In this document: positions 1 to 64,000 of the stretch, piece after piece | Numbering within the stretch: the stretch's first letter is position 1 | Layout: each line of letters starts with the position of its first letter | Assembly (NCBI RefSeq): GCF_044704955.1 | Contig: NC_091999.1 | Coordinates: 16,182,001 to 16,246,000 of the forward strand | Source of the DNA: Pristiophorus japonicus | Lineage: Eukaryota | Direction: 5' to 3' | DNA length: 64,000 bases | Program-made: the position numbers and the translations under genes | The notes under the pieces: generated by a model | The model's input: only the letters and a program-made list of their open reading frames with translations | The model's database searches: none | Told to the model about the DNA's origin: nothing

Positions 1-1808
1 ATTTACTCCTACTCTTTGCTTCCTGTCTGACAACCAGTTCTCAATCCATGTCAGCACACTACCCCCAATCCCATGTGCTTTAACTTTGCACATTAATCTC
101 TTGTGTGGGACCTTGTCGAAAGCCTTCTGAAAGTCGAAATATACCACATCAACTGGTTCTCCCTCGTCCACTCTACTGGAAACATCCTCAAAAAATTCGA
201 GAAGATTTATCAAGCATGATTTCCCTTTCATAAATCCATGCCAACTTGGACCTATCATGTCACCTATTTCCACATGCGCTGCTATGACATCCTAAATAAT
301 TTATTCCATCATTTTACCCACTACTGTGGTCAGGCTGACCGGTCTATAATTCCCTGTTTTCTCTCTCCCTCCTTTTTTAAAAAGTGGGGTTACATTGGCT
401 ACACTCCACTCGATAGGAACTGATCCAGAGTCTATGGAATGTTGGTAAATGACTGTCAATGCATCCGCTATTTCCAAGGCCACCGTCGTAGGTCCTCTGG
501 GATGCAGTCCATCAGGCCCTGGGATTTATCGGCCTTCAATCCCATCAATTTCCCCAACACAATTTCCCGACTAATAAGGATTTCCCTCGTTTCCTCCTTC
601 TTACTAGACCCTCTGACCCCTTTTATATCCGGAAGGTTGTTTGTGTCCTCCTTAGTGAATACCGAACCAAAGTACATATTCAATTGGTCTGCCATTTCTT
701 TGTTCCCCGTTATGACCTCCCCTGATTCTGACTGCAGGGGACCTACGTTTGTCTTTACTAATCTTTTTCTCTTTACATATCTATAGAAACTTTTGTAGTC
801 CGTCATAATGTTCACTGCAAGCTTCCTTTCGTACTCTATTTTCCCTGCCCTAATCAAATCCTTTGTCCTCCTCTGCTGAGTTCTAAATTTCTCCCAGTCC
901 CCAGGTTCACTGCTATTTCTGGCCAATTTGTATGCCACTTCCTTGGCTTTAATATTATCCCTGATTTCCCTGATAGCCACGGTTCATCAACCTTCCCTTT
1001 TTTATTTTTACACCAGACAGGGATGTACAATTGTCGTAGTTCATCCATGCGGTCTCTAAATGTCTGCCATTGCCCATCCACAGTCTACCCCTTAAGTATT
1101 ATTCGCAAATCCATCCTAGCCAATTCACCCTCATATCTTCAAAGTTACCCTTCTTTAAGTCCTGGACCATGGACTCTGAATTAATTGTTTCATTCTCCAT
1201 CCTAACGTAGAGTTCCATCATATTATGGTCACTCTTCCCCAAGGGGCTTCGCACAACGAGATTGCTAATTAATCCTCTCTCATTACATAAGACCCAGTCT
1301 AAGATGGCCTCCCCCCCTAGTTGGTTCCTCGACATATTGCTCTCGAAAACCATCCATTATGCACTCCAGGAAATCCTTCTCCACCGTATTGCTTCCAGTT
1401 TGGTTAGCCCAATCTATATGCACATTAAAGTCACCCATGATAAATGCTGCACCTTTATTGCATGCACCCCTAATTTCCTGTTTGATGCGTTCCCCAACAT
1501 CACTGCTACTGTTTGGAGGTCTGTACACAACTCGCACTAACGTTTTTTGCCCTTTGATGTTCTGCAGCTCTACCCATATATATTCCACATCATCCAAGCT
1601 GATGTCCTTCCTAACTATTGCATTAATCTCCTCTTTAACCAGCAATGCTACCCCAGCTCCTTTTCCTTTTATTCTTTCCTTCCTGAATGTTGAATACCCA
1701 TGGATGTTGAGTTCCCAGCCCTGATCATCCTGGAGCCACGTCTCCGTAATCACAATCATATCATATCCGTTAACATCTATTTGCACAGTTAATTCATCCA
1801 CCTTATTC
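1..1808 (-). mobile_element. CR1 LINE ORF2 fragment (APE endonuclease to RT), frameshifted, continues off the left edge
   Basis: ORFs contain NKVDEL...ITETWL, VYRPP, MGDFN, LGKSDH (endonuclease) and NVTPLFKKG...NYRPVSLT (RT). Confidence 0.95.
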
Positions 1809-1809
1809 A

Positions 1810-1932
1810 TCCTGCACTGCCACAGTACTGGCACCAGGCGTGTCGGTTTCGATTATCGGCTCAGCTCTCTCGAGCGGGGTTTAGTATCTGTGACCTTCTG
1901 AATCAGAGGCGAGAGTGATCCCACTGAGCCGA
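1810..1932 (-). mobile_element. DeuSINE (SacSINE1-like) 5' head, truncated by the CR1
   Basis: The minus strand reads GGCTCAGTGG...CTCGCCTCTGATTCAGAAGG (tRNA-derived head) and matches the full copies. Confidence 0.8.
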
Positions 1933-2309
1933 ATCTTGAACATATCACAGCTTGTATTTTAAAATGCTGCCATTCAGCTCATCATGTCTGAAGTCCAGGG
2001 TCTGAGCCCAGTCTTACACCGCTCCATTTATCATCAGGAGCGAGTTCTCTCATCTTGCCTGAGATATCATTACCACACTGTGATTTTCACTGTGTTCATA
2101 TAAAAGTGTCAGTGATTCCACAGGGAACATCTCGAAGTGCCCCAGGCAGAACGACTCACAGACTTAAGAGATTTATATTGTGTGAGCTGGATAATCAGAG
2201 CATCTGGAAGCTGGGACTGTTCTCCTCAGAGCCGAGCAAGTTATGGGCCATTTAATAGAGGTATTCAAAATCAGGAAAAGTTTTGATCGGGTAAATTGGG
2301 AGATAATTC

Positions 2310-2545
2310 ATCATTCCCTCTGACCACCCGCCTCTCCTTCTCTCCATTCCTTCATCACTCCATTTCTCTATCCCCCTCGCCCTCCATACCTGCCTCCATC
2401 AATCGCTCCCTCCTTGGACACACCTCTCCCTCCCTCCGTCCGCACTCCACCCATCCAATACACTACACCTCCCTTGCTCCACTCCTCCATTCCTCCATCG
2501 CTCCCTCCATCAATCGCTCACTCCGTGCACCCATCCCTACCTCCG
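2310..2545. repeat. C-rich (CCCT/CCAT) low-complexity tract
   Basis: Seen directly. Paralogous tracts are at ~6927-7160, 13015-13790, 23175-23400, 34455-34705, 48690-48880 and 58770-59090. Confidence 0.85.
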
Positions 2546-3313
2546 TCTCAGTTTATATTAAACTCGACCATGTCTCTGTTTATATTACACTAGGCACTGC
2601 ATCAGTTATTCCTGCCATAGACCATGGCTGAAATATATTATATAAATGCCTGTCTCTCTTCATATTACATTAGATCTTGTCTAAACTATTAGTGCGCTGG
2701 ACGCTGTCTGTATTTCTTATACTATCGACCCTGCTCAGTTATTTCAGCACTTGCACATGCGTCTGTTACATAGGCAGGAGATATACAGAGGGTTTGACAG
2801 ATATTAATATAAATAAATATGTATATATGTGTGGGTGTGAGGATGCAATACTTTTTTGTTTGGAAGTATATGCTTAGATTTGTTAACAGCTATCAGCACG
2901 TGTGTGCAATCTCTAATTGATCTGTTATTATGACGGTAATAATTGTGTTGAAAGGATGAGTGAATCTTGTAACAATCTTCCAGTAATGGATTGGGATTGA
3001 GGGACAGGACGGAAGGTGAGCAATTCACTGCACTTTGAACTACTGGCAAAATCTGTGGGCTTGAGGTTACTAATTCACACTTGTGTTGTCCTGTGCCTAT
3101 TTCTCCAAGTTCTTTAACGTTAAGGATTGTTTTTCATCCAGTATTTGACGTGACCCACTGATTATGTAGGACAGAGCCTGGAACCGTGATCTCAGAGCAC
3201 CTGCGGATGGGCGGCCACAGTGTCCTAATATCGACCGGAAAATATGTTCTCACCTTGTGAAATGAACAACTGAAAAGAGAACACAAAAGTGTTTGGTATA
3301 TGTTTATGTGTGT

Positions 3314-3456
3314 NNNNNNNNNNNNNNNNNNNNNNNNNNNNNNNNNNNNNNNNNNNNNNNNNNNNNNNNNNNNNNNNNNNNNNNNNNNNNNNNNNNNNNN
3401 NNNNNNNNNNNNNNNNNNNNNNNNNNNNNNNNNNNNNNNNNNNNNNNNNNNNNNNN
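3314..3456. other. N gap at a (TG)n microsatellite
   Basis: N run whose flanks match those of the TG tract at ~7915-8053 in the sister copy. Confidence 0.9.
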
Positions 3457-3559
3457 AATGTCTGCAAGTGCACTCCACAAAGACAAATGATTAGCTTCAG
3501 CTAATATTTTTCAGCATTTTACTTCATTCAAAATGCAATTGCAGGTCATTTAATAGCTT

Positions 3560-6427
3560 TAACATTTAAGATAGAAAGATAGAAGCATAGAAAATAGGTG
3601 CAGGAGTAGGCCATTCGGCCCTTCGAGTCTGCAACACCATTCAATGAGTTCATGGCTGAACATGCAACTACAGTACCCCATTCCTGCATTCTCGCCATAC
3701 TCCTTGATACCCCTAATAGTAAGGACTACATCTAACTCCTTTTTGAATATATTTACTGAATTGGCCTCAACAACTTTCTGTGGTAGAGAATTCCACAGGT
3801 TGACCACTCTCTGGGTGAAGAAGTTTCTCCTCATCTCGGTCCTAAATGGCTTACCCCTTATCCTTAGACTGTGAGCCCTGGTTCTGGACTTTTCCAACAT
3901 TGGGAACATTCTTCCTGCATCTAACCTGTCGAAACCCATCAGAATTTTAAAAGTTTCCATGAGATCACCCCCTCATTCATCTGAACTCCAGTGAATACAA
4001 GCCCAGTTGATCCACTCTTTCTTGATAGGTCAGTCCCACCATCCCAGGAATCAGTCTGGTGAACATTCGCTCCACTCCCTCAATAGCAAGAATGTCTTTC
4101 CTCAAGTTAGGAGACCAAAACTGTACACAATACTCCAGGTGTGGCCTCACCAAGGCCCTGTACAACTGTAGCAACTGCCCCAGTACTCAAATCCCCTCGC
4201 TATGAAGGCCAACATGCCATTTGCTTTCTTAACCGCCTGCTGTACCTGCATGTCAACCTTCAATGACTGTTGTACCATGACACCCAGGTCTCGTTACACC
4301 TCCCCTTTTCCTAATCTGTCAACATTCAGATAATAGTCTGTCTCTCTGTTTTTACCACCAAAGTGGATAACCTCACATTTATCCATATTATACTTCATCT
4401 GCCATGTATTTGCCCACTCACCTAACCTATCCAAGTCCCTCTGCAGTCTCATAGCATCCTCCTCGCAACTCACACTGCCACCCAACTTAGTGACATCCGC
4501 AAATTTGGAGATACTTCATTTAATCCACTCGTCCAAATCATTAATGTACAATGTAAACAGCTGGGACCGCTGCACAGAACCTTGCGGTACCCCACTAGTC
4601 ACTGCCTGCCATTCTGAAAAGTACCCATTTACTCCTACTCTTTGCTTCCTGTCTGACAACCAGTTCTCAATCCATGTCAGCACACTACCCCCAATCCCAT
4701 GTGCTTTAACTTTGCACATTAATCTCTTGTGTGGGACCTTGTCGAAAGCCTTCTGAAAGTCGAAATATACCACATCAACTGGTTCTCCCTCGTCCACTCT
4801 ACTGGAAACATCCTCAAAAAATTCGAGAAGATTTGTCAAGCATGATTTCCCTTTCATAAATCCATGCTAACCTCGACCTATCATGTCACCTATTTCCAAA
4901 TGCGCTGCTATGACATCCTTAATAATTTATTCCATCATTTTACCCACTACTGAGGTCAGGCTGACCGGTCTATAATTCCCTGTTTTCTCTCTCCCTCCTT
5001 TTTTAAAAAGTGGGGTTACATTGGCTACACTCCACTCGATAGGAACTGATCCAGAATCTATGGAATGTTGGTAAATGATTGTCAATGCATCCGCTATTTC
5101 CAAGGCCACCGTCGTAGGTCCTCTGGGATGCAGTCCATCAGGCCCTGGGATTTATCGGCCTTCAATCCCATCAATTTCCCCAACACAATTTCCCGACTAA
5201 TAAGGATTTCCCTCGTTTCCTCCTTCTTACTAGACCCTCTGACCCCTTTTATATCCGGAAGGTTGTTTGTGTCCTCCTTAGTGAATACCGAACCAAAGTA
5301 CATATTCAATTGGTCTGCCATTTCTTTGTTCCCCGTTATGACCTCCCCTGATTCTGACTGCAGGGGACCTACGTTTGTCTTTACTAATCTTTTTCTCTTT
5401 ACATATCTATAGAAACTTTTGTAGTCCGTCATAATGTTCACTGCAAGCTTCCTTTCGTACTCTATTTTCCCTGCCCTAATCAAATCCTTTGTCCTCCTCT
5501 GCTGAGTTCTAAATTTCTCCCAGTCCCCAGGTTCACTGCTATTTCTGGCCAATTTGTATGCCACTTCCTTGGCTTTAATATTATCCCTGATTTCCCTGAT
5601 AGCCACGGTTCATCAACCTTCCCTTTTTTATTTTTACACCAGACAGGGATGTACAATTGTCGTAGTTCATCCATGCGGTCTCTAAATGTCTGCCATTGCC
5701 CATCCACAGTCTACCCCTTAAGTATTATTCGCAAATCCATCCTAGCCAATTCACCCTCATATCTTCAAAGTTACCCTTCTTTAAGTCCTGGACCATGGTC
5801 TCTGAATTAACTGTTTCATTCTCCATCCTAACGTAGAATTCCATCATATTATGGTCACTCTTCCCCAAGGGGCTTCGCACAACGAGATTGCTAATTAATC
5901 CTCTCTAGTCTAGTCTAAGATGGCCTCCCCCCCTAGTTGGTTCCTCGACATATTGCTATCGAAAACCATCCCTTATGCACTCCAGGAAATCCTTCTCCAC
6001 CGTATTACTTCCAGTTTGGTTAGTCCAATCTATATGCATATTAAAGTCACCCATGATAAATGCTGCACCTTTATTGCATGCACCCCTAATTTCCTGTTTG
6101 ATGCGTTCCCCAACATCACTGCTACTGTTTGGAGGTCTGTACACAACTCGCACTAACGTTTTTTGCCCTTTGATGTTCTGCAGCTCTACCCATATATATT
6201 CCACATCATCCAAGCTGATGTCCTTCCGAACTATTGCATTAATCTCCTCTTTAACCAGCAATGCTACCCCAGCTCCTTTTCCTTTTATTCTTTCCTTCCT
6301 GAATGTTGAATAGCCATGGATGTTGAGTTCCCAGCCCTGATCATCCTGGAGCCACGTCTCCATAATCACAATCATATCATAGCCGTTAACATCTATTTGC
6401 ACAGTTAATTCATCCACCTTATTCATC
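3560..6427 (-). mobile_element. CR1 LINE, near-complete ORF2 plus 3' tail, 5'-truncated and disrupted
   Basis: Motifs in order: endonuclease, [69 protein letters not shown] (TTCTATG/C)n tail lies at ~3560-3590. Confidence 0.96.
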
Positions 6428-6548
6428 CTGCACTGCCACAGTACTGGCACCAGGCGTGTCGGTTTCGATTATCGGCTCAGCTCTCTCGAGCGGGGTTTAG
6501 TATCTGTGACCTTCTGAATCAGAGGCGAGAGTGATCCCACTGAGCCGA
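6428..6548 (-). mobile_element. DeuSINE 5' head, truncated
   Basis: Essentially identical to 1810-1932. Confidence 0.8.
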
Positions 6549-7914
6549 ATCTTGAACATATCACAGCTTGTATTTTAAAATGCTGCCATTCAGCTCATCA
6601 TGTCTGAAGACCAGGGTCTGAGCCCAGTCTTACACCGCTCCATTTATCATCAGGAGCGAGTTCTCTCATCTTGCCTGAGATATCATTACCACACTGTGAT
6701 TTTCACTGGGTTCATATAAAAGTGTCAGTGATTCCACAGGGAACATCTCGAAGTGCCCCAGGCAGAACGACTCACAGACTTAAGAGATGTATATTGTGTG
6801 AGCTGCAACATCAGAGCAGCTGGAAGCTGGGACTGTTCTCCTCAGAGCCGAGCAAGTTATGGGCCATTTAATAGAGGTGTTCAAAATCAGGAAAAGTTTT
6901 GATCGGGTAAATTGGGAGATAATTCATCATTCCCTCTGACCACCCGCCTCTCCTTCTCTCCATTCCTTCATCACTCCATTTCTCTATCCCCCTCGCCCTC
7001 CATACCTGCCTCCATCAATCGCTCCCTCCTTGGACACACCTCTCCCTCCCTCCGTCCGCACTCCACCCGTCCAATACACTACACCTCCCTTGCTCCACTC
7101 CTCCATTCCTCCATCGCTCCCTCCATCAATCGCTCACTCCGTGCACCCATCCCTACCTCCGTCTCAGTTTATATTAAACTCGACCATGTCTCTGTTTATA
7201 TTACACTAGGCACTGCATCAGTTATTCCTGCCATAGACCTAGGCTGAAATATATTATAATAAATGCCTGTCTCTCTTCATATTACATTAGATCTTGTCTA
7301 AACTATTAGTGCACTGGACGCTGTCTGTATTTCTTATACTATCGACCCTGCTCAGTTATTTCAGCACTTGCACATGCGTCTGTTACATAGGCAGGAGATA
7401 TAAAGAGGGATTGACAGATATTAATATAAATAAAGATGTATATATGTGTGGGTGTGAGGATGCAATACTTTTTTGTTTGGAAATATATGCTTAGATTTGT
7501 TAACAGCTATCAGCACGTGTGTGCAATCTCTAATTGATCTGTTATTATGACGGTAATAATTGTGTTGAAAGGATGAGTGAATCTTGTAACAATCTTCCAG
7601 TAATGGACTGGGGTTGAGGGACAGGACGGAAGGTGAGCAATTCACTGCACTTTGAACTACTGGCAAAATCTGTGGGTTTGAGGTTACTAATTCACACTTG
7701 TGTTGTCCTGTGCCTATTTCTCCAAGTTCTTTAACGTTAAGGATTGTTTTTCATCCAGTATTTGACGTGACCCACTGATTATGTAGGACAGAGCCTGGAA
7801 CCGTGATCTCAGAGCACCGCCAGATGGGCGGCCACAGTGTCCTAATATCGACCGGAAAATATGTTCTCACCTTGTGAAATGAACAACTGAAAACAGAACA
7901 CAAAAGTGTTTGGT

Positions 7915-7977
7915 ATATGTTTATGTGTGTTTGTGTGTCTGTCCGTTTGTGTGTTTATGTGTGTGTGTGTGTGTGTT

Positions 7978-8011
<34 letters not shown>

Positions 8012-8030
8012 TGTATGTGTGTGTGTGTGT
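7915..8030. repeat. (TG)n microsatellite
   Basis: Seen directly. Paralogues are at ~30095-30160, 44160-44280, 54435-54470, 63485-63502 and the two N gaps. Confidence 0.95.
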
Positions 8031-8370
8031 ACAAAACACTTGCACACATTCATAATGTCTGCAAGTGCACTCCACAAAGACAAATGATTAGCTTCAGCCA
8101 ATATTTTTCAGCATTTTACTTCATTCAAAATGCAATTGCAGGTCGTTTAATAGGTTTAACATTTATTGATAACCCATTCTCTTGCGTGCTCTTGTTTAGA
8201 ATGATGTCACTCTGGCCATTCTGTTACCAAGGTGACCATTTCTGTCCGCAGTATTCAGTGTGAAACGGGATTAAATCACACCGAGGATAATGAGCAACCA
8301 AACGCCAGTCTCTGCGCTTTATCGTCTAGTGATCACCTCAGCATCACCCAGAAAACTCTGATATACACCT

Positions 8371-8874
8371 TGAGGGAGTGCAGCCAAAGTTCACCAGACT
8401 GAATCGCGGGATGGCAGGACTGACATATGCAGAAATATTGGATTGACTAGCCTTATATTCGCTGAAATTTAGAAGAATGAGAGGGGATCTCAGAGAAGCA
8501 TATGAAATTCTGACGGGATTGGACAGGTTAGATCTTGGAAGAATGTTCCTGATGTTGGGGAAGTCCAGAACCAGGAGTCACAGTCTAAGGATAAGGGGTA
8601 AGTCATTTACGACAGAGATGAGGAGAAACTTCTTCACCCAGAGAAGTGTGAACCTGTGGAATTCTCTACTACAGTAAGTTGTTGAGTCCAGTTCGTTGCA
8701 TATATTCAAAAGGGAGTTAGATGTGAACTTTACGGCTAAAGGGATCAGGGGGTATGGAGAGAAGACAGGAGTGGGGTACTGAAGTTGTTTGATCAGCCAT
8801 GATCATATTGAATGGTGCTGCAGGCTCGAAGGGCCGAATTGCCTGCTCCTGCACATATTTGCTATGTTTCTATG
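8371..8874 (+). mobile_element. CR1 3' fragment, copy-specific insertion
   Basis: MRGDL...GRMF...RRNFFTQR..NLWNSL with a 'tatgtttctatg' tail. It interrupts sequence that is contiguous in other units (e.g. ~19620-19640). Confidence 0.92.
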
Positions 8875-9014
8875 ATTAGTGCCCATGATGGTAAAAATGA
8901 AACTGCACTTGTACCTGGCAGGAGGTTAATAAATCTCTAATTATCTGGCATTATTACTTTCACTACACCAGACCCCGTCGCAGTATTTACCCAGTCGTAG
9001 TTTATAAGGTTGAT

Positions 9015-9915
9015 GTGGTGGACTTCTAAAAGTTGTTTGATAAAGTGCCTTAATAATATCCTTGCCATAAAAATTTAAACCCACAGAATTAAGAGAACAG
9101 TGGCAGCATGATGTACATAATTGGCGGAGTGACAGGAACCACAGAGTAGTGGTGACCAGTTATTTTGTGTTGGACTGGGGGAAGGAATACTGTGGTATTC
9201 TGCAGCGATTGGTACTAGGAACACTGCGTTTCTTCATTTATATTCATGACTTAGACTTAGGAGTACAGGGTAAAATTTCGAAATTTGTAGATGATACAAA
9301 ATTTGGAAGTAGATGTGAACAGTGAGGAGATAGTGATGACTTCAAGATGACATAGACATGCTGGTAGAATGGGCACACTCGTGGCAAATGAAACGGAGAA
9401 AAGTGTGAAATGAATCACTTTGATAAGACGAATGAGGAGAGGAAAAATAAACTAAAGTGTACAATGTTAAAGGAGGTGCATGAACACAGTGACCTGATGG
9501 TATATGTGCACAAATCATTGAAGGTGGCAGGGCCGGTTGAGACAATGGTCAATAGCTTACATGATGCTGGGCTTCGTAAATACACGCATAGAGTACAAAA
9601 GAAAGGAAGTTATGATGAACGTTTATAAAACACTGGTTAAGCCTCACCTGGAATATTGTGTCCAATTCTTTAGCAAGGATGTGAGGCCTTAGAGAGGATT
9701 CAGAAAAGATTTACAATTATGGTTCCAAGGATACGGTACTTCGGTTATGTGGATAGCCTGGAGAAGTTGGAATTTTTCTCCTTAGAGCTGAAAGGTAGAG
9801 ATGAGATTTCAAAGAAGTGTTCAGAATCATAAGGGGTCTAGATAGAGTAGGTAGAGAGAAACTGTTCCCATTGGTGGGAAGATCGAGAACAAAGGACACA
9901 GAGTTAAGGTGATTA
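9015..9915 (+). mobile_element. Old CR1-type RT/3' remnant inherited with the unit
   Basis: Degenerate DFxKxFDKV, KFVDDTK and PHLEYCVQF motifs. Paralogues are at ~19790-20900, 30625-31752, 44775-45915 and 54950-56052. Confidence 0.85.
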
Positions 9916-9917
9916 GC

Positions 9918-10504
9918 TGATTGGAAAACTACAAATTTAATGCTCCTATTTGCAAAAGGATGCAGGCAAAAAGCAGGAAACTATAAACCAGTTCGTCTAA
10001 CATCTGCGCTTGGGAAAATGTTGGAGTCCATTATTAAAGAAGCAGTGGCAGGATATTTGGAAAAGCAAAATTCGGTCAGGCAGAGTCAGCGTGGATTTAT
10101 GAAGGGGAAGTCATGTTTGACAAATTTTCAGGAATTCTTTGAGGAGGTAACAAACAGGGTGGGTAAAACGGAACCAGTGGCTGTGATGTATTTGGGCTTC
10201 TAGAAGGCATTTGATAAGGTGCCACATAAAAGGTTACTGCACAAGATAAACATTCACGGGGTTGGGGCTGATATATTAGCATGGATAGAGGATTAGCTGA
10301 CTAACAGAAAACCGAGAGTCAGGATCAAAGGTTCATTCTCGGGTTGGCATTCAGTAACTAGTGGGATGCTGCAGGGATCAGTGCTGGGAACCCCTCTATG
10401 TACAATCTACCGACGTTGAAGAATGCATCGAGAGCAACATAGCCAGGTTTTCTGATGATACAAAGATGGGAGAAAAAGCAATGTGTGACGAGGACACAAA
10501 AAGA
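9918..10504 (+). mobile_element. CR1 RT internal fragment, copy-specific
   Basis: GNYKPVRLTS...GKSCLTN...AFDKVPHKRLL...FSDDTK. Confidence 0.88.
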
Positions 10505-10564
10505 CTCCACTACACTACAGTAGACCCATCTCAAGTTTATTTTACCCCATCCACCACATTAAAT

Positions 10565-10962
10565 AATCCCTCCCACCCCCAACGGCGCACCATGTCTGCA
10601 GTGATTAAAACCCCCAAGATGCTTTGCAGCAACTCGCCAAGATATCCTTGACAGCCCTTTCCACACCTGCGACCTCTTCCACCAAGAAGAACAAGGGCAG
10701 CGTGCTCATGGGAACACCATCACCTCCGTGTATCCCTCCAAATCACACATCATCCTGACTTAGGAACTTATTACCGTTCCTTCATAGTCGCTGGGTCAAA
10801 TTTTGGAACCCGCTACCAAACAATGTGGAGGTCCCTTCATAACATGGACTGCAGCGGTTCAAGGGGCAGCTTACCATTTGCTTATCAAGGCCAATTAGGA
10901 ATAGACCATCAATGTTTGCCTTGCCAGCGACACCCACACCCATATGCCAAAAGCGAATAAAG
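10565..10962 (+). mobile_element. 3' end of a second elasmobranch CR1-like LINE family
   Basis: 'aactcgccaag...agaaggacaagggcagc...catgggaacaccatcacctcc...gccttgccagcgacaccc...aataaa' tail. It recurs at ~31830-32230, 45995-46390 and 56130-56525. Confidence 0.7.
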
Positions 10963-11237
10963 AAATGTCCCTGCATCAGTAATTACTGCACGAGGCCCTA
11001 TCTCAGTTATTACTGCACTAGAACTATTAATATTGTACTAGGCCCGATATCAGATATTACTGCAATATGGCATGCCTTTGTTCCTATTACACAAGACCCT
11101 GTCTCTGTTTATATTAAACTAGACCAGGACATGGATTATGTTACACTAGCCCCAACGTTTTCCATTACTAAACTGGACCATTTCTCTGTTTATATTACAC
11201 TGGACCCGGTCTCAGTTATTACTGCACTAAACTCTGT

Positions 11238-11525
11238 AACTTCCAGGCCAGGTTCAGCATGTGTTAGATACAGAGTAAAGCGCTCTCTACACCGCACCAT
11301 CAAACATTCTCATGCCAGGTACAGCATGTGTCAGGTACAGAGTAAAGTGCCCTCTATACTACCTCATCACATACACCCAGGGCAGGTAGAGTATGGGTTA
11401 GATACAGAGAAAAACTCCCTCAACACTACCCCATCAAACACTCCCAGGGCAGGTACATCATATGTCAGATACAGAGTAAAACTCCCTCTGCAATGTCCCA
11501 TCACACACTCCCAGGGCAGGTACAA
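11238..11525. repeat. 67-bp minisatellite (ACTCCCAGGGCAGGTACAGCACGGGTTAGATACAGAGTAAAGCTCCCTCTACACTGTCCCATCAAAC)
   Basis: Unit starts at ~11240, 11307, 11374, 11441 and 11508 give a period of 67. Confidence 0.9.
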
Positions 11526-12209
11526 CTTTAAGCATAAACCTCCTCTATCACATTAGTGATTTTGCTGTACATGCTGACGAGAAGGAGTATTTCCCCATTC
11601 TGTCCGTGGGTATCATCTTTCCTTTATTCTAATAAAATTTAGTGAAATATACCAAAACACAATTGTTGCTGGAGTCTGTTGAGAGATTTGCATTTCTGTC
11701 TATCTTTATTTCAATGCTGTGTTGGTGAAGAAACATTCATGGTGTCTCTGATGCTCAGTACTCTAATCTGGGACATCTATTTCTGTGATTATTTGCATAA
11801 AGGCCTCAATGGTTCCTACGAAGTGTTCATGGCAGCAAAATCATGACAACAGAGTCACTTATTGATTAGTCTCAACTCACAACAATGGCTTATTTGAAGA
11901 ATATTGACAGTGGGTACACAGAAGTAGCAATATGTCGAACAGTGACGTTGGCTTCAGTTTTGTTCAATTAGAACAGATGTGATTTATATCAAAGGAAATA
12001 AATATTAAAATGAATAATTCAGTTCTGAAAGTTCTGCAGCTGAAATCAGTGGAACATCTCTGAACATGCTGCTATTCCACTGGATCTCCATTTCGTGGAA
12101 GATTTAACCCATTGAAACTAAACAAGTTCAACCAGTGACCATCAGTAATATCTGAGCGTTTCACATATCGCACCTTGTATTTAAAAATATTAACATTTAG
12201 AAAAAACTA

Positions 12210-12645
12210 GCATTTATATCGCGCCCTTCGTGACCTCATAATGTCCCAAATGCTTTAAATCCAATTAATTACTTTGGAAGTGTTGTAATGTAGGAAATGT
12301 GGCAGCCAATTTGTGCAGAGCAGGATCCCATACACAGCAATGAAATAATGATCAGATAATCTGTTTTGCAGAAATTGTTTGAGGGACAAATGTTTTCCGT
12401 GGAAACCCTGAAGAACTCCTCAGCTGTTTAAGATAGTGCAATGAATCCTTTAAATCCACCTGAGTGGAAAAATGGGGCCGCAGTTTAATGTTTGCCCCGA
12501 AAGACGGCAGCTCTGTCCGTGCAGCACTCCCTCAGTACTTGCAGCGGTCATGTCGGCATAGATTATGGGCTCAGTTCTCTGGAGTGTGGTTTAGCATCTG
12601 TGACATTCTGAGTCGGAGGCGAGAGTGATCCCACTGAGCCAAGGC
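12210..12645 (-). mobile_element. Full-length tRNA-derived DeuSINE (SacSINE1-like)
   Basis: Minus strand shows a tRNA-like head GGCTCAGTGG, then AGTACTGAGGGAGTGCTGCAC, a Deu-like core GCCGTCTTTCGG..ATTAAAC, and a 3' tail ...GGCGCGATATAAATGC. Confidence 0.87.
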
Positions 12646-12787
12646 TTGAACATATCACAGCTTGCATTTAAAGTGTTGTCATTCAGTTCATCCTGCCTGA
12701 AGTTCAGGGCCTGAGCCTAGTCTTACTTCGATCCGCTTATTATCACGGGCGAGTTCTCTGATCTTGCCTGGGATGTCATTCCCACAC

Positions 12788-12840
12788 TGGGGTTTCCACC
12801 GGGTCGATATAAAAGTGACAGCGATTCCACAAGGAACATC
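12788..12840 (+). promoter_or_regulatory. Candidate Pol II core promoter: kB-like site, TATA box and CA initiator
   Basis: TGGGGTTTCC at 12788-12797, TATAAAAG at 12808-12815, and the A of a CA dinucleotide at 12838, exactly 30 nt from the TATA start. TATAAAAG is also intact at 2099, 6715 and 22970. Confidence 0.3.
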
Positions 12841-13268
12841 TGGAAGTGCCCGAGGCAGAAGGAGTCACGGAACTTGAGTTTTACACTGTGTGAGCTGCAC
12901 CATCATGGCAGCTGGAAGCTAGGATTGTTCTCCTTAGAGCCGAGCAGGTTATGGGCCACTTATCAGAGGTGCTCAAGAATATGAAGAGTTTTGATCGGGT
13001 AAAATGGGAGATACTCCATCACTCCCTCCCAATATACTTCCCTCCCACCACACGTCTCTCCTTCCCTCCCATCCATCATCCCTCCCTCCCTCCATCCCTC
13101 CCACCCTCCACCGTCTCACCTTCCCACCCTCCCTTCATCACTCCCTCCCACCATCCGTGTCACGCTCCTTCCATTTCCAGCCCTCCATACCTCCATCCCT
13201 CCCTCCATCAATCTCTCCCTCCCCGCACCCATCCCTCCCACTCTCCGACCATCCCTCCACCTCATTAC

Positions 13269-13724
13269 GTTATGATGATAGATTGAGTACACTGGGTATT
13301 TACTAATTGGAGTTCAGAAGGATGAGGGGTGATCTTCTAGAAACATTTAAAATAATGAAAGGGATAGACAAGATAGAGGCGGAGAGGTTGTTTCCACTGG
13401 TCGGGGAGACTAGAACTAGGGGGCACAGCCTCAAAATAAGGGGGAGCCCATTTAAAACCGAGTTGAGAAGGAATTTCTTCTCCCAGAGGGTTGTGAGTCT
13501 GTGGAATTCTCTACCCAAGAAAGCAGTTGAGGCTAGCTCATTGAATGTATTCAAGTCACAGATAGATAGATTTTTAACCAATAAGGGAATTAAGGGTTAT
13601 GGGGAGCGGGCGGGTAAGTGGAGCTGAGTCCACGGCCAGAGCAGCCATTATCTTATTGAATAGCGGAGCAGGCTCGAAGGGCTAGATGGCCTACTCCTGT
13701 TCCTAAGTCTTATGTTCTTATGTT
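13269..13724 (+). mobile_element. Young CR1 3' fragment inserted in the C-rich tract
   Basis: Clean 106-aa ORF EFRRMRGDL...RRNFFSQRVVSLWNSLP...GERAGKWS with a (TTCTTATG)n tail. Confidence 0.93.
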
Positions 13725-14217
13725 CACCCCTCCATCACACCACCCCTTCCTTGCTCCACTCCTCCCTACCTCCATCCTTCTCTCAGCTCAGCCGTTTCTT
13801 ATTTTCCCTTTGCAGATTTTCTGCTCCCATCGATGAGGATTCCTCAGCTTGAATTTTCTGCACCCAATTCCTTATATTAACAAATAAGAGAGAAAGCCAC
13901 AGCAAATGGATATATTTCATCCACCTGCCTAAAAACAAACTGATGAGAAATAAAATGGTGACCTTTCCGGAGAGGGAGTTGGCTGGGGAACTGGCACTGG
14001 GTAGAAATTATCGTTGGGTCAGTCGGGATATTTTTCCTTTTCATAAATAAAAAATAGAAGGGTAACATCTTTAAAATTGTTTTAAATCATCGCCGACTTT
14101 CAGCTTCTCGTTTTCACTCCCCATTCTCGCTGTTGAGAATGGGCCAGTGCCCGCCTGGAGCTTGTTGCCATTGTGTGTACGGTACGGTAGCTCGCAAGCT
14201 CTCGCTACACGGACAGA

Positions 14218-16820
14218 CTTGGAGAGGCTGGGGCTGTTCTCCATACAGCAGAGAAGGGTGAGGGGTGATTCAGTAGATTGGTACCTGCATGAGGGACTTC
14301 AGTTAAAGTGGAGATTGGAGAAGATGTGATTGCTCACCTTGGAGGGGGCACGGTTGAGGGCATGTGTAATAGAATGGTACAAGGGATGAGGGACTTCAGT
14401 TAATGTGAAGAGACAGGAGAAGATGGGATTCTGTTCTTTAGAGGAGAGAAGTCGAAGAGAAGATTTGATAGACTTTTTTGAAAATATCAATCATTCGACA
14501 GAGTAAATAAACAGAAACTGTTTCAGATGGATGGTGATTGACAAAAGGACAAGAAGCGATATGTAGACGAAATTCTCTATGCAACCACTGGTTAGGATTT
14601 AGAGTGTACTGCATGATATGGTGGTAGATACAGATTCAACAGTAGTCTTCAAAAGGAAATTGTGTAAGTATTTGAAGGAGAAAAAATGCAGGGATATAGG
14701 GAAGGAGCGGGGGATTGACATTAATGGGATTGCTCTTCGAAAGAGCTGGCACAGACTCTATGGGCTGAATGCCACCCTGTGTGCCGTACTAATCTATGAG
14801 TGACCATAACATGGTTGAATTTCAAATTCAGTTGCGGCGGGGGGAAGGGGGGGGGGCGGTGGTCGGTGAGAATCGATTCACAAACCAGTGTCCTAAGTTT
14901 AAATGAAGGACACTATGATGGCAAAGTTGGCTAAAGTGGACTGGGAAAATAAATAAAAGGATGGGACAGCTGATGAGCCGTGGCCGACATTTAAGGAGAT
15001 ATTTCATAACTCGAAACAAAAATATATCCCAATGAGAAGGCAACATTGCATGAGAAGGGATAACCATCCGGGGCTAACTAAGGAAATAAGGGAAGGTATC
15101 AAATTGCAAACAAATGCATACAATTTGGCCAAGACGAGTGGGAGGTCAGAGGATTGGGAAACTTTAAAAACCTAGCAAAGAAATAATGAAACATAAAGAG
15201 AGGGAAGATAGATTATGAAAGTAAACTAGCCCGAAATATAAAAACAGGTAGTAAAAGTTTCTACAGGTGCATAAAAAGGAAAAGATTGGCTAAAGTAAAT
15301 ATTGGTCACCGAGAGGATGAGACTGGGCAATTAATAATGGAGACCAAAGAAATGGCAAAGTCGTTGAAGAAATATTTTGTATTTGTCTTCACGGTAGAAT
15401 ACATTAAAAACATTAATATATTGGAACATCAAGGGGCTATAGGGAGGGAGGAGCGTATTACAATCACGATCACTAATGAAGTAGTACTCGGTAAAATAAT
15501 GGGACTCAAGACGGACAAGTCCCCTAGACCTGACGGCTTATATCCTAGGGTCCTAAAATAAGTGGCTGCAGAGATAGTGGATGCTTTGGCTGTAATCTAC
15601 CAAAATTCCCTGGATTCTGGGGCGGACCCAGCAGATTGGAAAACTGCAAATATAACGCCCCCTATTTAAAAAAGAAGACGGACAAAAAGCAAGAAACTAT
15701 AGGTCAATAAGCCGAACGTCAGCCATTGGAAAAAAGCTGGATTCCATTCAGTAAGCAGTAGCGGGACATTAAGAAAAGCATCAAGCAGAGTCAGCATGGT
15801 TTAATGAAAGGGAAATCATGTTTGACAAATTTGCTGGAGTTATTTGAAGATGTAACAAGCAGGGTGGATAGTGGGTGACCAGTGAATGTGGTGTATTTGG
15901 ATTTCTAGAATGCATTCAATAAGGTGCCACATAAAAGGTTACTGCACAAGATAAAAGTTCACAGGATTGGTGTTAATATACTAGCATGGGTAGAGTGTTG
16001 GCTAACTAGCAGATCGGCGAGTCGGGATAGTTGGGTCATTTTCTGGTTGGCAAACAGTGACTAGTGGTGTGCCGCAGGGATCGGTGCTTGGTCCTCAACT
16101 ATTTACAATCTATAATCATGAATTTGGATGAAGGCACTGAGTGTAATGTAGCCTAGGTTGCTGATGATATAAAGATGGGTGAGAAAATTGTGAGGACACA
16201 AAAAATCTGCAAAGGGATATAGACAGGCTAAGTGAGTGGGCAGAACTGTACACGATATTGTACTAGAGTACTGCAATAAGGTTTTGATCTCCCTATTTAA
16301 GGAAGGATATACTTACATTGGAGGCTGTCCAGAGAATGTTTACTAGCATGAGTCTGGAGGGGAGGTAGTTGACTTATGAAGATAGGTTGAGTCGGTTGGG
16401 CCTATACAGATTGGAGTTCAGAAGAATGAGAGCTGATTTTACTGAAAGATTGGAAAACGATGGGGCTCAACAAGATGAATTCAGAGAGGATATTTCCACT
16501 CAAAGGGGAGAAAGAAACTAGGGGACATAGTCTCAGAATAAGGGGCAGTATATTTAAAACTGAAATGAGGAGGAATTTCTTCTCTGCGAGGATTGCATAT
16601 CTATGGAACTCTATGCCCCAGAGAGCTGTGGAAGCTAGACATTCAATATATTTAAGGCGGAGAGAGACAGATCTTTGAGCGATAAGGGAATAAAAAATTA
16701 TTGGGAGCGGGCAGGGAAGTGGGGCTGACTCCATGATCAGATCAGCCATGACCTTACTATATGACTGAGCAGATTCGAGCGGCCAGTTGGCCTACTCCTG
16801 CTCCTAGTTCTTATGTACTT
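14218..16820 (+). mobile_element. Compound CR1 remnants (old 3' pieces plus a 5'-truncated ORF2 with an internal deletion)
   Basis: KIDYESKL, GLKTDKSPRPDG, KSCLTNLLE, GVPQGS, RRNFFS. A deletion at ~16245 joins the RLSEWA region to the LEYC region. Confidence 0.9.
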
Positions 16821-16829
16821 ATATTTTTA

Positions 16830-16935
16830 TATTTATATTGCACTGGGCACTGTAGCTATTTATATTACACTAGGCCCTGCCTCTGTTTATATTACACTAG
16901 ACCCGGTCTCCCTTTATGTTGGACTAGGTCATGTA
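16830..16935. repeat. 27-bp minisatellite (TATATTACACTAGACCCTGTCTCTGTT), short array
   Basis: 9-aa periodicity (YITLDPVSL) in the ORF track. Confidence 0.8.
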
Positions 16936-16954
16936 TCATTGCACTTCACAAGAA

Positions 16955-18415
16955 AACCCAGCAGATTGGAAAACTGCAAATGTAAGGCCCCTATTTAAAA
17001 AAAGGAGATTGCCAGAAAGCAGGTAACCATACATCAGATAGCCTAAAATCTGTGTTTGGGAAATTGTTGGAGTTCATTTTTAAAGAAGCTGTAGCATGAT
17101 ATTTGGAAAATCATAATTCGGTCAGGCAGACTCAGCATAGATTTATGGAGAGGAAGTCTTGTTTGCCAAATTTGGTGGAAATCTTTGAGGATGTCACGAA
17201 CAGCGTGGATAAAGGGGAACCAGTGAATGTGGTGTATTTCGACTTCCAGAAGGCATTTGACATCGTGCCACATTAAAGATAACTTCACAAGATAAACCTT
17301 CACGGGGTTGGGGTAATATATTAGCATTGATAGAGGATTGTCTAATTAACAGAAAACAGAGAGTCGGGCTAAATTGTTCATTCTCGGTTTGGCAATCAGT
17401 AAATGGTGGCGTGCCGCAGGGATCAGTGCTGGGGCCCCAGCTATTTACAATCTATACTAACAAATTGAATGAATGGACCGAGTATAACACAGAGAAGTTT
17501 GTTGACGATACAAAGTACAAAGATGTGAGGAAAAGCAATGTGTAAGGAAGACACAAAAAATCTGCAAAAGGACGCAGACAGGCCATGTGAGTGGGGAAAA
17601 ATTGACAGATGGAGTATAATGTAAGAAAGTGTGAGATCATGCACTTTGGCAGAACAAATCAAAGAGCAAGTTTTTAATTAAATGGAGAAAAATTGCAAAG
17701 TGCTGCAGTACACCGGGACCTAGGGGTACTTGTGCATGAAACACATAAGGTTAATATGCAGGGAACGGAAGTGATCATGAAGGCCAATGGAATTTTGGCC
17801 TTTATTACAAAGGGGATGGAGTATAAAAGCAGGTTGGTCTTGCTACAGTTATACAGAGTATTGGTGAGGCCACACCTAGAAAACTGCGTACAGCTTTGTT
17901 TTCCACATTTTCGAAAGGTTATACTTCCTTTGTAGGAAGTCCAGAGAATGTTCACTAGGTTGATTGCGGAGATGAGGGGCTTGACTTACGAGGAAGGGTT
18001 GAGGAGGTTGGGCATCTACTCATTGGAATTCAGAAGAATGAGAGGTGATCTTATCGAAAAGGTGGATGCAGAAAGGATGTTTCCACTGATAGGATAGACT
18101 AAAACTAGGGGCATAATCTTAGAATAAGGGACCGTCCATTTAACACTGGAATGAGGAGGAACTTATTTTCTCATAAGGTTGTAAATCTGTGGAATGCACT
18201 GCCTCCGAGAGCTGTGGATGCCGGGAAATTGAATAAATTTAAGACAGAGATAGACAGTTTCTTATGCGATAAGGGATTAATGTGTTACGGCGAGCGTGCA
18301 AGGAAGTGGATCTGAGTCCATGATCGAATCAGCCATCTTCGTATTGTATGGCTGAGCAGGCTCGAGGGGCCGTATGGTCTACTCCTGCTTCTATTTCTTA
18401 TATTCTTATGGTCTT
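16955..18415 (+). mobile_element. CR1 RT-3' fragment, copy-specific
   Basis: GVPQGSVLGPQLF, KFVDDTK, RPHLENCVQ and a 'tcttatattcttatg' tail. It splits 'cttcacaaga|caatgtctgtttgtgtc', which is contiguous at ~29400 and ~43460. Confidence 0.92.
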
Positions 18416-19097
18416 CTAATGTTACAATGTCTGTTTGTGTCAGCCGAGGCTCAGCGTGTCTCACTTCGCTCCGGTCTCAGATGGTTTTGGGATAAACTCC
18501 CACTCCAATGAATATATCTCTATTTATTGCACAACACACCCTGTCTCCGTTATTTCTGCGTCTGTTAGATAGGCAGAAGATATATAGACGGTGGATAGAT
18601 ATTAATAAAAATAAAGATATATATGTGTGTGGGTGGGAATATTCAATACTTTTTTGGTTAAAACATATGTTTAGTTTCACTAATAGGTAACAAGAGTTGT
18701 GGGCAATGTCGAAATGATCTGGCATTGTGTCGGTAATATTTGTGTTGAGAGGATGGGGTGAATCTTGTAACAATCTCCCAGAGATGGACTGGGATTGAGG
18801 GACAGGACTGAAGGTGAGCAATTCACTGCACTTTGCAATACTTAGTGGCACTCTGTGTGTTAACGGTTACTAATTCACACTTGTGTTGTACTGTGCCAAT
18901 TGCTCCCAGTTCTTTAATGTTAAGGATTGTTTTTCCTGCAGTATTTTCTATTGAGCTTTCACATGGCACACTGATTGTGACAGACAGAGCCTGGAACCGT
19001 GACCTCACATCACCGCCGGATGGGCGGCCGCAGGGTCCAAACATCCACCGGAAGAACAACTCATCTGCTTAAGACGAACAACTGAAAAGAGCACACA

Positions 19098-19299
19098 NNN
19101 NNNNNNNNNNNNNNNNNNNNNNNNNNNNNNNNNNNNNNNNNNNNNNNNNNNNNNNNNNNNNNNNNNNNNNNNNNNNNNNNNNNNNNNNNNNNNNNNNNNN
19201 NNNNNNNNNNNNNNNNNNNNNNNNNNNNNNNNNNNNNNNNNNNNNNNNNNNNNNNNNNNNNNNNNNNNNNNNNNNNNNNNNNNNNNNNNNNNNNNNNNN
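19098..19299. other. N gap at the (TG)n microsatellite position
   Basis: N run flanked by the sequences that flank the TG tract in other units. Confidence 0.9.
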
Positions 19300-19789
19300 T
19301 CATTCATAAGGTGTGCAAGTGCATTTCACAAAGATAAATTATTAGCTCCAACCATTATTTTTCAGCATTTTATTTTATTCAACAGCTAATTGCAGATCGT
19401 TTAATACCTTTAACATTTATTGATAACACATTGTCTTGAGTGCTCTTCTTTAGAAAGTGATGTCACACTGACCATTGCATTACCAAGGTGACCATGTCTG
19501 TCCGCAGTATTCAGTGGGAAAGTGGATTAAATCACACCGAGAATAATGAGCAGCCAGGCACCAGTCTCTGTGCTTTATTCTCCAGTGATCACCTCACCAT
19601 CACACAGAATCCGCAGATATACACCTCAAGTGTATGATTATTGGTGCAAGTGATGGTAAACATGAAACTGCACCTGTACCTGGCATGAGATTAATAAATC
19701 TGTAATTATCTGACTTATTGTCTCTCTCATTACACTAGATCCCATCGCAGTTTTTACTGCAGTAGACCCAGTCTCAGTTTATATAGTTG

Positions 19790-20900
19790 ATGTGATGAAC
19801 TTCCAAAAGGCATTTGATAAAGTGCTTTGATAATATCCTTGCCAGAAAAGTTAAATCCCATAGAATAAAAGGGACAGTGGCATCATGGATATGAAATTGG
19901 CTGAGTGACAGGAATCAGAGAGCTGTGGTTTTGTTTGGTCTGGAGGAAGGTATACATTGGTGTTTCGCAGCGGTTGGTACTAGGAACACTGCTTTTCTTG
20001 ATTTATATTCATGACCTAGATTCGGGTGTACTCGGTACAATTTCAACATTTTCAAACGATTCAAAGCTTGGAAGTTTAGTGAACAGTGAGGAGAGGAGGA
20101 TAGTGATGACTTCAAGAGGACAGCAACATGCTGGTGGAATAGACGGACACGTGGCAAATGGAACGCAGAAAAGTGTGAAGTTATACATTTTGGTCGGAAG
20201 AACGAGGAGATTAAAATTAACTAAAGGGTACAGTACTAAAAGCTGTGATGAACTCAGGGACCTGGGGGTATATATGCAAAAGTATTTGAAGGTGGCAGGG
20301 CTGGTTGAGAAAGTGTTTTAAAAAAACATATGGGATCCTGGGCTTCATAAATAGAGGCATATAATATATAAGCAAGGAAATTATGATGAACCTGTGTAAA
20401 ACACGGTTTCGGCCTCAAGCTATTACTGTGTCAAATTCTGGGCACCGTACTTTAGGAAGGATGTGAACGTCTTAGAGAGGGTGCAGAAAAGATTTCCCTG
20501 TGGTTCCAGGGATAAGGTACTTCAGTTATGTGGATTGACTGGAGTAGCTGGGGTTGTTCTCCTTAGAGCAGAGAAGTTTGAGATGAGACTTGATAGAGGT
20601 GTTCAGAATCATAAGGGGTCGAGACAGAGCAACTGGAGAGAAACTGTTCCCATTGGCGGAAGGGTCGAGAACAGAGGATACAGATTTGTCGCATTGGCAG
20701 AACAACCTAAATCGACACGAGGAAAACTTAGGATCTGGAATGCACTGCCTGAAAGAGTGGTGGAGACAGATTCAATCATGGCATGGAATTGGATAAGTTC
20801 CTGAAGGAAGAACAATCACAGGGCTACGGAAAAGGGCGGGGAGTGGACTAGCTGAAATACTCTTGCAGAGAGCGGCATGGTCTATATGGGCCGAATGACT
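19790..20900 (+). mobile_element. Old CR1-type remnant (unit module)
   Basis: LVLGTLLFLIYIHDL, FSNDSKLG, LERVQKRF, IWNALPERVVE. Confidence 0.85.
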
Positions 20901-21204
20901 CTCACACCTGCATGACAGGAACGAATAAAACAATGTCCCTGTATCAGTACTTACTGCACTAGGCCCTACCTCAGTCATTACAGTAATAGAACTATTAATA
21001 TTGTACTAGGCCCTGTCTCATATATTACTGGAATAGGCAATGCCTTTATTCCTATTACACAAGTCCCTGTCTCTGTTTATATTAAACTAGACAAGGACAC
21101 TGTTTGTATTACTCTAGCCCCATCATTTCACTTCACTAAACGAGACAATGTCTCTGTTTATGTTAATTTAGACCCTGTCACTGTTATTAATGCACTAAAC
21201 ACTG

Positions 21205-21480
21205 TAACTCACGGGTCAGGTACAGCATGCGTCAGATAAAGAGTAAACCGACCTCTACATTTGAATCAAACATTCCCAGGACAGGTACAGTAGGGGTTAG
21301 ATACAGTTTAAAGCTCCCTCGACTCTGTCCCATCAAACACTCCCATGACAGGTGCAGAATGTGCCAGATCCAGAGTAAAGCGACCTCTACAGTGTCCCAT
21401 CAAACACTCCCACCGCAGGTAGAGCACAGTTTAAATACAGAGTAAAGCTCTCCCTACACTGTCCTATCAAACGCTCCCAG
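21205..21480. repeat. 67-bp minisatellite array
   Basis: About 4 diverged copies of the 67-bp unit. Confidence 0.85.
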
Positions 21481-22357
21481 ATCGTTTAATGCACAGGTCA
21501 CATCCTGGATTAAATCTCCCTCTGCGCATTCCAATCAAGTTGGTTCGAGGCGTATCATTAGGGTTCAAGGAAAACTTTTGTTAGATTTTAATATCTAGTT
21601 GTGGGAGATGGCCAATTATCCATTCGTGAGAGACAATACAAAAAGTGGAAATAGGAGATGGAGAGGTTACAGGGAATCTCCACTGACACATTTGTAATGT
21701 TACTATAGACGGTGAATCGAATATTTCACCATTCTGTCCCTGGGTATCATCTTTACTTTATTCTCCTGTAATTTAAGAAATGTCCCCCCAAAAATTGCTA
21801 CTGGAATCCGTTGAGAAATTTCATTTCTTTCTCGGTTTATTTCTATGCTGTATTGGTGGGGAAACATTTAAATTGTTTCTGTCACTCAATACTCTAATCT
21901 GGGACTTCTATTTCTGTGTTTATTTACATAACCGCCTCACTGGTTCCCATGAAGTGTTCATGGCAGCAAAATCAGATTAACAGAGTCATTTATTGATTCG
22001 TCTCCTCTCACAACAATTGTTTATTTTAAAAATATTGAATGTTGGTACAACATTAATAGAAAAATCCACAACAGTGAGGTTTGCTTCAGTTTTTTTCAAT
22101 TAGAACAGATGTCATTTATATCAAAGAAATACATAGTAAAATTAATAATTCAGTTTTGAAAGATCTACTGCCGAAATTAATGCAACATCTCTGAACAGGC
22201 TGCTATTCCACTGGATCTCCACTTAGTGTAAGATTTAACCCATTGAAACTAAACAAGTAAAACCAGTGAAAAGAGGAGTGTCCTACAATCACATTAATAT
22301 CTGAGCTTTTCACATATATCAACTTGTATTTACAAGTGTTGACATTTAGAAACACCC

Positions 22358-22804
22358 TGCATTTATATAGTGCCTTTCTTGACCTCATGATGTCCCAAAG
22401 TGCTTTACAGCCAATGAATTACTTTGGAAGTGTGCTCACTGTTGTAATGTAGGAAACGTGGCAGCCAATGTGTGCACAGCAAGCTCCCACAAAGAGCATG
22501 ACATATTGATCAAATAATTTGTTTTTCAGATGTTGGTTGAAGTATAAATATTTGCGCTGGAAACCCTGGAGAACTCATCTGCTCTTCAATATAGTGCCAT
22601 GAATCCCTTAAATGCAACTGAGCAGAAAGATGAGGCCTCATCTTATTGTCTGCCCTGAAAGACGGTATCTCGGACCGTGCAGCACTCCCTCAGAACTGGC
22701 ACCGGGCTTGTCGGCATAGATTATTGGCTCAGGTCTCTGGAATGTGGTTTAGTATCTGTGACCTTCTGAATCACAGGCGAGAGTCATCCCACTGAGCCGA
22801 GGCT
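22358..22804 (-). mobile_element. DeuSINE (SacSINE1-like)
   Basis: Paralogue of 12210-12645. Confidence 0.87.
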
Positions 22805-24130
22805 TGAACATATCACAGCTTGTACTTTAAAATGTTCACATTCAGCTCATCGTGTCTGACGTTCAGTGCCTGCGCCCAGTCTTACACTGATCGATTTATT
22901 TATTATCAGGGCGAGTTCTCTTATCTTGCCCGTGATGTCATTCCCACACTGGTATTTTCACTGGATCCATATAAAAGTGACGCCGACTCCGCAAGGAACA
23001 TCTGGATGTGCCCTAGGCAGAAGGGCTCACGGAACTTGAGTTTTACACTGTGTGAGCTGCACCATCAAAGCAGCTGAAAGCTGGGATTGTTCTCCTTAGA
23101 GCCGAGCGCGTTATGGGCCACTTAATAGAGGTTTTCCAAGTCATGAAGAGTTTTGATCGGGTAAATTGGGAGATACTCCATCACTCCCCCCACCATCCCT
23201 CTCGCCCTCCACCCGTCTCTCCTTACTTCTCTCCCTTCATTCTTACCTCCGTTCATACCTCCATCCCTCCCTCCATCAATCGCTCCCTCCCTGCAGCCAT
23301 CCCTCCCTCCCTCTGTCCATCCCTCCACCATTCCTCCATACTCCACCATACTTCATCCCTCCCTTGTTCCACTCCACCCTCCACTCTTTCCTCCCTCAGC
23401 CCAAACGATTATTATTGTTCCCTTTGCAATGTTTCAGCTTCATCGATGACGATTCCTCAGCTGGAATTTTCTGCACCCAATTCCTTCAGCGGGGTTTCAT
23501 ATGTATTAATAAGTAAGAGAGAGCGCGATGGCAAATATATATATTGAAGCCCCCACGCTAAATAAAACTGACAAGAAATGAAATGCTTACCTTTCAGGAG
23601 AGGGAGTTGGCTGGGGAACCGGCACTGGGTAGAAATTCTGGTTGGGGCAGTCGCGATACCTTTCCTTTTTTAAATAAAAAAAATAAGATAACAATTTTAA
23701 AAAAATTTCAAGACATCGTCGGCTTTCAGCTGCTCTTTTTTCCTCCGCCTTCTCGCGGTTGAGGACGGGCCTGTGCCCGCCTGGAGCTCGCTTCATTGTG
23801 TGTACGGGACGGTAGGATTGAAGCTCTCACTACGTGGCCAGACTTGGAGAAGCTGGGGCTGTTCTCCTTACAGCAGAGAATGGTGAGGGTGTATTTACCA
23901 GATTGGTACCAGGGATGAATGACTAGAAACATTAGTTCAACCCCAGCTGGAGTATTGTATCTAATTCTGGGCACCACACTTTAGGAAGGACGTGAAGACT
24001 TTCGATGGAGTACAGAAGAGATTTACTGGAAATGTATCAGGGATGGGGGATTGGAATTATGTGGAGAGACTGGAGAAACTGGAGCTGTTCTCCTTAGATT
24101 AGAAAAGGTTAAGAGGAGATTTAGTAAATT

Positions 24131-25507
24131 ATAAGAACATAAGAACATAATAAAGAGGAGCAGGAGTGGGCCATACGACCCCTCGAGCCTACTGCGCCAT
24201 TCAGTGTGATCATGGCTGAACTGACAATGGACTCAGCTCCACTTCCACGTCCGCTCCCCATAGACCCTTATCCCCTTATCGTTTAAGAAACGGTCTATCT
24301 CTGTCTTAAATTTATTCAATATCCCACCTTCCACAGCTCTCTGAGGCAGCGAATTCCACAGATGTACAACCTCTGAGAGGAGAAATCTCTCCTCATCTCA
24401 GTTTTAAATGGGTGGCCCCTTCTTCTAAGATCGTGCCCTCGAGTTCTAGTCTCACCCATCAGTGGAAACATCCTCTCTTCATCCACCTTGTCAAGCCCCT
24501 TCATAATCTAATAAGTTTCGATAAGATCACCTCTCATTCTTCTGAATTCCAATGAGTAGAGGCCCCAACTACTCATCCTTTCCTCATAAGTCAAACCCTT
24601 CATCCCATGAATCAACCTAGTGAATCTTCTCTGAACTGCCTCCAAAGCACCTATATGCTTTTGTAAATATGGACTCCAAAACTGCATGCAGTATTCCAGA
24701 TGTGGCCTCAGCAATACCTTATATAGCTGTAGCAAGGCTTACCTGCTTTTATACTCCATCCCCTTTGCAATGAAGACCAAAATACCATTGGCCTTCCTAA
24801 TCACTTGCTGTACCTGCGTACAGTCCTTTTGTGTTTCATGCACAATACCCCCAGGTCCCGCTGTACTGCGGCACTTTGCAATCTTTCTCCATTTAAATAA
24901 TAATGCTCTTGGATTTTTTTCGGCCAAAGTGCATGCCCTCACACTTTACAACATTATACTCCATCTGCCAATTTTTTTCTCACTTACTTAGCCTGTCTAT
25001 GTCTTTTTGCAGATTTCTTGTGTCCTCCTCACACACTACTTTTACTCCCATCTTTTTATCGCCAGCAAACCTGGCTACGTTACACTCAGTCCCTTCTCCA
25101 AGTAGTTAATGTAGATTGTAATTAGTTGGGGTCGCAGCACTGATCCCTGCGGCATGCCATTAGTTACTGGTTGCCAATCAGAGAATGGACCATTTATCCT
25201 GATTCTCTGTTCTTTGCTCCAATCCTCTATCCATGTTAATATATTAACCCCAGCCCCGTGAACTTTTATCTTGTACAGTAACCTTTTATGTGGTACCTTG
25301 TCAAATGTCTTCTGGAAGTCCAAAGCACCCTATCCAATGGTTCCCCTTTATCCACCCTGTTCGCTACATACTCAAGGAACTCCAGCAAATTTGTCAAACA
25401 TGACTTCCCCTTCATAAATCCATGCTGACTTTGCCTCACCGAATTTTGCTTTTCCAAATGTCCTGCTACTGCTTCATTAATAATGGACTCCGACATTTTC
25501 CCAACCA
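24131..25507 (-). mobile_element. CR1 RT-3' fragment
   Basis: VGKMSESII...SCLTNLLEF, DFQKTFDKVPH, RPHLEYCMQFWSP, with a (TTCTTATG)n tail at 24131. Confidence 0.93.
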
Positions 25508-25939
25508 ATATTATTACCAGGCATGAGGGACTTCAGTTAATATGTACAAAGTGGAGAATATGGGATTGTTCTCCTTGGAGGAGAAAAGTCTAAGAGGAGA
25601 TTTGATAGATCTGTTTAAATTCATCAACGGTTTAGATAGAGTAAATAATTAGAAACTTTTTCAGATGTAAGGTGATTAACAAAAGAACCAGAGGCGATAT
25701 TTGGACGCAATTTTCTATGCAACCACTGGTTAAGATTTGTATTGTACTGCCTGGTAGGGTGGTAGATATAGATTCAATAGTTTCCTTCAAAAAGAAATTG
25801 TACAAATACTACAAGGAGGAAAAAATGCAGTGATATAGGGAAAGTGCACGGGAGTGGGACTAACTGGATTGTTCTTCGAAAGAGCCGGCGCAGACTCTGT
25901 GGGCTGAATTATCACCTTCTGTGCCATACTAATCTATGA

Positions 25940-28900
25940 ATGACCATAACACGGTTGAATTTCAAATTCAGTTGGAGAGCGCGAGAGTTGACTTTCAAAC
26001 CACTGTCCAAAGCTTCAATAAAGGAGCCTACAAAGGGATGAGGGCAGTTGTGGCTAAAGTGGACTAGGAAAATAGATAAAAGTATGGGATGGTTGATGAG
26101 CAGTGGCAGACATTTAAGTAGATAATTCATAACTCGCAACAAAAATACATCCCAATGAGAAGGCAAGACTGTAAGAGAGGGGATAACCATTCGTGGCTAA
26201 CTAAGGAAATAAGGATGGTTTCAAATTGGAAATAAAGGCATACAGTGTGGCCAAGACTAGTGGGAGGCCAAAGGACTGGGAAACTTTTAAAAGCCAGCAA
26301 TGAACAACGAAACAAATGATGAAGAGAGGGAAGATAGATTATGAAAGTAAACTAGCGCGAAATATAAAAACAGATAGTAAGAGTTTCTACCGGTACATAA
26401 CAAGCAAAAGAGAGGTTAAGGTAAATGTTGGTTATCAAGCGGATGAGACTGGGGAACTAATAATGGAGAACAGGGAAATGACAGAGACGTTGAACAAATA
26501 TTTTGTATCGGTCTTCATGGTAGCAGACACTAAAAACATCCAAATTGTGGAAAATCAAGGGGCTATATGGAGGGAGGAATTTATTACAATCACTATCACT
26601 AATGAAGTTGTACTCGGTAACATAATGGGACTAAAGACGGACAAGTCCACAAGGCCTGATGGGTTACATCCTATGGCCCTAAAAGAAGTGGCTGCAGAGA
26701 TAGTGGATGCTTTGGTTGTAATCTACCAAAATTCCTTGAATTCTGGGGCGGTCCCAGCGGATTGGAACACTGCAAATGTAGTGCCCCTATTTTAAAAAAT
26801 AGGCAGACAAAAAGCAAGAAACTATAGACCAGTGAGCGGAACATCTGTCATTGGGACAATGCTGAAATCGATTAAGGAAGCAGTAGCGGGACATTTGGAA
26901 AAGCAAAATACAATCAAGCAGAATCAGCATGGTTTCATGAACGGGACGACATGATTGACAACTTTGCTGGAGATCTTTGAGGATGAAACGAGCAGGGTGG
27001 ATTAGGGGGATCCAGTGGATATAGCGTATTTGGATTTCCAGAAGGTATTCGATATGGTGCCACATAAAAGGTTACTGCACAAGATAAAAGTTCTCGGGTT
27101 TGAAGGCAATATATTGGCATGGATAGAGGATTGGCTCACTAACAGATCGGAGGGTCGGGATAAATGGGTCAATTTCCGATTGGCAAACAGTATCTCGTGG
27201 TATGCCGCAGGGATCGGTGGTGGAATCTCAACTATTTACAATCGATAGTAATGACTTGGATGAAGGGACCCAGTGTAATATAGCCAAGTTTTCAGATGAT
27301 AAAATGAAGGGTGGGAAAGGAAATTGTGAGGAGGACACCAATAACCTGTAAAGGGATATAGACAGACTAAGTGAATGGGCAAAACTCGACAGGATATTGG
27401 TGAAGCCACATCTAGAGTACTGCGTCCAGTATTAGCCTCTGTATTTAAGGAAGGATATACCTGCATTGGAGGCTTTCCGTTGAAGGTTGATTCCGGAGAT
27501 GAGGGTGTTGAATTATGAAGATAGTGTGAGTAGGTTGGGCCAATACAAATTGGAGTTCAGAAGAATGAGAGGTGACCTTATTGCAAATTATAAGATAATG
27601 AGGGCACTCGACATTGTGGATGCAGAAAGGATACTTCCACTCATAGGGGAAAATAAAACTAGGGGACATAGTCTCAGAAAAACAAGCTGCACTTTTGAAA
27701 CTGAACTAACGGGGAATTTCTTCGCTCAGAGGTATGTACATCTATGGAATTTTCAGCCCCAGAGAGTTGTGCAGACTAGGTCATTGAATATATTTAAGGC
27801 GGAGATAGAAAGATCTTTGAGCGATACTTTTCAGAATGACAGGCAGTGACTAGTGGGGTACCGCAAGGTTCTGTGCTGGGGCCCCAGCTGTTTACACTGT
27901 ACATTAATGAATTAGATGAGGGGATTAAATGTAGTATCTCCAAATTTGCGGATGACACTAAGTTGGGTGGCAGTGTGAGCTGCGAGGAGGATGCTGTGAG
28001 GCTGCAGAGCGACTTGGATAGGTTAGGTGAGTGGGCAAATGCATGGCAGATGAAATATAATGTGGATAAATGTGAGGTTTATCCACTTTGGTGGTAAAAA
28101 CAGAGAGACAGACTATTATCTGAATGGTGACAGATTAGGAAAAGGGGAGGTGCAAAGAGACCTGGGTGTCATGGTACATCAGTCATTGAAGGTTGGCATG
28201 CAGGTGCAGCAGGTGGTTAAGAAAGCAAATGGCATGTTGGCCTTCATAGCAAGGGGATTTGAGTACAGGGGCAGAGAGGTGTTGCTACAGTTGTACAGGG
28301 CATTGGTGAGGCCACACCTGGAGTATTGTGTACAGTTTTGGTCTCCTAACCTGAGGAAGGACATTCTTGCTATTGAGGGAGTGCAGCGAAGGTTCACCAG
28401 ACTGATTCCCGGGATGGCGGGACTGACCTATCAAGAAAGACTGGATCAACTGGGCTTGTATTCACTGGAGTTCAGAAGAATGAGAGGGGACCTCATAGAA
28501 ACATTTAAAATTCTGACGGGGTTAGACAGGTTAGATGCAGGAAGAATGTTCCCAATGTTGGGGAAGTCCAAAACCAGAGGTCACAGTCTAAGGATAAGGG
28601 GTAAGCCATTTAGGACCGAGATGCGGAGGAACTTCTTCACCCAGAGAGTGGTGAACCTGTGGAATTCTCTACCACAGAAAGTTGTTGAGGCCAATTCACT
28701 AAATATATTCAAAAAGGAGTTAGATGAGGTCCTTACTACTAGGGGGATCAAGGGGTATGGCGAGAAAGCAGGAATGTGGTACTGAAGTTGAATGTTCAGC
28801 CATGAACTCATTGAATGGCGGTGCAGGCTAGAAGGGCCGAATGGCCTACTCCTGCACCTATTTTCTATGTTTCTATGTTTCTAAGAGAATAAAGGGTTAT

Positions 28901-29010
28901 TGGGATCGGGCAGGGAAGTGCACCTGAGTCCATGATCAGATCAGCCATGATCTTATTCAATGGCGAGCAGGCTCGTGGTGGCCCACTCATGTTCAGATTT
29001 CTAATGTTCT
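25940..29010 (+). mobile_element. 5'-truncated CR1 (unit module) hosting a nested younger CR1
   Basis: 159-aa ORF KIDYESKLARN...WNTANVVPLF and the same internal deletion (~27385). Its 3' end resumes at ~28883. Confidence 0.9.
27826..28883 (+). mobile_element. Young CR1 3' half (nearly intact RT C-terminus)
   Basis: SGVPQGSVLGPQLF..KFADDTKLGG, one frameshift near 28078, then a long open frame to 28785 and a (TTCTATGT)n tail. Same subfamily as 3560-6427. Confidence 0.96.
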
Positions 29011-29014
29011 TTTG

Positions 29015-29385
29015 CTTACATTACACTTGGCACTGTCTCTCTTAAATTACACTAGACGCTGTCTCTGTTCATATTACACTAGACGCTGTCACTATTTAAA
29101 TTACACTAGACCCTGTTTCTGTTTATATTACACTAGACCCTGTCTCTGTTTGTATTACACGAGACCGTGTCTCTGTTTCTTTTGCACTAGACCCTGTCTC
29201 TCTTTATATTACACTAGACCCTGTCTCTGTTTATATACACTCGACCCTGTATCTCTTTATCTTACACTAGACCCTGTCTCTCTTTATATTACACTCGACC
29301 CTGTCTCTCTTTATATTACACTAGATCCTGTCTCTCTTTCTGTTACACTAGACCCTGTCTGCCTTTATGTTAAACTGGGCCATGT
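29015..29385. repeat. 27-bp minisatellite array
   Basis: YYTRPCLCL / YITLDPVSL periodicity. Confidence 0.92.
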
Positions 29386-30624
29386 ATCCATTGACTTCAT
29401 AAGACAATGTCTGTTTGTGTCAACTGAGGCTCAGGGTGTCTAACTTTCTCCGCGGTCTCAGATAGTTTTGGGATGAACTCCCTCTCCAGGGACTATATAT
29501 CTATTTATTGTACAACAGATAGTTATTTTTGCCATGCGTCTGTTAGAGAGACAGAAGCTATATAGACGGTGGATAGATATTACTATAAATAAAGATATTT
29601 ATGTGTGTCGGTAGGAGGATGCAATACTTTTTTTTGGTTGGAACATCAGTTTAATTTCGTTAATAGCTATCAATAGTTTTGTGTAATGTCGTATTGATCT
29701 GGTATTGTATGGGTAATATTTGTGTTGAGAGGATGGGGTGAATCTTATAACAATCTCCCAGAGATGGACTGGGATTGAGGGACAGGACTGAAGGTGAGCA
29801 ATTCACTGCACTTTACACTACTTAGTGGCACCCTGTGTGTTAAAGGTCACTAATTCACACTTGTCTTCTCCTGTGCCAATTGCTCCCAGTTCTTTAATGT
29901 TAAGGATTGTTTTTCCTGCAGTATTTTCTATTGAGCTTTCACGTGACCCACTGATTGTGTCAGACCGAGCCTGGAACCGTGATCTCACAGCACCGCCATA
30001 TGGGCGGCTGCAGGCTCCCAGTATCCACCGGAGTTCAATCTCTCATCTGGCTAAGACGATCAACTGAAAAGAGAACACACAAAGTGTTTTCTATATGTGT
30101 ATGTATATGTGTGTGTGTATGTGTGTGTGGTTATGTACATGTTTGTATGTGTGTGTATGTACAAATTATAATGTGTGCAAGAACATTCAACAAAGTTAAA
30201 TGATTATCTTCAACCATTATTTTTCAGCATTTTATTTTATTCAACAGCTAATTGCCGATCGTTTAATACCTTTAACATTCATTGATAACACATTGTCTTG
30301 CACGCTCTACTTTAGAAAGTGATGTCACACTGACGATTCCCTTACCAAGGTGAACATGTCTGTCCGCTGTATTCAGTGGGAAAAGGGATTAAATTACATC
30401 GAGGATAATGAGCAGCCAGCCACCAGTCTCTGCGCTTTATTGTCCAACAATCATTCACCATCACACAGAATCTCCTGATACACACCTCAAGTATATGATG
30501 ATTGGTGCAAGTGATGGTAAACATGAAACTGCACTGTACCTGGCATGAGGTTAGTATATATGTAATTACCTGACTAATTGTTTCTCTCATTACTGCACTA
30601 GACCCAGGCTCAGTTTATATCGTT

Positions 30625-32230
30625 GATGTGGTGGATTTAGAAAAGGTGTTTGATAAAGTGCCTTGATAATATCCGTGCCAGCAAAGTTGAAACCCATAGC
30701 ATAACAGGGACAGTGGCAGCCTGGATATGAAATTGACTGAGTGACAGGAATCAGAGAGTAGTGTTTTTTTTGGACTGGAGGAAACACTGCTTTTCTTGAT
30801 TTATATTCATGAATTATATTGGGTGTAAGGGCACAATTTTAATATTTGCAGATGACTCAAAGCTTGGAAGTATAGTGAACAGTGAGGAGGGTTATTATAT
30901 ATTTCAAAAGGATGTAGACTTGCTGGTAGAATAGACGGATGCATGGAAAATGAAACACATAAAATTTTGAAGTGATACATTTTGGTAGGAAGAACGAGGA
31001 GAGCCAAAATGAACCAAAGGGTACAATTCCAAAGGGTATGATGAACACAGAGACCTCAGGCTATATGTGGATAAATCATTGAATGTGGCAGGGCAGATTG
31101 AGAAATTGGTTTAAAAAGCATATGGGAGCATGTGCTTCATAAATAGAGGCATAGAATACAAAAGGAAGGAAATTATGTAGAACCTGTAAAAAACACTGAT
31201 CAGGCCTCAACTGGAGTATTGTGTCCAATTCTGGGCACCGCACTTTAGGAAGGATGTGAATGCCTTAGAGAGGGTGCAGAAAATATTAACGTGTTGTTCC
31301 AGGGATAAGGTACTTCGGTTATGTGGTCTAGTCTGGAGAAGCTGGGGTTGTTCTCCTTAGAGCAAAGAAGTTTGAGGTGAGATTTGAATGAGGTGTTCAG
31401 AATCATAAGGGGTCTCGAGAGAGTAGCTGGAGATGAACTTTTCCCATTGGCAGAAGGGTCGAGAACAGAGGACACAGATTTAAAGTGATTGACACAACCA
31501 AAGGCGACATAAGGAAAACGTTTGTATGCAGCGAGTGGTTATGATCTGAAATGCAATGCCTGAAAGGCGGGTGGGCGAAGATTCAATCATGGCATTCCAA
31601 AGGGAATTGGATAAGTACTTGAAGGAAGAAAATTCACATGGCTACGGGAAAGGACGGAGGACTGGACTGGTTGAAATTCTCTTGCAGAGAGCGACACGGG
31701 TTATAAAGGCCGAATGGCCCTCTTCTGTGCTGTAACCATTCTATGATTCTATAATACACCAGAGCCTGTCCTCAGTTATAACTACACAAGACACTGTTCC
31801 AGTTTATATAACCCCACACACCATGTTAAATATTCACTCCCTTCACCACCGGCGTACCATGTCTGCAGTGATTACTATCCACAAGATGCATTGCAGTAAC
31901 TCGCCAAGACATCTTCGACAGAACTTTCCAAATCTACGACTTCATCCACATAGAAGGACAAGGGCAGCAGGCTCATGGGAACACCATCATCTCCACGTAC
32001 CCCTCCAAATCACACACCAATCTGGCTTTGAAATGTATTATCTTTCCTTCATAGACACTCGGCCAAATTCTTAAACCCCGTCCCTAACACTGTGTGAGTA
32101 CCTTCTCCACAAGGTCTGCAGCGGTTCAAGGTGGCAGCTCACCAACTGCTTCTCAATGCCAATTAGGAAAAGACATTCAATATTGGACTTGCCAGCGACA
32201 CCCACACCCACATGTCAGGAACCAATAAAC
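30625..32230 (+). mobile_element. Old CR1-type remnant plus second-family LINE tail (unit modules)
   Basis: Paralogous to 9015-9915 and 10565-10962. Confidence 0.82.
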
Positions 32231-32559
32231 AATATCCCTGTATCAGTCATTACAGTACTAGCCACTACCTCTGTTCGTACTGCATTTGAACTATTAATAT
32301 TGTACTAGGCCCTGTCTCAGATATTAATGGAATATGCCATGCGTTTGTTCCGATTACAAAAGATCCTGTCTCTGTTTATATTAAACTAGACAAGGACATT
32401 GCTTATATTACAGTAGCTCCATCCTTTAACATTACTGCATTAGAACATGTCTCTTTTTTTATATTAGACTAGACCCTGTTACCGTTATTACTGCACGAGA
32501 ATATGTCTCTCTTTATATTACACTGCACGCTGTGTCAGGTATTACTGCTCTAGACATAT

Positions 32560-32770
32560 AACTCCCAGGGCAGATGTAGCATGTGTCAGATACAGAGTAA
32601 AGCTCCAACTATACTGTCCCATCACACTTGCACAGAACAATAACAGCACGGGTTAGAGACAGAGTGATGCTCCCTCTATACTGTCCCATCACACACTGCC
32701 AGGGCAGGTGCAGCATGTGTCAGATACAGAGTAAAGATACCTCTAAACTGTCCCATCAAAAACTCCCATG
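32560..32770. repeat. 67-bp minisatellite array
   Basis: About 3 copies. Confidence 0.85.
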
Positions 32771-33639
32771 CCATTTAATGCACAGGTCACATTTTGGACT
32801 AAAACCCCCTCTGTGCACTCCAATCAATTTGGTCCGAGGCAGATCCTTATGGCTGAAGGAAATCTTTTGTTAGATGTTGACATCTAGTTCTGGGGGAATG
32901 TCAATGATCCATTCTTGAGAGATAGGAGGAAAATGGAAAATTGAGAGGCAGAGGATACACAAATATCCACTATCACCTTTGTGATGTTGCTGTACATGCT
33001 GACGAGAAGCAATCTTTCCCCATTCTGTCCGTGGGTATCATCTTTACTTTATTCTCCTATAATTTAGAGAAATGTACCAAAAAACAATTGTTGTTGGAAT
33101 CTGTTGAGAGATTTGCATTTCTCTCTGTCTTTATTTCAATGTTTTGTTGGTGGGGAAACTTTTATTGTGTCTTTGTTGTTCAATGCTCTAATCTGGGACT
33201 TCTATGTCTGTGTTTATTTACATAAATGCCTCACTGCTGGCGATGAAATGTCCATGGCAGCAAAATCAGATCAACATAGTCACTTATTGATTGGGCTCAA
33301 CTCACAACAATGGCTTATTTTAAGAATATTGACAGAAGTAGAAATATGTCGAACAGTGACGTTACCTTCAGTTTTGTTCAATTGCAACAGATGTGATTTA
33401 TATCAAAGGGAATAAATATTTAAATGAATAATTCAGTTCTTAAAGATCTGCTGCTGAAATCAGTGGAACATCTCTGAACAGGCTGTTATTCCACTGCATC
33501 TCCATTTAATGGAAGATTTAAATAACTGAAACTAAATAATTTAAACCAGTAACCAGAGGAGTGCCGACAATCACAGGATTATCTGAGCATTTAACATATT
33601 GCAACTTGTATTTTGAAATGTTGATATTTAGATACACAT

Positions 33640-34085
33640 TGCATTCATATAGCGCCTTTCATGATCTCATGATATCCCAAAATGATTTACAGACAATGAA
33701 TTACTTTGGAAGTTTAGTCACTGTTGTAATGTAGGAAGTGTGGCAGCCAATTGCTGCACATCAAGATCCCACCAACAGCAATGAAATAATGATCAGATCA
33801 TCTATTTTTCAGATGTTGGTTAAGGGATAAATATTCGCGCTGTGAACCCTGGAGAACTCATCTGCACTTTAACATAGTGCCATGAGTCCTTTAAATCCAC
33901 CTGAGTGGGAAGAAGGGGAATCAGTTTAATGTCTGTCCTGAACGACAGCACCTCTGACCGTGCTGCACTCCCTCAGTACTGGCACCGGACGTGTCGGCAT
34001 AGATTATGGGCTCAGGTCACTGGAGTAGAGTTTAGTATCTGAATTTCTGAATCAAAGGTGACAGTGATCCCACTGAGCCGAGGCT
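33640..34085 (-). mobile_element. DeuSINE (SacSINE1-like)
   Basis: Paralogue of 12210-12645. Confidence 0.87.
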
Positions 34086-35436
34086 CGACCATATCACAGC
34101 ATGTATTTTAAAATGTTGCCATTCAGCTCATCGTGTCTGAAGTTCAGGGCCTGAGCCCAGTCTTACTCCGGTCCGTTTATTATCAGGGACGAGTTCTCCT
34201 ATCTTGCCTGGGATGTCATTCCCACACTGGAATTTCCACTGGATCTATGTAAAAGTGTCAGCGAATACGCAAGGAACATCTGGAAGTGCCTGAAGCACAA
34301 GGACTCACCGATTACACTGTAGTTTTACAGTGTGTCAGATGCACTATCAGAGCAGCTGGAAGCTGGGACTGTTCTGCTTAGAGCCGAGCAGGTCATGGGC
34401 CATTTAATAGAGGTGCTCAAAATCAATAAGAATTTTGTTCGGGTAAATTGACATATACTCCATCACTCCGTCCCTCCATCCCTCCCACACTCCACCCGAC
34501 TCTACTTCACTCCCTCCCTTCATCGCTTCCTCCCTCCATCCCTTCTATCCTCCACCTGTCTCTCCTTCCCTCCCTCCCTCCATCACTCCCTCCATCAAAC
34601 TCTCCCTCCCTGCACCCATCCCTCCCTCCCTCCGTCCATTTCTCACCCCTCCAACACGCCACCCCTCCCTTGCTCCACTTCTCCCCCCCTCCATCCCTCC
34701 CTCAGCTCAACCGATTATTATTTTTTTCCTTTGCAGTTTTTCTGCTCCCATCGATGAGTATCCCTCAGATGGAATTTTCTGCACCCAATTCCTTCACCGA
34801 GCTTTAATATATATTAACAAATAAGAGAGAGAGCGATGGCTAATATATATATTTAATACCATCCCCCCAAAAAAACTGACAAGAAATAAAATGGCAACAT
34901 TTCCGGAGAGGGAGTGGCTGGGGAAGTGGCACTGGATAGAAATTCTAGACAGGGCAGTCAGGATATTTTTCCGTTATGTAATTAAAAAAACAGATAATAA
35001 TTTTAGAAATTCTTTTAACGCATCATCGACTTCAGCCGCTCATTTTTCCTCCACTTTCTCGCTGTTGAGGACGGGTCAGTGCCGGCCTGGAGCTCGCTGC
35101 CATTGTGTGTACCGGACGGTAGGATGCAAGCTCTCGCTACACGGACAGATTTGGAGAAGCTGTGGCTGTTCTCCTTACAGCAGAGAAGTGTGAGGGAAGA
35201 TTTGCCAGATTGGTACCAGGGATGAATGACTATAAACACGAGTTCGGCCCCAGCTGGAGTATTGTGTCCAATTCTGGCCAGCACACTTTAGGAAGGACAT
35301 GAAGACTTTCGCTAGGGTGCAGAAGAGATTTACTGGAAATGTATCAGGGATGGGGATTATAATTATGTGGAGGGACTGGATAATCTCGGGCTGCTCTCCT
35401 TACAGCAGAGAAGTTTGCGAGGAGATTTAGTAAATT

Positions 35437-36823
35437 ATAAGAACATAAGAACATAAGAATGAGGAGCAGGAGTAGGCCATACGGTCCCTCGAGCCTGCTG
35501 CGCTGTTCAATAAGATCATGGCTGATCTGATCATGGGTTCAGGTCCACTTCCGCACCCGCTCTCCATAAACCCATATACCCTTATTATTTAAGAAACTGT
35601 CTATTTCTGTCTTAAATGTATTCAACGTCCCAGCTTCCACAGCTCTCTGAGGAAGGGAATTCCACAGATTTACCACCCTCTGAGAGAAGAAATTTCTCCT
35701 CATCTCAGTTTTTCATGAGATGAAAACTATTCTAATATCATACCCTCTAGTTCTAGACTCCCCTATCAGTGGAAACATCCTCTCTGCATCCACCTTGACA
35801 AGCCCCATCATAATCTTATACGTTTCGATAAGATCACCTCTCATTCTTCTGAATTCCAATGAGTAGAGGGCCAACCGACTCAACTTTTCCTCATAAGTCA
35901 GCCCCGTCATCCACGGAATCAACTGAGTGAACCTTCTCTGAATTGCCTCCAAAGCAATTTTATCCTTCATAAATATGGAAACCAAAACTGCACGCAGTAT
36001 TCCAGGTGTGGCCTCACCAATACCTCATATAGCTCTAGCAGACTTCCCCGCTTTTATACTCCATCCCCTTTGCAATAAAAGCCAAGATACCATTGGCCAT
36101 CCTGATCACTTGCTATACCTGCATACTATCCTTTTGTGTTTCATGCACAAGTACCCCCACGTCCCGCTGTACGGAGGCACGTTGCCATCTTTCTCCATTT
36201 AAATAATAACATGCTGTTTGATTTTTTTTTCTGCAAAGTGCATGACCTCACATAGTCCAACATTATACTCCATCTGCCAATTTTTTTCCCATTCACTTAA
36301 CCTGTCTATGTCCTTTAGCAGATACTGTGTATATTCCTCACACATTGCTTTTCCTCCAATCCTTTTATCATCAGCAAACTTGGCTACGTTACACTCAGTC
36401 CCTTCTTCCAAGCTGTGAATGGAGATAGTAAATAGTTGGGGTCCCTGCACTGATCCCTGCAGCACCCCATAGTTTCTCGTTGCCAACCAGAGAATGAACC
36501 ATTTATCCCGACTCTCTGTTCTCTGTTAGTTAGCCAATCCTCTGTCAATGCTAATATATTACCCCCGATCCCGTGAACTTTTATCTTGTGCAGTACCCTT
36601 TTATGTGGCACCTTGTCAAATGCCTTCTGGAAGACCAAATACACCACACGCACTGGTTCCCTTTTATCCACCCTGTTCGCTACATACTCAAAGAACGCCA
36701 GCAAATTTGTCAAACATGACTTCACCTTCATAAATCCATGCTGCATCTGCCTGACCGAATTTTGTTTTTCCAAATGTCCAGCTACTTCTTCGTTAATAAT
36801 GGAATCCAACATTTTTCCAACCA
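35437..36823 (-). mobile_element. CR1 RT-3' fragment, same insertion site as 24131-25507
   Basis: Same flank 'gagatttagtaaatt|ataagaacataag' and the same 5' truncation point (VVGKM). Confidence 0.93.
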
Positions 36824-36953
36824 CGATTAGTACGAGGCATTAGGGACTTCAGTTAATGTGGAGAGACTGTAGAAGATGGGATTGTTCTACTTGAAGAAGA
36901 GAAGTTAAAGTGGAGATTTGATCGACGTGTTTAAAATCATAAAGGGTTTAGAT

Positions 36954-39900
36954 CAATGGTTCTCAACCGGTGTTCCACTGCATATTGGTGTGCCGTGAAC
37001 CCTTCACAGGTGTGCCGGCAAATTGTGTAAAAGTATGGTGGACTTTAGCTGATTTCTCAATGAAACACAAACCGTTTCACTCTGAAACAGAAGGGGAGGG
37101 GGAGGGAGAGAAACAGAGAGACACATATGTCATCTATCTATATTTATGACGCCACTGCTGTAGTAAACATTGCCAATATTGACAAATAACTATCTATTTA
37201 TCTCTATTATTATAAAAAAAAACTATGTTCTAGAGTTGTACAAGTAATGATGACAAGAGATAGCACATACAAACAATTTAAATGTCCATACTCAGAACAA
37301 AGTCCTTTGGCAAAATTTGTTTCCTTTGAGTATTCGACATCGCACAACCCCGCCCCCCCCACCCCACCTCTCTATTCCCTTACTGCCTCCCATTACTGAT
37401 AAAGAAGTGCGAGTGCCTACCATCGACTGAAACTGTGTGTGTAAGCGCGTGCTTGTGTGTGTATGTGCGTCTGTACCAAGGCTTATCCAGGGGGGCAGTT
37501 GGGCCATGTCCATGCCCAATCCAAAATAATAGTATTAAATTGTTCATTTGAAAAGCTTAAAATGTAATTATTATATTGGATGAAAGAAATGAAAGATGAC
37601 TCTAACACATATGCAGTAAAATGTGTAGTTTTTATACGAAAATGTCAAACCCTATTTAATTACATTCTTATTTATATTTTGTTATTTTTGTTTATTGATC
37701 TGCAGCTTGATGTTTGGCCGGGACTGGCGGCATCTTTGATGCTTTGACCTGATATAGCGCCAATTAGCGGCTCCTTTGGTGTAAGCGTCATCCAATTTGA
37801 CCTGGCCTCGCCACTCTAGCGGTTACTTTGATTTCTGAGCGTTCGCTTTTAGCATATTTTGACCACAGTCAAAATCAAAACTTCCTGTTCAACTCTAGGT
37901 TCGTTTCTGTCTGGACTCTCTGGAGTTTGGAAATTGGAAGACTCAGTTCGTATCTGTCTGGAGTTTGGATCATTCAGAAGAAAAATTTTGTCCTCCCAAT
38001 GGACAAATTCATCATAAGAAAACGTAAAAATGAGCAAGGAGATATCAATGACAATGCCACTACAAGTGGCGCTAGTAGGCCTACAACCAACGCCAAACCG
38101 AATCCTAAAAAATCCAAAATTCAGCGTCAATATATTGAGGATTATTTGAGGTTCACTTTTTCATGGACAGGAGAAGAAGAATGCCCCATTCCACTGTGTG
38201 TTTGTGCGGCAAAAAAAACTGTAGAACAGTCCAATGGTTCCCAGGACATTCAAACGTCATTGTACTACGAAACATGCACATCTTTCAACAAAAGATCAGA
38301 TGTATTTTCAGAGATTGATGGCAACGCAATCAAAACAAGTGAAATATTTTGAAAAAAATGTTAAGGTAAGTTTCAAATTGCATCTTAGGAAATTGCTGAA
38401 TTAATAGCGCAGAAAATGAAGTCTCATACTGTAGCTGAGTCACGTATGTTGCATGCATGTCGTAAAATTGCCAAAATAATGCTTGGTGATGCAGCGGAAC
38501 AAGAAATTGCAAACATTCCGCTGTCTGACGATATAATTCGGAGAAGCATAAATGAAATGTCACCTAACATTGAAGAAAATGTAGCCAATAAACTTACAAA
38601 CTCGAATTTTGCTGTGCAAATCGACGTGTCCACCAACATTAGTGATAAATGTTAGCATTTGTTCGCTTCATTCATGAAAACGAGATAGTTAACCAATTTC
38701 TGTGCTGAAGAAAACTTCCCAAAAGTATTAGAGGTCAAGACATATCTGATTCTGTGAATTCATATTTAGAAGACTTGAGAATTTCATGGGACTCATGTGT
38801 TGGAATCTACATGGACGGTGCTCAATCTATGGTGGGATTTGTCAAAGGGTTCATTACGCTTGCAAAAAAACATAATCCAAATATATTCCCCCAATGCCTT
38901 TTGCATAGAGAAGCACTTGTTACAAAGACATTACTGCTCGAATTAAAATCTGTGTTAGATCAGGTTGATAATATTGTAAATTATATAAAATCAAGACCTT
39001 TAAAAACTTGCTTGTTAAACAGCTCTGCAAAGCTATGGATGCACAGCACGAATGTTTACTTTTGCATACAGAGGTAGGATGGCTTTCAAGGGGAAAAGTT
39101 TTATGTCGTGTATTTGAACTTAAAAAAGAATTGTCAGTATTTTTTGAAAAAGAAGGAAATGATACCTTTTGCAAATACCTGAAGAGTGAAATGTGGTGTG
39201 CTAAGTTGGCATATTTGGCAGCTGTATATAATTGTCTAAACAGAGTTAATACCAGTATGCAACGGCGAAATGAAAACATTCTCAGCTCTACAGACAAGCT
39301 ATTAGCTTTTCAGAAAAACAATTCTCCCTGGAAAAAGAGAGCAACAGAAAAAAAATCTTAAAACCTTCCCTTTGATACCAAATCACAGTATTAAAAAGGT
39401 TGCTCCTATTGTGATAGAGCATTTGGCATCACTGGAAGACAGCATCAAAAATATTTTCGATCTTTGGATGTAGAGAATATGATTCCATTTTCTCCAACTA
39501 ATACGTCAGATTTTGATTTTACATTGCAAGAAGAAGAAGAATTGACTTCTACTTCTACAGACCACAGTCTTAAAATGAAACATTCAGATATGTCTCTTGA
39601 TGAATTCTGGATTTCTATTAAAGAAGAATATCCTGCAATATCAAAAAAAGCTTTGATAATTCTGATACAGTTTTCTACATCTCTGCGAATTAGGATTCAC
39701 ATCTCTTATGAACATCAAATGCGAAAAAAGGGAAAAACTTATCGAACTTGAACACGAAATGAGAGAGGCCGTATCGGTTATATGCCCTAATATTAGTGAC
39801 ATATCTAAAAAAACGTCAGGCACAAGTATCACATTAAAATACTAATTAATCTATAATTAACGTGAGGAATTATTATTATAGTTTATTATTTTATTGTTAC

Positions 39901-40101
39901 ATTCAGAATAAAAAATAATTAATAACATACATGCATAGAATGTTGTATATCTTCATATACTGTGATTAATAAAATGTTTTTAAAATTTTCTGAAACTTGC
40001 TTATTTTAACCTGTGTTCACCTTTTAATCCCTTCAAGTGTGCCACCAAAAATTCTAGTATACAAAAGTGTGTCGCGAACACAAAAAGGTTGAGAACCACT
40101 G
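36954..40101 (+). mobile_element. hAT DNA transposon, Charlie/Buster group, full length (3148 bp)
   Basis: 15-bp TIRs CAATGGTTCTCAACC (36954) and GGTTGAGAACCACTG (40087-40101). 8-bp TSD GTTTAGAT (36946-36953) / GTTTAAAT (40102-40109). Empty site 'gtttagatagagtaaat' at ~25630 and ~60047. Subterminal GTGTGCC repeats. Confidence 0.96.
37999..39837 (+). pseudogene. Buster/Charlie-type hAT transposase (ZBED5/ZBED8/SCAND3-like), frameshifted
   Basis: Fragments in order: MDKFIIRKRK; QYIEDYLRFTF..PLCVC (BED finger); KSHTVAE..IPLSDDII; FAVQIDVST; MDGAQSMVG; CLLHREAL; YIKSRPL; LLLHTEVGWLSRGKVL; EFW..EYPAISKKAL; QAQVSH-stop. Confidence 0.92.
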
Positions 40102-40409
40102 GTTTAAATAGAGTAAATAAATAGAAATTGATTCAGATATAAGGTGATTGACAAAAGAACCAGATGCGAAATGGACGAAATGTTTTATGCAACCACTGGT
40201 TAGGATTTGGGTTGTCCTGCATGGTCGGGTGGTAGATATAGATTCAATAGTTGCCCTTAAAAGGAAATTGTACAAATACTTGAAGGAGGAAAAAAAATGC
40301 AGGGATGTAGGGAAAGTGCGCGGGAGTGGGAGTAACTGGATTGCTCTTTGAAAGAGCCAGCACAGACTTCATGGGCTGAATGGCCACGTTCTGTGCTGTA
40401 CTAATCTAT

Positions 40410-42422
40410 GAATGACCATAATATGGTTGAATTTCAAATTCAGTTGGAGGGTGAGAGAGTTGGTTCTCAAAGCAGTGTCCAAAGCTTAAATAAAGGAGAC
40501 AACAAAGGTCTGAGGGCAGTGGTGGTTAAAGCGGACTGGGAAAATAGATAAAAATATTGGATGGTTGATGAGCAGTGGCAGACATTTAAGGAGATATTTC
40601 ATAAATCGCAACAAAAATATCTCGCAATGAGAAGGCAAGACTGTAAGTGTAGGGATAACCATCCGTGGCTAACTAAGGAAATAAGGGATGGTATAAAATT
40701 GGAAACAAATGCATACAATGTGGCCAAGACTAGTGGGAGGCGACAGGATTGGGAAACTTTATAAAGCCAGGAAAGAACAACTAAACAAATTATAAAGAGA
40801 GGGAAGGTAGATTATGAAAATAAACCAGCACGAAATATATACACAGATAGTAAGACTTTCTACAGGTACATAACAAGCAAAAGAGATGCTAAACTAAATG
40901 TTGGTCACCAAGAGGATCAGACTGGGAAATTAATAATGGAGAACGGGAAATGACAGACACGTTGAACACATATTTTGTATCGGTCTTCACGGTAGCAGAC
41001 ACAAAAAACATCTTAATAGTGGAAAATCAAGGTACTACATGGAGGGAGGAAATGATTACCATCACTATCACTAATGGAGTAGTACTCGGTAAAATAATGG
41101 GATTTAAGGCGGACAATTCCCTAGAACCTGATGGCTTACATCCAAAGGTCCTGAAAGAAGTGGCTGCAGAGATGCTGGATGCATTGCTTGTAATCTACCA
41201 AAATTCCTTCGGTTCTGGGGCGGTCCCAGCGGATTGTAAAACTGCAAAGGTAGTGCCTCTGTTTTAAAAAATAGGCACACAAAAAGCAAGAAACTATAGA
41301 CTAGTGAGCCGAACATCTGTCATTGGGAAAATGCTGGAGTCCATTGAGAAAGCAGTAGCGGGACATTTGGAAAAGCATAATTCAATCAAGCAGAATCAGC
41401 ATAGTTTCATGAACGGGAAATCATGTTTGACAAATTTGGTGGAGATCTTTGAGGATGTATCGAGCAGGGTGGATTAGGGTGATCCATTGGATGTAGTGTT
41501 TGTGGATTTCCAGAAGGCATTCGATAAGGTGCCACATAAAAGGTTACTGAACGATAAACGTTCACGGGGTTGGGGTTAATATATGGATAGAGGATTCGCT
41601 AACTAACAGATCGGAGAGTTGAAATCAATTGGTCAATTTCCGGTTGGCAAACAGTAAATCGTGGTGTGCCGCAGGGTTCGGGGCTGGAACCTCAACTATT
41701 TACAATCGATAGTAATGACTTGGATGAAGGGCTGCAGTGTAATATAGCCAATTTGCAGATAATACAAAGATAGGTGCGAAAGAAAATTGTGAGGAGGACA
41801 CAAAAAATCTGCAAAGGGATATGGACAGGCTAAGTGAGTGGGCAAAACTGTACAGAATATTGATGATGCCACACTTAGAGTACTGCGTCCAGTTTTGGTT
41901 TCCGTATTTAAGAAAGGATATACCTGCATTGGAGGCATTTCATCGAAGATTGATTCCGGAGATGAGTGGGTTGACTTATGAAGATAGGTTGAGTAGGTTG
42001 GGCCTATACACATTGGAATTCAGAAGAATGAGAGGTGATCTTATTGAAACTTATAAGATAATAAGGGTGCTCAACAAGGTGGATGCAGAGAGGATATTTC
42101 CACTCATAGGGACAAATAAAACTAGGGGATATAGTCTCAGAATAAGGAGCCGCCCATTTAGAACTGAGGTGAGGGGGAATTTCTTCGCTCAGAGGGTTGT
42201 AAATATGTGGAATTCGCAGCCCCAGAGAGTTGTGGAGGCTAGGTCATTGAATATATTTAAGGTGGTGATAGAAATATCGTTGAGCAATAAGAGAATAAAG
42301 GGTTATGGGGATCGCGCAGGGAGGTGGAGCTGAGTCCATGATCAGACCATCCATAATAGTAAATTGCAGAGCAGGATCGAGTGACCAGGTGGCTTACTCC
42401 TGCTCCTATTGCTTATGTTCTT
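40410..42422 (+). mobile_element. 5'-truncated CR1 (unit module) with the shared internal deletion
   Basis: ORF 41821..42333 reads RLSEWAKLYRILMMPHLEYC across the deletion. Tail at ~42415. Confidence 0.9.
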
Positions 42423-42424
42423 TT

Positions 42425-43445
42425 GTTTATATTACACTAGGCACTATCTTTGTTGAAATTGCACTAAACCTTGTCGTTGTTTAATTACATTAGGCCCTGT
42501 CTCTGTTAATATTACACTAAATCCTGTCGTTCTTTATATTGCACTGCGCCCTGTCTATCTTTATATTGCACTAGGCCCTGTCTCTAGTTATATGACACTA
42601 GACCCTGTCTCCCTTTATGTTGCACTAGACCCTGTCTCTCTTTCTGTTACACTAGACCCTGTCTCTGTTTGTATTACACTGGACTCTGTCTCTCTTTATA
42701 TTTCACGAGGCCCTGTCTCTCTTTATATTACACTGGACCCTGTCTCTCTTTATATTGCACTAGGCACTGTCTCTGTTTATATTACACTAGACACTGTCTC
42801 CCTTTATGTTCCACTAGACCCTGTCTCTCTTTATGTTACATTAGACCCTGTCTCCCTTTCTGTTACACTAGGTCCTGTCTCTGTTTATATTACACTAGGC
42901 CCTGTCTCTGTTTATATTACACTAGACCCTGTCTCTTATTATATTACACTGGGCCCTGTCTCTCTTGATATTACTCTAGGCCTTGTCTCTCTTTATATTA
43001 CACTAGACCCTGTCTCTGTTTATATTACACTAGGCCCGGTCTCTGTTTGTATTACTCGAGACCCTGTCTCTGTTTATATTGCACTAGACCATGTCTCTCT
43101 TTATATTGCATTGGGCCCTGTCTATCTTTATATTACACTAGACGTTGTCTCTGTTTAAATTACACTAGACCCTGTCTATATTTATATTTCACTAGACCCT
43201 GTCTCAGTTTATATTACACTGGGCTCTGTATCTGATTATATTACACTAGATCCTTTCTATCTTTATATTACACTAGACCCTGTTTCTCTTTATATTACAC
43301 TCGACCCTATCTCTTATTATATTACACTGGATCCTGTCTCTCTTTATATTACACTAGGCCCTGTCTCTGTTTAGGTTGCACTCGACCCTGTCTCCCTTTA
43401 TGTTACACGAGGCCCAGTCTGCCTTTATGGTAAACTGGGCCATGT
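42425..43445. repeat. 27-bp minisatellite, long array (~1 kb)
   Basis: ORF 42592..43158 consists of YITLDPVSL/V repeats. Confidence 0.95.
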
Positions 43446-44774
43446 ATCCATTGACTTCACAAGACAATGTCTGTCTGTGTCAACTGGGGCTCAATTTTTC
43501 TCACTTTTGCCTCAGTCTCAGATAGTTTTGGGATAAACTCCCACTCCAGGGACTATATCTCGATTTATTGTACAACAGACACTGTTGTCAGTTACTTCTG
43601 CGCTCGACCATGCGTCTGTTAGATAGACAGAAGCTATATAGACGGTGGATTGATGTTAATATAAATAAAGATATATATGCGTGAGGGTGGGAGGATGCAA
43701 AACTTTTTTCGTTGCAAGATACGTTTAATTTTGTTACTAGCTATCAAAAGTTGTGTGCAAAGTACTTTAGATCTGGTATTGTGACGGTAATATTTGAGTT
43801 GAGAGGATGGGGTGTATCTTGTAACAATCTCCCAGAGATGGACTGGGATTGAGGGACAGGATTGAAGGTGAGCAATTCACTGCACTTTAAACTACTTAGT
43901 GGCACTCTGTGTGTTAAAGGTTACTAATTCACACTTGTGTTGTACTGTGCTCATTTACCCCAGTTACTTAATTTTAAGGAGTATCTTTCCTGCAGTATTT
44001 TCTATTGAGCTTTCACGTGACCAGTATGTGTCAGACAGAGTCTGGAACCGTGACCTCACAGCACCACCGGATGGGCGGCCGCAGGGTCCTAATGTCCACC
44101 GAAAGCATATCTCCTCTGGTTGAGACGATCAACTGACAAGAGTACAGACAAAGTGTCTGCTATATATGTGCGTATGTATGTGTGTGTGCGTGTGTGTTTG
44201 TGTGTGTGTGTGTGTGTACGTGTGTGTGTGTGTGTGTCTGTGTGTGAATGTGCAAATGTATGTGTGTCTGTGCCTGTATGTACAAATCATAAAATGTGCA
44301 ATTGCATGCCGCAAAGATAAATGATTATCTTCAACCATTATTTTTCAGCATTTTATTTCAATGAACAGCTAATTGCAGATCGTTTAATACCTTTAACATT
44401 TATTGATGCCACATTGTCTTTCATACTCTCCTTTAGAAAGTGATGTCACGCTGACCTTTCTGTTATCAAGGTGACCATGTCTGTCCGCAGTTTTCAGTGG
44501 GAAAGGGGATTAAATTAAACCGAGGAAAATGAGCAGCCAGCCACTAGTCTCTGCGCGTTATTGTCCAGTGATCACCTCACCATCACACAGAATCCCCTGA
44601 TATGCACCTGCAGTGTGTGATGATTACTGCAAATGATGGTAAACATGAAACTGCACCTGTACCAGGCTTGAGGTTAATAAATCTGTAAATAGCTGACTCA
44701 TTGTTTCTCTCATTACACCCAGACACCGTCGCAGTTTTTACTGCAATAGACCAAGTCTCAGTTTATATCGTTGT

Positions 44775-46390
44775 TGTGGGTGACTTCCAAAAGGTGTTTG
44801 AAAAAGTGCCCTGACAATATCTTGGCCAGCAAAGTTGAAGCCGATAGAATAAAAGGGACAGTGGCAGCATGGATACGAAATTGACTGAGTGACAGGAATC
44901 AGAGAGCAGTGATTTTTTGGACTGGAGGAAGGTATACAGTGGTGCTCTCAGCAGTTGGTGCCAGGAACACTCCTTTTCTTGATTTATATTCATGACTTAG
45001 ATTCAGGTGTAAGGGCACAATTTCAAAAGTTGCAGATGACTCAAGCTTGGAAGTATAGTGAACAGTGAGGAGGATAGTAGGTGACTTCAAGAGGACATAG
45101 ACATGCTGGTGGAATAGACGGACACGTGGCAAATAAAAAGCAGAAAATTGTGAAGTGATACATTTTGGTAGGAAGAACGAGGAGAGGCAAAATAAAAAAA
45201 AGGATATAATTCTAAAGGGTGTAATGAACACAGAGATCTGGGGGTATATGTGCACAAATCATTAAATGGGCAGGTTGAGAAAGTGTTTTAAAAAGCATAC
45301 GACATCCTTGGCTTCATAAATAGAGCCATAGAATACAAAAGCAAGGAAATTATGATGAACCTGTATAAAACACTGATTAGGCCGCAAATGGAGTATTGTG
45401 TCCAATTCTGGGCACCGCGCTTTAGTAAAGATATGAAGGCTTTAGAGAGGGTGCAGAAAAGATTTACATGTGGTTCCAGGGATAAGGTACTTCAGTTATG
45501 TGGTTAGAGTGGAGAAGCTGGGGTTCTTCTCCTCAGAGCAGAGAAGGGTGACATGAGATTTGATCGAGGTGTTCAGAATCATAAGGGGTCTAGACAGAGT
45601 AGCTGGCAAAAAACTTTTCCCAATTGGCGGAAGGGTTGAGAAAATAGGACACAGATTTAAGGTGATTGACAGAAGAACCAAAGGCGACAAAACAGAAATA
45701 TTTTTATGCAGCGAGTGTTTAGAATCTGAAATGTGATAGGGGCAGATTCAATCATGGCATTGCAAAGGGAATTCGATCAGAACATGAAGTAAGAAAATTC
45801 ACAGGGCTTCGCGAAAGGGCGGGGCAGTGGACTAGCTGAAATGCTCTTGCAGAGCGCGGTACGGGCTATATGGACCGAAAGACCCTCTTCTGTGCTGTAA
45901 CCATTCTATGATTTTATAATACACCAGAGCCTGTCTCAGTTGTTATTGAACTAGACACTATTCCAGTTTATATAACCCCACATACCAAGTTAAATATTCA
46001 CTCCCTCCACCACCAGCGCACCATGTCTGCAGTGATTACTATCCACAAGATGCGTTGCAGTAGCTCGCCAAGACATCTTCGACAGCTCTTTCCAAACCTA
46101 CGACCTCTTCCAACTAGAAGGGCGAGGGCAGCAGGCTCATGAGAACACCATCATCTCCACGTACCCGTTCAAATCACACACCTTCCTGATTTGGAAATTG
46201 ATTATCGTTCCTTCAGAGTCGCTGGGTCAAATTCGTGGAACCCCCTCCCTAACACTGTGCAAGTACCTTCACCACACGGTCTGCAGCAGATCAAGGTGGC
46301 AGCTCACCACCTGCTTCTCAAGGCCAATTATGGATAGACCATCAATGATGGCCTTGCCAGCGACACCCAAATTTCAGGGACCAATAAAAC
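44775..46390 (+). mobile_element. Old CR1-type remnant plus second-family LINE tail (unit modules)
   Basis: Paralogous to 19790-20900 and 10565-10962. Confidence 0.82.
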
Positions 46391-46675
46391 AATGTCCCTT
46401 TATAGAACTACTAATATTGTACTCAGCGCTCTCTCGGATATTACTGGAATATGCCATGCCTTTTGTCCTATTGCAAAAAACCCTGCATCTGTTTATATTA
46501 AACTAGACAAGGACATTGTTGATATTACATTAATCCCATCTGTTCACATTACTGCACGAGACCATGTCTCTGTTTATATTAAACTAGAGCCTGTCACCGT
46601 TATCACTGCATTAGGTTATGTCCTTGTTTATATTTAACTAGACGCTGTCTCAATTATTACTGCTCTAGACCATGT

Positions 46676-47015
46676 AACTCCCAGGTCAGGTACAGCATGT
46701 GTCAGATACAAGAAAACTTCCTCTTTCCTGTCCCATCACACACTGCCCGGGCAGGTACAGCACGGGTGAGGCATAGAATAATGCTCCCTCTAAAAAGTCC
46801 CATCAAACAATCCCAGGGCAGGTACAGCACTGGTTAGATACAGAGTAAAGCTATCCCGACAAAGTCCCATCAAAGAATCACAGGGCAGGTACAGCACTGG
46901 TTAGACACAGAGTTCAAGCTCCCCCTACAAAGTCCCATCAAACAATCTCAGGGCAATTACAGCACGGGTTAGATACAGAGTAAAGATCCCTCTACACTGT
47001 CCCATCAACTGCTCG
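46676..47015. repeat. 67-bp minisatellite array
   Basis: About 5 copies. Confidence 0.88.
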
Positions 47016-47877
47016 CATGTCATTTAATGCACAATTCACATTTTGGATTAAAGCTCCCTCTGTGCACTCCAATCAATTTGGTCCGAGGCATATCCTTATG
47101 GCTGAGGGAAATCTTTTGTTATCTGTTGACATTTAATTGTGGGGAAATGTCAACGAACAATTCTTGACAGATGGAACAGAAAATGGAAAAAGGAGAGGGA
47201 GACGGTACATGTGATATTGTTCTATATGCTGACGAGAAGGAATCTTTCCCCATTCTGTCCGTGGGTTTCATCTTTACTTTATTCTAATATAATTTAGTAA
47301 AATGCACCGAAAAACAATTGTTACTGGAATCTGTTGAGACATTTCCATTTCTCTCTATCTTTATTTCGATGCTGTATTGGTGGGGAAACATTTATTGTGT
47401 CTCTGTCGCTCAATACTCTAATCTGGGACTTCTATGTTTGTGTTTGTTTCCATAAACGCCTCACTGGTTGCCATGAAGTGTTCATGGCAGCAAAATCAGA
47501 ACAACAGAGTCACTTATTGATTAGTCTCAACTCAGAACAATGGCTCATTTTAAGCATATTGACAGTGGGTACACATAAGTAGAAAGATGTCGAACAGTCA
47601 CCTTGGCTTCAGTTTTGTTCAATTACAACAGATGTGATTTATATCAAAGGGAATAAATATTAAAATTAGTAATTCAGTTCTGAAAGTTCTGCTTAATCAG
47701 TGGAACATCTCTGAACAGGTTCGTATTCCACTGGATCTCCATTTAATGGAAGATTTAACCAACTAAAATTAAATAAGTTTAACGAGTGAGCAGAGGTGTG
47801 TTCGACAATCACAGTAATATCTAAGCTGTTCACATATTGCAACTTGTATTTTGAAATGTTGACATTTAGAAATACCT

Positions 47878-48322
47878 TGCATTATATAGCGCCTTTCATG
47901 GCCTCATGATGTGCCAAAGTGATTTACAGCCAATGATTTACTTTGGAAGTGCGGTCACTATTGTAATGTAGGAAACGTGGCTGTCAATTGGTGCACAGCA
48001 AGATCCCGCAAACAGCAATGAAATAATGATCAGATAATCTATTTTTCAAATGTTGGTTGAGGGATAAGTATTTGCGCTGGAAACCCTGGAGAACTCCTCT
48101 GCTCTTTAATATAGTGCCATGAGTCCTTTAAAGCCAACTGAGTGGGAAGATGGACTTCAGTTTAATGTCTGCCCTGAAAGATGGCACCTCTGACCGTGCA
48201 GCACTCCCTCAGTACTGGCACCGGGCGAGTCAGCGTAGATTATGGATCAGGTTTCTGGAGTGGGGTTTAGTATCTGTGACCTTCTGAGTCAGAGGCGAGA
48301 GTGACCCCACTGAGCCGAGGCT
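47878..48322 (-). mobile_element. DeuSINE (SacSINE1-like)
   Basis: Paralogue of 12210-12645. Confidence 0.87.
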
Positions 48323-49729
48323 TGAATATATCACATCTTGTAATTTAGAATGCTGCCATTAAACTCATTGTGTCTGAAGTTCAGGGCCTGAGCACAGTCT
48401 TACACCGCTCCATTTATTATCAGGGGCCAGTTCTCTTTTCTTGCTTGGGATGTCATTCCCACACTGGGATTTACATTGGGTCCATAGAAAAATGTCAGCG
48501 ATTCCACGGGGAACATCTGGAAGTGCCCGAGGCAGAAGGAGTCACCGAACTTGAGTTTTACACTGTGTGAGCTGCATCATCAGAGCAGCTGGAAGCTGGG
48601 ACTGCGCTCGTTAGAACCGAGCAGGTTATGGGCCACTTAATAGAGGTGTTCAAAATGATGAAGTGTTTTGATCGGCTATAAGGGGAGATACTCCATCACT
48701 CCCTCCCACCATCCCTCCCTCCCTCCACCAGTATCTCCTTCTCTCCCTCCCTTCATTCCTCCCTCCATTAATTACACCCTCCCTACACCCAACCCTCCAT
48801 CCCGCTGTCCCTCGCTACAACCCTGCTTCACTCCACCCCGCCCTTGCTCCACTCCTTCCACCCTCCATCCATCCCTCAGCCCAAATGATTCCTATTTTTC
48901 CCTTTGCAGTGTTTCTGCTTCCATCGATGGGGATTCCTCAGCTGGAATTTTCTGTGCCCAATTCCTTCACCGGGCTTTCATATATTTTAACAAATAAGAG
49001 AGAGCGAACGATGCTAAATCTATACATTTAATCCCTCCACGCTCCCCTAAAAAAGTGACGTGAAATAACATGTTGACCTTTCCGTAGTGGGAGTTGGTTG
49101 GAAACTGGTGTTGGGTAGAAATTCTAGTTGGGGCAGTCAGGAAATTTTTACTTTTTTTAAATAAAAAGAATAAATTGTTACAAGACATCGTCGACTTTCA
49201 GCTGCCCTTTTTCCCACCCCCATCTCGCTGTTGAGGACGGACCAGTTCCCGCCTCGATCTCGCTGCCATTGTTTATGTGGGACGGTAGGACACAAGCTCT
49301 CACTACGCGGACAGACTTTGAGAAGCTGGGGCTGTTCTGCTTACAGCAGAGAAGGCTGACGGGAGATTTACCAGATTGGTACCAGGGATGAATGACTAGA
49401 AACACTAGTTCAGCCCCAGCTAGAGTATTGTGTCCAATTCTGGGCACCACACTATCGGAAGTCCATGAAGTCTTTTAAGAGGGTGCAGAAGAGATTTACT
49501 GGAAACGCATCAGGGATGGGCGATAACAAATATGTGGAGAGACTGGAGAAGCCGGTGCTGTTCTCCTTAGAGCAGAAATGGTTAAGAGGAGATGTAGTAG
49601 ATTAGTATCAGGCATGAGAGACTTCAGTTAATGTTGAGTTGAGGTCGAAGACCAGCCACAATGGCGGAGCAGGCTTGAGGGGCCGAATGGCCTATTCTTG
49701 CTCCTAATTGTTATGTCCTTATTTTCTTA

Positions 49730-51225
49730 AACTGAGACAGTGTGTAGTGCAGTATAACTCAGACAGGACCGAGTATAATATAAACCAGGTCATGAATTTT
49801 ATAAACAGAAAAATATCTGTTTCACTAATAATTGATAAAGGGACTTATGTAATATAAACAGAGATATTGTCAGATATAATTTAAATTAAACATGTTCTGG
49901 TGCAGGAATAACTGGGACTGGGCCATGTGTAATATAAACAGGGACATGGTCCAGTACAATATAAACGAAGACCAGGTTAACTACAATAATAACTTAGACA
50001 GTTGTGCCCTGCCTCAGTTATATTGATCTAGAGAATGCCTCTGTTAAAAGTACAGTAGGGCATATCTTAGTTTTTGTTGCAATAGAACTTGTCTCTGTTT
50101 ATATTACAGTAGGTCCAGTCTCTGTTTATATTACAGTAGACAATATCTCAGTTTATATTTAAGTAGACAATGACTCAATTTATAATACACTGGACAATAT
50201 CTCTGTTTATATTACACTGGACAACGTCTCAGTTCATATTACACTAGACAATGTCTAAGTTTATATTACAGTAGACAATGTCTCAGTTTATATTACACTA
50301 GCCAATATCTCTGTTTATATTACACCAGACAATGTCTCTGTTTATATTTTACTAGACAATGTCTCTGTTTATATTGCACAAGAAAATTTTTCTATTTATA
50401 TTACGCAAGACAATGTGCATGTTTACATTGTCCTCGACAATGTTTCTGTTTATATTACACAAGACAATGTCCCTGTTTACATTACACGAGACAATGTCTC
50501 AGTTATTACTGCACCAGACCATATCGCTGGTATATTACATTAGGTCCTGTCTCCATTAGTACTGTACTAGACTCTGTTTCTGTTAATATTGCACAATGTC
50601 CAGCCTCATTCATCATTGCACTAGACCCGGTCACTAGTTATATTACACTATGTTCTGCATCTGTTCATATTACACTGGGCCATATCTCAGTTATTACTGT
50701 ACTAAGCATGTCTCTCTTTATATTACACAAGGCTCTCTCTGTTAGTAGTGCATGAGAACACGTGTCTCTTTATATTACACTAGGCTCTGTCTCAGTTATC
50801 GCTGCACTAGACCATGCATGTAATTAAATTTCACTCAGCCTTGTCTCAGTTTACATTACACGATGCCCTCTCTCAGTTTATTATTGTAATGGACCGTGCC
50901 TGTATTCATATAGTCTAAGATTAAATACTGTCTCATTTATTGCTGCACTCAGCTATGTATCTCTCATATTACACGAAATCTTGCCTCAGTTATAATGCAC
51001 TAGGCAATGTTATTCTTATAGTACACTGGGCACTCTCAGTTATTACAATCTATACCATGTCTCTATATATGTTACACTAGGCACTGTCGCAGCTTTTACT
51101 ACACTAGACGATGTCTCCTCTTTATATTGCTCTAGGTGTTGTCTCTGTTATTAATGGATTAGAACATTCCTCAGTTTAAATTTCACGATACGCTTTCTCA
51201 ATTAGTACTGAACTATACCATTCTT
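49730..51225. repeat. Diverged 27-bp minisatellite field with an orientation switch at ~50003
   Basis: Reverse units (aatataaacagagatattgtc) run 49730-50000. Forward units (gacaatgtctctgtttatattacacta) follow. Confidence 0.85.
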
Positions 51226-51377
51226 CTACTCAATTAGATGACGGATGATCGGCATCTTAACTCCATCGACCAGGATTAGTTCCGTCACACGTGACATCCT
51301 AACGGAACCAAAATCTACCAATCAATCTCTGGAGCAATCAGAAAATAATGCCTCTGCCAGTTATAGCCTTCCCTTTA

Positions 51378-52150
51378 TGAAGTGATTTGATAGGGTTAAT
51401 AGTGAGACACTGTTTACACTGACAGGAGTGTCGGTAACCAGAGGGCACAGATTTAAGATCCTTTGCAAAAAAATAACAGAAGGGAGATGAGGAGATGTTT
51501 TGATATAGCAAGTTGTTCTGATCTGAATTGCAGAATGTATACCTTATCTTTCGTTTTTATAAATAGAGATATAGGGTGCAAATGCAAGGAACGTATTGCT
51601 AAGCATCTGGAAGGCATTGTTTTTTGTGAGCGCCATATTTAGGAACGATTGAACGGCCTTGGCAATGGTGCAGCGGAAAGTTACTAGAATAGTACTTTGG
51701 ATTAAAGACTTCAGTAAAGTGAAGACACTCGGGGCATTGGTATTGTTGTCATTCGCGCAGAGAAGGCTAAAGTGAGCTTGATAAACATGTTCAAGATCGG
51801 GAATGGGTCTGACACTATAAATAAGAAGATCATTTTTCATTGGCTGACCGGTCTGTAACTAGAGGATACAGATTTAAGGAACTTGGCAAAAGAACCAGAG
51901 GCGAAATGAGGAAAAAGAAATACACAACGAGCTGTTATGATCTTGAATCCACTACCTGATAGGGTGCTGGAAGCAGTTCCGGTAATAAGTTTCAAAGGGG
52001 AATTGGGTAAATAATGGTATTTGAAAAAATGCAGGGATATTGGGAAACAGCAAGGGGAGTGGGACTAATTGCTTAGCTGTTTCAGCTTAGTGCCGGCGCA
52101 GGCACAAGTGGGCTGAATGTGCACGTTATCTACTGTATCATTCTCTATTC
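51378..52150 (+). mobile_element. Very old CR1-type 3' remnants
   Basis: 'gggcacagatttaag' and 'aaaagaaccagaggcgaaatgaggaaaaa' motifs as in other old copies. Confidence 0.7.
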
Positions 52151-52275
52151 TGTTATTCTATAACTACATCATGTCTAGGTTCATATTACACTAAGACCCG
52201 TCTCTATTTATAAAACACTAGATCCTGCCGCAGTTATTATTGCAATGGACAAGGAATCTTTTTAAATCACGCTAG

Positions 52276-53195
52276 GACATAAGAATATTAGAAAATAAGA
52301 AATAGGAGCAGGACGAGGCCATTTGGCTCCTTGAGCCTGCATTGCCATTTAGTCATGGCTGATCTGATAATGGACCCAGCTCCACTTCCCTGCCAGTTCC
52401 CATAACCCTTTATTCCCTTATCGCTCTAAGATCTGTCCATCTCCGTCTCACATATATTCAATGACCCAGCCTCCACAGCTCTTTCTAGCACAGAATTCCA
52501 CAGCTTCACAACCCTCCAAGAGAAGAAATTCCTCCTTATCTCAATTTGAACTGGGTAGCCCCATATTCTGAGAATAAGCCCCCTAGGTTTAGTTTCCCCT
52601 ATGAGTGGAAATATCCTCTCTTCATCCATCTTGTCGAACCCCTTCATTATCTTATATGTTTCGATAAAAACACCTCTCATTCTTCTGAATTCCAACAAGT
52701 ATAGGCCCAACCTACTCAACCTTTCTTCATAAGACAACCACCTCATCTTCGGAATCAACCTAGTGAACCTTATCTGAACAGCCTCCAATGCAAGTATATC
52801 CCTCCTTAAATGCGGAGACCCAAACTGTAAGCAGTACTCCAGGTTTGGCCTCACCAATACAGTGTACAGTTGTAGCAGGACATCTCTGCTTTTATACTCT
52901 ATCCCCCTTGCAATAAAGGCCAAAATTCCATTTACCTTCCTGATTATTTGCTTTATCTGCATACTAACTTTTTGTGGTTCATGCACAAGGACCCTCAGGG
53001 TCCTTCTTTACCGCAGCACTTAGCAATTTTTCTCCATTTAAATTATAATTTTATTTTTTATTTTTTCTGCCAAAGTGGACAACCTCACATTTTCCCACAT
53101 TATACATCATGAGACAAATTTTTGCCCACTCACTTAGCTCGTCTAGATCCTCTTGCAGATTTTTTAGTGTCTTCCTCACAATTTGCTTTCCCACC
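52276..53195 (-). mobile_element. CR1 3' fragment
   Basis: 186-aa ORF ...RPNLEYCLQF...RRNFFSWRVVKLWNS. Confidence 0.93.
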
Positions 53196-53289
53196 CAACA
53201 TTTCGTTTTGCTCCCCCACTTGAATGGCCCCCTTACCTCGGTTCTGTGGTCAGTTTACTCTTCCACCCTGCAGTCCCTGTCTTGGTAAT

Positions 53290-53880
53290 TGAGACCCTGG
53301 ACCCTGTTACAGTTATTACTGCAATAGACCCAGTCTCTGTTTATATTACACTCGACCCTGTTTCTGTTTATATCACTCTACACCCTGTCTCTATTTATAT
53401 TATATTAGACCTTGTTTCTGTTTATATTACACTAGACCCTGTCTCTCTTTCTATCACTCTACACCGTGTCTTTGTTTATATTATATTAGACCCTATCTCA
53501 GTTTAATTTACACAAGGCCCTGTCCCTGTTTATATTGCAGTAGACCGTGTCTCTGTTTATATTACACAAGGCCCTGTCCCTGTTTATTTTACAATAAACC
53601 TTGCCGCTCTTTATATTACACTAGACTCTGTCCCTGTTTATATTACACTATACCCTGTCTCTCTTTATATTACGCTAGACCCTGCCTATGTGTATATTAT
53701 ACTCGCCCCTATCTCTGTTTATATTACATTACACCCTGTATCCGTTATTTCTGACATAGACCATGTCTGAAATATACTATAATATACCCCATCCCTCTTC
53801 ATATTACACTAGACCATGTCTACAATATTAGTGCACTGGACGCTTCCTCTATTTATTATACAACAGACCCTGCTTCAGTT
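53290..53880. repeat. 27-bp minisatellite array
   Basis: YITLDPVSV periodicity. Confidence 0.92.
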
Positions 53881-54949
53881 ATTTCTGTACTTGACCATGC
53901 GTCTGTTACATCGGCAGAAGATTTAAAGTGGGATCGATAGATATTAATATAAATAAAGATGTATGTGTGTGTGGGTGTGAGGATACAATGTTTTTTGGTT
54001 TGAAGTATATGTTTAATTTTGTTAACAGCTATCAACAGCTATGTGCAATTACTAATTGGTCTGTTATTGTGTCGGTTATATTGGTGTTGAGAGGATGGGG
54101 TGAATTTTGTAAGAATCTTCCAGAACTGGGACTGGGATTGAGGGACAGGATTGAAGGTCAGCAATTCACTGCACTTTGCACTACTTAGTGGCACTATGTG
54201 TGTTAAAGGTTACTAATTCACACGTGTGTTCTCCTGTGCCAATTCCTCCCTGTTCTTTAATGTTAAGGATTGTTTTTCCTCCAGTGTTTGCAATTTAGCT
54301 GTCACGTGACCCATTGATTGCGTCAGACAGAGCTAGGACCGTGACGTCACAGCACTGTCGGATGGGCGGCCGCGTGGTCCTAACATCCACCGGAAAAAAT
54401 GTCTCATCTGGTTCAGATGAACAACTGAAAAGAGTATGTGTGTCTGTATGTGTGTGTATGTGTGTGTACAAAACACATCATTCATAATGTATGCATTCCA
54501 CAAAGATAAATGATAAGCTTCAACCATTGTTTTTCAGCATTTTATTGTATTCAAAATGCAATTGCAGGTCGTTAATACCTTTGCCATTTATTGATAACCC
54601 ACTGTCTTGTGTGCTCTTGTTTAGAAAGCGTTGTCACACTGACCATTCCTTTACCTAGGTGACCAAGTCTGTCCGCAGTATTCAGTGGGAAAGGGGATTA
54701 AATCACACCGAGGATAATGAGCAGTCTCTGCGCTTTACTGTCCTGTGATCACCTCATCAGCACACAGATGCTCCTGAGATTTACTTCCAAAGTGTAAGTG
54801 ATGGTAAAAATGAAAATGCACCTGTACCTGGCATGAGGTTAGCAAATCTGTAATTATCTAACTTATTGCTTCTCTCATTAAACCTAACCCCGTCGCAGTT
54901 TTTACTGGACAAGAGCCAGTCTTAGTTTATATGTTTGCTGTGGTCCACT

Positions 54950-56525
54950 TCCTTACCAGCAAAGTTGAAGCCAATAGAATAAAAAGGACAGTGGCAGCAT
55001 GGATATGAAATTGGTTGAGTGTCAGGAATCAAAGAGTAGATTTTTTTGGACGAGGGTAAGTTATACAGTGGTGTTCCGCAGCGACTGGTACTAGGAACTC
55101 TGCTTCTTTTGATTTATATTCATGACATGGATTTTGGTATCTGGGGTACAATTTCAAAATTTTCAGATGACTCAAAGCTTGGAAGCATAGTGAACAGTGA
55201 AGAGGATAGTGATGGCTGCAAGAGGACATAGATGTGCTGGTGGAATGGGTGGACACGTGTCAAATAAAACGGAAAACATTTTTAAGTGATACATTTTGAT
55301 AGGAAGAAGGAGAGGCAAAATAAACGGAAGAGTAGAATTCTAAAGCGCGTGATGAACAGAACGACCTGGGGATATGTGTGCACAAATTATCGAAGGTGGC
55401 AGGGCAGGTTGAGAAAGTGCTTTAAAAAGCATACGGGATCCTGGGCTTCATTAATAGAGGCATAGAATACAAAAGCAATGATCAACCTGTATAAAACACT
55501 GGTTAGTCCGCAATTCAGTATTGTGTCCAATTCTGGGCACTGCACTTTAGGAAGTATGTGAAGGCCTGAGATAGGTTGCAGAAAAGATTTACGTGTGGTT
55601 ACAGGGATAAGGTACTTCAGTTTTGTTGACAGACTGGAGAAGCTGGGGTTGTTCTTCCTAGAGCAGAGAAGGTTGAGATGAAATTTGAGAGAGTTATTCA
55701 GAATCATTAGGGGTCTAGACAGAGTAGCTGCCGAGAAACTGTTCCCATTGGCGTAAGAGTCGAGAACAGAGGACACAGATTTAAGGTGATTGGCAGGAGC
55801 ACCAAAGGCGACATGGGGAAAGAGTTTTTAAGCAGCGAGCGGTTAGGATCTGGAATGCACTGTCTGAAAGGGTGGTGGAGGCAGAGTCAATCATGGCATT
55901 ACAAATGGATTTGGATATGTAGCTGAAGGAAGAAAATTCACAGGGCTACGGGAAAGGACGTGGGAATAGACGAACTGAAATACTCTTGCAGAGAGCGGCA
56001 CGGGCTATATGGGTCCAATGGCACTTTTATGTGCTATGACCATTCTATGATTGTATAATTACACCAGAGCCTGTCTCAGTTATTAGTATACTAGACACTG
56101 TTCCTGTTTATATTGCACCATCCATTAAAAATTCACTACCTCAACCATCGGCGGACCTTGTCTGCAGTGAGTATTATCTACAAGATGCATTGCAGCAACT
56201 CGCCAAGACATCTTCGACAGCACTTTCCAAACCTATGACCTCTTCCACCTAGAAGGACAAGAGCAGCGGGCTCATGGGAACACCATCACCTCCACGTACC
56301 CCTCCAAGTCACACACCATTCTGACTTGGAAATTTATTACGGTTCCTTCATAATTGCTGGGTCAAATTCGTGGAACCCCCTCCTTAACACTGTGGGAGTA
56401 CCTTCACCACACGGACTGCAAGCGGTTCAAGGTCGCAGTTCAACACCTGATATTCAAGTCCAATTAGGGTTAGGCATTCAATGTTGGCCTTGCCAGCGAC
56501 ACCCACATGCCAGGCATGAATAAAA
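54950..56525 (+). mobile_element. Old CR1-type remnant plus second-family LINE tail (unit modules)
   Basis: SGVPQRLVLGTLL..KFSDDSKLG. Tail paralogous to 10565-10962. Confidence 0.82.
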
Positions 56526-56799
56526 CACTGTCGCTGTATCAATAATTACTGCACTATGTCCTATCTCAGTTATTATTGCACTAGAGCTATTAATATTGTA
56601 CTATGCCGTGTCTCAGATATTACTGGAATATGCCATGCCTTTGTTCCTATTACTTAGAACCATGTCTCTGCTTATAATAAACGAGACAAAGACACTGTTT
56701 TTATTACACTAGCCCCATTCTTTCATGTTAAAAAACTCGGCCATGCCTCTGTTTATATTCAATAAGATCCTGTCTCTGTTATTACTGTACTAAACTCTG

Positions 56800-57078
56800 T
56801 AACTCACAGGGCGTGTACAGCATGTGTCAGATCCAGAGTAATGCTAACGTTACACCGTTCCATCAAACACTCCCAGGGTAGGTACAGCTCGGGTTAGATA
56901 CAGAATAAAGCTCTCTGTCCCACTGTCCCATCAAACATTCCCAGGGCAGGTACGGCACGGGTTAGATACAGAGTAAAGCTCCCTCTACACCGTTCCATCA
57001 AACATTCCCAGCGCCGGTACAGCACGGGTTAGATACAGTGTAAAGATCTCTCTACTTTGTCCCATCAAAAACTCCCAG
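56800..57078. repeat. 67-bp minisatellite array
   Basis: About 4 copies. Confidence 0.88.
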
Positions 57079-57957
57079 ATCATTTCATACACATGTCACA
57101 TTTTGGATTAAAGCTACCTCTGCGCACTATCATCAACATGGTTCGAAGCATTTCAGTAGGGCTCAAGGAAAACGTTTGTTAGATATTGACATCGAGTTGT
57201 GGGGGGGAGGCCAATTATCCATTCTTGAGAGACAAGACATAAAGTGGAAACAGGGGAGGGAGAGGACACAGGAAATCTCCACTGTCACATTTGTGATGTC
57301 ACTATATATGGTGAATAGAATCTTTCCCAATTCTGACCGTGGGGATAATCTTTACTTTATTCTCCTATAATTTAGAAAAATGTACCAAAAAACAATTGTT
57401 GCTGGAATCTGTTGAGAGATTTGCATTTCTCTCTATCTTTACTTCTGTGCTGTGTTGGTGGGGAAACATTTATTGTGTTTCTGTCGCTCAATGCTCTAAT
57501 CTGGGACTTCTATTTCTGTGTTTATTTACATAAACGTCTCACTGATTCCCATGAAGTGTTCATGGCAGCAAAATCAGATCAACAGAGTCACTTATTGATT
57601 CGTTTCATCTCACAACAAGGGCTTATTTTAAGAATATTGACATTTGGTACACAGATATATACATATCTCGATCTGTGAATTTGGCTTCAGTTTTGTTCAA
57701 TTAGAGCAGATGTGTTTCATATCAAAGGGAATAAATTGCAAAATGAATAATTCAGTTCTGAAAGTTCTGCAGCTGAAATCTGTGGAACATCCCTGAACAG
57801 GCTGATATTCCACTGGATCTCCATCTATTGGAAGATTTAACCCATTGAAAATAATAAGTTAAACCAGTGACCAGAGGAGTGCCCGACAATCACAGTAATA
57901 TCTGAGCTTTTCACATATCGGAACGTCTATTTTCAAATGTTGACATTTAGAAACACC

Positions 57958-58398
57958 TTGCAGCGACTTTCCTGACCTCATGTTGTCCCAAACAGCTTTA
58001 CAGCCAATTATTTTTTCCGGAAGTGTGGTCACTGTTGTAATGTAGGAAAGGTGGCAGCCAATTTATGCACAGCAAGATCCCACAAACACCAATGAAATAA
58101 TGATCGGATAATCTATTTATCAGATGTTGGTTGAGGGATAGGTTTTTGCGCGGGAAACCGTGGAGAACTCCTCTGCTCTTTAGGATAGTACCATTAGTCC
58201 TTTATATCCAGCTGAGTGGGAAGCTGGGGCCTCAGTTTAATGCCTGCCCCAAAAGACGGCACATCTGACCATGCAGCATTCCCTCAGTACTGGCATCGGA
58301 TGTGTCAGCACAGCTTAAGGGCTCAGGTCTCTGGAGTGGGGTTTAGTATCTGTGACCTTCTGAGTCAGAGGCGAAAGTGATCCCACTGAACCGAGGCT
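57958..58398 (-). mobile_element. DeuSINE (SacSINE1-like)
   Basis: Paralogue of 12210-12645. Confidence 0.87.
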
Positions 58399-59549
58399 TG
58401 AACATATCACAGATTGTATTTTAAAATGTTGCCATTCAGCTCATCGTGTCTGAAGTTCAAGACCTGAGCCCAGTCTTACACCGCTCCATTTATTATCAGG
58501 GGCGAGTTCTCTTATCTTGCCTGGGATGTCATTCCCACACTGGGATTTCCACTGGGTCGAAATAAAAGTGTCAGCGATTCCGCAGGGTACATCTGGAAGT
58601 GCCCGAGGCAAAAGGACTCACGGAACTTGAGTTTTACAATGTGTGAGCTGCACAATCAAAGTAGCTGGAAGCTGGGAGTGTTCTCCTTAGAGCCGAGCAG
58701 GTTATGTGCCACTTAATTGAGGTGCTAAAAATTATGAAGAGTTTTGATCGGGTAAACTGGGAGATATTACATCACTCCCTCCTACCATCCCTTCCTCCAT
58801 CCACCCGTATCTCCTTCCCTCCCTCCCTTCATCCCTCCTTCCCTTCATCCCAGCATCCCCCCTCCCATCAATCGCTCCCTCCCTGGATCCACCGCTCCCT
58901 GCCTCTGTCCACACTAAACCCATTCTTCACATCAATCCTCCCTTGCTCCACTCCCCCCTTCCTCAATCCCTCCCTACATCAATCACTCCCTCCCTGCACC
59001 CATCCCTCCCTCCGTCCATTCCCACCACCCCTCCATCACTCCACCCCTACTTGCTCCACTCGTCCGTCCCTCCATCCCTCCCTCAGCCCAACAGATTCTT
59101 ATTTTTCCCTTTTGAGTGTTTCTGATTCCATCGATGAGGATTCCTCACCTGGAATTTTCTGCACCCAATTCCTTCACCGGGCTTTCATATATATTAAAAA
59201 ATAAAAGAGCGAGCGATGGCAAATATTTATATTTAACCTCCCACCACCTCCCCACCTAAAAAGACTGACAAGAAATGAAATGGTGACCTTTCCGGAGAGG
59301 GAGTTGGCTGGGGAACTGGCACCGGGTAGAAGTTCTAGCTGGGGCAGTGAGGATACCTTTTCTGCTTATAAATTAAATAAATAAGGGTAACAGTTTGAAA
59401 AATTGTTTTTAGACATCCGCGACTTTCAGCTGCTCCTTTTTCCTGCCCCTTCTCGCTATTGAAGATGGGCCAGTTCCTGCCTGGAGCTCGATGACATTGT
59501 GTGTACTGGAAGGTAGGACGCAAGCTCTCGTTACACGGACATCTTGTAG

Positions 59550-62040
59550 AATCTGGGACTGTTCTTCTTACAGCAGAGAAGGGTGAGGGGAGATTTACCA
59601 GATTGGCACCAAGGATGAAAGACAAGAACCACGAGTTCGGCCCCAGCTGGAGGATTGTGTCCAATTCTGGGCACCACACTTTAGGAAGGACGTGAAGACT
59701 TTCGGGAGGGTGCACAAGAGAATTACTGGAAATGCATCAGGGATGGGGGATTAAAATTATGTGGAAAGACTGGAGAAGCTGGGGTTGTTTTCCTTGGAGT
59801 AGAGAAGGTTAAGAGGAAATTCAGTGGAATAGCAGCGGGAATGAAGCACTTCAATTAATGTGGAGAGACAGGAATAGATGGGATTGTTCTCCTTGGAGTG
59901 GACAAGGTTAAGGGCATCTTTAATAGAATGTTACCAGGGATGAGGGCCGTCAGTTAATGTGGAGAGATAGGAAAAGATGCGATTCTCCTCCTTAGAGGAG
60001 AGAAGTCTAAGAGCAGATTTGAAAGACCAGATTAAAATCATCAAGAGTTTAGATAGAGTAAATAAATAGAAGCTTTTGCAGGTGTGAGGTGATTGACAAA
60101 AGAACCAAACGCGATATGTGGACAAACTTCTTTACGCGGCCACTGGTTAGGATTTGGAGTGCACTGCCTGATAGGGTGGTAGATATAGATTGAATAGTAG
60201 CCTTCAAAATTAAATTGTGTAAATACTTGAAGGAGATAAAAATGCAGTGATATAGCGAAAGAGCGGTTGAGTGATACTAACTGGATTGTTCTTCAAAAGA
60301 GCCGGCACAGACTCTATGGGCTGAATTGCCACCTTCTGTGCTCTACTAATCTACGAATGACCATCACAATCACTAAGGAGGTGGTACTCAGTAGGATATT
60401 GGGACTAAAGGCAGATAATTCCCCTGGACCTGATGATTTGCAGCCTAGAGGCTTAAGAAAAGTACCGGCAGGGTTTGTGGATGCATTGCTTGTAATTTAC
60501 CAAAATTGCCCGAAGTCTGAGGAGGTCCCAGCAGATTGCAAAACTGCAAATGTAACGCCACTATTTAAAAAAGGAATCAGACAAAAAACAGGAAACTATA
60601 GACCAGTTAGCCTAACATCTGTAGTTGGGAAAATGTTGGAGCTCATTATTAAAGAAGCAGTAGCAGGACATTTGGAAAAGCAAAATTCGGTCAGGCAGAG
60701 TCAGCATGGATTTATGATTGATAAATTTGCTGGAGTTCTTTGAGGATGTAACGAACAGGGAGGATAAAGCGCAACGAGTGGATGTGGTGCGTTTGGACTT
60801 CCAGAAGGCATTTGACAAGGTGCCACGTAAAAGGTTACTGCACAAGATAAAAGTTCACGGGGTTCGGGGTAATATATTAGCATGGATAGCGGATTGGCTA
60901 ACTAACAGAAAATAGAGTGTCGGGATAAATGGTTCATTCTCTGTTTGGCAACCAGTAACTAGTGTGGTGCCGCAGGGATCAGTGTACAATCTAAATAAAT
61001 GATTTGGAAGAAGGGACTGAGTGTAACGATGCCAAGTTTGTTGATGATACAAAGATGGGAGGAAAAGCAATGTGTGAGGAGGACACAAGAAATCTGCAAA
61101 AGTTCACAGACAGGCTAAGTTAGTGGTCAAAAATTTGGCAGATGGTGTATAATGTTGGAAAGTGCGAGTTCATGCACTTTGGCAGAAAAAAACAAAGAGC
61201 AAGTTATTATTTAAATGGAGAAAAATTGCAAATTGTCGCAGGACTGCGGGACCGGAGGGTACTTGTGCATGAAAGACAAAAGGATACTATGCAGGTACAG
61301 CAAGTGATCAGGAAGGCCAATAGTATCTTGGCCTTTATTGCAAAGGGGATGGAGTATAAAAGCAGGGATGGCTTTCTACAGCTATATCTATCTTAAGATT
61401 TGAACACGGATTGTTGAATTCAAAGTCCAGAGTGCTCACCATTACACCATTGAACCAACACCATAAGGTATCGGTGATGCCACACCTGGAATACTGCGTG
61501 CAGTTTTGGTTTCCATATTTAAGAAACGATTTACTTGCTTCGGAGCCCGTTCAGAAAAGGTTCACTACGTTGATTTCGGGGAAGAGGGGTTTGACTTATG
61601 AGGAAAGGTTGAGTAGGTTGGGCCTCTATTCATTGGAATTCAGAAGAATGAGAGGTGATCTTATCGAAACGTATAAGATAATCAGGGGGCTTGGCAGAGT
61701 GGATGCAGAGAGGATATTTCCATTCACAGGGCAACATAAAGCAAGGGGACATAGTCTCAGAATAAGGGGCCGCCTATTTAAAATTGAGATGAGGAGGAAT
61801 TTCTTCTCTCAGTGGGTTGTAAATCTATGAAATAGCTGTGGAGGCTAGGTTATTGAATATATTTAAGGCGGTGATAGACAGATCTTTGTGTGATCAGGGA
61901 ATAAAGGGTTAAGGGGGGCAGGCAGAGAAGTGGAGCTGAGTCAATGATCTGATCAGCCATGAGCTTATTCAATGGCGGAGCAGGCTCGAGCGGTCAGGTG
62001 GTCTCTTGCTGCTCCTATTTCTTATGTTCTTGTGTTCTTA
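59550..62040 (+). mobile_element. Old CR1 pieces followed by a CR1 RT-3' fragment (60360-62040)
   Basis: [53 protein letters not shown], with a 'ttcttatgttcttgtgttctta' tail. Confidence 0.9.
61393..61456 (-). pseudogene. tRNA-Gln(TTG) pseudogene, 3'-truncated, inserted in a CR1
   Basis: The minus strand GGTTCAATGGTGTAATGGTGAGCACTCTGGACTTTGAATTCAACAATCCGTGTTCAAATCT matches vertebrate tRNA-Gln with anticodon TTG. The 3' acceptor strand is missing. Confidence 0.88.
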
Positions 62041-62041
62041 A

Positions 62042-62300
62042 GTTTATATTACACGAGGCAATGTCTCCGTTTTTAATACACTATACCTTGTCCATGTTTA
62101 TATTACACTAGACCCTGTCTTTGTTTAAATTTCACTACATCATGTCTCTGTTTATATTACACTACGCCTTGTCTGCTTAAATTTCACTGGGCTCTGTCTC
62201 TGTTTAAATGACACTATAACCTGTCTCTGTTTATATTACACGAGGCCCTGTATCCTTTGATGTTACACTTGGCCCTGTGTCGCTTTATGTTACACTGGGC
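62042..62300. repeat. 27-bp minisatellite array
   Basis: Diverged tatattacactagaccctgtctctgtt units. Confidence 0.88.
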
Positions 62301-62494
62301 CATATATCCATTGCGCTTCACAGGAAAATGTTTGTTTGTGTGAGACGATGCTCAGTATGTCTCACTTTTGTCTCGGTCTCAGATATTTTTGGGATAAACA
62401 CCCACTCCAGGCTCTATATTTCAATTTATTGCACAACGGACCCTGTCTCAGTTATTTCGGCACTTGACCATGCGTCTGTTAGCTAGACAGAAGA

Positions 62495-62939
62495 CCATCA
62501 TTATAGGCAGTTGCTCGGAATCAAGGGAGACTTGCTTCCACTCTTAAAATCAGTTCTTAGGTGGCTGAACAGTCCAATTACAGGAATTACAGTCTCTGTC
62601 ACAGTGGGACAGATAGTCATTGAAGGAAGAGATGGGTGGGAATGGTTTGCCATGCGCTCTTTCCACTGCCTGCACTTGATTTCTGCATGCTCTCCGCGAT
62701 GAGACTCCAGTAGCTCAGCACCCTCCCGGATGCACTTTCTCCACTTAGCACGGTTTTTGGCCTGGGACTCTCAGGTGTCAGTGGGGATGTTGCACCTTAT
62801 CAGGGAGGCTTTGAGCGTGTCCTTGTAACGTCCGCGACCAGGCCAACATCCCCAACATTGAAGAACTGACCACACTTGATCAGCTCCGCTGGGCAGGCCA
62901 CATAGTTTGCATGCCAGGACACGAGAATGCCAAAGCAAC
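62495..62939 (-). mobile_element. RTE-clade LINE 3' fragment with an inverted 5' segment and TSD
   Basis: Minus 62830-62495 reads RYKDTLKASLIRCNIP..WRKCIREG..ICPT..IGLFSHLRT plus an ATG-type tail. Plus 62831-62939 reads DQANIP..DQLRWAGHIV. TSD ACAGAAGA at 62487-62494 and 62940-62947. Confidence 0.88.
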
Positions 62940-63500
62940 ACAGAAGATATATAGACGCTGGAGAGATATTAATATAAATAAAGATATACATGTGTGTGGG
63001 TAGGAGGATGCAATACTTTTTTGGTTGGAACATATGTTTCGATTCCTTAACAGCTATCAAAGGTTGTGTGCAATGTCTAATTGATCTGGTGTCATGTCGT
63101 TAATATTTGTGCTGAAAGGATGGAGTGAATCTTGTAACAATCTCCCAGAGATGGACTGGTATTGAGGGACAAGACTGAATGTGGGCAATAGTGCACTGCA
63201 CTTTGCACTACTTAGTGGCACACTGTGTGTTAAAGGTTACTAATTAACACTTGTGGTGTGCTGTGCCAATTTCTCTCAGTTAATTAATGATAAGAATTGT
63301 TTTTCCTGCAATATTTTCTCTGGAGCTGTCACGTGACCCACTGGTTGTGTCAGATGGAGCCTGGAACCGTGACCTCACAGCACCACTGGATGGGCGGCCT
63401 CAGGGTCCTAATGTCTTCAAAAACTGTATCGCTCATTTGGTTAAGATGAACAACTGAAAATAGCACACACAAAGTGTTCGCTATATGTGTCTGTGTGTGT

Positions 63501-64000
63501 GTACCTTTTCAGAGAGGCGTTGAGGGTGTCCTTGTAACGCTTCCAGTGCCCACCTTTCGCTCGTTTGACGTGAGTTCCGAGCAGAGTGCATGCTTTGGGA
63601 GTCTAGTGTCTGGCATGCGAACAGTGTGGCCTGCCCAGCGGAGCTGATCAAGTGTGGTCAGTGCTGCAATGATGGGGATGTTGGCCTGGTCGAGGACGCT
63701 AACGTTGGTGCGTCTGTCCTCCTAAGAGATTTTCAGGATCTTGCGGAAACATCGTTGGTGGTATTTCTCCAGCGGCTTGAGGGTTCTACTCGACATGGTC
63801 CATGTCTCTGAGGCATACAGCAGGGCCAAAGACAAAAGACTGCCCTATGTGGAGGAAGTGCATGCGGGAATGTGCCGAGCACCTCGAGTCTTATCGCTGA
63901 GAGCATGCAGAAAGCAAGCACAGGCAGCGGAAAGAACGTGCGGCAAACCTGTCCCACACCACGTCGCCCCTTTCCCTCAACGGCTCTCTGTCCCACCAGT
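63501..64000 (+). mobile_element. Second RTE-clade LINE with an inverted 5' segment, runs off the right edge
   Basis: Minus 63825-63501 reads LLYASETWT..HQRCFRKIL..QLRWAGHTVRMPDTRLPK..KRYKDTLNASL. Plus from ~63825 reads WRKCMRECAEHLE..RQRKERAAN..LCPT. Confidence 0.86.

What the first reader, a model, noticed from the sequence alone, without database searches (positions are those of the whole stretch)
1..64000. Whole window is an old 10-14-kb macro-tandem array with an unexplained unique core
Seen: seven copies of one modular unit, with SINE-head spacings of about 4.6, 6.1, 10.2, 11.3, 14.2 and 10.1 kb. Length differences are mostly explained by copy-specific insertions and deletions. About 2.5-3 kb per unit matches no TE or gene I recognise (blocks near 11560-12200, 12650-12900, 13800-14215, 18420-19700). 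Inference: this is either a neutral macrosatellite or an amplified, unannotated gene or lncRNA family. No recognisable protein drives it.
Basis: partly seen in the sequence, partly recalled or inferred. Interest (0 to 1): 0.7.

Follow-up and report, generated by a model that had tools for sequence, protein, structure and literature searches.

The report
Frozen repeat array beside shark IgM
This is a real, old run of roughly 10-kb repeats built from transposon scraps and spacer DNA; it sits just upstream of a shark-type antibody (IgM) gene here and at most other places where it occurs, shows no sign of coding for a protein, and was likely carried along as a passenger when an antibody-plus-zinc-finger block was duplicated dozens of times.

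Summary
The array is real and the reported spacings are exact. It extends beyond the window (about -17 to +71 kb). The 2.4-kb 'unique core' is not an orphan. Blocks U4-U5 also occur singly downstream of C2H2 zinc-finger genes on other contigs. Blocks U1-SINE-U2 also occur as a diverged edge copy 6-9 kb upstream of IgM VH promoters. An IgM minicluster with open exons lies head to head, its start codon 21 kb left of the window. 43 of 62 array loci share this layout (29 of 40 on the main contig; chance 2). Neighbouring units differ by 13-18%, yet same-position units in other arrays can differ by under 1%: an old tandem expansion froze and then travelled inside an IgM/zinc-finger duplication. Core and transposon blocks diverge alike, no frame shows coding constraint, and no protein or RNA family matched. 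One ~60-base stretch evolves at half rate. Expression is untested. The IgM lead came from an earlier scan note; this array was not noted before, though a similar duplicated IgM flank was noted in another genome. Verdict: passenger DNA of a known kind, useful as a marker of IgM cluster multiplication.

The parts
1..64000 (+). Central part of a tandem array of about 88 kb (about -17 kb to +71 kb in window coordinates), all units on the + strand
1..4626 (+). Second copy of a young 4.6-kb triplication (CR1 piece, SINE tail, U2, U4, start of U5; U3 and LINE part deleted)
   Evidence: 98.25% to 4627-7930; three copies also at C23:47.6 Mb, C3501 and C4133, one copy at 17.7, 21.8 and 27.8 Mb
4627..10935 (+). 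Third triplicate copy, running on into U5 (split by a CR1 insertion at 8370-8872), the LINE piece and the first SINE
11540..12200 (+). U1, unique AT-rich block (also 21678-22349, 32966-33631, 47211-47869, 57277-57950); a diverged copy marks the array edge 6-9 kb upstream of IgM VH promoters
12200..12640 (-).
   Evidence: dispersed copies in unrelated contexts
12642..12905 (+). U2, unique block with a TATA-like word (7 copies in the window); an edge-type copy stands alone upstream of an IgM gene on contig C19, an array-type copy lies among zinc-finger genes on C9
13771..14217 (+). U3, unique block (also 23388-23842, 34690-35149, 48864-49315, 59071-59541); seen only in arrays
18440..19097 (+). 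U4, zinc-finger spacer block that follows a 27-bp tract (also 2706, 7319, 29420, 43480, 53844, 62344-63475)
18741..18800 (.). Slowly evolving ~60-base core of U4 (also near 2944, 7561, 29721, 43795, 54083, 63108); about half the expected substitutions
19300..19710 (+). U5, zinc-finger spacer block (also 30171-30568, 44292-44690, 54492-54856; partial at 3458 and 8055)
19790..20890 (+). LINE relic shared by all units; used as neutral control
42426..43428 (+). Largest 27-bp minisatellite tract (37 copies); such tracts precede U4 in each full unit (16830, 29016, 53325, 62042) and lie at both ends of the array
11239..11524 (+). 67-bp minisatellite in front of U1 (also 21217, 32561, 46730, 56802)
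36954..40100 (+). Copy-specific decayed hAT-like DNA transposon
   Evidence: Dimer_Tnp_hAT E 0.0012, below the curated cut-off; inverted ends and near-perfect 8-base target duplication

Best explanation
The array is non-coding flank DNA lying head to head, 5' of a shark-type IgM minicluster: a roughly 10-kb mosaic of zinc-finger spacer (U4-U5), IgM-upstream DNA (U1-SINE-U2) and transposon relics that likely expanded long ago by unequal crossing-over, stopped homogenising, and was then likely copied as a passenger inside a zinc-finger/IgM block. Shown: the unit anatomy; the origin blocks occurring outside arrays; the IgM linkage and its orientation; the two-level history (old differences between neighbours, near identity between same-position units of different arrays); equal divergence of core and transposon blocks; array length ranging from an edge copy alone to one unit to about nine. 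Inferred: unequal crossing-over at the 27-bp tracts as the engine, the direction of capture (spacer into array), and absence of function. One short stretch of U4 probably carries a cis-element inherited from the zinc-finger spacer.
For: Equal rates: non-CpG distance 0.134-0.172 in 7 unique segments against 0.128-0.160 in 5 transposon segments; observed/expected changes 0.86-1.05 against 0.94-1.03. No coding signal: pN/pS 0.58-1.71 over 43 open frames against 0.54-1.23 over 18 SINE frames. Two-level history: in a tree of 63 U1 copies each of the five window units groups with units of other arrays rather than with its neighbours, at under 1% for three of them; neighbours differ by 13-18%. IgM linkage: V, four C1-set exons and a membrane exon on the minus strand left of the window; 43 of 62 array loci have an IgM membrane exon on their 5' side and opposite strand within 120 kb, 0 of 62 on the same strand, 29 of 40 on C23 against a null mean of 2.2, maximum 9 in 5000; 13 of 13 exact VH-leader matches have a unit block upstream on the other strand. 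Zinc-finger origin: of 18 non-array U4/U5 sites, 15 have a same-strand finger exon upstream within 9.5 kb, 11 a convergent one downstream, 0 an opposite-strand one upstream; array and non-array U4 fall on two sides of one branch (28 against 20 rows, support 80/94). A nine-finger gene 73 kb left co-duplicates with the array. 37 of 80 IgM membrane-exon matches have no recorded array.
Against: The U4 core evolves at about half rate: pooled p 0.027 in 14 array copies, and 13 changes in 60 columns against 158 in 341 in 13 non-array copies, p 0.006; it did not replicate in 4 further array copies (O/E 0.81, p 0.15). U5 has a weaker island (p 0.065). The array has stayed beside IgM at a near-constant 48-53 kb from the membrane exon even in diverged lineages, which passive linkage explains but selection could too. 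Sites in the zinc-finger tally and the IgM tally are paralogues, not independent events. Equal sequence rates do not exclude a role for length or chromatin state. The 37 IgM matches without an array may include arrays that my capped searches missed. Branch support for the U4 split is moderate and the tree has no outgroup.
Confidence: 0.75

Rival explanations
1. The array is a regulatory platform for its IgM minicluster: repeated upstream units set the chance that a cluster opens for rearrangement, or shield the VH promoter from neighbouring zinc-finger heterochromatin.
For: Fixed head-to-head position in 43 of 62 loci; edge U1 sits 6.3-8.8 kb from a VH promoter in 20 of the 40 best hits; an edge-type SINE-U2 lies 12 kb upstream of a VH on another contig; half-rate U4 core. 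PMC2435157 (passages) proposes that limited promoter-enhancer assembly decides which shark IgH locus rearranges.
Against: No excess of CTCF-like (10 against 11.2 by chance), kappaB-like (1 against 7.8) or octamer (4 against 4.2) words (motifs recalled). U1 and U2 have no slow window. 37 of 80 IgM matches lack a recorded array. The slow core belongs to the zinc-finger half, not the IgM half.
Confidence: 0.1
2. The unit is an amplified spliced lncRNA, or untranslated zinc-finger exons, with exons in U2, U3, U4 and U5.
For: U2 has a TATA-like word followed by a GT donor-like site; U3, U4 and U5 have pyrimidine-rich AG sites; U4 has a donor, a 126-base intron-like stretch and an acceptor; the slow U4 core ends at that donor.
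Against: The T of the U4 donor is changed in 48% of 21 non-redundant copies and the acceptor bases vary like background. No spliced-junction copy in the genome (0 matches). No Rfam match at gathering score; at loose threshold only low-score hits, mostly on the TG tract. Cores fold no better than shuffles (6 of 6).
Confidence: 0.09
3. The unit is a non-autonomous transposon (rolling-circle or foldback type) that inserted in tandem.
For: Head-to-tail order, modular build, 27-bp tracts at the borders, some in inverted orientation outside arrays.
Against: Copies are not dispersed at random: they sit beside IgM in one orientation, and the two halves occur apart in gene-linked settings. No transposase of the unit's own was seen.
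Confidence: 0.04
4. The unique core encodes an unannotated short-exon protein family.
For: U1 has a 94-codon frame open in the consensus and 93-115 codons in three window copies; a 40-46 codon frame in U4 is open in four copies.
Against: pN/pS 0.94 for the U1 frame and 0.73 for the U4 frame, within the SINE control range. No Pfam hit above a curated cut-off in unique-block frames; no database relatives; no usable Atlas hit. These blanks are weak evidence on their own.
Confidence: 0.02

Closest known systems
Elasmobranch IgM minicluster (VH-D-D-JH-Cmu); PMC2435157 passages, PMC12227049 section 6 and passages
   Same: The neighbouring gene has leader, V, J, four C1-set exons and a membrane exon in about 15 kb; 80 exact matches to a membrane-exon pattern in this genome, in the 15-200 range given for sharks; clusters widely spaced.
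   Different: The passages I read describe the genes, not the DNA between clusters. Here a large share of clusters carries an upstream 10-kb-unit array and lies among zinc-finger genes.
Zebrafish chromosome 4q zinc-finger region (Wells et al. 2023, PMC10547256; passages)
   Same: A chromosome region rich in tandem C2H2 zinc-finger genes, transposons and immunity genes, with rapid copy turnover.
   Different: Different lineage; the immune gene here is IgM; no FiNZ domain was looked for; the feature is a non-coding array riding in the duplicated block.
Macrosatellites such as D4Z4, DXZ4 and RS447 (recalled; D4Z4 seen only in a search listing)
   Same: Multi-kilobase head-to-tail units, variable unit number, copies at several loci.
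   Different: Units are 13-18% apart and not homogenised, carry private transposon insertions, and hold no conserved ORF.
Segmental duplications with cargo, including core duplicons (recalled; search listing only)
   Same: A block of at least 200 kb copied many times at 90-100% identity, in both orientations, with internal deletions.
   Different: No transcribed, positively selected core gene was found in the array; the likely selected cargo is IgM and zinc-finger genes.

Membership tests
Macrosatellite | Head-to-tail units of several kilobases | tested here: met
Macrosatellite | Units homogenised within an array (concerted evolution; criterion recalled) | tested here: not met
   Neighbours 13-18% apart; nearest relatives lie in other arrays. 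Only the 4.6-kb triplicate is homogeneous.
Macrosatellite | Variable unit number | tested here: inconclusive
   Differs between loci (edge only, one unit, about nine); variation between individuals not testable.
Segmental duplication | Blocks over 1 kb at 90% identity or more at several loci (criterion recalled) | tested here: met
   U1, U2, U5 and the flanking zinc-finger gene at 98-100% in several loci with matching offsets
Tandem protein-coding gene family | Conserved open frame with pN/pS well below 1 | tested here: not met
Tandem protein-coding gene family | Known domain or homologues | tested here: not met
   (limited sensitivity)
lncRNA or structured RNA family | Transcription with conserved splice sites | tested here: inconclusive
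   Splice-like sites are not conserved and no junction copy was found; RNA reads could not be examined.
lncRNA or structured RNA family | Rfam match or stable fold | tested here: not met
Immunoglobulin enhancer or insulator array | Enriched, conserved B-cell factor or CTCF sites | tested here: not met
   simple consensus words only
Immunoglobulin enhancer or insulator array | Activity in B cells | not testable with these tools
   needs chromatin or reporter data
Known repeat family (Dfam/Repbase) | Match to a curated consensus | not testable with these tools
Rolling-circle or foldback transposon | Defined termini and empty sites | not tested
   only the non-random placement was examined
Elasmobranch IgM minicluster (the neighbour) | Leader, V with recombination signal, J, four constant exons, membrane exon on one strand | tested here: met
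   two separate D segments were not resolved, and the isotype call rests on exon number and recalled IgM motifs

The most novel reading that the evidence does not exclude
A large lineage of shark IgM miniclusters carries its own upstream tandem array, from none to about nine units, that tunes how often each cluster is opened for rearrangement: a copy-number dial for locus choice among dozens of independent antibody genes, built from zinc-finger spacer DNA with one conserved 60-base element per unit.
Probability: 0.08. Interest if true: 0.75.

Novelty: new member of a known kind. Interest (0 to 1): 0.3.

Why it matters
As passenger DNA it is ordinary, but it records how IgM miniclusters multiplied in this genome: unit number, private insertions and the young triplication order the duplications of more than 40 IgM-linked blocks, and show that antibody clusters spread inside zinc-finger territory. 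How shark IgH clusters are distributed and how one is chosen per B cell are open questions in the papers read (PMC12227049, PMC2435157). Clusters with none, one or many units are a ready natural comparison for testing whether upstream DNA affects cluster use.

Tried and rejected
RNA evidence: no RNA holder listed for 53850-60400, so no reads were laid; this says nothing on expression. tRNA scan 0. Rfam 0 at gathering score; 6 sub-threshold hits in one unit. Protein searches blank. A zinc-finger relic inside the unit: none by tblastn or by leader and 3' UTR probes. Similarity of U blocks to the IgM gene body or VH promoter: none. TCR-type decamer in U5 as a VH promoter relic (motif recalled): the word occurs in 3 window copies but varies like background. 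Apparent conservation of U5, U3 and U2 cores was partly caused by how loci were picked; redone on sets not picked on U4 or U5. Assembly artefact for the 98% duplicate: rejected, since three other loci hold the triplication at 97-99%. The one-unit locus at C23:23.13 Mb as the ancestral state: left open, because its first U4 already carries the array-specific SINE-head junction and may be a contraction. Absolute dating: 0.085 changes per site per lineage over the epaulette shark rate of 7e-10 per generation (PMC10587355, passages) gives 1.2e8 generations, too old to accept at face value, so I call the expansion old but undated. Literature searches listed no paper on this array; the library lacks most subscription journals, and I read no supplements. 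The curated elasmobranch repeat set of bioRxiv 10.1101/2025.06.08.657570 (passages read) might hold these blocks.
Full report
Observation. The window is a tandem array, as described. Self-alignment, block searches and profile mapping give one fixed order per unit: 27-bp minisatellite, U4, TG tract, U5, a LINE piece, a SINE, 27- and 67-bp repeats, U1, a second SINE, U2, a CR1 piece, a CTCC tract, U3 and a longer LINE piece. Five units are full and differ by 13-18% over U1-SINE-U2 (10 pairs). The first two are truncated 4.6-kb copies at 98% identity. Neighbouring DNA shows a third such copy, a further unit and a diverged edge unit on the left, and one more unit on the right, so the array spans about -17 to +71 kb. 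Private insertions explain the long units, including a hAT-like element at about 36954-40100. SINE, CR1 and hAT labels rest on translations, one sub-threshold Pfam hit and recall; no repeat library was available.

Is the unique core under constraint? Mostly not. Among copies in and beside the window, non-CpG distance is 0.134-0.172 in seven unique segments and 0.128-0.160 in five transposon segments. With 7-19 non-redundant genome copies per block, divergence from consensus is 0.069-0.097 against 0.068-0.103 (U2 is biased low because many loci were picked on it). Tree-based counts corrected for base context give observed/expected 0.86-1.05 for U1-U5 and 0.94-1.03 for three transposon blocks. 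All 43 open frames of 30 codons or more in U1-U5 have pN/pS 0.58-1.71, against 0.54-1.23 for 18 frames in SINE controls. Pfam, two protein searches and the Atlas gave nothing for unique-block frames, nor did Rfam or folding. Splice-like sites exist but are not kept: the U4 donor T is changed in 48% of 21 copies, and no spliced-junction copy was found in the genome.

One exception. A 60-base stretch of U4 (window about 18741-18800) changes at half the expected rate in 14 array copies not picked on U4 (O/E 0.53; p 0.027 against all 4420 columns pooled). With the window fixed, 13 non-array copies repeat this (13 changes in 60 columns against 158 in 341, p 0.006). Four further array copies did not (O/E 0.81, p 0.15). 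A similar island in U5 is weaker (p 0.065). I read this as a probable cis-element inherited from the source spacer; low local mutability or gene conversion are alternatives.

Where the core comes from. U4-U5 occur without the rest of the unit on contigs C2, C9, C11, C20 and elsewhere. At 18 such sites (two array units on C2167 dropped), 15 have a same-strand C2H2 finger exon upstream within 9.5 kb, 11 a convergent one downstream, 4 a same-strand one downstream and none an opposite-strand one upstream. They are typically the spacer between two tail-to-tail zinc-finger genes; these sites are paralogues, so the count is descriptive. Array and non-array U4 copies fall on two sides of one branch (28 and 20 rows, support 80/94, no outgroup). 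The unit itself holds no finger exon, leader or 3' UTR. U1-SINE-U2 occur as a diverged edge copy: 20 of the 40 best hits lie 6.3-8.8 kb upstream of a VH promoter on the other strand, and 31 of 40 have a VH promoter or a membrane exon so placed. On contig C19 an edge-type SINE-U2 lies 12 kb upstream of a VH that is 82% identical, with no other unit block in the 20 kb read. An array-type SINE-U2 also lies among zinc-finger genes on C9, so this half may itself come from zinc-finger territory. U3 was seen only in arrays.

The IgM link. An earlier scan note (e1-8659256) placed IgM exons on this contig; I then tested the window's own flank. Left of the window, on the minus strand, lie a leader (start codon about -21.4 kb), an open V exon followed by a heptamer-like signal, a J, four constant exons and a membrane exon at about -36.5 kb (V-set and C1-set hits). 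The array begins about 4 kb upstream of the start codon and points away. From 126 U1, U2 and U3 coordinates I formed 62 array loci. 43 have an IgM membrane-exon match (80 exact matches) on their 5' side and opposite strand within 120 kb, 2 on the 3' side, none on the same strand. On C23 this is 29 of 40 against a null mean of 2.2 (maximum 9 in 5000 placements). All 13 exact VH-leader matches have a unit block upstream on the other strand. Conversely 37 of 80 membrane-exon matches have no recorded array. Both lists are lower bounds from capped or exact searches. Of four array-free IgM sites sampled, two returned a VH (C19, C3) and two did not.

History. In a tree of 63 U1 copies the base is largely unresolved, and each window unit groups with units of other arrays, not with its neighbours. 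Forty array loci lie between 14.7 and 64.1 Mb of C23. A nine-finger gene 73 kb left of the window and a U5 remnant 64 kb right of it recur at 98-100% beside several of these arrays, so the duplicated block is at least 200 kb; 11 of 12 fetched copies of the finger gene keep a 264-codon open frame. The 4.6-kb triplication is present three times at three other loci and once at three more, so it arose between duplications. Array length ranges from an edge copy alone in the 7 kb read (66.1 Mb) to one full unit (23.1 Mb) to about nine. Both ends of the array and each unit border lie at 27-bp tracts. The simplest mechanism, inferred, is: capture of spacer DNA 5' of an ancestral IgM cluster, a burst of unequal crossing-over at the 27-bp tracts, loss of homogenisation as private transposons accumulated, then repeated duplication of the whole IgM/zinc-finger block.

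Rivals. A regulatory array for IgM (0.10) fits the fixed position but finds no support in motif counts (CTCF-like 10 against 11.2, kappaB-like 1 against 7.8, octamer 4 against 4.2) or in constraint on the IgM-side blocks. A lncRNA (0.09) cannot be excluded without RNA. A transposon (0.04) and a protein family (0.02) fit poorly.

Comparison with what is known. IgH miniclusters of sharks are well described (PMC2435157, passages; PMC12227049, outline, section 6 and passages); the latter says their genomic distribution is not well known. Zinc-finger, transposon and immunity-gene regions are known from zebrafish chromosome 4q (PMC10547256, passages). The array works like cargo in a segmental duplication and is a member of that class; it fails the homogeneity test for a classical macrosatellite. 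My searches listed no description of this array, within a library that lacks most subscription journals; no supplements were read. The scan held no note on this place or sequence; a note from another genome describes old duplicated IgM upstream DNA (e1-9921575, unchecked).

Verdict. Real, accurately observed, and largely explained: an old, frozen, non-coding array riding upstream of IgM miniclusters. New member of a known kind; interest 0.3. The bold reading, a copy-number dial on IgM cluster use, is not excluded (0.08) and is directly testable.

Noticed in passing
L018:8561 to L017:3326, minus strand (about -21 to -37 kb from the window start): IgM-type minicluster with open V and constant exons; only one D-like signal and a J preceded by extra bases were seen, so it may be partly joined in the germline. 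The copy at C23:46.48 Mb (L344) has a V frame that runs on into D-like sequence.
   Followed up: partly
L013:7329-8120 and L015:5469-5993: C2H2 finger genes left of the IgM cluster; the nine-finger gene is open in 11 of 12 fetched copies, with different finger sets in the more distant ones.
   Followed up: partly
L027-L030 (about +130 to +160 kb): Endogenous retrovirus-like gag, pol and env frames in two inverted copies right of the array; observed only.
   Followed up: no
window 36954-40100: Decayed hAT-like transposon with inverted ends and an 8-base target duplication, private to one unit.
   Followed up: partly
window 12160-12200 and 12645-12690: The end of U1 and the start of U2 are copies of one 40-60 base stretch on either side of the shared SINE, so U1 and U2 were probably once contiguous.
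   Followed up: partly
L027:3690-4450 and at least 39 further hits at 94% or more: A separate family of U4-end plus U5 pieces beside zinc-finger remnants, mostly on C23, with short CCCTTTAA-type ends that recall Kolobok termini (recalled, untested).
   Followed up: partly
L164:270-410: Fragments resembling U2 snRNA inside a CpG-rich zinc-finger-type promoter on C9 (recognised from recall, not tested).
   Followed up: no
L257 and L255:1-4100 (C20): Multi-kilobase C/T-rich minisatellite directly after U5 in zinc-finger spacers.
   Followed up: no
L327:4200-9690 (C20): A 27-bp minisatellite tract of over 5 kb running straight into a truncated U4.
   Followed up: partly
window 49800-52270: A 27-bp tract and unique DNA inside unit five with no counterpart in other window units; minus-strand self-hits near 49800.
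   Followed up: no
window 62500-62930 and 63510-64000: Insertions in the last U4 that are related to each other in inverted orientation and recur in the flanks; probably a small dispersed repeat.
   Followed up: no
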